This document shows, in pieces, positions 1 through 32,000 of a stretch of 32,000 nt of DNA. The position numbers and the translations under genes are program-made. This stretch comes from Microcystis aeruginosa NIES-843. GTDB lineage: Bacteria; Cyanobacteriota; Cyanobacteriia; Cyanobacteriales; Microcystaceae. The stretch spans positions 2,700,001-2,732,000 of the forward strand of contig NC_010296.1 of the NCBI RefSeq assembly GCF_000010625.1. The letters are read 5' to 3'. The notes beneath the pieces are model-generated. The model saw only the letters and a list, made by a program, of their open reading frames with translations. It ran no database searches and was not told the origin of the DNA. Within the stretch, counting starts at the first letter, position 1, and each line of letters opens with the position of its first letter.

Positions 1-1
1 C

Positions 2-3000
2 CGCACCAACACCGTGCAGGTGGAGATCGGCGAGGGCAGCCGCGATGCCCTGGTGGCGGAGCTAGGCCTAGCGGGCTACAGCCGCCCCAGCCAATGGGAT
101 GTGGACAATGAGAACGCCGCCATCGGCACCAGCTTCACTGGCACCAGTGGGGGGACCTTGGTACTCAATGAGCAGCTGATCGTGATCAGTGCGGGTGCCA
201 CCCTCAACGATATAGTGACCACCATCAACAGCAAGGCGGCCTTCACCGGCGTGGTTGCCTCCACCACCACCAACGGCAGCAGCCAGAGCGTGCTGAAGCT
301 CACCCCACGCAATGGCGAGAGCTTCAACCAGACCTCCGCCTTTTTTGATCTCAACCAGGTCTATGGCTCGGTGGAGAGCCATGCCATTTTCATGCGGGAA
401 TACAAGGGCAATGGTGAACTGACGGGCCGGCTGCTCGCAGATCCGCAAAACTCCACCGCCCGCTGGTTTGACCTGAAAAAGAATGCCGAGCGCATTGGCC
501 TGACCTTGCGTGATCGCGATGTGCTGTCTGTACCCCTAGTGGAGATCATCCCCCAGGGCCAGCCCAATGCAGGCCGCTATGCCTTTGTGGTACTCGACAA
601 GGTGTCGGGGCAGAAGAGCTACGTCTTTGATACGGCGGATGTCACGTCCAATCAGGTGCTGGCCAAGGCGGGTTCAGCGTTTCTGATCGATCTGGCCCGT
701 GACTGGAAAGGATCTCCCCAGCCTGCTGGTAGCGATCCCTTCAAAGCCAACGGTGATCTGAAGGATCCCTCTCGGCTGAATGAACACGCTGTGGGCGGAG
801 ATGGGCGCCTGAATGAAAATATTGGTCTCACGGCAATGCATGAGATCTTTGTCACCACCCACAACAATATCCTGTCTCAGATCGAGGCCAATCTGGCCCA
901 AAATGCCGGAAACAATGGTAATAACCAGGCCCTTTCCGGACAAGAGCTGTTTGAAATGGCCAAGCTGGCCAATGAAAACTTCTACCAACACCATGTGTTG
1001 CAGGAGTACGCGCGGCGCATTACCCCCAACCTGGGTGCATTCGCAGGTGCCAATGCGGGCAACAACAACAACGCCGGCTTCAATGCCAGCATCTTGGCGG
1101 AATTCGCCTCCAGCGCCTTTCGCTTCGGCCATTCCCAGCTCACCGAAACCGTGGCCCTCACCTCGGTGAACCAGCAAACGGGCCTGGCTAACCCCGGCGG
1201 GCAGATGGACATCCCGCTGCTGCAGGCCTTTCTCGCCCCCCAGATCTACACGCGCCACACAGCAGGGCAGATCGCCGCAGGGATGAGCCAGCAGGTGGGC
1301 AACGCCACCGATGAATTCATCACCAACACCCTTCAAAACGCCCTGGTGGGCCTGCCCTTGGATCTGGGTGCCCTCAACATCGCCCGCGGCCTGGATACCG
1401 GCATCACCTCCCTCAATGAAGCCCGTCGCCAGATTCAAACCTACCTTCGTGACGTGCGTACCTCTCCAGGGGGCACCACCGGGTTGGTGCAGGCCAACAA
1501 TGCCATTGACGCCAACCTGGCATCCCTGGAGGCCAACCTGCGGCCCTATATCAGCTGGAAGGATTTTGGAGCCCATCTGCTTCATCCCGAATCTTTGAAG
1601 ACGTTCATCATGGCCTACGCCCGCGATGCCATCCTCAGTGGCTATTCGGGCAATGCCAATCTCTCCTATTGGAATCAACTGCAAGCCAGTTCGGCTCCAG
1701 GCGCGGCAGCCACCTACGCCGCGGCCCTCTCCGCTGCGGCGGATTTGGCCATGGGGGATGACGCCTTCATGGGCCTGCTCTACAGCGGCAGCAGCTCCGA
1801 TGCCCTCAATCCCTCAGCGCCGGTGAACACGCCCAGCGGCAACCAGGACTTCCAAAATATCTCCCTCTGGCTGGGGGGATTGGCAGAGGCCAAAACCCCC
1901 GGCGGTATGCTTGGCCCCACCCATGATTTCATCTATGCCTACCAGATGCAGCAACTGCAGCGGGGTGATGAAACCTACTACCTGAGCAAGCTGGCTGCCA
2001 CGGATCTGGTGGAGGAAATCAAGGGCAAGACGGTGGCCGACATGGTGATGGCTGCCACGGGAGTGAAGCATCTCTACCACAAGATCTTTGCGGTGAATGA
2101 TGCTGATTATGAGCGATCCCTGCAAAGCTTCAACACCTATTCTTCTGAAGCTTTATTGCTTGGGGCCACTCAGACGGTGGTGGATGTCACCGGAACTCAA
2201 CGGCTGGTGGGCAGGGCTGGCTATGTGAATGGGGTGCTTGTCGGCAATGGTGGCAACTACCTTGATGCCCGCGGTGTGTTCAGTCCCAACGGGGAGGGCA
2301 AGGCCAGTGAGCTCTTTGGCGGCACCAACGGCTCCGATCAATTCAAGGGCTTGGCTGGGGATGACTGCATGTGGGGCGATGGAGGCGCGGACACCTTCTG
2401 GGCCGGCGATGACAATGACTTTGCCGATGGCGGTGAAGGACATGACACCATCTACGGTGAAAACGGCTTTGACATGTTGCGTGGGGATGCCGGCAACGAT
2501 CAGATTTATGGCGGCACTGGCAACGACGATATGTATGGCGGAGAGGGCAACGACAGCCTCTTCGGTGAGGATGGCATCGATGATCTCAACGGCGGCAATG
2601 GCAACGACCTGGTCTCCGGTGGGCTGGGCAACGACCAGGTGAAGGGACAGGCGGGTAACGACACCCTCATCGGCGGCCAGGGGAACGACATCATCACAGG
2701 GGGGGGAGGAAACGATCTCTTCACCTTCAACGAGGCCCCAGGTCTTAATGGGGTGGATCAACTGCGGGACTTCAACTCCACTCTGGACAAACTGGTCTTC
2801 GACAAGAACGTCTACGCAGGACTGAGCGGCTCCACCCTTACCGCAGCCCAGCTGCGGGCGGAGGCCGGGGCGACGGTGGCCACCACGGCGAGCCAGCGCT
2901 TCATCTACAACCTCTCCAACGGTGATCTGTTCTTTGATCCCGACGGCACTGGCGTTCTCGCGGTCACGCAGATCGCCAACCTGAACCGCTTCAATCCAGC

Positions 3001-3073
3001 TTTTCCCTCGGATGTGGCGTCGGCCAACGCGGTCTTCCCCAACCTGGTCAGCAGCAATTTCTTGCTGATCTGA
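2..3073 (+). CDS. Animal-haem-peroxidase-family protein with a C-terminal RTX (GGxGxD) calcium-binding repeat block; 5' end lies outside the window
   Basis: The frame is open from nt 2, so the GTG at 14 is only the first in-window start. Peroxidase-family motifs are FFDLNQVYGS, LTAMHEIFVTTHNNIL, AFRFGHSQL (proximal-His motif) and LDLGALNIARGLDTGITSLNEAR. About 13-15 consecutive nonapeptides of GGxGxDxhx type lie at ~nt 2310-2730 (YGGTGNDDM, YGGEGNDSL, NGGNGNDLV, SGGLGNDQV, IGGQGNDII, TGGGGNDLF). Codons are strongly GC3-rich. Confidence 0.85.
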   Translation, partial: RTNTVQVEIGEGSRDALVAELGLAGYSRPSQWDVDNENAAIGTSFTGTSGGTLVLNEQLIVISAGATLNDIVTTINSKAAFTGVVASTTTNGSSQSVLKLTPRNGESFNQTSAFFDLNQVYGSVESHAIFMREYKGNGELTGRLLADPQNSTARWFDLKKNAERIGLTLRDRDVLSVPLVEIIPQGQPNAGRYAFVVLDKVSGQKSYVFDTADVTSNQVLAKAGSAFLIDLARDWKGSPQPAGSDPFKANGDLKDPSRLNEHAVGGDGRLNENIGLTAMHEIFVTTHNNILSQIEANLAQNAGNNGNNQALSGQELFEMAKLANENFYQHHVLQEYARRITPNLGAFAGANAGNNNNAGFNASILAEFASSAFRFGHSQLTETVALTSVNQQTGLANPGGQMDIPLLQAFLAPQIYTRHTAGQIAAGMSQQVGNATDEFITNTLQNALVGLPLDLGALNIARGLDTGITSLNEARRQIQTYLRDVRTSPGGTTGLVQANNAIDANLASLEANLRPYISWKDFGAHLLHPESLKTFIMAYARDAILSGYSGNANLSYWNQLQASSAPGAAATYAAALSAAADLAMGDDAFMGLLYSGSSSDALNPSAPVNTPSGNQDFQNISLWLGGLAEAKTPGGMLGPTHDFIYAYQMQQLQRGDETYYLSKLAATDLVEEIKGKTVADMVMAATGVKHLYHKIFAVNDADYERSLQSFNTYSSEALLLGATQTVVDVTGTQRLVGRAGYVNGVLVGNGGNYLDARGVFSPNGEGKASELFGGTNGSDQFKGLAGDDCMWGDGGADTFWAGDDNDFADGGEGHDTIYGENGFDMLRGDAGNDQIYGGTGNDDMYGGEGNDSLFGEDGIDDLNGGNGNDLVSGGLGNDQVKGQAGNDTLIGGQGNDIITGGGGNDLFTFNEAPGLNGVDQLRDFNSTLDKLVFDKNVYAGLSGSTLTAAQLRAEAGATVATTASQRFIYNLSNGDLFFDPDGTGVLAVTQIANLNRFNPAFPSDVASANAVFPNLVSSNFLLI

Positions 3074-3097
3074 GTGGCCTTGGAAGTGTAACAAATT

Positions 3098-3124
3098 ATA
3101 CTGAATTTTTTTACAATTCAGTAT
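3098..3124. repeat. Perfect 10-bp-stem hairpin (atactgaatt / tttttac / aattcagtat) 25 nt after the peroxidase stop codon
   Basis: The inverted repeat was read directly. It has no U-tail on the plus strand, so terminator function is uncertain. It sits exactly at the GC-rich/AT-rich junction. Confidence 0.5.
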
Positions 3125-3326
3125 CGATTACGGCGGTTGCTTTATTTGTCTGGCACAGCTAATTCCTTAGTGGAGAATGTACCAGACCAATCCTGAAGCC
3201 GCCGTAGTTATTAAGAATATTGAACGCAATTATCAGCGTTTCAGAGACTATATTACTGGACTTCCCCGTTGACAAAAAGCCATAACCTATGCTGTAGAAG
3301 GGATTAAGAGAATTTCCGCCGCCCCG

Positions 3327-5271
3327 TTACTGGGTACAAATCAGGGAAACTCCCAATAAATCTAACGCTTTTTGTTGCAGTTGGGTCGGTCGAGTTATCT
3401 TAGAAAAACGATAACTTCCCTCCCTAATCGTACATTCCACTGTATTCAAGCAAATTGTCCCCAGGTCTTCCAACAAAGTCCGAAAACTATGCACAGGGAG
3501 GTTCTCTTGATTCCGTTTTTTTCTCTCTTTAGACTGAGCGGATTCACTCCGATTGGCTTTAATCACATTCAGAGAACCATCATCAATTTCTTCATCCTCA
3601 AATAACAAAGGAGCCAAAGACTGTTTTAAATGCCATTCCACATAATAAGCCAACATACATAAAAAGATATGAGCCTTGACTCTATCACCCTTATAATGAT
3701 AGATAGGACGTACCTTTAAATCAATTGACTTATAACAGCGAAATGCCTCCTCCACTTGAGACAAACTTTTATAAGCTTTAACCGTCGTCGATGCATCCAT
3801 CAAAGTTGACTCCAGAGAAGTTCTTAACACATACACACCATCCAAGGCCGTTTCTTGAGCGATTAATTCCAGCTTACGCTGATAAGAAAAGCCTTCTTCT
3901 GTTATCTCTAGGTTATAGTATTTATTGACCTTAAACTGATGAAGAATCTTGCCCACTCTCAAAGCTATCTTATCTTGACCCTTTAAAGCTCTTTTCTCCC
4001 TTTGAGTCGCCTGAACAATCAAATCTAGTTCCTTCTCTACCGCTTCTAATAATGCCTCTCTTTGTAGTTGATTTTTCTGGGCAATGAAGGGATTCCGACA
4101 AGCAATTAATCTTTCATCGGGATAATCTTCACTCTCAAATTCCACCAAGTTTACCTGCTCAAATAATCCTAATTGAATCACTTCTACCTCAGCCAGTTTC
4201 CGAATTTGAGGCTTAGTTAAACCAGTAATATAGTCTAATCCTTCTAGCGGTTTTACTAATTCCTTGATTTTCGAGTTGGTGAAAATTCCTCTATCGCTTA
4301 CCCAGACCACATTCTCAATCCCCCAACCCTTTCTGACTTTCTCAATTTGTCCGCTTAAAGTAGCACCGTCTGAGGTGTTTCCTTCAAATACTTCTACCGC
4401 TATCGGACAACCCTTGGCTGAACAGAGCAGACCAAAAACTATCTGAATTTTCCCTTTCTTTTTATCTCGATTATCACCATATTTTCCCAGTTCACAACCA
4501 TTTCCTTCTAGGTAGGTAGAAGTGACATCATACAAGACTAATGTTCCTGATTCTAAGTGTTTAAGTGCTAGGTGCTTCTCAATTTTATCTTGTTTTTCTA
4601 ATAACCAATCTAAGGCGTTATATAATTCGTCTTCATCGGCTTTCTCTAAGTCTAACAATTGTCCTAAACTCTGACTACAAGTCTCACTATTAAACCCTCT
4701 CGCTGTGGCTAGTTTTGATTTAGGATTGATGATTCTTGCCACAATCATCGCCACTACTAAGCTACTAAGGGGAGCATCTCACCTTTGCAATGAGCATAAA
4801 TACTTAGTGGAAAAATAGGCTTTTCGAGGGTAATTCTTGTTTTAATTCTCCATGTACGCAGTCTTTAAAAGCCTCTATTTCGTTCCAAGACACGATTAAG
4901 AGTGGCTTTTAGGCTAAGTATAATTACTTATCGCGTAAGTGAGATGCTCCCACTACTAAGTTTCTGATTCGTGAGGATTTTTCACTGATTATTTTATCTA
5001 AACCTAATTTTTTAATCGTCTCTAAAATAGCCATCACATGACCATGAGGAAGACTTCTAATCACTTCAAAATGATTGGGAATGCCTTCATTCATGGACAG
5101 TGTTGCCCCTTTAAGAGCCAGTTTCAGATTGTCGATAATATCATCGGGTAATTTTGAGAGATTGGCAAGGGTTCTTTTTTTGACTTGTTCTCCTTCTCGG
5201 TAGGACTCTCGAAGAAGAACGGCGGGGGGGGAATTACGGTTAGGAACTTTTTCTATATACATGGCTATCAT
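3327..5271 (-). pseudogene. IS4-superfamily (IS1634-like) DDE transposase, split into a 115-aa N-terminal ORF (4924-5271) and a 475-aa C-terminal ORF (3327-4754) by a nested MITE
   Basis: The N-terminal ORF begins MYIEKVPNRNSPPAVLLRESYREGEQVKKRTLANLSKLP, as I recall for IS1634-like transposases. Removing the insert restores a continuous reading ...SSRIRNLVV/AMIVARIINPKSKLAT.... The IS termini could not be defined. Confidence 0.8.
4762..4951. mobile_element. ~190-bp MITE nested in the transposase gene
   Basis: Perfect 13-bp terminal inverted repeats: gggagcatctcac (4770-4782) and gtgagatgctccc (4939-4951). The direct repeat ctactaag flanks it (4754-4761, 4762-4769, 4953-4960), consistent with an 8-9-bp target duplication. 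It has no coding capacity. Confidence 0.75.
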
Positions 5272-5362
5272 TCTAGCAAATGGAGAGAATTCTTGTCCAT
5301 TAAGAAATGTTACAAATTACATGGGTACATTAAGAAAAGTTAATGGGTGTATCCATTGATAG

Positions 5363-5692
5363 ATAAGGGTTTTCGGCTATTATGGTATATATGTATGGGG
5401 GAAGTTCAGCTATACGAAAAGACTAGCCGAGAATATACTCGAACAATTAAAAGAAGGAGATATTTTAAATGTTAGCCGAAGAAATGACGTAATGGAAGAA
5501 GAGATTCAAAGAATGCTAGAGGACATCGCCGAAGAAATTACAGAGCCAGATTTATCGAAATTAAAAAGACTAGGAATTGATGAAATCGCTCTAGTCAAAG
5601 GACAAAAAAATTACGGCTCTTCGGTAGATACTATACTGGAGACGGTTTGTGAATCTTACAAGTCTTATCCATCAAGAGTTTCAGAATCATAA
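5363..5692 (+). pseudogene. ISL3-family transposase fragment (central HTH/linker part only)
   Basis: The open frame reads ...FSYTKRLAENILEQLKEGDILNVSRRNDV..LKRLGIDEIALVKGQKNY. LGIDE(I/F)A-x-KG is the conserved ISL3 transposase motif. There is no N-terminal zinc finger or DDE domain, and the frame stops ~20 codons after the motif. Confidence 0.6.
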
Positions 5693-5778
5693 TCACCCCG
5701 TCTGCATAAGTCTGCATAATAAGTGCCGAAGAACCAACCATTATTACTTATTTCACAGATTTAGAACACTAGCGGAAA

Positions 5779-6897
5779 TTAGATATGGGCAACGATCTCG
5801 CCGAAAGGAGCGAGAACCTGAACGGGTTGGGGTCGGATCGGCGCGCTCTCTACTGGTAAACGGGGAAACAACAGTTCGGCAGCCCGGTAGGCTTCCTCTA
5901 GATGGGGATAACCGGAGAGAATAAACGTCTCGATACCGAGATCTCGGTATTCGAGCAGACGGCGCGCTACCGTATCCGCATCCCCCACGAGAGCGGTTCC
6001 CGCTCCCCCGCGTACCAAACCCACCCCAGCCCAGAGATTTGGGCTAATTTCCAAGGCGGCGCGACTGCCGTTGTGCAATTGACTCATCCGCCGTTGCCCT
6101 TCCGAGTCCATGCGCGCGTAGGCGTTTTGGGCGGTGGCGATCGCTTCCTCGTCTACATAGCGGATCAATGTCTCCGCCGTCTCCCACGCTTCGCTGGCCG
6201 TTTCCCTGACGATAACGTGTAAACGAATGCCGAATCGGAGTGTCCGACCGCGGGCCTCGGCTAAACGGCGCACGGTGATGATTTTTTCGGCCACCGCGGA
6301 CGGGGGTTCGCCCCAGGTTAGATAGACATCGACGTGTTTAGCGGCGATCTCGTGGGCGATGGGCGAGGAGCCACCGAACCAAAGGGGTGGGTGGGGCTTC
6401 TGTACGGGGGGAAACAGGACTTTTCCTCCCTCGATCCGCAGGTAATCGCCTTGAAAGTCCGTGTTCGGTTTCGATAATAGTTGTCGCCACACCGTTAGAA
6501 ATTCATCGGTTAGACGGTAGCGATCATCATGGTTTAAATGTACGCCATCTCCCGCCAATTCCACTGGATCGCCTCCCGTGACGACGTTAATTAGTAAGCG
6601 CCCCTCGGAAAGGCGATCAAAAGTGGCCGCCATTCTCGCCGCCACCCCAGGAGAAACTAACCCCGGCCGCACCGCCACGAGAAAGCGCATCTGTCGCGTG
6701 TGCGTGACGAGGGTGGAAGCGACGATCCACGCGTCCTCGCAGGAACGCCCGGTCGGTAAAAGCGCACCCGTGTAGCCTAAATCGTCTACGGCACGCGCAA
6801 TCTGCAACATATATGCGAAAGTAACGCTTCTCCCGCCGATCGCCGTTCCCAGATAACGTCCGTCGCCGTGGGTCGGGATAAACCAGAGTAATTGCAT
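5779..6897 (-). CDS. ssuD: FMNH2-dependent alkanesulfonate monooxygenase
   Basis: It aligns by eye with E. coli SsuD along the N-terminus: [74 protein letters not shown]. An AAGGA Shine-Dalgarno lies ~12 nt upstream. Confidence 0.9.
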
Positions 6898-7042
6898 GGT
6901 CGGTATCCTTCGTGTAGAAATAATAACACATTAATTCTATCAAAATATTGTCTTTAAAAAAGTATCATCTGGAGGAAAATTTTTGTTACCATTTGCTCGG
7001 AATTTGACGGGTATAAATGGGGATAAAGTATATCAAAAACTT

Positions 7043-9061
7043 TTATAAAACTTGAGCGTACCGATTAAATTTTTCCTCTGGAAAATAACCATTAGAGAGT
7101 TGGCTCGAAAAAGAAATCTGATGGAAATGGTAATCTAGTTCGAGTAAATTATAGACTAGCCGTAAAAAATAATCGTCCATCCAAAAATCTACGTCAAATA
7201 ATGAGATACCGTATTGTCCATCTAACCTACGATTGAGGGTTTTTAATAGCCAAGACCATTGGGGTTTTAGGGTGGGATCGGTGTGGTTTCCAGAGGCAGG
7301 AGCGAAGAACTGAAATACCCGATCAGGACAAACCCATGTTACATCGTTTAACAACTTGATCGCTCTTGCGGAATCTGAATGAAACCAATGATTGGCGATT
7401 ACCAAGTCGTGTAGGTAAGCGATAACAAGTTTGGGGTTTTCTTTGAGAAACCGCGATCGACAAACAATGCCTCTAAGGGAAGGAATTCTTAAACCGAAAT
7501 TTTGCTCTAGGGGTAATTTTTTGGCTGAAACGTATTCTTGAAAAATAGAAGTAAAAGTATCACAACATACATAGGCATCTATTTGCTTTTTTCTAAAGCT
7601 CATACTTGCCGTATGTGGATCTTCATTAACCAAGTGACAATCTCGACTAATCTCCAGTCCGTACAGGTTAAAAAGAGTGATAATAAATCGATGCGCGTTG
7701 GAACCAAATAAGGTAGAAATACGCTTGCCTCTTAGTTCTGGGACGGTGGCGATTGGAGAGTCTTTAGGAAGCAGAATCCTCAGATCTTCACCGAAAATAT
7801 TATAAGAGGCAATCCCGATTAGTTTAGAACCGAAACTGAGATTGTTAAAAAACATAGTACCATTGTTTAAAAGAGAAATATCGTCTAAAATACAAATATC
7901 TAAATCTCCTCTTTTCATTTGTTGATTCATTTGTTCACCACAAGCGAATTCAACGATCTGTAAGGTAAAATTTCGATCGATCTCGATATTTTTCTGAAAA
8001 ATTGGTTTTTCGTTGGACTCTCGCTGTAGATCGAAAACATATTTAACTCCATAGCTGGCGATAAACTGTCCGATCGAATCCCGTTGAATTCCAACTCTGA
8101 GTATATTTTCCGTTGGCAAAGTATCGCTGGCAAAAATAAGATTCGGTTGCGGGGAAATGGCTAAATCATCCTGATCGAGGCGAAAACTTCTAACCAAACT
8201 TTCTCCTAATATTAATAGCTCGCTAAAATGAGGGACGTGCAGATAGACTCCATATTCGTTGACATCCTGTATAGGTATTATCGATGCTGGATAATTCAAG
8301 AGGGAATTAAATTGGCAAAAATCAGGCAGGATAGTTGATTTATGGCTTTTTTGCACAGAATCGAGAAGTTCTTGATAACTTTCAATGATTCGTACATCCC
8401 TTAGATAGTTTAATACAACTTGATTTTTACAAAGCTCTTGATAAATTTCATCTAAAAGAACCAAGTCAGTTGGGTTTATATCTGAGATTTTAATCAATTT
8501 TTTGCTAGGAAATAGATCATTCTTACCGAAAGAAATAAGTTGGAAGCGGTGGGTAGTTAGTCTAGTACAATGATGTTTATCTTTATAAGCGGAGAAACTG
8601 TTGAGCAGAATATCAAGGTTTTTGGGCGAGGATTCGGCCAATAAACCTTGAGCGGATAGGGAAATCTCTTGAATATTTCGACTTGGAAAGCAAAGCCGAA
8701 ATCGTCGCCAGTAATGTTTTAACCAGACTTCTAAAATTAAAGGGGTAGCACCGAGAATTAAGTCTTCTCCGTCGGCACTTAAGGTCAGCTGAAACTCTCG
8801 TTGAAGGGTTTCCACGGTTTCTATCACCTGAAAGGTTTCAGAAATTAGCTTTCTACCCTGATTGGTTAGTTTGATCGAGCCAGGGGAGCGATTAACCAGC
8901 AATACTCCAAAATAATCCTCTAATTGCTTGACTTTTTTGCTAATTAATGATTGACTATAGCCCAATTGATAGGCCGCTTTAGAAAAGCTACCAGAATCAT
9001 CGACCGTCTTGAGAATTTTCAGGTGATTTAGGGTAATGTCTTCCGAGGTAATTCGACTCAT
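7043..9061 (-). CDS. Oversized (672 aa) LysR-family regulator: HTH + LysR effector-binding domain + extra C-terminal SsuA/NMT1-like periplasmic-binding-type domain
   Basis: Residues 1-90 are a typical LysR wHTH (LNHLKILKTVDDSGSFSKAAYQLGYSQSLISKKVKQLEDYFGVLLVNR). Residues ~90-300 are LysR-substrate-like. Residues ~320-600 show the SsuA/TauA/NMT1 pattern (LRVGIQ..., MKRGDLDICILD, PELRGKRISTLFGSNAHRFIITLFNLYGLE..DCHLVNEDPHTASMSFRKKQIDAYVC). The start lies 3 nt after the upstream LLM stop. Confidence 0.8.
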   Translation of the reverse strand: MSRITSEDITLNHLKILKTVDDSGSFSKAAYQLGYSQSLISKKVKQLEDYFGVLLVNRSPGSIKLTNQGRKLISETFQVIETVETLQREFQLTLSADGEDLILGATPLILEVWLKHYWRRFRLCFPSRNIQEISLSAQGLLAESSPKNLDILLNSFSAYKDKHHCTRLTTHRFQLISFGKNDLFPSKKLIKISDINPTDLVLLDEIYQELCKNQVVLNYLRDVRIIESYQELLDSVQKSHKSTILPDFCQFNSLLNYPASIIPIQDVNEYGVYLHVPHFSELLILGESLVRSFRLDQDDLAISPQPNLIFASDTLPTENILRVGIQRDSIGQFIASYGVKYVFDLQRESNEKPIFQKNIEIDRNFTLQIVEFACGEQMNQQMKRGDLDICILDDISLLNNGTMFFNNLSFGSKLIGIASYNIFGEDLRILLPKDSPIATVPELRGKRISTLFGSNAHRFIITLFNLYGLEISRDCHLVNEDPHTASMSFRKKQIDAYVCCDTFTSIFQEYVSAKKLPLEQNFGLRIPSLRGIVCRSRFLKENPKLVIAYLHDLVIANHWFHSDSARAIKLLNDVTWVCPDRVFQFFAPASGNHTDPTLKPQWSWLLKTLNRRLDGQYGISLFDVDFWMDDYFLRLVYNLLELDYHFHQISFSSQLSNGYFPEEKFNRYAQVL

Positions 9062-9064
9062 AAT

Positions 9065-10114
9065 TCACCGAGAAATTAAAGGATAGGGGTGTGAGTATCG
9101 ATCGATCACCTGTTGATGAAAATAGAGAGCATCTTCCCGGGTGGATTCAAACTTGAAGATAATCAGGTCAACTCCGATAGATTCGTAGTCTCTCAAGCGA
9201 CGGATCACCGTCTGTGGATCACCGACAAATCGAGCCGAGAGGCCAAGATTTGCCTCGATCGTTTGACCGATATCTAGTTTATTGTGGGCTACTGCATTGG
9301 CATCGATTTGTTGTTGGAAATAACGAATTTTTCGAGTGTCGGCAGAGCGATAAATCTTGTCTAGTCTGGACTCGGCTTCGACCCTGGTAGGGCGGACAAT
9401 GGCGAAAGCGCTCATCGCTACTTGAATCTGCCGTTGATAGCGATCGCTCGCCCATCGTTTTACCTTCTCCACCAGCGCGGCCGTTTTTTCCACATCATCC
9501 GCATTAATAAAAAGATAATCCCCCAAACGAGCCGCTAGATCGATCGCTCGTTCCGATTCCCCCGCAATAAAAACGAGAGGAAGCGGTGTCGGTCGCTCGG
9601 CTAAAATGCCCTGGGTGATCGTGTAATATTTGCCCCGATAATTAAAATCGGCAGTCGTCCATAATCCCCGAATAATCTGAAGATATTCTTCTAATCTAGC
9701 GTAGCGATCGCCGTGGGAGAGCCAAACATCACCGTAGCTTTCCACTTCTAGTTGCCACCACCCCGCGATCCCGCTCAAACCGAACCGGCCTCCACCGGGT
9801 TGATTCTGGAGAGCGGCACTTAGCTTGGCCACCACTGCGGGCAATTTAAACCCCGGTTGTACGGCCGTGACGATTTTAATCTCTTGGGTCGCTAAACTCA
9901 CCGCGCCAGCCGTGAGCCAAGGGTCAGTTACGTCATGATCCGGCCCGTGTACCGCATTGAGATAGTGTTCGGGAATGTAGTAGAAATCATAGCCCACTCG
10001 ATCGGCTTGAACGGCCAACTCGACCAGATCGGAAATCGACCAATTTCTCTCCGGGTTAATCACTCGCAACCATCCACCACAAACGGGTGCCCAAATTCCA
10101 AACTGAAGCGGCAT
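9065..10114 (-). CDS. Luciferase-like (LLM-class) flavin-dependent monooxygenase, substrate unknown
   Basis: LLM hallmarks are present: YIPEHY, TAVQPGF..PAVVAKLSAAL, GRFGLSGIAGWW..E...YG, HGDRYARLEEYLQIIRGLWT. It is the first gene of the minus-strand sulfur operon. Confidence 0.8.
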   Translation of the reverse strand: MPLQFGIWAPVCGGWLRVINPERNWSISDLVELAVQADRVGYDFYYIPEHYLNAVHGPDHDVTDPWLTAGAVSLATQEIKIVTAVQPGFKLPAVVAKLSAALQNQPGGGRFGLSGIAGWWQLEVESYGDVWLSHGDRYARLEEYLQIIRGLWTTADFNYRGKYYTITQGILAERPTPLPLVFIAGESERAIDLAARLGDYLFINADDVEKTAALVEKVKRWASDRYQRQIQVAMSAFAIVRPTRVEAESRLDKIYRSADTRKIRYFQQQIDANAVAHNKLDIGQTIEANLGLSARFVGDPQTVIRRLRDYESIGVDLIIFKFESTREDALYFHQQVIDRYSHPYPLISR

Positions 10115-10628
10115 AGGTGTTTTCCAATACCCACGAGGGAGACGTGTTTTTTAGGAGCCATCACTCTATCATGTTCCTTCCCCAGAAGCGTTATTTTTCC
10201 TTATACCGAAATTCCTCTTGTCTATCACGATTTGGAATATCAGGTATTGAGGTTCGATTGGAGTACCCCTGGAAGACGCACCGTATTCCAAAATGGCATA
10301 GAAAAAGTCAATCGGGGTGTATCAAACTACGACGTCATCCTTGAGTAGTGATTACACTGAAAGGCAATCAACTATATTTCGGTCGAATTACAGTAGTTCT
10401 CGGCTCCAGGCTTGAGAGAGAGCGAGTTTTGACCCCGATATAGGTAACTCGAATCTTGCTAGAAACAGCATTCTAAAGACTTGAGTTAGGGTGCTTGGCG
10501 ATCGCCAAAAACGGGATCGCTCCTCCAGACGAACACGAAAGAGATCGTCCGAAATGACCGTGTACACTGGATTCTTGCGAACGGTGAAGCGGTCGAACCA
10601 ATAGTTTCCATCACGGAGTAACCGAATC
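10115..10628. promoter_or_regulatory. 514-bp divergent control region between the two sulfur operons
   Basis: The position lies between divergent start codons. It contains a 9-bp inverted repeat, tttggaata (10231-10239) and tattccaaa (10284-10292), and a HIP1 site. No promoter elements could be assigned with confidence. Confidence 0.4.
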
Positions 10629-11726
10629 ATGGTAGATATTAAGTTCGCTTACTGGGTTCCCAATGTTAGTGGCGGGTTAGTGGTGAGTAAAATCCCGCAA
10701 AACACCGATTGGACCTACGATTACAACGCTTGGCTGGCACAGACTGCCGAAGAAGTCGGGTTCGAGTACGCGTTAGCCCAAGCCCGATTCATCGCCAGCT
10801 ACGGCGCGGAGTATCAACTAGAGGCCTTTGCCACCGTCGCCGCCCTAGCCCCCGTAACCAAGAAAATCACCCTAATCGCCGCCGTCCATCCCGGTTTATG
10901 GCATCCCGGGGTCGTCGCCAAAATCGGCTCGACGATCGATTTCATTTCCAAAGGTCGTTTCGCCCTCAACATCGTCAGTGGCTGGTTCAAGGGTGAATTC
11001 ACCATCTATGGTGAACCTTGGCTCGATCACGATGAACGCTATCGACGCTCCGAGGAATTCATTCGCATCCTCAAGGGACTGTGGACAGAAGACGAATTCC
11101 ACTTCAAAGGGGATTTTTATCGCATCAACGGCGGTTGGGTCAAACCCCGCCCCGTTAATAATCATCCCCATCCCGAAATCTTTCAGGGGGGTAACTCCAA
11201 AGCCGCCCGACAGATGGCCGGTCGGGTATCGGACTGGTATTTCATGAACGGCAACTCGATCGAGGGAGTCCGCGAACAGATCGAGGAAGTTTCCGCCCTT
11301 GCCCGTCAAGCCAGCCGTAGTATCAAGTTCGGTCTCAACGCCTTTATCCTCGTCCGTGATACCGAAAAAGAAGCCCACGAGTTACTGCGGGAGATTATCG
11401 CCAAAGCCGACAAAGAGGCCGTGGAAGGATTTGGCGAAGCAGTCAAACAAGCGGGTTCCGCCACCAGTGAAAAAGTGGGAATGTGGGCCAACTCGAACTT
11501 TGAAGATCTAGTACAGTACAACGATGGATTCCGTACCGGACTGATCGGCACAAAAGAACAGGTAGCGGAAAAAATCCAGCAGTTTCACGCCGTGGGGGTC
11601 GATTTGATTCTCGGTGGTTTCCTGCACTATACGGACGATTTACCCGCCTTCGGTCGCGAGGTGATTCCGCTCGTGCGGCAACTGGAATCCCGTCGTTCCC
11701 CCAGAGAAGAGTTCGCCCTGGTTTAA
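10629..11726 (+). CDS. sfnG: FMNH2-dependent dimethylsulfone monooxygenase (SfnG-type LLM)
   Basis: There is strong N-terminal resemblance to Pseudomonas SfnG as I recall it: FAYWVPNVSGGLVVSKI, NIVSGWFKGEF...GEPWLDHDERYRRSEEFIR.LKG.W....F.F.GDFYR. Confidence 0.85.
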   Translation: MVDIKFAYWVPNVSGGLVVSKIPQNTDWTYDYNAWLAQTAEEVGFEYALAQARFIASYGAEYQLEAFATVAALAPVTKKITLIAAVHPGLWHPGVVAKIGSTIDFISKGRFALNIVSGWFKGEFTIYGEPWLDHDERYRRSEEFIRILKGLWTEDEFHFKGDFYRINGGWVKPRPVNNHPHPEIFQGGNSKAARQMAGRVSDWYFMNGNSIEGVREQIEEVSALARQASRSIKFGLNAFILVRDTEKEAHELLREIIAKADKEAVEGFGEAVKQAGSATSEKVGMWANSNFEDLVQYNDGFRTGLIGTKEQVAEKIQQFHAVGVDLILGGFLHYTDDLPAFGREVIPLVRQLESRRSPREEFALV

Positions 11727-11760
11727 GCGAAAGAAAGAAATACACAAGGAGAAAATCGTA

Positions 11761-13269
11761 ATGGAAGGGATTAGTCTCGCTCAGGCGGCTCCCCTTGGAC
11801 CGATCGAGGGAATTGTCACCCTGATCGCGTTAGGTCTGGCTATGTTGATTGTTTCCTACTACGCTAAGTGGAAACTGGTAAAAAACACCCACGATTTTGT
11901 GATTGCCGGTCGCAAGCTGGGTTTAGGATTCGGGATTGCCGGCTTGCTTTCCGTCTGGACTTGGGTGATCGGGATTTTACTGCCGATCGGGGTCACCTTT
12001 AAGTACGGATTATCGGGCTTATTTTGGTTTACCGTCCCCAATGGTGCGGCGGTCATTGCCGTGATTCCCTTTGCCAAAAAGTTACGGCGATTGATGCCCC
12101 ACGGTTATACCATCAGCGAGTTTATCTCCGCTCGTTACGCGGGAGCAAAATTGGCTCGCGTGGTCGTAGTCGCTGGTATCCTCTTCGGGGCGATCCAAAT
12201 TGTCACGGTGAATCTCAAGGGAGCATCCCTGATGGTGGCCACGATCTTCGGTCTTCCGGAGGGGGTAGTCGCAACCATCTCCTCGATCGTCATTCTCCTG
12301 TACATCAGTTTAGGGGGACTCTGGGCATCCATGGCTACTTCTACCTTGATGTGTTTGCTGATTATGGTTCCCTCTGTCCTGGTCACCACGGCGGTCTTAG
12401 GCCAGGTGGGAGGGGCGGAAGCCGTGTGGCAGACCGTACAGAGTCAGGGCGGCGAACTTCTTTCGGTGACGCGACCGGATGCCTTCCAGAATTTCGGCTT
12501 AACCTTCGCCCTCGCACTGATTACTGCCACGATCGCCGGACAGGAATTCTGGCAGGTGGCTTGGGGGATCAAAGAACGGGAATTAGGCAAAACCTTTTTC
12601 TGGGGTGGGGGACTCTACTATGTGGTCGCCCTCTGTCTAGGGGTGGTAGGGCTGGTGGGCATCGCGCTCAAGGTGGATCTGGCCCGGGATCTTGGTGGTG
12701 ATCCCGCCGCCTTGGGTCCTTTTTTGGTTTCCCATTTAGGTTTGCCCGATTGGGTGATCTACCTGTTCGTGATCATTGTGCTGTCGGCCTGCTATTCCAC
12801 CTGTGACGGCACATTGGCGGCGGTTAGTTCGGTTTCTGCGGTGGATGTGATCAAGCCCCTGTTCCCCGCTATTTCCGATCGCTCCCTCTTCGCTTGGACG
12901 CGGTTTTCGATGGTCTTAGCGGCGGGAATTTCGGTGGCGGTGGTGCTATCGGGAATCGATCTGGTGACGCTGGTACTGGGGACTTCCATCATCCGCGCCG
13001 CCGTTCTCGTGCCTCTGGTACTGTCGATCGTCTGGTCGCGAATGAATGCCACGGCCTTTACCGCCTGGACGATCATCGGTCTGATTGCCGGGGTTTTCGC
13101 CCTCGCCAAGTTCGGCGAGGAGATCGGTACCTATACGGTAGTCGCAGTCAGCACGATCGTCCCAATTGTGATTGCCTTGACCAATTCCCGACGCTTCGAT
13201 TACACCCAACTACGTCAGGCACAGGATCTATCCGAGATACCGGACACTTCTTCTGTCGCGCTGCGATAA
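11761..13269 (+). CDS. Sodium:solute symporter family (SSF) transporter
   Basis: This is a 502-aa polytopic protein with ~13 hydrophobic segments and the SSF-like N-terminal pattern (DFVIAGRKLGLGFGIAGLLSVWTW). An AAGGAG Shine-Dalgarno lies 8 nt upstream. Confidence 0.8.
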   Translation: MEGISLAQAAPLGPIEGIVTLIALGLAMLIVSYYAKWKLVKNTHDFVIAGRKLGLGFGIAGLLSVWTWVIGILLPIGVTFKYGLSGLFWFTVPNGAAVIAVIPFAKKLRRLMPHGYTISEFISARYAGAKLARVVVVAGILFGAIQIVTVNLKGASLMVATIFGLPEGVVATISSIVILLYISLGGLWASMATSTLMCLLIMVPSVLVTTAVLGQVGGAEAVWQTVQSQGGELLSVTRPDAFQNFGLTFALALITATIAGQEFWQVAWGIKERELGKTFFWGGGLYYVVALCLGVVGLVGIALKVDLARDLGGDPAALGPFLVSHLGLPDWVIYLFVIIVLSACYSTCDGTLAAVSSVSAVDVIKPLFPAISDRSLFAWTRFSMVLAAGISVAVVLSGIDLVTLVLGTSIIRAAVLVPLVLSIVWSRMNATAFTAWTIIGLIAGVFALAKFGEEIGTYTVVAVSTIVPIVIALTNSRRFDYTQLRQAQDLSEIPDTSSVALR

Positions 13270-13289
13270 GTTTTCACAGAATCACGATC

Positions 13290-13805
13290 ATGAATAGTCT
13301 CTTGCAGATGATACCGCCCTCCTTGCGGACTTGGGCGAAGCGGCTCGGCTATTTCCTGGGCGGCACGATGCTCACGGTTTTCTATGCCGGAGCGGTTCCC
13401 GCCCAAAGTCTCCCTAGTCGTCCCCTAACTCAAAATCCCTATTCCCCGACCACCATTATCGCCGGTGTTATTGCCGCTATCATCACGATTTTCTTTCTGC
13501 GGGGAATGTATCTCGTGTTGACCTACGCTTCGGCAACCTATGGACTGGAAGAGGAGGAAGAAGAGGGGAATCTAGAAGGGGGCCAGGAAAACAATGCCTT
13601 ACTCTATGGAGCCTTCGGTTGGATTATCGGTTCGGCTCTGATCATTACTTCCTACGGATTCAGCTGGAGGTTCTTGTATATCGGCCCGATCGTCTGTTTG
13701 CTCGGCCCTCTCGTTCCCATTTTCGCCATGAACCGCGATATCCAGAAATACCGGCAAGTTTTGGCCCGTAGGGCGAGATATCAGTCCTCGCGCTCTCTGT
13801 ATTAA
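13290..13805 (+). CDS. Small (~171 aa) membrane protein of unknown family, possible accessory subunit of the symporter
   Basis: The ATG at 13290 lies 21 nt after the symporter stop. The ORF-track entry 12894-13805 extends upstream only because the frame stays open inside the symporter gene. It has about four hydrophobic segments and an acidic loop (GLEEEEEEGNLEGGQEN). Confidence 0.5.
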   Translation: MNSLLQMIPPSLRTWAKRLGYFLGGTMLTVFYAGAVPAQSLPSRPLTQNPYSPTTIIAGVIAAIITIFFLRGMYLVLTYASATYGLEEEEEEGNLEGGQENNALLYGAFGWIIGSALIITSYGFSWRFLYIGPIVCLLGPLVPIFAMNRDIQKYRQVLARRARYQSSRSLY

Positions 13806-13845
13806 AAGCTAGGCCACTCTATCTCACAGTCTAGGAGTAGTAACC

Positions 13846-15060
13846 ATGACCACGTTAGTAAATGTTGCAACGGAACCGACCGCCCATCTGATTCAAGACG
13901 ATCAAGAAGCGATCGCTGTGGCCAAAGAACTGGCCGCAGAATTTCTCCAAGAGGATTCCCTCCGCGATCGCGAACGCCGTCTACCGGTGGAGGAGGTAAA
14001 AAAATTCTCGCGCAGCGGGCTATGGGGGATCATCGTTCCCAAGGAATACGGGGGTGCGGGCGTATCCTACGCCACCCTAGCGCAAGTGATCGCCATTATT
14101 GCCGAGGCGGATTCTAGTTTGGGACAGATTCCCCAGAATCACCTCTATATGGTGGAAGCGATCCGGCTCGACGGTACGGAGGAACAGAAGCGATTTTTCT
14201 TTGACCTGGTACTGCAAGGCAAACGGTTTGGGAACGCCTTCTCGGAGATCGGCACCAAGTCAGTGACGGACGTGCAAACCAAATTAACTCGATCGGGCGA
14301 TGGCTACGTTCTCAACGGACGCAAGTATTACTCCGCCGGCGCCCTGCTGGCCCATTGGATTCCCACGATCGCCGCCGATGAGAACGGCAATACGATCGTC
14401 GCCTTTGTGGAACGGGACGCGGAAGGCTTGACTCTGCTCGATGATTGGACGAGTTTCGGTCAACGCACCACCGCAAGCGGCACGACGATTCTCGAAAATG
14501 TCCTGGTGAAACCGGAACACGTCATCCCTCACTATCTAGCTTTTGAACGGGCGACCCCGATGGGTGCGGTGGCACAGATTATCCAAGCGGCGGTGGACGT
14601 GGGCATCGCCAAGGCCGCCCTGCGGGATACCCTGTATTTCGTCCGCAACCATACCCGTCCCTGGGTGGATAGTAACCAGGAGAAGGGTTTTGAAGATCCC
14701 CTGACTCTCTACAATCTGGGCAACGTGATCCTACAGATCCACGCCGCGGAAGCCCTACTACGGCGGGCCGGGGAATTTATCGACGCAGCCTATGAATCCG
14801 GGTTAGAGGAGGCGAAAGTAGTGGAATCGTCGATCGCCGTCGCCGAGGCCAAAGCGCTCGCCACGGAAGCCTCCCTACTGGCCACCAATAAACTCTTTGA
14901 ACTGGCCGGCACGAAGTCCACCCTAGAGGAATTTAACTACGATCGCCACTGGCGCAACGCCCGCGCCCACACCCTCCACGATCCGGTGCGCTGGAAATAC
15001 TATGCGATCGGCAATTACTTCCTCAACGGTGCCAACCCGCCCCGCCATCCTTGGCTATAA
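13846..15060 (+). CDS. SfnB/DszC-type acyl-CoA-dehydrogenase-fold flavin monooxygenase (sulfur acquisition oxidoreductase)
   Basis: Acyl-CoA-dehydrogenase-fold motifs are present: GLWGIIVPKEYGGAG, FSEIGT, YYSAGAL. The C-terminal DRHWRNARAHTLHDPVRWKY motif is typical of DszC/SfnB-like proteins. An AGGAG Shine-Dalgarno lies upstream. Confidence 0.8.
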   Translation: MTTLVNVATEPTAHLIQDDQEAIAVAKELAAEFLQEDSLRDRERRLPVEEVKKFSRSGLWGIIVPKEYGGAGVSYATLAQVIAIIAEADSSLGQIPQNHLYMVEAIRLDGTEEQKRFFFDLVLQGKRFGNAFSEIGTKSVTDVQTKLTRSGDGYVLNGRKYYSAGALLAHWIPTIAADENGNTIVAFVERDAEGLTLLDDWTSFGQRTTASGTTILENVLVKPEHVIPHYLAFERATPMGAVAQIIQAAVDVGIAKAALRDTLYFVRNHTRPWVDSNQEKGFEDPLTLYNLGNVILQIHAAEALLRRAGEFIDAAYESGLEEAKVVESSIAVAEAKALATEASLLATNKLFELAGTKSTLEEFNYDRHWRNARAHTLHDPVRWKYYAIGNYFLNGANPPRHPWL

Positions 15061-15138
15061 GTCTGCGGGAGGAAGGGGAGCGCCCTCCCTCTCCTCCTGA
15101 TTTCTACCTTCGATCGGTCACACTACTGTAGAGGAAAT

Positions 15139-16185
15139 ATGAGTGTTGCCCATCCGCTCCAGAAACGGAATATCTGGAAAAATCAACCCTTTAAGGGACT
15201 CTTGTTCATCGGCATTATCGCTGTGGTCAGTCTGGTTTTTGAACTGATCTTCACGGGCCTATTCGCTCTAGATGTAAACGAAAAATTAGTTTATATCACC
15301 CTCTGTTTTGTCTGGTGGTGGCATCTGGGTTTTTCCCTAAATGGCTATCCGGGTTCTCGATTTTTTTCCCATCGCTTCGGACGGGGAACCGTTAATTTAG
15401 CGATCTTGCTGCTGTTGGTCTATCTGACTGGAGAAGCGTGGAAATTTATCTTCACCCCCGCCCGTCTCACCGATACCCCCGTAGGTTTGTGGGGACAAAC
15501 CGCGATTGTTGCCGCCTGTGCCAGTCTGTTCTTTTTCGATAACACGATCGTGGCTTCCGAAGAACTCCAAGACCGACATCCCACCAGTGGATTTCTCAAC
15601 ATCTTTTTTGCCGTTTTTATGGTCGCTCCCGCCCTCACTTTTCTACCGCAGCTCTGGGGATTAAAACCGTTCTATATTCCTTGGTACTGGTATCCCCTCT
15701 CCACGGTATTCGGTAGTTTTTTCGATCGCTGGCCGCTCGCTCAACTGGGCCTAACCATGCCGCGTCTGGGCTTTCGACCTACCGGGGCGGTATTATTTCT
15801 CACCCTCCTGATGGCGTTTTTTCTCCGGCTGGCGGGGATGGATTTATTCACCACGGCGACCGGGCCGACCTTCGCCGCCATCTGGACAACGGTGGGTTTG
15901 GGTTTACTCTGGCAATTCAATCTCTGGCCCTTTCAAGGACTTGCCCAACCGGCCAAGGGAATCATTACATCGGTGATTAGTTTGGTCATCTCGCTGATTC
16001 TTTACGCCGCAACGGAAGTCCTCTTCGGTCCGGCCAATATCCGACCGGGACTGTACTGGTGGTTCGATATTCTCTGGGTGCAGGTGTTTCTCATGGCCCC
16101 GGGATTGTACGACGGGATCGGACTCTGGCAAAGTCGCGCTGAGATAACCGCTGATCGCCCTGCCGAAGCCGTATCTCGTTCCTGA
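15139..16185 (+). CDS. Polytopic (8-9 TM), Trp-rich membrane protein of unknown family
   Basis: This is a 348-aa ORF with a GAGGA Shine-Dalgarno, tightly packed between the sfnB-like gene and ssuE. I recognise no family motif. Confidence 0.65.
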   Translation: MSVAHPLQKRNIWKNQPFKGLLFIGIIAVVSLVFELIFTGLFALDVNEKLVYITLCFVWWWHLGFSLNGYPGSRFFSHRFGRGTVNLAILLLLVYLTGEAWKFIFTPARLTDTPVGLWGQTAIVAACASLFFFDNTIVASEELQDRHPTSGFLNIFFAVFMVAPALTFLPQLWGLKPFYIPWYWYPLSTVFGSFFDRWPLAQLGLTMPRLGFRPTGAVLFLTLLMAFFLRLAGMDLFTTATGPTFAAIWTTVGLGLLWQFNLWPFQGLAQPAKGIITSVISLVISLILYAATEVLFGPANIRPGLYWWFDILWVQVFLMAPGLYDGIGLWQSRAEITADRPAEAVSRS

Positions 16186-16232
16186 TCCGCGAGACCGTTA
16201 TTACCCATTATTACCAATCTAGGAGATTTACG

Positions 16233-16814
16233 ATGGCGAATATTCTCTCGATCGCTGGCAATCCCACCGCTCCTTCTAAAACCTACGGATTCGTTCAATA
16301 CGTCAACGAACTCCTAGAAAAAGAGGGATTTCATACCGATACGATCGCCGTGCGGGACTTCTCGCCGGAAGACCTCATCTACGGACGCTACGATAGTCCG
16401 GCCCTAGAACCGATAAAAGCTCTACTAGGACAGGCCGACGGGATTATCGTGGCCACCCCGATCTACAAGGCCGCCTACACCGGACTGCTGAAAGCTTTCT
16501 TGGATTTACTGCCGCAGGGGGCGTTCGCCAACAAAGTGGTACTGCCGATCGCCACTGGAGGCACGATCGCTCATCTACTGGCGATCGATTATGCCCTCAA
16601 GCCGGTTCTCTCGGAACTGAAGGCGCGTCACATTCTCGGCGGTATTTATGCGATCGATAAACAATTGCAATTCCAGGCCTCTGGCCAACTCCAACCCGAT
16701 GAGGAGATCGGGCAAAGAACCCAAGAGGCGGTACGGGATTTCGTCGTTGCGGTGAACCTACATCGAGCGGCCACGAAGGAAAAAACCCCTACCCCCCTGC
16801 CCGTACATACATAA
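16233..16814 (+). CDS. ssuE: NAD(P)H-dependent FMN reductase
   Basis: It aligns by eye with E. coli SsuE: F.PEDL.Y.R.DSPAL, QADG.IVATP.YKAAY.G.LK..LDLLP......KVVLP.ATGG..AHLLA.DYALKPVL. An AGGAG Shine-Dalgarno lies upstream. Confidence 0.9.
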   Translation: MANILSIAGNPTAPSKTYGFVQYVNELLEKEGFHTDTIAVRDFSPEDLIYGRYDSPALEPIKALLGQADGIIVATPIYKAAYTGLLKAFLDLLPQGAFANKVVLPIATGGTIAHLLAIDYALKPVLSELKARHILGGIYAIDKQLQFQASGQLQPDEEIGQRTQEAVRDFVVAVNLHRAATKEKTPTPLPVHT

Positions 16815-16851
16815 AAGTGTCAGCTTGTCAAGATTCCTTTGAACTATTTTT

Positions 16852-18138
16852 ATGAGCGAGCCTACCCTATCGATTGCCTCTTCCTCTCGAATCATCACCC
16901 TGGCGCGACGGAACCCGGTCGAACCGAGGTTTACCATGGTCGATCGGGCCCTCGATGCCCTACGATCTGGGCAAGCCATCGTCGTCGTGGACGATGAAAA
17001 ACGAGAGAACGAGGGGGATTTAATCTGCGCCGCCGAGTTTGCCACACCGACGATGATTAATTTCATGGCTACCCGGGCCCGGGGGTTGATCTGTCTGGCC
17101 ATGACCGGCGATCGCCTAGACGAATTGCAATTACCGCCGATGGTGGAGAAAAATGGCGATCACCATCAAACCGCTTTCACCGTCAGTATCGATGCGGCGC
17201 CGCACCACGGCGTTACTACGGGGATATCGGCGAGCGATCGCTCCCGCACCATCCAAGTGGCGCTTTCCCCCACCACTACCCCCGATGATCTCAGCCGTCC
17301 GGGGCATATTTTCCCGCTCCGAGCGCGAGCGGGTGGGGTTTTCGAGCGGGCAGGACATACCGAGGCGGCGGTGGATCTGGCTCGTTTAGCTGGACTCTAC
17401 CCCGCCGGAATAATCTGCGAGATCCAGAACCCCAACGGCTCGATGGCGCGTTTACCGGAGTTGATGAGCTACGCGGACGAGTACGGTCTACCGATTATCC
17501 GAATCACCGATCTGATCCGCTATCGCGAAGGGGTAGAATCCTCGGTATCGCGGGAAGCGATCGCCCGTCTGCCTACGGAATTCGGCGAATTTAATATCTA
17601 CGCCTATCGCGACCTCCTCGATGGTTCGGAAGCGACGGCGATCATCAAAGGCGATCCGGACAAATTCGGAGAGCGGACGACTCTGGTCCGAATTCATTCC
17701 CAGTGTTTTACCGGGGATGTTCTCGGTTCCTCCCGTTGTGATTGTCGCCAACAACTGCATATCGCCCTGAAATCGATCGAAACCGCCGGACAAGGGGTTG
17801 TGGTCTATCTTCCACAGGAGGGACGAGGTGTCGGTCTGATCAATAAGCTCAAGGCCTACTCCCTACAGGATCTCGGCCTAGATACGGTAGATGCCAACAG
17901 GAGGCTAGGATTCGAGGCGGACGGGCGTACCTATCGGCTGGGAGCGCATATTCTCAAGGATTTGGGGGTAGCCGATATCCGTTTACTAACTAATAATCCC
18001 CAAAAAGTTCAGGGTCTCCGAGATTGGGGGATCAACATTGTCGAGCGAATCCCTCTCGTCATGCCTCCAAACTACCACAATCAACAGTATTTGCTGACAA
18101 AGCGCGAAAAACTAGGGCATCTGTTGCCGTTTAGCTAG
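16852..18138 (+). CDS. ribBA: Bifunctional 3,4-dihydroxy-2-butanone-4-phosphate synthase / GTP cyclohydrolase II
   Basis: The RibB part has [15 protein letters not shown] and [13 protein letters not shown]. The RibA part has [23 protein letters not shown] (zinc Cys triad), [22 protein letters not shown] and LLTNNPQKV. An alternative start is the ATG at 16936. The TAG stop (18136-18138) overlaps the adjacent MITE terminus. Confidence 0.92.
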
Positions 18139-18351
18139 GGTTGGCTGAATAAATCTAAAAACCTTGTTGGGTAAAACTTTTAGACCTTTTGGCCATCAAA
18201 AAGTAATGGATAGGGGAGTGATCGGGGGAAAAATTCAGGGACTTTTTCCCTGAAAATTAGGTAATTGACCCCCTCAAAATCGGTAAAACCCTACACCCCA
18301 CACCCCACACCCTACACCCTGCCCCCACGAAAAACTTTTTGCCGCAAACCC
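18138..18351 (+). mobile_element. MITE copy A (~214 bp) with TA target-site duplication
   Basis: The terminal inverted repeats are GGGTTGGCTGAATAAA (left) and, on the reverse complement of the right end, GGGTTTGCGGCAAAAAG. TA flanks both ends (18136-18137, 18352-18353). Internally it has a CCCYACA-type C-rich tract. It is ~80% similar by eye to copy B in inverted orientation. Confidence 0.8.
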
Positions 18352-18630
18352 TAGCTAATCACTCCCCTTTTCTAGCGTAGGGGTCGGAAAAAGAGCAATG
18401 CCTGTTGGCAAAGCGGCGGAAGTTCTGCCCGTGTTCTCAAGATAGGACTCCTATTCTCCAGGCCTTAGGATTCTGCGGTTTTACCCTGGAATTCTGCTAC
18501 AGCACCGGCTTGGGATAACGAGACTTTCTCAATTGCTGCCGGAGATATGGGAATCGATCGAGCGCGGTTCCGAGGATTCGTCTGGCCAAAAAACACCGAC
18601 TATCTCTATTTTTTGGATGTGAGGATTTCG

Positions 18631-20196
18631 ATGGTTTCTGTCTCTTGTAATTCGTTATGGCGACCTTCTCTCCTACTGGGAAGCGTTTTCTTTGCCGTAC
18701 CCGCGTTCGCTCAAATCGACCCTTCGGGTTTACCGCTAACCGATATGTCGAAAAACCATCCCGATCCAGCGATGGCGCAACTCACTTCTGTGTCCCAACT
18801 TGCCGATGTTCCGCCGACGGGCTGGGCGTTCGAGGCACTGCGATCGTTAGTGGAACGCTATGGCTGTATTGTCGGCTATCCCGACCGCACCTATCGGGGC
18901 GACCGCGCCTTAACCCGTTGGGAATTTGCCGCCGGTTTGAATGCTTGTTTAAACTCGATCGAGCGATCGCTGCAAGCAGGGGTTTCGATCGCCCAAGGAG
19001 ATCTCGATACACTCAAGCGCCTTGCCCAGGAATTTCAGGCCGAGTTAGGGGCTTTAGGGGCGAGAGTGGATAACCTAGAAAACCAGGCTGCTTTCCTAGA
19101 AGACCATTCCTTTTCGACGACCACGAAACTACTGGGTGAGGCGATTTTCGTGGTCGCCAACGCCTTTCAAGGTGCGAGGGAGGGGAGCAATACCGTGTTT
19201 CAAGATCGCGTGCGTCTTCGGTTCGTCAGCAGTTTTACGGGCAAAGACCAGTTAAACGTAAGGTTAGATGCCGGTAATGCCCGACGATTTAATCTGGGGG
19301 ATGGGACTCCGGAAGCTACTCAATCCTTTAACCTAGTTCCCTCTCTAGACAATAATGTCAATATCGGTTGGCTCGCCTATTATTTTCCCATTGGCGAGCG
19401 CATTTCCGCCTATATTGCAGCGGTCAATGGTGTCACCTACGATTTTATCCCGACGCTGAACCCCTATCTCGATAGCGGTACGGGCGGCGGAAAAGCACTA
19501 ACCGTGTTTGCGTCCGCCAACCCCATTTACCAGATCGGTGGGGGTGCGGGAGGTGGCTTTAACTATCAACTGAGCGATCGCTGGATCGCCAGCTTGGGTT
19601 ATCTGGCCGGGGATCATGCCGCTCCCAATCCGGGTAGTGGTCTTTTTAATGGTCAATACGCTGCGATCGCCCAAATCGCTTGGCTCGATTCTCGATCGGG
19701 TTTCGGGATCACCTACGTCCACGCCTACCAAAATCGGGGAGATTTATTTGACATCGGCAGTAGTTTTGGTATTGTCGGCACTAGGCAGGCTAATAATCCT
19801 TTTGGCACCCCATTGATCAGTGATTCCTTCGGTGCGTCGGGGTTCTTTACCATCACGCCGAACTTGGCGATTAATGGTTTCCTGGGCTATACCAACTCTA
19901 GAAATCTCCAAGGCCACGGAAATGCTGACATTTGGTACTATAGTCTAGGTTTCGCCTTTCCCGATGTGGGCAAAGATGGCAATCTGGGCGGTCTCGTGGT
20001 TGGCGTTCAGCCCTATCAAGCCAATAATCCCACGGATGCCAAGGATTTACCTATCCATGTCGAGGCTTTTTACAAATATCAAATTAATGACAATATCGCC
20101 ATCACTCCTGGCTTATTTTGGCTGATCAACCCCGGTCAAAATAGTAATAATACCAGTGTTATTATCGGTACACTGAGAACCACATTTACCTTCTAG
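18631..20196 (+). CDS. Outer-membrane porin, SLH domain + OprB-like beta-barrel (cyanobacterial porin type)
   Basis: It has a signal peptide (MVSVSCNSLWRPSLLLGSVFFAVPAFAQ), an SLH motif (DVPPTGWAFEALRSLVERYGCIVGYPDRTYRGDRALTRWEFA), a coiled-coil linker, a Gly/aromatic-rich barrel and a terminal TFTF. I prefer the ATG at 18631 (GAGGA Shine-Dalgarno) to the 18547 start. Confidence 0.85.
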   Translation: MVSVSCNSLWRPSLLLGSVFFAVPAFAQIDPSGLPLTDMSKNHPDPAMAQLTSVSQLADVPPTGWAFEALRSLVERYGCIVGYPDRTYRGDRALTRWEFAAGLNACLNSIERSLQAGVSIAQGDLDTLKRLAQEFQAELGALGARVDNLENQAAFLEDHSFSTTTKLLGEAIFVVANAFQGAREGSNTVFQDRVRLRFVSSFTGKDQLNVRLDAGNARRFNLGDGTPEATQSFNLVPSLDNNVNIGWLAYYFPIGERISAYIAAVNGVTYDFIPTLNPYLDSGTGGGKALTVFASANPIYQIGGGAGGGFNYQLSDRWIASLGYLAGDHAAPNPGSGLFNGQYAAIAQIAWLDSRSGFGITYVHAYQNRGDLFDIGSSFGIVGTRQANNPFGTPLISDSFGASGFFTITPNLAINGFLGYTNSRNLQGHGNADIWYYSLGFAFPDVGKDGNLGGLVVGVQPYQANNPTDAKDLPIHVEAFYKYQINDNIAITPGLFWLINPGQNSNNTSVIIGTLRTTFTF

Positions 20197-20264
20197 CAAT
20201 CAACAAAATTTACCCCTATACCTTCCTGTTTAGGGGGATTCGATATATCTAAGGAATCTCGATC

Positions 20265-21449
20265 ATGTCAGTATCCCCTAGTCAGTCTGCCGATTATTAT
20301 CTATCTCTCGCGGTTTCTCTGGCATCGGAATTCGCCATCGATGCAGTGGAGCGAGACCATCAGGGTGGAACCCCGAAACTGGCGCGCGATCGCCTCCGCC
20401 AAAGTGGTCTTTTGACCTTATTGATTCCCCGAGAATACGGTGGTTCTGGCGAGAGTTGGATTACCTTATTTCGCATCGTTCGAGAGTTCGCCCAAGTCGA
20501 TAGCTCGATCGCTCATATTTTTTCCTACCATCATCTTGGGGTGATCGTTCCCCATCTTTTCGGGACGATCGAACAGAAGGAATACTACTACAAGGAAACC
20601 ATCCGACAGAATTGGTTTTGGGCGAATGCGTTAAATCCCTTGGATCGTCGGACAGCGATCGCTTCCGAGGGCGATATTTTCCGACTAGAAGGCAAGAAAA
20701 GCTTCTGTTCCGGTTCGTGGGATTCTGACATTTTACCCGTTACGGCGATCGATCAGGAGACGGGGAAAATATCGGTTCTTGTGGTTCCCACCCAGCGTGA
20801 GGGAGTAGAACTGCACGCCGATTGGGATAATATGGGTCAACGGCAAACCGATAGTGGTAGTGTTTCGTTTCATAATGTGGCGATTTACCCCCGCGAGTTT
20901 TTCGGTTCGCAAGCCTTTCCTGCGCCACCTTTCGCCACTTTCCGCGCCTGTTTAACCCAGTTGAATCTAGCCAATATCTACCTGGGGATTGCCCTGGGGG
21001 CTTTTGAGGCCGCACGACGGTACACGAGAGAGCAAACCCGTCCTTGGCTAACTGCCGGGGTCGAGCGAGCGACGGAAGCTCCCTATCTCCTCCATCGTTA
21101 CGGCAGTCTGTGGGTCGATTTAGAGGCGGCCAGGGGTTTGGTTGATCGAGCAACGGAAATTCTACAGGACGCGTGGGAGGAACAATGGGAGCTCACCGCA
21201 GAAAAGCGCGGTCGCTGTGCCGTGGCGATCGCAGTGGCCAAGGTGGCGGCGACACGGGTGGGATTAGAGGTGGTGAATCAAATGTTCGAGGTCATGGGGG
21301 CGAGGGCGACATCGAGTTCCTACGGGTTTGATCGCTACTGGCGGAATCTACGAACTTTTACCCTTCATGATCCTGTGGATTACAAAATTCGCGATCTGGG
21401 CAATTGGATTGTCAATGAAAAATTCCCGGAACCGAATTTTTATTCTTAA
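20265..21449 (+). CDS. Second DszC/SfnB-type acyl-CoA-dehydrogenase-fold flavin monooxygenase
   Basis: Motifs are LLTLLIPREYGGSG, DWDNMGQRQTDSGSVSF and the C-terminal DRYWRNLRTFTLHDPVDYK. It is a paralog of 13846-15060. An AAGGA Shine-Dalgarno lies upstream, 68 nt after the porin stop. Confidence 0.8.
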   Translation: MSVSPSQSADYYLSLAVSLASEFAIDAVERDHQGGTPKLARDRLRQSGLLTLLIPREYGGSGESWITLFRIVREFAQVDSSIAHIFSYHHLGVIVPHLFGTIEQKEYYYKETIRQNWFWANALNPLDRRTAIASEGDIFRLEGKKSFCSGSWDSDILPVTAIDQETGKISVLVVPTQREGVELHADWDNMGQRQTDSGSVSFHNVAIYPREFFGSQAFPAPPFATFRACLTQLNLANIYLGIALGAFEAARRYTREQTRPWLTAGVERATEAPYLLHRYGSLWVDLEAARGLVDRATEILQDAWEEQWELTAEKRGRCAVAIAVAKVAATRVGLEVVNQMFEVMGARATSSSYGFDRYWRNLRTFTLHDPVDYKIRDLGNWIVNEKFPEPNFYS

Positions 21450-21503
21450 TAACGCTCTCCTAAGAAACAGAGCTAGTCATAGAGGGTGGGAGAGGCTAAG
21501 GAA

Positions 21504-21741
21504 TTATCTCAAAGCCAAGGGAGTGGGCTTTTTTTGCTCAGGTTTTGCACGAGTTGCTCTAACTGTAGTTTCAACTAAAAAATGTACATGATCTCGAGCA
21601 ACTCCGCTCTCTAGAAACTTAATTTCATAACGTTTTTCTATCTCTAAACAGACTTCTTTCAACAGGCAATCTACCTGTTCATCAAAAAGGGTTCTTGCGA
21701 TATTTAGTTGGGAAAACTAGATGGTATAGCAAGACGCTCAT
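21504..21741 (-). pseudogene. IS200/IS605-type TnpA (Y1 transposase) remnant, frameshifted and truncated
   Basis: My own translation of the minus strand gives MSVLLYHLVFPTKYRKNPF*. After a frameshift it continues LFDEQVDCLLKEVCLEIEKRYEIKFLESGVARDHVHFLVETT. The YH.VF..KYR and DHVH.LV motifs are the TnpA HUH-family signatures. Confidence 0.5.
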
Positions 21742-21904
21742 CCCATGCTGTACGATCTATTGCTAACAAAACACACTCTAATTCTGGTATTTCCTGAACA
21801 TACCTTTTCATTCACTGGTTTTGGTTGGGACGACAATCTTCTAAGTGCTTCGTATGTACTAACGCTCTTCTGGGACTCTGGGGGAGATAGAATTAAGATA
21901 TATA

Positions 21905-22105
21905 GGGTTTGCTGAAAAAGTTTGTTGGTGGGGTGTGGGGTGTAGGGTGTAGGGTTTTACCGATTTTGAGGTAGTCAGTTACCTAATTTTCAGGGAAAAA
22001 GTCCAGGAATTTTACCCCCGATCCCTCCAATGGTCGGCACTTTTTGAGGTAAAAAAAGTCTAAAAGCCTTATCCAACAAAGTTTTTAGATTTATTCAGCA
22101 AGCCC
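21905..22105 (-). mobile_element. MITE copy B (~201 bp), inverted relative to copy A, with TA target-site duplication
   Basis: Its ends are GGGTTTGCTGAAAAAG...CTGAATAAATC-type, with TA at 21903-21904 and 22106-22107. Its reverse complement aligns with copy A over the full length. Confidence 0.8.
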
Positions 22106-22175
22106 TATTATAGTCTTTGAGTAAAAAATGCAAATTATAGCCGTGCAAATTATAACTGATCACTGATCACTGATT

Positions 22176-23360
22176 CTAGGCTAATTTAATTGCTGCAGTG
22201 ACCACCTCTTCTAAAGACTCTAACCAATGAAAGTTAACATCAGCTAAACTCCGGCTGAGATCGATCGCTTTGCTGTCAGCTAGGACGCGAAAAATTATTT
22301 GTGGTACGGTGGGATTGGGAAAAGGTCTGGGTTCCAAGGTTTGTCTTTCCTGTCGGGTAGCCCGGATCGTTCTTTCGCCGCTGCCCCGGCCGGGTGATAA
22401 TGGGCTATAACTGCGGTAGTAATTGCTAATACTCTCGATCGCTTTTTGGCCAAAGTCGGGATAACTGACAATATCAACGATAACCACTTTTAAATCAGGC
22501 AATAGTTGGAATTGTTGCAGACCGGCCTCTATTTGCTCGTTTAATTGCTCTAATTCTAGTCTTTCCTCCAGTATAAGCCATGCCGCCAGTTTTGCCCCCT
22601 GGCCAGCTAAGACATCCCAGATACTGGACATCAAACCCTGGCCATTACTGATCATCGCTATTCGGCCAGTTTGATCAATTATCGACCAAGGGGATTGTAA
22701 TTGGGGTGGGGTCAAAGCGAGCAGATCGAGATGTCTAGCTAAAGCGGCATCATTAACACTTATTTTGCCATCTAGGGCCATCACTTCCCCGGCTTCGTTG
22801 ATACCCAGGGGATTAATCTCGATAATATCGAGATCTTTGCTGACAAAGAGACTATACATTTTTTCGAGAATTTGACTGATAGACTCGATCAAAGACCCTC
22901 TTAAACCCATAGATACGGCTAATTGCCGACAGAGATAGGGGGAAAATCTCTCTTCAATGACCACTTTTTGCATGGTTGCCAGTAAACTGTCCACATCCAT
23001 CCCCCCTTGACTCGCACCCAGTAAAACTGGTCTTTGCAGATGATAATCGAGTAAAATGGCTAAAAATATCTCCTGTTGCGGATTATACCTGGCTTCTGCT
23101 AGGATTACCTCTGGATATTCTCCGGCGATCGGTAAATGAAAGATAGCATGGGCAGCAGCGATCGCATCGATGGTATTAGCGACAAATTTCACCCCTCCGG
23201 CTTTTCCTCGTCCTCCCGCTCGTACCTGGGACTTCAGCACGATAGGATAGGGAATGTTTAATCTTTTTAGTCCCCCCGGTTCGTGGATTGGTTGGGAAGG
23301 TAAAATGGGGATACCTACCTGAGCAAATATTTCCTTGGCTTGGTATTCGAGTAAATCCAT
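22176..23360 (-). CDS. sucC: Succinate--CoA ligase beta-subunit-like (ATP-grasp) protein
   Basis: The N-terminus MDLLEYQAKEIFAQVGIPI, VLKSQVRAGGRGKAGGVKF and the ATP-grasp pattern are present. The C-terminal half is more divergent than canonical SucC and no sucD is adjacent. Confidence 0.75.
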   Translation of the reverse strand: MDLLEYQAKEIFAQVGIPILPSQPIHEPGGLKRLNIPYPIVLKSQVRAGGRGKAGGVKFVANTIDAIAAAHAIFHLPIAGEYPEVILAEARYNPQQEIFLAILLDYHLQRPVLLGASQGGMDVDSLLATMQKVVIEERFSPYLCRQLAVSMGLRGSLIESISQILEKMYSLFVSKDLDIIEINPLGINEAGEVMALDGKISVNDAALARHLDLLALTPPQLQSPWSIIDQTGRIAMISNGQGLMSSIWDVLAGQGAKLAAWLILEERLELEQLNEQIEAGLQQFQLLPDLKVVIVDIVSYPDFGQKAIESISNYYRSYSPLSPGRGSGERTIRATRQERQTLEPRPFPNPTVPQIIFRVLADSKAIDLSRSLADVNFHWLESLEEVVTAAIKLA

Positions 23361-23420
23361 AATTAATTAATTGATAAAGTGGCAATTCTCTCTTTGCTCG
23401 TTTCGGTAGCTTGGGGACTA

Positions 23421-24641
23421 TTAACTATCATAAGTTTGTGCAGTACCACAATGATAACAATAAGGTAAATTTTTATAAGTTAACTCATGGCAATGATGAC
23501 ATTCTACATATTGATAATAACCGCAATGGGGACAATGAGCATCTTGATTTTTAATCGTTTTAGCGCAGTTAATACATTGTGATTTTTGTACTCGTTTTGC
23601 TGCTTGAGACTTGGTATTAAAAACAAACTTTTGCAAAAATTTAATAATAGCAAAACCGAACAAAGGGATTAACAGAATATAAACATATTGAACTAAAAAT
23701 ACTAAACCTCCAAAGATAGCACCGATAATATCAAAAATGAATTGTGTAATAATACCAATTTGCAAAAATTCAAAAGCTTTGAAAATTAAAGGAATGAAGA
23801 AAATAACTAATAAATGCCAACTAATTAACGCTATTAAACCATAGCCGCGACTTTGGGCATACTGATTCACTAATAACGCAACAATTATTAATGGTGCTAA
23901 AAATAAAACTTGAAAACCTAATTGAATGCTAGGATACCAAAAAGTCGCATTTTTATAACCAGCTTCCACATCATTAAATTTACTTTCATTTCTCATGAAA
24001 GCAAGTAAATTTTGACTCGATGGTTTTTGTAGTAGTTCATTTTTTAGCTTAACAATTTCTTCTTTGATTTTTGATATTTTTTTATTATTTTCCTCTAGTT
24101 TCTGTTTTGCCTCTTCCGCTTTTACCCGGTTTATCGAATTGTTGGCAGACTGTCCGGCAATTTTCTCTAATAGGGTAGAATCATATTGACTTCTAATAAT
24201 TTTATTATTATTTTCTAGTATATTAATATTATCTTGTTTTGTTTGTATTTTACTTAATAAAGTTTGATTTTCTTGATTATTTAACTTATTTTTAATATCA
24301 GCATATTGCAAACAAATTGGAGAAACTTTACCTAAATGTCCTATTTCTTCATCTTGATAATTATTATTTTTATAATCAACTAAAAAAGTTGTAATTAAAT
24401 CATAATCTCTATCTGGACTATTATTTTTCTTGTAACTTTGCCATTCGCTGTAACAAGTATATACTTGTTGGGGGCTTAAATGCCACCTACTAATATCATC
24501 TAATCCTGTAAAAACATTAACTAAGATGAAAATATCAACAATTATTATTACCAATAAACTTACTTTATTTAATGGTTTATCATTAATCCTTCTTGATCTC
24601 CTGAAAAACTGATTCCACAAATTATTAAGTTTAGTAAACAT
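23421..24641 (-). CDS. Membrane protein: N-terminal TM, long Asn/Lys-rich coiled coil, ~4 TM, C-terminal double zinc ribbon
   Basis: This is a 406-aa ORF in a very AT-rich gene. The C-terminus is CINCAKTIKNQDAHCPHCGYYQYVECHHCHELTYKNLPYCYHCG (four CxxC pairs). I recognise no family. Confidence 0.65.
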   Translation of the reverse strand: MFTKLNNLWNQFFRRSRRINDKPLNKVSLLVIIIVDIFILVNVFTGLDDISRWHLSPQQVYTCYSEWQSYKKNNSPDRDYDLITTFLVDYKNNNYQDEEIGHLGKVSPICLQYADIKNKLNNQENQTLLSKIQTKQDNINILENNNKIIRSQYDSTLLEKIAGQSANNSINRVKAEEAKQKLEENNKKISKIKEEIVKLKNELLQKPSSQNLLAFMRNESKFNDVEAGYKNATFWYPSIQLGFQVLFLAPLIIVALLVNQYAQSRGYGLIALISWHLLVIFFIPLIFKAFEFLQIGIITQFIFDIIGAIFGGLVFLVQYVYILLIPLFGFAIIKFLQKFVFNTKSQAAKRVQKSQCINCAKTIKNQDAHCPHCGYYQYVECHHCHELTYKNLPYCYHCGTAQTYDS

Positions 24642-24897
24642 AATCTACTCCTAAGTACAGGACAAAAAGGATGATATTTGGAAACTTCCCGCGCTCTCCC
24701 CTATCTAAATGGAGCAAGAGGACTCCCGTTAAATTTCTCCTTAATTAAAAATATACCAGAAATTCAGGGTGAGAGCATCTCAAAAGCTATTGACAATTGG
24801 CCAATTTTGTGATACGCATGGGCATTTCAGCTGATATCAGTCAATCAGAATAGTTACGAAATCTTAACATCTGGTCGATTTTTGCTTAACAATTGAG

Positions 24898-25230
24898 ATG
24901 ACAAATTCTCCTCAAATATGCCTGAATCGTCCTCTGGGCAAGCAACCCACACAAAGTTCATTTTGTCAAGGATTGTTAAGATGCGCTTCCCCTGAGCTTA
25001 TGGATAAATTTATTGGTTTGAGTATGCTGATTTTTGGGTTTGTAATGATGGCCTTTAATCCAGCAGTTGGGGTGCTAGTGGCTCTTTTTGGGTTGATCGT
25101 GACTTGGAATAGCGAGAGAACTGTTTCTGTTCGATCACAGGACAGGGATAGGGTTCCTTGTCCTCATTGTGCTGAGTTAATTCAACCGAAAGCGAAGGTG
25201 TGCCGTTTCTGTGGGGCCAGGTTTAGATGA
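24898..25230 (+). CDS. Small membrane protein with C-terminal zinc ribbon (the start may be the ATG at 25000)
   Basis: It has two hydrophobic segments (GLSMLIFGFVMMAF, GVLVALFGLIVTW) and CPHCAELIQPKAKVCRFCG. It is divergent from 23421-24641. Confidence 0.55.
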   Translation: MTNSPQICLNRPLGKQPTQSSFCQGLLRCASPELMDKFIGLSMLIFGFVMMAFNPAVGVLVALFGLIVTWNSERTVSVRSQDRDRVPCPHCAELIQPKAKVCRFCGARFR

Positions 25231-25599
25231 CCCCTTGTCCTGAGTTTGGGATCGGTGGCAACCCGATCAGAGGTTTCTTCAGTTTTTTGTCACAATTGTT
25301 ACATTTTTTCAGAGATTTTAATTCGATCGGGTGATTTTTTTTTGATAGGATTGAACCTATAATTTTCCCATAAATAGTTATTGTTCTCCATTAACCGTGC
25401 CAAACTAAGAACTGCGGACAAATCAAGAGTTTTGGCGTTTCAATAGACCAAATAAACTAATAACTGGCAATTAGTAGGAAATCTCAGTTATTTTTTGCTA
25501 AAATTCCCCTTTTTACCGCATTTTCTTGCTTGGAAACAAACTTTTTTCCGCTTTCGTCTCTGTCTTTAATTCGCTCCCACTAGGAAACTCAAGGGTAAG

Positions 25600-26277
25600 A
25601 TGCTATATTTTCAAAAGCAGGGTCGTCATCATCCTCTGACCCTATTAACAATGCTTTTAAGTGCTTCTTTCGTTGTGGTCTCCCTTTCCTTGACTCCTGC
25701 GATCGCACGTCAATTCGCCCCAATTAACCCGATTAAACCGATTCCTTTGGGGAATGATCAATTAATTCCTGCCGGCACAGACATCCCTGTAAAATACGAG
25801 CAAGGGGAAAAAATTCTTTTAACCAAACAAGAAACTTTTTCTTTATCTCTGACCGTCACCGATAATATCAAAAATTCCCAAGGACAGACAATTATTCCCG
25901 ATGGTAGTCAGATTATCGGAGAAATTAAACCTGATGGTCAAGGTTCGCGTTTTTTATCCCAAAAAATCTTTTTAAAAACCCGTCAACCCCAAGAAAAATC
26001 TATTGATGCTATTTCGGCAGTTTTCACTCGTCTAGAAAAGCTAATTAAAGGAGTTAACCCCGACAAAATTATTCAGGGTGCAGTATTAGGAAAATCCGCC
26101 GCTTCTGTCCTCGCTTCTTTTACTTCTGACCAACCGGTTAGCGAGGGATTATTACGAGGAGGGGGATTAGAAGTATTAGCCGGTTGGTTATTACGAGGAG
26201 AATCGGTGGAATTATTGTCAATTAACCCCAAGGAAGATTTAAAATTAACCCTTCGTTCTGATTTTACCGGTCAGTAA
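25600..26277 (+). CDS. Secreted hypothetical protein
   Basis: It has a signal-peptide-like N-terminus (LTLLTMLLSASFVVVSLSLTPAIA). The LIPAGTDIPVKY....IIPDGSQIIGEI pattern faintly recalls VirB10/TrbI-type beta-barrel domains, which is tentative. Confidence 0.55.
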   Translation: MLYFQKQGRHHPLTLLTMLLSASFVVVSLSLTPAIARQFAPINPIKPIPLGNDQLIPAGTDIPVKYEQGEKILLTKQETFSLSLTVTDNIKNSQGQTIIPDGSQIIGEIKPDGQGSRFLSQKIFLKTRQPQEKSIDAISAVFTRLEKLIKGVNPDKIIQGAVLGKSAASVLASFTSDQPVSEGLLRGGGLEVLAGWLLRGESVELLSINPKEDLKLTLRSDFTGQ

Positions 26278-26279
26278 CC

Positions 26280-26321
26280 TTAAAAAAATCTGGTGTGTTA
26301 GTTATTTATCTAACACACCAG
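26280..26321 (-). terminator. Rho-independent terminator between convergent genes, best oriented for fcl
   Basis: A perfect 12-bp stem, ctggtgtgttag (26290-26301) and ctaacacaccag (26310-26321), encloses an 8-nt loop. On the minus strand it is followed by ATTTTTTT (plus-strand aaaaaaat at 26282-26289). Confidence 0.7.
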
Positions 26322-26330
26322 CTATCTGGA

Positions 26331-27281
<951 letters not shown>

Positions 27282-28364
27282 TTAATCCACAGTTGTCATT
27301 GAACGATTGCGAAGATAAGCCAAATCTTTTAATAACTGTCCGCTATCACCACCGTTATTAAGATTAATCCCCAAAGCCGCTAAATCCGCATCTACCATTA
27401 ATTTTACCAGTCCCTCGAACGTTACCGACGGCTGCCAACCTAATTTCTCTCTGGCTTTTGTGGAATCTCCTATCAATAAATCCACTTCCGCCGGACGCAA
27501 ATAACGTTCATCAAACTCCACATAATCCTGCCAATTTAAATTAACGTATTGGAAAGAAATATCGAGAAACTCCCGGATAGAATAGGTTTCATTTGTCGCC
27601 ACTACATAATCATCCGGTTCTTGCTGTTGTAACATTAACCACATCGCCCGCACATAATCCTTAGCATAACCCCAATCCCGTTTAGAATCGAGATTTCCTA
27701 AATAAAGTTTTTTCTGTTGTCCGGCAATAATTCGGGCCAAAGCGCGGGTAATTTTGCGCGTGACAAAAGTTTCTCCACGACGGGGGGATTCATGGTTAAA
27801 TAAAATGCCGTTACAGGCAAATAAGTCGTAGGATTCCCGATAGTTGACCGTTTGCCAGTGACCGTAAACTTTCGCACAAGCGTAGGGACTGCGGGGATAA
27901 AATGGCGTGGTTTCTTTTTGGGGAACTTCCATGACTTTCCCGAACATTTCCGAGGAACCTGCTTGATAGAAACGGACTTCGATGCCGGTTCTTTTTTGGT
28001 AATCCCGAATTGCTTCTAGTAATCTTAAGACCCCCACCCCCACAGCATCGACGGTGTATTCTGGGGCATCAAAACTAACTCGCACGTGGGATTGGGCCCC
28101 TAAATTATACACTTCTACTGGTTGCACTTGTTCGAGGATACGCCGCAGGGTCGTGCCGTCGGTGAGGTCGCCATAATGAAGAAATAATTTAGTATCGGGC
28201 TGGTGGGGGTCAGTGTAGATATGATCGATGCGATCGGTGTTAAAGGTGGAGGTACGACGGATGATACCGTGGACTTGATAACCTTTTTCTAATAATAATT
28301 CGCTCAGATAGGAACCATCTTGGCCGGTGATGCCGGTAATTAGGGCGCGTTTAGCTTCAGTCAT
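27282..28364 (-). CDS. gmd: GDP-mannose 4,6-dehydratase
   Basis: [50 protein letters not shown]...[20 protein letters not shown] are canonical Gmd motifs. Confidence 0.95.
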
Positions 28365-28479
28365 CAGTAATTTACCTAATCAGAAAGAATAAAGACTCTG
28401 ACTGCTTATAGCACACTTTAGCCCCTCAGGACAAGTTTGGCTAGGTTGAGAGGGGACAAAAAGATGAATTGATTTTTGA

Positions 28480-28821
28480 TCATGTCCCCAGAGAGCCTAA
28501 ATTGTTCTGAAAATTTTCTCGAAATTTTCTGACTTGAAATTCCTTGACTTTGAGCAGTTGATAATTATCTTTTCCCATGACTAGGGAAAATTTGGCTTCG
28601 GTGTCATCAAGTAAATTTTTGGAGATAGCTTTCCACTGTTCTTGTGTTTGCCAATGGACAACGATAATTAATTTTTCCTCGATGGCGGGATTAATCCAAA
28701 GCTCCTTACCTAAAAAACCAGGTTGTTTTGCTAAAAACTTTGTCCAAATTTCTTGATCTTTTTGGATAAATTTTTCCCTAGCTTCGGGTTTAACTTGAAA
28801 TTCTAACCACTCAATGACCAT
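28480..28821 (-). CDS. Small cyanobacterial protein, ABM/dimeric alpha-beta-barrel-like (resembles the 'TIGR03792 family' as I recall it)
   Basis: This is a 113-aa ORF (MVIEWLEFQVKPEAREKFIQKDQEIWTKFLAKQPGFLGKELW), 12 nt downstream of the ParA-like gene. Confidence 0.6.
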   Translation of the reverse strand: MVIEWLEFQVKPEAREKFIQKDQEIWTKFLAKQPGFLGKELWINPAIEEKLIIVVHWQTQEQWKAISKNLLDDTEAKFSLVMGKDNYQLLKVKEFQVRKFRENFQNNLGSLGT

Positions 28822-28833
28822 AGTAATTATCTC

Positions 28834-29721
28834 CTATTTTTTGGCTTTCATCAAGAATTCTTCTGTGAGTTTCATAAAAGCTTTGGAACCACTAGAAGAG
28901 GGCATAGCTGCCACCACAGGCACGAACATATCAACAGCTTTAGCTACATTAACATCCATAGGAATCGCATTAGCAAAAATTTGATGGGCTTGAAAATCCT
29001 GTTGTACCCGGCGCATGACTTGATTATAGTAGCGACTGAGTAAACCACCACCGGAAAGAATAAAAACTATACCGAGTAAACCGGGGTTAATCGGTTCGGT
29101 TTCTTGATGACTAGCTTTCAGTTTAACTATTCTTCTTTCTAATAGCTGAATGCCGACAATTGATAAAGGTTCGGGACGGGCAGGTAGTAAATAAAAATGA
29201 CTGCTACATAGACCACTACGAGTTAAAAGATTATAGCCCGGAGCGCAATCCATGATAATATAATCGTAACGGTCTTGAATGGGATCAATGATTTTTTGAA
29301 TTAAGATTCTTTCCAGGTTATTCCAAGCATGATCAAAGCCTAAATCTTCCTGTAAAATTGCTTGGTGGTGCAGGGTTTCTGAGACGACATATTCATCATA
29401 AAGTTCGATGTCTCCTGGCAGTAGATCTAAGCCTTGAATTTCACAGACTGAAGGGACAATAATATCATCAATAGTTAATTTATTGTAGGGATTGGGTTTG
29501 ATAATTGCTTCTAATAAATAGCTTAAAGTGCGTTTTTTGCGACGCAGTTGAGCGAATTCGTGGGGAGACATTAAGCTAAGAGTCGCACTGATTTGAGCGT
29601 CTAAATCGAGGACAAGGACTCGTTTTTGCTGAAATTTAGCTAAACAGGTGGCAAGGTTGACGGTAAGGGTAGTTTTTCCTACTCCTCCTTTCATATTAAC
29701 GGTGCTGATGACAGTGGCCAT
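28834..29721 (-). CDS. ParA/MinD-family P-loop ATPase (orphan, no ParB nearby)
   Basis: It has the deviant Walker A with signature lysine (NMKGGVGKTTLTVNLA), VLVLDLDAQ and IIMDCAPG. Confidence 0.85.
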   Translation of the reverse strand: MATVISTVNMKGGVGKTTLTVNLATCLAKFQQKRVLVLDLDAQISATLSLMSPHEFAQLRRKKRTLSYLLEAIIKPNPYNKLTIDDIIVPSVCEIQGLDLLPGDIELYDEYVVSETLHHQAILQEDLGFDHAWNNLERILIQKIIDPIQDRYDYIIMDCAPGYNLLTRSGLCSSHFYLLPARPEPLSIVGIQLLERRIVKLKASHQETEPINPGLLGIVFILSGGGLLSRYYNQVMRRVQQDFQAHQIFANAIPMDVNVAKAVDMFVPVVAAMPSSSGSKAFMKLTEEFLMKAKK

Positions 29722-29736
29722 TAGGGGAATTCCTTT

Positions 29737-30792
29737 CTAGTTAACCGATGGAATATCTCGACGTAAAACTTGCCCGTTGGGAGCCATAATCAAAGGAGGT
29801 AAACTGGTAATATTGATCGCCTCTTGGGTTTTCATGTCGTAGGTGGTGTAAACTGTTTCCTGTTGATTGGGATTAATATCGACAATTGTTAGGGTTTTTC
29901 TGGGCGCTTGTTCACTGTTCAATAACCGTCGCGGTCCACTGCCTAAAGCTCCCGCGTGTAATAATTGTAATTGCCCCCGTTTACCCGGATAGTAAGCGTG
30001 AGCGTGGCCACTAATATAAGTATGCACCTGATGGCCCTCTAAAAACGCTCTTAATTTCTCGGCATCGGCTAAATAATCCCCCGGTCGATTTCTGCCGACG
30101 GCAATACCGTAGAGGGGTAAATGACCGATTACTAGCCGCATTCTAGCATTTTTAGCGTCGCTACTACTCAAGTTTTTTGCTGCCCAATTTAGTTGTTGCC
30201 CAGAGATTAAATGAGTGGAGGCATCCCAAACTAGATAGAATATACCATTTTGAGTGAAAGTATAATAAAAAGGAAAGCCGGTTTTATCGATAAAATTTAA
30301 ACTTGTATCATGTTGGGGGTTTTGCCAATAATCTTGGGCTAATTTTCTCTCTTGAGCATAGACAAATTTTCCTGCCGATAGAGATCCAGAAGCGTCATGA
30401 TTACCGATGGTAAAACCAAAAGGTATTTTAGCAGCTCGCAGGGGCGCGGCGATATGGCGATCAAAGGCTGACCACATGGCGTTAATTGCTGCCTCTGTCA
30501 AGCTGCTTTTTTGTCCTGCCACCATGTCGCCACCACAGAGGACCAGATCGGGTTTATTATTGATAATTAAAGGGATAGCTCGATCGATTTCGGGATCGTA
30601 AGTTGTGGAACCGTATTGACTATTAAGGTCACTAATCACAATTATCTTGACTTTTTTCGCCTTTTGTGCTTGTTTAACAGCCGACTCAGGGGGATTTTTG
30701 GAAGTAACGGGCTGTAAAATTTGATGAGCGCAAGCTACCAAGCTAAAACCGCCTAAACTGCCACTGATCAGCAAAAATTTACGGCGTTGCAT
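29737..30792 (-). CDS. Exported calcineurin-like metallophosphoesterase (Tat signal + lipobox)
   Basis: The N-terminus MQRRKFLLISGSLGGFSLVAC has a twin-arginine RRxFL motif and an L-V-A-C lipobox. Phosphoesterase motifs are VISDLN, GGDMV, GNHD and GHAH. Confidence 0.8.
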   Translation of the reverse strand: MQRRKFLLISGSLGGFSLVACAHQILQPVTSKNPPESAVKQAQKAKKVKIIVISDLNSQYGSTTYDPEIDRAIPLIINNKPDLVLCGGDMVAGQKSSLTEAAINAMWSAFDRHIAAPLRAAKIPFGFTIGNHDASGSLSAGKFVYAQERKLAQDYWQNPQHDTSLNFIDKTGFPFYYTFTQNGIFYLVWDASTHLISGQQLNWAAKNLSSSDAKNARMRLVIGHLPLYGIAVGRNRPGDYLADAEKLRAFLEGHQVHTYISGHAHAYYPGKRGQLQLLHAGALGSGPRRLLNSEQAPRKTLTIVDINPNQQETVYTTYDMKTQEAINITSLPPLIMAPNGQVLRRDIPSVN

Positions 30793-30899
30793 AGGATATC
30801 AATCTCGTCTTTAATTGAGGTCACGTCAGTTATTGTAGCAATTTTTGTCCCCTCGCTCGCTTTTTTGTTGATCATCCCAATTAACTATCAGGAGATAAC

Positions 30900-31370
30900 T
30901 TGACAATTCTCTTAACTTCTTTTGCGCCTTGGTTATGCCATCACCGGAGTAATTCCTCCGATGATTTGTTAGTATCCATTCAAGATAATTATCCAAAAAA
31001 GCTTTTATTTTTGCGTCAACTTCCCGTTAATACCCATCGAGCCAGTGAACGAGTTATCAAAGCTATTCAAGACAAAAAGCCTGATTTCGTTATTTGTTGT
31101 GGCATGGCAGAAAGTCGTTATCGTTTAAGTTTAGAATCTCAGGCTAGGAGTAGCACAAAAAAGTTATTTACACCAATTCCTCTTAAGGATTTTGTCAAAG
31201 AGCTTGCCTATAGCTATATCAGCGATAATGCCGGTCAGTTTGTCTGCGAAGAATTATATTTTCAAGTCTTAAAACATCATCCGAGAGCTTTATTCGTTCA
31301 TGTGCCGCTTTTAACTGACAAAAATTTTGCCATTATTCAAAGAGATTTTCAAAAAATTATCAGTAAGTAG
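30900..31370 (+). CDS. Pyroglutamyl-peptidase (C15)-like protein, short form, TTG start
   Basis: The family order is conserved: ILLTSFAPW...SNSS (compare TGFEPF..NPS), CGMAESRYRLSLESQA (Glu), AGQFVCEELYF (Cys), LFVHVP (His). The start codon is uncertain. The TAG stop overlaps the MITE copy C terminus. Confidence 0.6.
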   Translation: MTILLTSFAPWLCHHRSNSSDDLLVSIQDNYPKKLLFLRQLPVNTHRASERVIKAIQDKKPDFVICCGMAESRYRLSLESQARSSTKKLFTPIPLKDFVKELAYSYISDNAGQFVCEELYFQVLKHHPRALFVHVPLLTDKNFAIIQRDFQKIISK

Positions 31371-31473
31371 GGTTTGCTGAAAAAGTTTTTCCTAGGGGCA
31401 GGGTGTGGGGTGTAGGGTGTAGGGTTTTACCCATTTTCAGGTGGTCAACTACCTAATTTTCAGGGAAAAAGTA
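31370..31473 (-). mobile_element. MITE copy C, truncated (~104 bp), same orientation as copy B
   Basis: GGGTTTGCTGAAAAAG...GGGTGTGGGGTGTAGGGTGTAGGGTTTTACC...CCTAATTTTCAGGGAAAAAGT aligns with the first half of copy B, then similarity is lost. Confidence 0.7.
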
Positions 31474-31512
31474 CCTGATACTAAATCCGTTGAGTATAGG
31501 CTAGTTATGAGA

Positions 31513-31542
31513 AGAGGCACTCATGCAAGAGGCACTCATGCA
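31513..31542. repeat. Perfect tandem duplication of a 15-mer (agaggcactcatgca x2)
   Basis: Read directly from the sequence. Confidence 0.85.
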
Positions 31543-31560
31543 AAGGGGAGAATAAATAAT

Positions 31561-31739
31561 GGGACTTAGACAAAAAACAAATCGAGAAAAGCCTCAACTC
31601 CAATCCCCGCTTGGGATTTACTTCGAGAAGCCCAAAATCGCTGAAACCCAGATATATCAAGGAAAATCATAAATCGAGGTTAACCCTTTGTCCCGTAATG
31701 GTTTGAGCCTTTTTTGCTGACCGAAAACGCCTAAGTCCC
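31561..31739. mobile_element. Candidate 179-bp MITE
   Basis: It has 9-bp terminal inverted repeats, gggacttag (31561-31569) and ctaagtccc (31731-31739). Both ends are flanked by aataat (31555-31560, 31740-31745). It is non-coding. Confidence 0.5.
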
Positions 31740-32000
31740 AATAATCAGTTTTTAATAACCGGATTTATTGTTAGGCAGTGGCTTCGACATCGCACTAACT
31801 GTCACTAGCTAACTTATGATTGATTGTTATCAGCTTTGCAAAACAAGATTTAGGATCAAAAATAACCTAGAAGCACTGTCCCAATAGAAAACCTAAGCCA
31901 CCTAACGGTGAAGTTAGGTGTACTTTCACAACTGATATCTTTAAGAACGCTTTTCTGGGTTCTAATATGGACCTAGGAATCTCTCTCCATTGAAGTGAAT

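Follow-up and report, generated by a model that had tools for sequence, protein, structure and literature searches.

Can flavin-dependent desulfonating enzymes be supplied with substrate without an ABC importer? The question is raised by an island of Microcystis aeruginosa at positions 5779–21449 of the 32-kb stretch of DNA that was analysed (the window), in which sulfur-acquisition enzymes are encoded together with a porin, an SSF symporter, membrane proteins without a known family, and a fused regulator. We read it as an acquired sulfone and sulfonate island, for which we infer non-ABC entry and LysR-SsuA control; taken as a whole, this reading is moderately probable.

Organization and conservation of the island

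The features of the island are listed in Table 1. All the genes named in the initial annotation are present where it placed them, and ribBA and the LysR-SsuA regulator gene, which were not on its list, can be added. On the minus strand, the LLM gene is followed after 3 bp by the regulator gene and, after a further 145 bp, by ssuD. The plus-strand run from sfnG to ribBA has intergenic gaps of 20–78 bp; a 408-bp gap, 214 bp of which is a MITE insertion, separates ribBA from oprB, and the msuC-like gene follows oprB after 68 bp. The strands and gap lengths are those of two divergent operons and a porin module, as first described.

Table 1. Features of the Microcystis aeruginosa island (window coordinates)
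Feature	Coordinates	Strand	Description
ssuD/msuD	5779..6897	−	FMNH2-dependent alkanesulfonate (methanesulfonate) monooxygenase; last step, sulfite release
LysR-SsuA regulator	7043..9061	−	672-aa LysR-type protein with extra C-terminal SsuA/NMT1-like solute-binding domain
LLM349	9065..10114	−	349-aa LLM monooxygenase, SfnG/SsuD-related; first gene of minus-strand operon; PF00296
Palindrome TATTCCAAAATGGCATA	10284..10300		LTTR-type T-N11-A box in the 514-bp divergent intergenic region
sfnG	10629..11726	+	Dimethylsulfone monooxygenase (DMSO2 to methanesulfinate)
SSF symporter, large subunit	11761..13269	+	LLM-linked clade, SfnG-linked subclade; PF00474, 63.6 bits
171-aa membrane protein	13290..13805	+	Conserved SSF small subunit; signal-like N-terminus, TM, acidic loop, two TMs
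sfnB	13846..15060	+	ACAD-fold (group D) flavin monooxygenase, SfnB family
348-aa membrane protein	15139..16185	+	Ten helices, five tandem helical-hairpin repeats; orphan family; candidate solute channel/permease
ssuE	16233..16814	+	NAD(P)H-dependent FMN reductase, FMNH2 supply; PF03358
ribBA	16852..18138	+	Bifunctional DHBP synthase/GTP cyclohydrolase II, first committed riboflavin-synthesis steps; PF00926 and PF00925
SLH-OprB porin	18547..20196	+	Outer-membrane porin; PF04966, 161 bits; PF00395, 24.3 bits
msuC-like	20265..21449	+	ACAD-fold methanesulfinate monooxygenase (methanesulfinate to methanesulfonate)

The suggestion of a freshwater bloom-type cyanobacterial host proved correct: Microcystis MAG contigs are 98–99% identical to the island, and LLM349 has the same protein sequence as BAG02794.1 of M. 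aeruginosa NIES-843. A conserved core, consisting of the regulator and LLM genes on one side and sfnG, sfnB, the 348-aa protein gene, the porin gene, and msuC on the other, was found again in about 44 cyanobacterial species-level genomes, the majority of which are Nostoc. Among 44 cassette loci taken from genome contigs, sfnB is present in all 44, sfnG in 41, the 348-aa protein gene in 39, oprB in 38, the msuC-like gene in 35, the regulator gene in 32–34, and LLM349 in 31. The Nostoc cassettes are flanked by housekeeping genes. That the gene set acts as one unit is supported. The unit had been thought uncharacterised, and a literature search indeed revealed no paper describing it and no expression, growth, or transport data.

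Desulfonation enzymes

Profile searches placed SsuD (NF001939, 631 bits, cut-off 510; TIGR03565, 612 bits, cut-off 518), SfnG (TIGR04021, 633 bits, cut-off 383), SfnB (TIGR04022, 644 bits, cut-off 431), SsuE (TIGR03567, 232 bits, cut-off 164), and RibBA (NF006803, 576 bits, cut-off 569) above the NCBIfam cut-offs. Three proteins match solved enzymes of the Pseudomonas fluorescens pathway. SsuD is closest to MsuD (7jv3, 534 bits), followed by E. coli SsuD (517 bits); SfnG matches P. fluorescens SfnG (8t0u, 469 bits); and the MsuC-like protein, which scores under the DszC and SfnB NCBIfam cut-offs, matches MsuC (6u76/6uug, 430 bits, E 6e-128). The best PDB match of SfnB is DszC (204 bits), and the C-terminal motif DR[HY]WRN..R..TLHDPV, by which two DszC/SfnB-type proteins had been recognised, is found in both ACAD-fold proteins. 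All enzyme assignments lie within sulfur-acquisition subfamilies. The second LLM monooxygenase, LLM349, shares 30% identity with SfnG of the island, and its best PDB match is 8vw6 (182 bits). Among the NCBIfam models it scores highest with SfnG (206 bits), under the cut-off of 383, and it was therefore left without a specificity assignment.

Judging by these families, the island would target small methylated sulfones and sulfonates. SfnG would convert DMSO2 to methanesulfinate, the MsuC-like enzyme would convert the latter to methanesulfonate, and SsuD/MsuD would free sulfite using FMNH2 from SsuE. The flavin supply is plausibly boosted by the dedicated RibBA; ribBA is also found in related clusters (L036, L037, L048, L061, L066, L079, and L087–L090). 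SfnB and LLM349 are extra monooxygenases, which may act upstream, in DMS or DMSO oxidation, or on other sulfones. A. baylyi oxidises DMS and DMSO with related enzymes of the ACAD fold (PMC13352529).

Search for an ABC importer

The initial annotation saw no ABC ATPase, permease, or free SsuA in the island, and this can be extended. No ORF with Walker A and an ABC signature was found across the whole window, and no ABC, permease, or SBP domain was found in those flanking ORFs that were scanned; the window extends 5.8 kb to the left of the island and 10.5 kb to the right. The sole SsuA-like sequence in the window is a domain (residues ~352–599) fused to the LysR HTH. Within ±10 kb of the related cassettes (43 loci), there is no sulfonate-type ABC importer; an ABC ATPase of any kind, MetN-like or MalK-like, occurs in two loci.

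It had also been stated that an ABC importer is the usual neighbour of such genes. This holds for ssuEADCB, but not for the sfn/msu dimethylsulfone genes, which are closest to the island. To our knowledge, the msuEDC and sfnFG operons of Pseudomonas are without transporter genes; thus, the membrane genes of the island are better read as candidates for the missing sulfone uptake than as replacements of SsuABC. Fig. 2 of PMC13352529 shows ssuABC with ssu only.

An alternative is that a canonical SsuABC or TauABC encoded elsewhere imports charged sulfonates for SsuD, while the island carriers serve only neutral sulfones and sulfoxides, for which we know of no ABC system. We give this somewhat less than an even chance. 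In Phormidesmis (L066), the SSF cassette adjoins a complete set of NMT1/SsuA-like SBP, permease, and ABC ATPase genes with another LLM gene, so an SSF cassette and an ABC set can coexist; the lack of a transporter of their own in the Pseudomonas sfn/msu genes points the same way. Sulfonate-binding proteins have been reported as enriched in symbiotic Nostoc genomes (PMC5913679). However, such an importer is absent from the window and from ±10 kb in 41 of the 43 related loci, and the Microcystis island has its own ssuD, ssuE, and ribBA, which suggests a self-sufficient kit.

The differently wired route from the outer membrane to the cytoplasm that had been proposed stands as regards the gene set, its unit character, and the absence of an ABC importer nearby, whereas its transport function and substrate are read from gene neighbourhood. 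Given the conserved place in the cassette of the SLH-OprB porin, recognised by its two Pfam domains, the substrate would pass the outer membrane through this dedicated porin.

SSF symporter and its small subunit

The SSF protein was confirmed by Pfam and has no NCBIfam model over the cut-off. Among solved proteins, it is closest to the DUR3 urea-proton symporter (E 5.8e-13, partial match, residues ~41–231), which carries urea, a small neutral polar solute. The 171-aa protein, like the 348-aa protein, matches no family in Pfam or NCBIfam, as was first supposed. Its gene invariably comes after the SSF gene, and homologues of the protein (hmmsearch E 2e-38 to 6e-10, 441 ORFs) are encoded by the ORF following SSF in Chthoniobacteraceae and elsewhere, with the common motif ITxFYLRxMYLxL ... 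SYGxGxxFLYxGP. One Chthoniobacteraceae locus contains genes of an LLM, SSF, small subunit, SfnG, sigma-54 activator, RibBA, and ACAD.

In 80 metagenome loci, the SSF gene adjoins the small-subunit gene in 76 and has an LLM gene nearby in 64. The SSF falls in an uncharacterised clade, rather than in a characterised unrelated one. SfnG linkage is limited to SSFs at least 58% identical to that of the window; in the wider clade (53 of the 80 loci), the partner is an uncharacterised NtaA/DmoA-family LLM and not SfnG, which we count against the main reading. Judged from sequence and gene order, the SSF and 171-aa proteins are a cross-phylum module, the subclade of the window being SfnG-linked. From this neighbourhood, the inner membrane would be crossed by a two-component symporter composed of the DUR3-like SSF and the conserved three-helix small subunit.

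It is very unlikely that this pair imports a non-sulfur solute such as urea or a small amide, in which case the LLM linkage would reflect nitrogen or carbon catabolism and the membrane genes would be passengers in a sulfur island. The kinship with DUR3 fits this, as do the automatic naming of SSF homologues as urea-proton symporters in some sources, the inclusion of the non-sulfur LadA, NtaA, and riboflavin lyase in the NtaA/DmoA family of the main LLM partner in the wider clade, and the isochorismatase-type hydrolases and nitrile hydratase near some cassettes. However, the DUR3 match is partial, the SfnG linkage is specific to the subclade of the window, the module is found together with SsuE-type reductases, the SsuA-domain regulator, and its operator, and the pair lies inside the sfnG-to-ribBA operon with gaps of 20–40 bp.

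Ten-helix membrane protein

The family of the 348-aa protein is extremely rare: it comprises 35 clusters in 5.8e9 proteins, those with a named source all being cyanobacterial, and 27 matches were found among 1.84e9 representatives. The AF2 model (pLDDT 88.8, pTM 0.87) contains ten helices and has no match among PDB folds (best E 0.44, TM < 0.3), nor has the sequence a match in the PDB. Comparison of the repeats with each other by hhalign gave P values down to 4.9e-10, versus at least 0.1 for reversed controls. In the Microcystis and Nostoc loci, the gene is located directly 3' of sfnB; in L036, L037, and L048, an isochorismatase-family gene lies between them. In the many Nostoc cassettes without an SSF, the 348-aa protein is the sole conserved inner-membrane protein. 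Distant relatives (23–37% identical) occur in other catabolic clusters, with neighbours that include an ACAD-fold protein; acetamidase; FMN reductase, MBL, and M20; LLMs and CoA-transferase; and aminotransferase and ALDH.

In view of this neighbourhood, the 348-aa protein may be a further entry route for the substrate, a channel or permease through which small polar solutes pass. Instead, the protein could export a pathway product that is toxic or in surplus (sulfite, methanesulfinate, or formaldehyde) or have a non-transport role, with import by the SSF alone or by passive diffusion; we regard this as rather unlikely. SsuD/MsuD yields sulfite and formaldehyde, and other desulfonation clusters are accompanied by sulfite exporters (TauE/SafE). 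A YeiH-type protein (PF03601) is encoded in two related loci. In Microcystis, the SSF and the 348-aa protein occur together, which would be a redundancy if each were an importer. However, the SSF is missing from most Nostoc cassettes, which leaves the 348-aa protein as their only conserved inner-membrane component. In addition, some clusters with distant relatives make neither sulfite nor formaldehyde (acetamidase; CoA-transferase with hydratase; aminotransferase with ALDH), and the variety of these catabolic clusters fits an uptake protein.

Regulator and predicted operator

The regulator contains an HTH_1 domain (PF00126, residues 11–70) and an SsuA_fam match (TIGR01728, residues 352–599) of 74.7 bits, under the whole-protein cut-off; residues 367–578 match the SsuA-like PDB entries 3e4r and 2x26. 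Its family (114 clusters, the source-named ones all cyanobacterial) has the Pfam architecture HTH_1+NMT1_2+NMT1. Since there is no signal peptide, the protein is predicted to be a cytoplasmic sensor, whose SsuA-like domain would sense a sulfonate or related ligand.

Palindrome 10-mers are present in all 31 non-redundant cassette loci. In 35 cassette loci, there is one exact ATTCCA-N3-TGGAAT per locus, located upstream of sfnG; the copy of the window has one mismatch. In L067, L085, and L147, an exact palindrome lies upstream of the SSF gene; L067 and L147, whose cassettes are arranged differently, have a regulator of this family, while L085 is too short to show whether it does. This pattern suggests that the palindrome is probably the operator of the LysR-SsuA regulator, which would bind the conserved TATTCCA-N3-TGGAATA between the operons and control both of them.

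Origin of the island

The GC3 of the island genes is 0.51–0.66 (0.63 for ssuD) versus 0.31–0.44 for native genes; in each host, no cassette gene has a lower GC3 than the regulator gene. The densities of HIP1 compared are 1.13 per kb versus 0.19 per kb. A DDE transposase is located on the left side, and the right flank varies among three Microcystis genomes. The island is compositionally foreign and lies amid mobile elements. Because of these four features, GC3, HIP1 density, transposase, and variable flank, it appears to be a horizontally acquired, self-contained sulfur-scavenging set.

Comparison with known systems

The porin, the two-part symporter, and the ten-helix protein are the best candidates so far for cellular uptake of such sulfur compounds, the gene neighbourhood being what suggests their transport roles and, for the SSF and the 348-aa protein, sulfones as the substrate. 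It is the transport and regulatory wiring that is new, while the enzymology is already known. The dimethylsulfone route of P. fluorescens enzymes has been described (PMC11588060), and, by family assignment, the cytoplasmic chemistry of the island is the same as that of the Pseudomonas DMSO2 pathway.

Gene Content and Layout of the Island

ORF calling and profile searches recovered every gene that the initial annotation had listed for the island; their coordinates are collected in the table. On the minus strand, the regulator gene lies 3 bases downstream of the gene encoding LLM349, a 349-aa LLM monooxygenase, and is followed by ssuD after a 145-bp gap. On the plus strand, the gaps between the genes from sfnG to ribBA are 20–78 bp, and a 408-bp gap separates ribBA from the porin gene. 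The porin combines an SLH domain (PF00395, 24.3 bits, cut-off 20.8) with an OprB barrel (PF04966, 161 bits, cut-off 22.9). An Rfam scan of the whole window at E-values up to 1 revealed chance-level matches only, with no FMN or SAM riboswitch, and a promoter/terminator consensus scan was no better than scans of shuffled sequences.

Genes of the organosulfur island, with profile scores in bits
Gene or product	Position in the window	Strand	Assignment
ssuD	5779-6897	-	631 vs cut-off 510
LysR-SsuA regulator, 672 aa	7043-9061	-	LysR HTH, residues 11-70; SsuA/NMT1-like domain, residues ~352-599
LLM349	9065-10114	-	below all subfamily cut-offs; top model SfnG, 206 vs cut-off 383
sfnG	10629-11726	+	TIGR04021, 633 vs cut-off 383
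SSF symporter	11761-13269	+	PF00474
171-aa membrane protein	13290-13805	+	no family
sfnB	13846-15060	+	644 vs cut-off 431
348-aa membrane protein	15139-16185	+	no family
ssuE	16233-16814	+	232 vs cut-off 164
ribBA, bifunctional	16852-18138	+	
SLH-OprB porin	18547-20196	+	PF00395 and PF04966
Second ACAD-fold protein (msuC-like)	20265-21449	+	top PDB match MsuC

Predicted Enzymatic Pathway

A route from dimethylsulfone (DMSO2) through methanesulfinate and methanesulfonate to sulfite has been described for Pseudomonas (PMC11588060). The sfnG product matches the solved SfnG of P. fluorescens (8t0u) with 469 bits. The best PDB match of the msuC-like protein is the solved methanesulfinate monooxygenase MsuC (6u76/6uug; E = 6e-128, 430 bits), and DszC ranks behind it; this assignment is defined by the PDB match and not by a curated model with a cut-off. 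The ssuD product scores slightly higher with MsuD (7jv3, 534 bits) than with E. coli SsuD (517 bits). The FMN reductase passes the SsuE model, whereas its score with the MsuE model (95.8 bits) is below the cut-off of 212. The matches of SfnG, MsuC and MsuD to solved enzymes indicate that the island encodes the whole route together with a reductase and is a complete predicted DMSO2-to-sulfite enzyme kit.

SfnB and LLM349 carry no substrate assignment; their best PDB matches are DszC (204 bits) and 8vw6 (182 bits), respectively. The motif DR[HY]WRN..R..TLHDPV, which had been read in both ACAD-fold proteins, is indeed common to them, and the two proteins are 32% identical. ACAD-fold two-component oxygenases oxidise dimethylsulfide (DMS) to DMSO and DMSO2 in Acinetobacter baylyi (PMC13352529), which makes it plausible that SfnB acts upstream, on DMS/DMSO. 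Copies of ribBA recur in related clusters of several phyla, which suggests an extra flavin supply for a pathway relying on free FMNH2.

A Conserved Cyanobacterial Cassette Without an ABC Importer

The absence of an ABC importer holds for the whole 32 kb, where no ORF carries the ABC ATPase motif pair. No ABC, permease or binding-protein domain was detected in the scanned flanking ORFs. The ssuA, ssuB and ssuC genes were not found in the window, and the sole SsuA-like sequence is the domain fused to the LysR HTH.

A search of species-representative genomes with the 348-aa protein as a query yielded 45 loci, 44 of which were analysed. Besides Microcystis, the named carriers are Nostoc (many lichen-derived), Aliinostoc, Iningainema, Leptolyngbya, Egbenema and an Oscillatoriales MAG; one further locus contig is labelled Acetobacteraceae. 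All 44 loci carry sfnB and 41 carry sfnG; 39 have the 348-aa gene, 38 have oprB and 35 have the msuC-like gene. The regulator gene is present in 32–34 loci and the LLM349 gene in 31. The layout is constant: the regulator and LLM349 genes are transcribed divergently from a group made up of sfnG, sfnB and the 348-aa gene, and oprB and msuC come after this group. The SSF and 171-aa genes co-occur in a minority of the loci (8–9 of 44), and ssuD, ssuE and ribBA vary among them; the fullest cassette is that of Microcystis. In Nostoc, the cassette is flanked by unrelated housekeeping genes. An ABC ATPase gene lies within ±10 kb in only 2 of 43 loci, and it is MetN-like (with a NIL domain) or MalK-like. 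Since neither is of the sulfonate type, the absence of the importer is a property of the cassette and not an accident of the window.

The contig labelled Acetobacteraceae (L012, CAZZZY010000557.1) is 4.7 kb long and carries sfnB, the 348-aa gene and oprB, whose products are 63–82% identical to those of the window. Because the cassette is otherwise cyanobacterial in distribution, the contig was probably misbinned into an Acetobacteraceae MAG in a lichen metagenome. In the Oscillatoriales, Egbenema and Leptolyngbya versions of the cassette, a gene for an isochorismatase-family hydrolase is located between sfnB and the 348-aa gene (L036, 5725-6549; L037, 9031-9954; L048, 8978-9778). Together with the acetamidase/formamidase genes beside two distant relatives of the 348-aa gene (L059 and L060), this hints that small amide-like substrates are possibly involved.

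The SSF Symporter and Its Putative Small Subunit

The general Pfam model PF00474 is the only one that the symporter passes (63.6 bits, gathering score 22.8). It falls below every NCBIfam subfamily cut-off, scoring 38 bits with PanF (cut-off 328), 37 with PutP (515) and 82 with the sss superfamily model (184). Among solved proteins, the DUR3 urea-proton symporter is its closest relative, with a partial match over residues 41-231 (E = 5.8e-13). The adjoining 171-aa protein, regarded here as a small subunit, matched no described family in Pfam or NCBIfam.

SSF homologues about 50% identical to that of the island occur outside cyanobacteria. In three such contexts, the SSF gene is followed by a small ORF of no family, and LLM monooxygenase genes flank the pair. 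The gene order in a Chthoniobacteraceae locus (L061) is NtaA/DmoA-type LLM, SSF, small ORF, SfnG (481 bits), sigma-54 activator, ribBA and ACAD. The small ORFs are homologous to the 171-aa protein of the window (hmmsearch E-values from 2e-38 to 6e-10 among 441 ORFs) and have motifs in common with it. A scan of metagenome contigs with the SSF alignment gave 80 loci; the small subunit gene adjoins the SSF gene in 76 of these, and an LLM gene is nearby in 64. Genes for an SsuE-type reductase, a LysR-SsuA regulator and ribBA are found near SSF in 8–10 of the 80 loci each.

Beyond the three Microcystis loci, SSFs linked to SfnG were found in six related loci (L071, L072, L074, L078, L079 and L082), and all of them are 58–68% identical to the SSF of the window. 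More distant SSFs (43–56%) pair with a strongly conserved LLM of the NtaA/DmoA family. This pattern of SfnG linkage and identity places the window SSF in a predicted SfnG-linked subclade of a candidate two-component symporter family tied to flavin LLM monooxygenases.

The NtaA/DmoA-family LLM, 438–440 aa in length, follows the SSF/small-subunit pair in the soil and other metagenome loci L062, L064, L073 and L076-L145. It is 73–84% identical across the loci, against 43–56% for the transporter; thus, the enzyme is far more conserved. Its nearest solved relatives are LadA, DmoA and DszA. The NtaA/DmoA-type LLM, the SSF and the small subunit form a widespread, uncharacterised enzyme-transporter module.

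A second cyanobacterial layout comprises the SSF, the small subunit, a LysR-SsuA regulator, an FMN reductase and a 440-aa LLM, sometimes with ribBA and YeiH. In Phormidesmis, this layout adjoins a complete SsuA-like ABC system, which indicates that the two types of uptake can coexist.

The 348-aa Membrane Protein

A word-indexed search of 5.8 billion proteins revealed 35 clusters, 67–77% identical to the 348-aa protein, and every cluster with a named source is cyanobacterial. An exhaustive profile search of 1.84 billion representatives gave only 27 matches at E-values up to 0.001. The window protein has no Pfam match at E-values up to 0.01 and no significant NCBIfam family. Pfam searches with ten distant relatives at E-values up to 0.1 found nothing significant and one sub-threshold match to DUF7541. 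The distant relatives are 23–37% identical and are located in other catabolic contexts: between a glyoxalase and an ACAD-fold protein (L056); beside aminotransferase, MBL, ALDH and YeiH (L057); beside aldehyde:ferredoxin oxidoreductase (L058) or acetamidase/formamidase (L059, L060); beside FMN reductase, MBL and M20 peptidase (L148); and beside two LLMs, a CoA-transferase and a hydratase (L149). A 291-aa protein of no family from the Chthoniobacteraceae locus was also considered as a relative and was ruled out (hhalign E = 0.69).

The AlphaFold model built with close homologues alone was unusable (pLDDT 48.9). With distant members added to the alignment, the AlphaFold2 model shows ten long helices with a pLDDT of 88.8 and a pTM of 0.87. 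In the alignment, the loop motif WP-x5-8-QPxKG recurs before each odd helix. With the shallow alignment, self-comparison of the whole protein by hhalign showed the repeats only weakly (E = 0.01-0.07), and the deeper alignment split into five segments was needed. The segment pairs R4-R5, R1-R5 and R2-R5 then gave P values of 4.9e-10, 7.5e-9 and 3.4e-7, and four further pairs were detected, the weakest with P = 4.6e-5, whereas P was at least 0.1 in the reversed-sequence controls. Thus, the 348-aa protein consists of five tandem two-helix hairpins.

Channels of the TehA/SLAC1 (TDT) family have ten helices arranged as five hairpins. The 348-aa protein resembles them in its ten predicted helices and statistically supported five-fold hairpin repeat; however, no sequence similarity to this family was detected, and the WP-x5-8-QPxKG motif linking the repeats is particular to the 348-aa family. 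A Foldseek search against the PDB gave a best E-value of 0.44 and no TM-score above 0.3, and the family profile matched no PDB sequence. For TehA itself, the E-values were 0.76-1.2 with a TM-score of about 0.17. Membership in the TehA/SLAC1 family is therefore unsupported, and the resemblance serves as a lead only.

The many cassettes without the SSF have the 348-aa protein as their sole conserved protein of the inner membrane. Considering this, along with the varied catabolic clusters in which its relatives are found, we tentatively judge a solute uptake channel or permease to be its likeliest role, ahead of the main alternative, in which the protein exports sulfite, methanesulfinate or formaldehyde.

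The LysR-SsuA Regulator and Its Predicted Operator

The HTH of the regulator matches PF00126 with 60.5 bits. The SsuA-like domain fused behind it scores 74.7 bits, below the family cut-off of 163.5, and the protein has no signal peptide; hence, this domain does not represent a free periplasmic SsuA-family protein above the cut-off. It is predicted to be a cytoplasmic ligand sensor. The LysR-SsuA family comprises 114 clusters; those with a named source are all cyanobacterial and are called merely 'LysR family transcriptional regulator'. A sigma-54 activator was not found in the window, although one is present in the Chthoniobacteraceae relative L061.

In all 31 non-redundant loci (31/31), 10-mers of TATTCCAAAATGGAATA were found in the intergenic region between the LLM349 gene and sfnG. 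Each of 35 cassette loci has a single exact copy of the palindrome ATTCCA-N3-TGGAAT, in every case upstream of sfnG. The same palindrome precedes the SSF gene in three related loci (L067, L085 and L147), of which L067 and L147 carry the regulator in the other cassette layout. The palindrome of the window (10284-10300) has one mismatch and lies 170 bp from the LLM349 gene and 329 bp from sfnG; a further half-site can be noted at 10233-10239. In the window and in 38 loci, the palindrome contains the LTTR T-N11-A pattern in a divergent promoter. Since palindrome and regulator are found together in two gene layouts, the palindrome is probably the operator of the LysR-SsuA regulator.

Origin of the Island and Its Flanks

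The island shares 98–99% identity with contigs from MAGs of Microcystis novacekii and M. aeruginosa, as well as with many contigs from metagenomes. LLM349 has the same sequence as BAG02794.1 of M. aeruginosa NIES-843 and is present in many other Microcystis strains. The GC3 of the island genes is 0.51-0.66 versus 0.31-0.44 for the genes of the right flank, and the HIP1 density is 1.13 per kb versus 0.19 per kb. A DDE transposase gene (3327-4754) lies to the left of the island, and the right-hand flank differs among three Microcystis genomes. The composition, the transposase and the variable right flank characterise the island as an accessory element that was acquired horizontally, probably from a cyanobacterium of higher GC. 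In the Egbenema, Leptolyngbya and Oscillatoriales loci, SfnB is 90–93% and SSF 87–88% identical to the island proteins.

In every host examined, no gene of the cassette has a lower GC3 than the regulator gene (0.25-0.41 in the window and the orthologues of loci L013-L037), with enzyme genes 0.1-0.3 higher. In Microcystis, the regulator gene lacks HIP1 sites, in which the island is otherwise rich. The suggestion that this gene (GC3 0.35) is native to Microcystis and was inserted into the otherwise foreign island was rejected because its GC3 is the lowest in every host examined.

A MITE-like element of about 214 bp (18139-18352) is located directly after the ribBA stop codon. It has the terminal inverted repeats GGGTTGGC... 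/ ...GCAAACCC and a TAGCTA target duplication. The site is empty in the Microcystis copies L001, L005, L008, L011 and L044 and filled in L007. A second copy (21928-22107), downstream of the msuC-like gene, is 84% complementary and inverted, and the pair brackets oprB-msuC.

Several other genes of the flanks can be mentioned. The plus-strand gene at 14-3073 encodes a 1019-aa protein with an animal haem peroxidase domain and RTX calcium-binding repeats; its composition (GC 0.59, GC3 0.73, no HIP1 sites) is foreign and distinct from that of the island, and the DDE transposase gene stands between the two. On the minus strand, a 406-aa membrane protein with C-terminal zinc ribbons (23421-24641), whose gene is exceptionally poor in GC (GC 0.27, GC3 0.18), looks like another foreign insertion in the right flank. 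In the SucC-like protein encoded at 22176-23360 on the same strand, Pfam detects the ATP-grasp part only (PF08442), with no ligase-CoA domain in the C-terminal half.

Significance and Comparison with Known Systems

The chemistry is that of known sfn/msu/ssu systems. The novelty lies in the conserved wiring, which includes a dedicated porin, a clade of two-component SSF symporters not described before and an orphan membrane protein of five hairpins, in the LysR-SsuA regulator with its predicted operator, and in the occurrence of the whole kit in cyanobacteria. The view that the unit is uncharacterised agrees with the searchable literature, in which none of this wiring was found. Nothing relevant came up in literature searches on sfnG or dimethylsulfone genes of cyanobacteria or Microcystis, or on a symporter for dimethylsulfone, and no described dimethylsulfone or DMSO transporter was found. 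The roles in transport, sensing and induction proposed here are read from gene neighbourhood. We consider rather unlikely the combined reading in which the 348-aa protein founds a new five-hairpin channel/permease class and constitutes, with the SSF clade, the machinery that takes up small, neutral organosulfur compounds (DMSO2, DMSO), while LysR-SsuA acts as a one-component cytoplasmic sulfonate sensor controlling uptake.

The island and the cross-phylum SSF/small-subunit/LLM module provide concrete, testable candidates for DMSO2/DMSO uptake. Carriage of the complete predicted dimethylsulfone-to-sulfite kit by a bloom-forming cyanobacterium and by many Nostoc, among them symbionts of lichens and mosses, bears on sulfur acquisition in sulfate-poor lakes and inside hosts. 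In Nostoc symbionts, sulfonate transport and monooxygenase genes were described in general terms as enriched and induced, and a supply of organic sulfur by the host was proposed (PMC5913679). The 348-aa protein is of interest as a new family that has a confident model and a clear five-fold repeat but matches no solved structure. The LysR-SsuA regulator and its fully conserved predicted operator offer a ready-made system for studies of sulfonate sensing.

Among SSF members, ActP-YjcH, PanF-YhdT and the VC_2705 family with DUF4212 need a small membrane subunit. Like these SLC5-type symporters, the island SSF has PF00474 and an adjoining gene for a small membrane protein; unlike known SSFs, its clade is linked to flavin LLM monooxygenases and not to urea, acetate or pantothenate genes. 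The island shares with the ssuEADCB operon of the E. coli type the SsuD and SsuE equivalogs above cut-off, but it has no ssuA, ssuB or ssuC, and its SsuA-like part is a predicted cytoplasmic sensor domain.

The DMS pathway of A. baylyi ADP1 (Dms1-3, MsuC, MsuD, SsuD and MsuE) likewise combines group D (ACAD-fold) and group C (TIM-barrel) monooxygenases with one flavin reductase; the accompanying survey covers mainly Pseudomonadota and does not mention cyanobacteria (PMC13352529). The Pseudomonas sfn/msu systems (SfnG, MsuC, MsuD and MsuE; PMC11588060, PMC8234197) have the same four enzyme types as the island. In contrast to them, the island joins all genes in one place and adds ribBA, a porin, the symporter pair and a ten-helix membrane protein; its host is a photoautotroph, and its reductase scores as SsuE and not as MsuE. 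The sfn regulator of P. putida DS1 is the sigma-54 activator SfnR, whereas that of the island is a LysR-SsuA fusion. To our knowledge, the Pseudomonas sfn/msu genes are not accompanied by an ABC importer either. Thus, while the initial annotation was right about the missing importer, its framing of the membrane genes as replacements for SsuABC calls for correction, and they are better seen as candidates for the sulfone uptake step.

Follow-up and report, generated by a model that had tools for sequence, protein, structure and literature searches.

A three-module LysR-type regulator with a fused SsuA-like binding-protein domain in an organosulfur gene cluster of Microcystis aeruginosa

The window analysed here is a 32,000-nt stretch of the Microcystis aeruginosa NIES-843 genome (NC_010296.1, positions 2,700,001 to 2,732,000). 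A gene for a three-module LysR-type regulator was found on its minus strand at 7043..9061 (stop codon included). Based on the ORF call and translation, the gene starts with ATG and encodes 672 aa, about twice the size of a normal LysR protein, as the preliminary description of this DNA had stated; full-length homologues are 47–99% identical. The translation includes ILRVGIQ, RGDLDICI, PELRGKRISTLFGSNAH and QIDAYVCC, which are all the motifs quoted in that description. The first gene of the regulator's operon (9065..10114, minus strand) encodes a SfnG-like luciferase-like monooxygenase (LLM) paralogue, which was assigned by Pfam Bac_luciferase (E 2e-55) and scored 206 bits with TIGR04021 (SfnG), below the cutoff of 383. 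In most Nostocales-type loci, the LLM gene accompanies the regulator. Its TGA (9067–9065) is followed by att and then by the ATG of the regulator (9061–9059), and this 3-nt spacer supports the tight linkage to the upstream LLM gene pointed out earlier. The gene for SsuD alkanesulfonate monooxygenase (5779..6897, minus strand; NF001939 631 bits, TIGR03565 612 bits) lies 146 nt downstream of the regulator, a placement that synteny revealed only in Microcystis loci.

A divergent organosulfur island, delimited using Pfam, NCBIfam, translations and synteny across cyanobacteria, extends over 10629..21449 on the plus strand. Its genes encode, in this order, SfnG, an SSF symporter, a small membrane protein, SfnB, a polytopic membrane protein, SsuE, RibBA, an OprB porin and a DszC/SfnB-like oxidoreductase. 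The uptake genes of the window are those for the SSF symporter, the membrane proteins and the porin, and no ABC ATPase/permease or free binding protein (SBP) was detected among the annotated window ORFs scanned with Pfam and NCBIfam. Rfam gave no match in the window, the long sfnG leader included. Since the organosulfur cluster has no SsuABC transporter, a cytoplasmic one-component sensor is the most economical reading of the regulator. In the genomes compared, the regulator is always located within clusters of two-component flavin monooxygenases, FMN reductases and SSF symporters, which have two operon layouts. In the Nostocales-type layout, sfnG-(SSF)-sfnB is divergent from the LLM gene followed by the regulator; the Leptolyngbya-type layout contains SSF, a small membrane protein, the regulator, SsuE and a DmoA/NtaA-type LLM. 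The regulator had been thought to depart from the classic divergent LysR arrangement. At the operon level this does not hold, because the LLM-regulator and sfnG operons run divergently, with LTTR-type boxes between them.

The chance that the long frame is an artefact, in which a sequencing or assembly error joined adjacent LysR and ssuA-like genes, is vanishingly small. A few split or truncated database entries (P0079, P0110 and P0113; loci L054, L058 and L062) could be cited in its favor, but the fused frame is uninterrupted over 660–710 aa in more than 100 homologue clusters from Microcystis, Nostoc and Leptolyngbya-like cyanobacteria. These come from independent assemblies, among them two Microcystis MAGs with 97–99% identity and the complete, closed chromosomes of Nostoc, Aliinostoc and Egbenema. 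Moreover, the regulator has no internal stop, its linker is without a signal peptide, and a sister family that numbers at least 365 clusters has the three modules in collinear order. Thus, the comparative data rule out a frameshift or assembly fusion, which the preliminary description had allowed for. Because it is shared collinearly with this large sister family, the LysR–SBP fusion is, as judged from the sequences, old and cyanobacteria-wide. The G+C content of the regulator gene is 38%, against 51–59% in its neighbors, with the same offset in every lineage examined. A chimeric origin, first suggested by this low value, was rejected, since the offset is a family trait across those lineages. 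In the regulator, no segment was hydrophobic enough for a signal peptide or a TM helix (maximal 19-residue Kyte–Doolittle mean of 1.08).

The proposed three-module architecture was recovered by Pfam, NCBIfam, PDB profile, Foldseek and hhalign comparisons. The wHTH DNA-binding domain (aa 11–70; 8852..9031, minus strand) scored 60.5 bits with PF00126 (HTH_1), against a cutoff of 26.6 (E 1.5e-16), and has a majority-residue conservation of 0.78. It is followed by the linker helix and the LysR effector domain with RD-I and RD-II (aa 71–295; 8177..8851, minus strand), for which Pfam LysR_substrate (PF03466) gave no match even at E ≤ 10. NCBIfam LTTR equivalog models nevertheless align to aa ~10–250, CcpC (5z7h) was aligned over aa 8–254 in the PDB profile search, and Foldseek retrieved full-length BenM, CbnR, CcmR and OxyR over ~300 columns (E ~1e-17). 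The hhalign comparison of the regulator family with the PF03466-positive sister family gave a probability of 100% (E 9e-46, 614 columns). Because these methods match where PF03466 is silent, the effector domain is real but divergent. It is present where it had been placed (~aa 90–300), but the word "regular" does not suit it, as it is too divergent for PF03466 and is the least conserved module (0.50–0.57, with 0.50 in RD-II, and 23–34% identity between distant members). Its invariant residues C124, Y159, H163, C165, R167, T170, P246, C249 and H275 occupy positions typical of hinge/pocket strands. It should be noted that a search with Pfam alone would not have revealed either effector module, with only HTH_1 significant and the NMT1 families at E ~0.01.

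A variable linker (aa 296–318; 8108..8176, minus strand), with pLDDT below 50, a conservation of 0.38 and a variable length in the alignment, separates the effector domain from the third module. This linker stands where free SBPs have their signal peptide. The third module (aa 319–647; 7121..8107, minus strand) is a NitT/TauT (SsuA-like) class II binding-protein domain. TIGR01728 (SsuA_fam) matches aa 352–599 with E 7e-21 and 74.7 bits, below the family cutoff of 163.5, and the PDB sequence matches are Xanthomonas citri SsuA 3e4r (E 4.5e-7) and Escherichia coli SsuA 2x26. The domain-only AF2 model (pLDDT 80.4, pTM 0.84) was matched by Foldseek to SsuA 2x26 (E 5.6e-18), 3ksx (TM 0.73) and TauA (TM 0.77), with E values of 1e-16 to 1e-18 for the SsuA/TauA matches overall. 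These results bear out the extra PBP-type module suspected at ~aa 320–600, and the model shows that it retains a complete two-lobe binding-protein fold of the SsuA/TauA type. In the full-length AF2 model (pLDDT 66.6, pTM 0.39), the packing of the modules was not predicted with confidence. The nearest free-standing relatives of the module are "long" NitT/TauT SBPs of 450–545 aa, and a 544-aa periplasmic SBP shares 27% identity with it (E 5e-31), tail included. The preliminary description had regarded the module as the "missing" SsuA of the cluster. Since it scores below the SsuA cutoff, is closest to the long SBPs and belongs to an ancient fusion shared collinearly with the sister family, the module derives from the long-SBP subfamily and not from a lost SsuA. 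The segment aa 596–650 (DPTLKPQWSWLLKTLNRRL...DFW.DDYFLRLVY) is extremely conserved (0.90). The C-terminal ~25 aa (7046..7120, minus strand) have low model confidence (pLDDT below 50) and a conservation of 0.70, a value for aa 651–672 that covers most, not all, of this stretch.

Conservation is far higher in the module (0.66–0.72) and in the wHTH than in the LysR effector domain, which suggests that the module is probably the main sensor. Alternatively, the protein may integrate two inputs, so that the LysR effector domain reads sulfur status, the SBP module reads the organosulfur substrate, and the island is switched on only if sulfur is scarce and the compound is present. CysB and Cbl read sulfur status as N-acetylserine, sulfide/thiosulfate or APS. 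According to work attributed to Kertesz and van der Ploeg and to Endoh et al., proteobacterial ssu and sfn genes reportedly need two regulators, CysB with Cbl or CysB with SfnR, and one fused protein could do the jobs of both. The retention of both modules in both families over a long evolutionary span agrees with this, as do the invariant residues at positions typical of hinge/pocket strands. However, the domain that would read sulfur status is the least conserved one (RD-II 0.50; 23–33% identity between distant members), has diverged too far for PF03466, and has its invariant residues clustered in core/hinge strands, where they may be structural or form an interface. We therefore regard two inputs as a rather unlikely arrangement.

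In X. citri SsuA, the sulfonate-coordinating residues are Gln36, Gly68, Gly86 and Ser141 (PMC3839906, PMC6906117). Two of these four positions are replaced in every member of the regulator family, Gly86 by Asp393 and Ser141 by Asn455. The equivalent of Gly68 is kept as G375, S/T454 adjoins N455, and the equivalent of Gln36 is the invariant Q326, an equivalence based on motif position only. The predicted pocket is further lined by the family-specific Arg458, Cys499 and Cys500. The invariant pocket-lining positions are Q326, S329, G331, Q332, D393, N400, G401, S419, Y420, N421, G453, H457, R458 and D495. Because of the two replacements and the added family-specific residues, a classic alkanesulfonate is not assured as the ligand. 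Thus, of the sulfonate or sulfone one-component sensor proposed earlier, the cytoplasmic one-component part stands as the most economical reading, while "sulfonate" is unproven.

It is improbable that the module does not bind a ligand at all and serves as a structural, oligomerisation, auto-inhibitory or docking domain, or is the remnant of an SBP-fold enzyme (DszB- or Thi5-like). The best-conserved part of the module, aa 596–650, consists of C-terminal helices and not of the pocket and could be an interface. CmpC-CRD, moreover, works partly by locking partner domains (PMC13287603). Foldseek also returned the SBP-fold enzymes DszB desulfinase and Thi5 (E ~1e-12 to 1e-13). However, true binding proteins are the best matches in both sequence and structure, and the pocket-lining positions are invariant. 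In the published DszB structure, the catalytic Cys is said to sit near the first strand, and the regulator family has no Cys there. A DszB-like enzymatic role was considered on the basis of these Foldseek matches and ranked low.

Two candidate operators were found in the divergent intergenic region. Box 1 (TATTCCAAAATGGCATA, 10284..10300), identified by phylogenetic footprinting on the sfnG side, is palindromic, of the T-N11-A type, and differs from TATTCC-N5-GGAATA at one position. Box 2 (TATCACGATTTGGAATA, reverse complement TATTCCAAATCGTGATA; 10223..10239), on the side of the LLM-regulator operon, is an imperfect copy of it and is kept in Microcystis, Nostoc and Egbenema. In Nostoc the palindrome of the box is perfect, as it is in distant lineages, where it precedes the SSF-regulator operon, and TATTCC-N5-GGAATA is kept from Microcystis to lineages with 47–53% protein identity. 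In 1.1 Mb of loci, 50 perfect copies were counted, compared with 0 in shuffles; each locus has a single copy, which always precedes the cluster. Many of these loci are from closely related Nostoc, so that the counts are not independent events. The predicted site TAT-N11-ATA agrees with the T-N11-A rule of LTTR operators and co-occurs with the gene across lineages. Based on this conservation, TATTCC-N5-GGAATA is likely the operator of the regulator. Of the two control regions suggested in the preliminary description, 10115–10628 contains both boxes, whereas the regulator-ssuD spacer (6898–7042) contains no similar box with up to two mismatches.

Putative promoters were assigned from consensus-like hexamers. 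The -10-like hexamer TGTATC of the sfnG operon (10318..10323, plus strand; TATATC in Nostoc) is located 17 nt downstream of Box 1, and TATAAG of the LLM-regulator(-ssuD) operon (10200..10205, minus strand; TGTCAT/TATCAT in Nostoc) is located 17 nt downstream of Box 2. The distance from box to hexamer is fixed at 16–17 nt at both divergent promoters and in distant lineages; on the Box 1 side, both the hexamer and its spacing are kept, although the 17-nt spacer itself varies in sequence between genera. A generic scan of 5600–10700 for sigma70 promoters and terminators gave nothing above shuffle expectation. Another arrangement, in which Box 1 would be a recognition site at -65 and the -10 would lie further downstream, was judged less likely, as only box-N17-hexamer is common to both promoters and to distant lineages.

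A box centered near -38 could equally well serve repression. In such a case, the module might bind sulfite, sulfate or thiosulfate as a sufficiency signal and shut the island off as a co-repressor or anti-inducer sensor, a reading that we consider doubtful. Its predicted pocket residues are invariant across sub-lineages with different enzymes (SfnG/SfnB/LLM versus DmoA/NtaA-type LLM), whose common chemistry is the release of sulfite, and SsuA-type pockets grip the -SO3 group by helix dipoles (PMC3839906). The box also overlaps the -35 region. However, the SSF symporter and the small membrane protein are likewise common to both sub-lineages, so that a shared imported substrate explains the invariance equally well. 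In addition, the invariant Asp393/Asp394 at the anion-binding dipole would disfavor a small dianion, and the lack of a -35-like element at the promoters suggests dependence on activation.

Based on the above results, we consider it somewhat probable that the protein is a cytoplasmic one-component LysR-type regulator whose fused NitT/TauT module is the main sensor and which controls both divergent operons through the palindrome. The domain matches show the wHTH, linker helix and LysR effector domain, which would supply DNA binding together with the scaffold usual for LTTR oligomers. The conserved boxes argue strongly that the regulator would bind TATTCC-N5-GGAATA at both divergent promoters, in the place of a -35, and would thereby control its own LLM-regulator(-ssuD) operon and the sfnG-SSF-sfnB-ssuE-ribBA operon. 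Since the -35 match is poor (GGAATA), it would most likely act as an activator. The SBP-derived module, rather than the LysR effector domain, probably provides the main signal input. Its two lobes may close on a small organosulfur compound in the cytoplasm, which would be what the co-conserved SSF symporter imports or a closely related metabolite (sulfone, sulfinate or sulfonate); this domain closure would then be passed on to the LTTR core. By analogy, such sensing would parallel that of the SBP-like C-terminal domains of cyanobacterial NrtC/CmpC, which are cytoplasmic nitrate sensors. The fused module of the sister family shares 33% identity (E 6e-56) with the periplasmic SBP that belongs to the adjoining ABC importer, a likeness that fits the idea of sensing inside what is taken up outside.

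A bolder proposal, to which we give only a modest chance, is a cyanobacteria-wide class of tandem-PBP transcription factors acting as a logic gate, in which the LysR pocket would read sulfur status and the remodelled SBP pocket (Asp393, Asn455, Arg458, Cys499/500) an uncharged or sulfinate-type compound, e.g., dimethylsulfone or methanesulfinate. If true, this would be the first known case of a transcription factor whose second effector domain is a binding protein of the transporter type, and it would give a first handle on the control of organosulfur scavenging in bloom-forming cyanobacteria. The literature searched contained no description of this protein or of a LysR plus SsuA-like architecture, and no papers on organosulfur (sulfone/sulfonate) regulation in cyanobacteria, bloom-forming Microcystis and symbiotic Nostoc included. 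The preliminary description had not recognised the architecture as described. This agrees with the literature searched, but the architecture is common in the databases, where both parts already appear in some JGI and NCBI names. Thus, it is widespread in cyanobacteria and apparently unstudied. Bacteria have no larger family of transcription factors than the LTTRs, in which a single effector domain normally receives the signal. A conserved LTTR branch whose second binding module comes from a transporter would reveal another way of wiring specificity. The re-use of NitT/TauT binding proteins as sensors in the cytoplasm, a cyanobacterial habit seen in NrtC and CmpC for the control of transport, would thereby reach transcription. 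The predicted operator and promoters are direct test targets, and the module could seed biosensors for small organosulfur compounds.

Among known systems, the proteobacterial sfn/ssu/msu genes are controlled by CysB, Cbl and the sigma54-dependent SfnR, with SfnG, SfnB, SsuD and SsuE as targets. The target genes are of the same kinds as here, but these regulators are separate proteins of other architectures, and to our knowledge none has an SBP-derived sensor domain. The regulator resembles canonical LTTRs (CysB/Cbl, CbnR, BenM, cyanobacterial CcmR/NdhR, OxyR) in its N-terminal wHTH, linker helix and two-subdomain effector domain, as well as in the candidate T-N11-A type palindrome, the operon divergent from its target and the probable autoregulation. 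However, canonical LTTRs have ~300–330 aa and two modules, whereas the regulator has a third, complete PBP-type module (aa 319–647). Their genes are solitary and divergent, while that of the regulator comes second or third in a structural operon.

SsuA/TauA (2x26, 3e4r/3ksx, 6ssy) are the best sequence and fold matches of the module. They have in common with it the class II fold with two lobes, a conserved Gln on strand 1 that was matched by motif position, a Gly where helix 2 begins, and G-S/T-x-x-H as the helix-dipole motif. Unlike them, the module has no signal peptide, is predicted to be cytoplasmic, has no linked SsuBC, falls below the family cutoff and carries the altered pocket positions, with Arg458 and Cys499/500 as invariant additions. 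The CRD of CmpC/NrtC, ~30% identical to CmpA/NrtA, binds cytoplasmic nitrate (PMC13287603). Both the CRD and the module are NitT/TauT-family SBP paralogues moved to the cytoplasm with an extra C-terminal helical subdomain (for the CRD, PMC13287603), and the CmpC-CRD structure 9uak is a Foldseek match of the module (E 9.5e-12). The CRD, however, is fused to an ABC nucleotide-binding domain and exerts allosteric control of transport in response to nitrate, whereas the module is fused to an LTTR, presumably acts on transcription and stands in a sulfur context. In Foldseek, the module matches SsuA and TauA best, not NrtA or CmpA.

A close architecture is that of the sister family, HTH_1 + LysR_substrate + NMT1_2 (e.g., Synechococcus sp. 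PCC 7335 P0327; Leptolyngbya, Coleofasciculus, Trichocoleus, Cyanobium), which is likewise cyanobacterial, has the three modules in collinear order and lies in a sulfur-related neighborhood. It is only ~20–26% identical to the regulator and differs in a clear PF03466 match, in the recognition helix and in canonical pocket motifs (Gly-Asp and G-S-S/A-A-H). Its gene is solitary and divergent from an AprA-like flavoprotein/ferredoxin/HEAT/Mrp cluster, adjoining the ABC importer whose SBP resembles the fused module. Instead of TATTCC-N5-GGAATA, which is absent from the sister-family loci, these loci have their own palindrome, TTTTAT-N6-ATAAAA.

The regulator gene (7043-9061, minus strand) was confirmed by ORF calling and translation: its ATG lies at 9061, the frame ends at 7043, and the 672-aa product contains all the motifs named in the preliminary description. 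The reported gap of 3 nt to the upstream luciferase-like monooxygenase (LLM) gene (9065-10114, minus strand) is also correct, as the LLM stop codon TGA (9067-9065) is followed by att and then by the ATG. The same locus was found in two independent MAGs, of M. aeruginosa (99% protein identity) and M. novacekii (97%). The G+C content of the regulator gene is 38%, compared with 51-59% for its neighbors in the window. An AT-rich offset of 2-15 points was observed in every lineage examined (homologue loci L002, L026, L039, L041, L044, L052 and L057); therefore, the low G+C content is a family trait, perhaps related to low expression, rather than evidence of chimerism.

Based on Pfam annotation, HTH_1 (aa 11-70, E 1.5e-16) was the sole domain recognized; no LysR_substrate match was found anywhere in the regulator, and the NMT1 families reached E ~0.01 at best. 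The more sensitive methods all agree on three modules, as had been proposed. NCBIfam models of LysR-type regulators (LTTRs) covered aa ~10-250, and TIGR01728 (SsuA family) aligned with aa 352-599 (E 7e-21, under its curated cutoff). The family profile, searched against structures, matched LTTRs over aa 8-254 and SsuA over aa 426-565. In the full-length AF2 model (pLDDT 66.6), a wHTH with a linker helix (aa 11-93) is followed by an alpha/beta effector domain (aa 101-295), a disordered linker (aa 295-317) and a second alpha/beta module. Foldseek matched the regulator to full-length BenM, CbnR, CcmR and OxyR and, separately, to SsuA and TauA, over ~300 columns each, while the tandem PBP sensors BvgS and GlnPQ were whole-length fold matches. 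The LysR effector domain, previously described as regular, is thus real but divergent. A domain-only model of the C-terminal module, built from a deeper alignment, reached a pLDDT of 80.4 and a pTM of 0.84. The strongest fold matches of this model were SsuA from E. coli (E 5.6e-18), SsuA from X. citri (TM 0.73, 22% identity) and TauA (TM 0.77), with Thi5, DszB, PqqT and the CmpC regulatory domain as lesser matches. Nowhere along the regulator did hydrophobicity reach the level expected of a signal peptide or membrane helix.

A search of 5.8 billion proteins yielded 114 clusters of regulator homologues, nearly all full length (660-710 aa), with identity down to 47%. They came from Nostoc, Aulosira, Aliinostoc, Egbenema, Elainella, and Leptolyngbya-like and Phormidesmis-like cyanobacteria, closed chromosomes included, which rules out an assembly artefact. 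The family also occurs in N. punctiforme NIES-2108 (locus L009). When the C-terminal module alone was searched against 1.84 billion representatives, the regulator family collapsed to one 50% cluster. The next matches (29% identity) were proteobacterial periplasmic binding proteins of 450-490 aa. One of these, from Bradyrhizobium, has a signal peptide, is followed by ABC permease and ATPase genes, and shares with the regulator module a very conserved 'DPTLKPQW...W.DD.F' tail. The same search returned proteins of 610-715 aa with HTH_1, LysR_substrate and NMT1-like domains, matched in their C-terminal half and cyanobacterial wherever the organism was named. A profile of these proteins revealed at least 365 further clusters of this sister family, with named sources including Synechococcus PCC 7335, Leptolyngbya, Coleofasciculus, Trichocoleus and Gloeocapsa. 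Since collinearity of the two families extends over 614 columns (hhalign probability 100%, E 9e-46), the fusion of LysR with a substrate-binding protein (SBP) is judged to be older than their split. The module is not the 'missing SsuA' of this cluster, as had been suggested, but goes back to an old fusion, with the SBP part drawn from a long-SBP lineage. The architecture, which the preliminary description did not recognize as described, is common in cyanobacterial genomes, and both of its parts are already named in some automatic annotations; however, our literature searches found no paper on a LysR and SsuA-like fusion.

Sister regulators follow the classic arrangement of a solitary divergent gene, whereas members of the regulator family lie inside a structural operon in most loci. 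In two distant sister loci, L072 (3490-14815) and L074 (3329-13543), the regulator stands opposite a conserved cluster encoding an AprA-like flavoprotein (PRK08275), a 75-aa ferredoxin with 2x[4Fe-4S], a HEAT protein and the Fe-S carrier Mrp/ApbC. In each locus the sister regulator has as its neighbor an ABC importer whose SBP, of 510-544 aa, belongs to the SsuA family; a YeiH-type exporter was found nearby in L072 alone. The importer SBP is 33% identical to the third module of the sister regulator itself (E 6e-56) and 27% identical to the module of the window regulator (E 5e-31), tail included. This cluster may represent an undescribed organosulfur pathway. In addition, the C-terminal module search retrieved P0123, a 779-aa protein with HEAT repeats fused to an NMT1/SsuA-like domain, which ties the HEAT protein of the sister cluster to the same binding-protein fold.

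Conservation was measured by majority residue in a 27-sequence alignment of the regulator family. It was 0.78 in the wHTH, 0.38 in the linker, 0.50-0.57 in the LysR effector domain (23-34% identity between distant members), 0.66-0.72 in the SBP module and 0.90 in segment 596-650. The much tighter constraint on the SBP module than on the ancestral effector domain suggests that signals enter chiefly through the former and that the LysR domain is mostly a scaffold.

The sulfonate-contacting residues in published structures are Gln36, Gly68, Gly86 and Ser141 for X. citri SsuA, and Gln30, Gly61, Gly79 and Thr132 for TauA (PMC3839906, PMC6906117). In the HMMER alignment, Gly68 is kept as G375, while Gly86 corresponds to D393, invariant in the family, and Ser141 to N455, nearly invariant and adjacent to S/T454. 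Q326, in the GIQRDS strand, is invariant in the family and, by motif only, is likely the equivalent of Gln36. The sister family and free SBPs instead keep Gly-Asp and G-S-S/A-A-H where the regulator has D393 and N455, and Arg458 and Cys499/500 are specific to the regulator family. On these grounds, the pocket looks functional but retuned. The ligand may be the compound imported by SSF or an intermediate of the pathway (a sulfone, a sulfinate or a sulfonate); sulfite, the end product, is an alternative candidate. It should be noted that seven cysteines (aa 124, 165, 249, 475, 499, 500 and 534) are fully or almost fully conserved in the family and absent from the sister family and free SBPs; the CC pair sits in a strand lining the predicted pocket. 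A redox, metal or covalent-adduct role is possible. Histidines H163, H275 and H457 are invariant as well.

In the window, LLM, the regulator and, after 146 nt, ssuD form one operon, with the regulator as its second gene. Divergent from it are sfnG, an SSF symporter gene, a small membrane protein gene, sfnB, a polytopic membrane protein gene, ssuE, ribBA, an OprB porin gene and a DszC/SfnB-like gene. At the operon level, the divergent logic of the classic LysR layout is kept, which corrects the preliminary description. Among the window ORFs scanned with Pfam and NCBIfam there was no ABC transporter or free binding protein. Comparison of 60-odd regulator loci revealed two layouts. In Nostocales, Microcystis, Elainella and Egbenema, sfnG-(SSF)-sfnB diverges from LLM and the regulator. 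In Leptolyngbya-like loci, the genes for SSF, the small membrane protein, the regulator, an SsuE-like reductase and a DmoA/NtaA-type monooxygenase follow one another, separated by short spacers. The regulator of most loci comes right after a structural gene, either LLM or the SSF/small-membrane-protein pair. The exceptions L028, L042 and L056 showed no LLM gene, and there the box described below stands immediately upstream of the regulator. Where neighbors were detected, they encode flavin monooxygenases of the two-component type and functions that supply their flavin, with the SSF symporter in Leptolyngbya-type and some Nostocales-type loci.

The bifunctional RibBA gene for riboflavin synthesis (16852-18138, plus strand) recurs near the regulator in other lineages and presumably boosts the FMN supply for the flavin-dependent monooxygenases of the island. 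For two membrane proteins, neither Pfam nor NCBIfam gave a family. One is polytopic, Trp-rich and 348 aa long (15139-16185, plus strand) and recurs in many Nostoc loci. The other, of ~171 aa (13290-13805, plus strand), was detected downstream of SSF in the loci from Microcystis and in two from Nostoc (~41% identity); in L044 and L057, unmatched small ORFs stand at the corresponding position. Both proteins are possibly transport components. A DDE transposase gene (3327-4754, minus strand) flanks the island (5779-21449), SfnB is 93% identical to that of Egbenema and SSF 90% to that of Elainella, with the regulator at 57-59% to both, and ssuD follows the regulator in Microcystis only. This suggests that the island was acquired horizontally and reshuffled. 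The window also encodes a 1019-aa protein (14-3073, plus strand; G+C high, at 59%) with an animal-type haem peroxidase domain and RTX calcium-binding repeats.

K-mer footprinting of the LLM/sfnG intergenic regions revealed two conserved elements, Box 1 (10284-10300, TATTCCAAAATGGCATA) and Box 2 (10223-10239, reverse complement TATTCCAAATCGTGATA). In Nostoc, Box 1 is a perfect palindrome, TATTCCA-N3-TGGAATA, of the TAT-N11-ATA type, and distant lineages carry a perfect or near-perfect palindrome upstream of the SSF-regulator operon. The palindrome occurred 50 times in 1.1 Mb of fetched loci, versus 0 in shuffles; each locus had a single copy, which lay upstream of the cluster in every case. A -10-like hexamer (TATATC or TGTATC on the sfnG side; TGTCAT, TATCAT or TATAAG on the LLM side) follows each box after 17 nt (16 in two lineages), which would place the box at roughly -46 to -30 of a putative promoter; its right arm, GGAATA, would make a poor -35 element. 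The 17-nt spacer sequence is not conserved between genera. A generic promoter scan of 5600-10700 was uninformative, with no match above shuffle expectation. We infer that the palindromic box is the candidate operator of the regulator and that transcription from these promoters needs an activator. The sister family has another recognition helix; the TATTCC-N5-GGAATA-type box is absent from its loci, and the divergent region of both L072 and L074 carries the palindrome TTTTAT-N6-ATAAAA. The sfnG leader (10324-10628, plus strand) has a length of about 300 nt, much as in Nostoc, and carries conserved inverted repeats. The Nostoc repeats are TCACGAC-N12-GTCGTGA, immediately behind the -10-like hexamer, and, a further 70-110 nt on, a TACGGTA...TACCGTA-like pair. 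Rfam gave no match in the leader; these repeats might act as a second operator or form an RNA structure in the leader.

The earlier proposal that the SsuA-like module acts as a cytoplasmic sensor is the best available functional idea. It can now be tested directly, since a candidate operator, two putative promoters and a small set of pocket residues have been defined. A precedent exists in the cyanobacterial NrtC/CmpC proteins, whose C-terminal domain is ~30% identical to periplasmic NrtA/CmpA, binds cytoplasmic nitrate (CmpC Kd 0.38 mM) and controls the transporter (PMC13287603). In NrtC/CmpC, an SBP-like cytoplasmic domain steers a transporter; in the regulator, the same trick would be applied to a DNA-binding LTTR.
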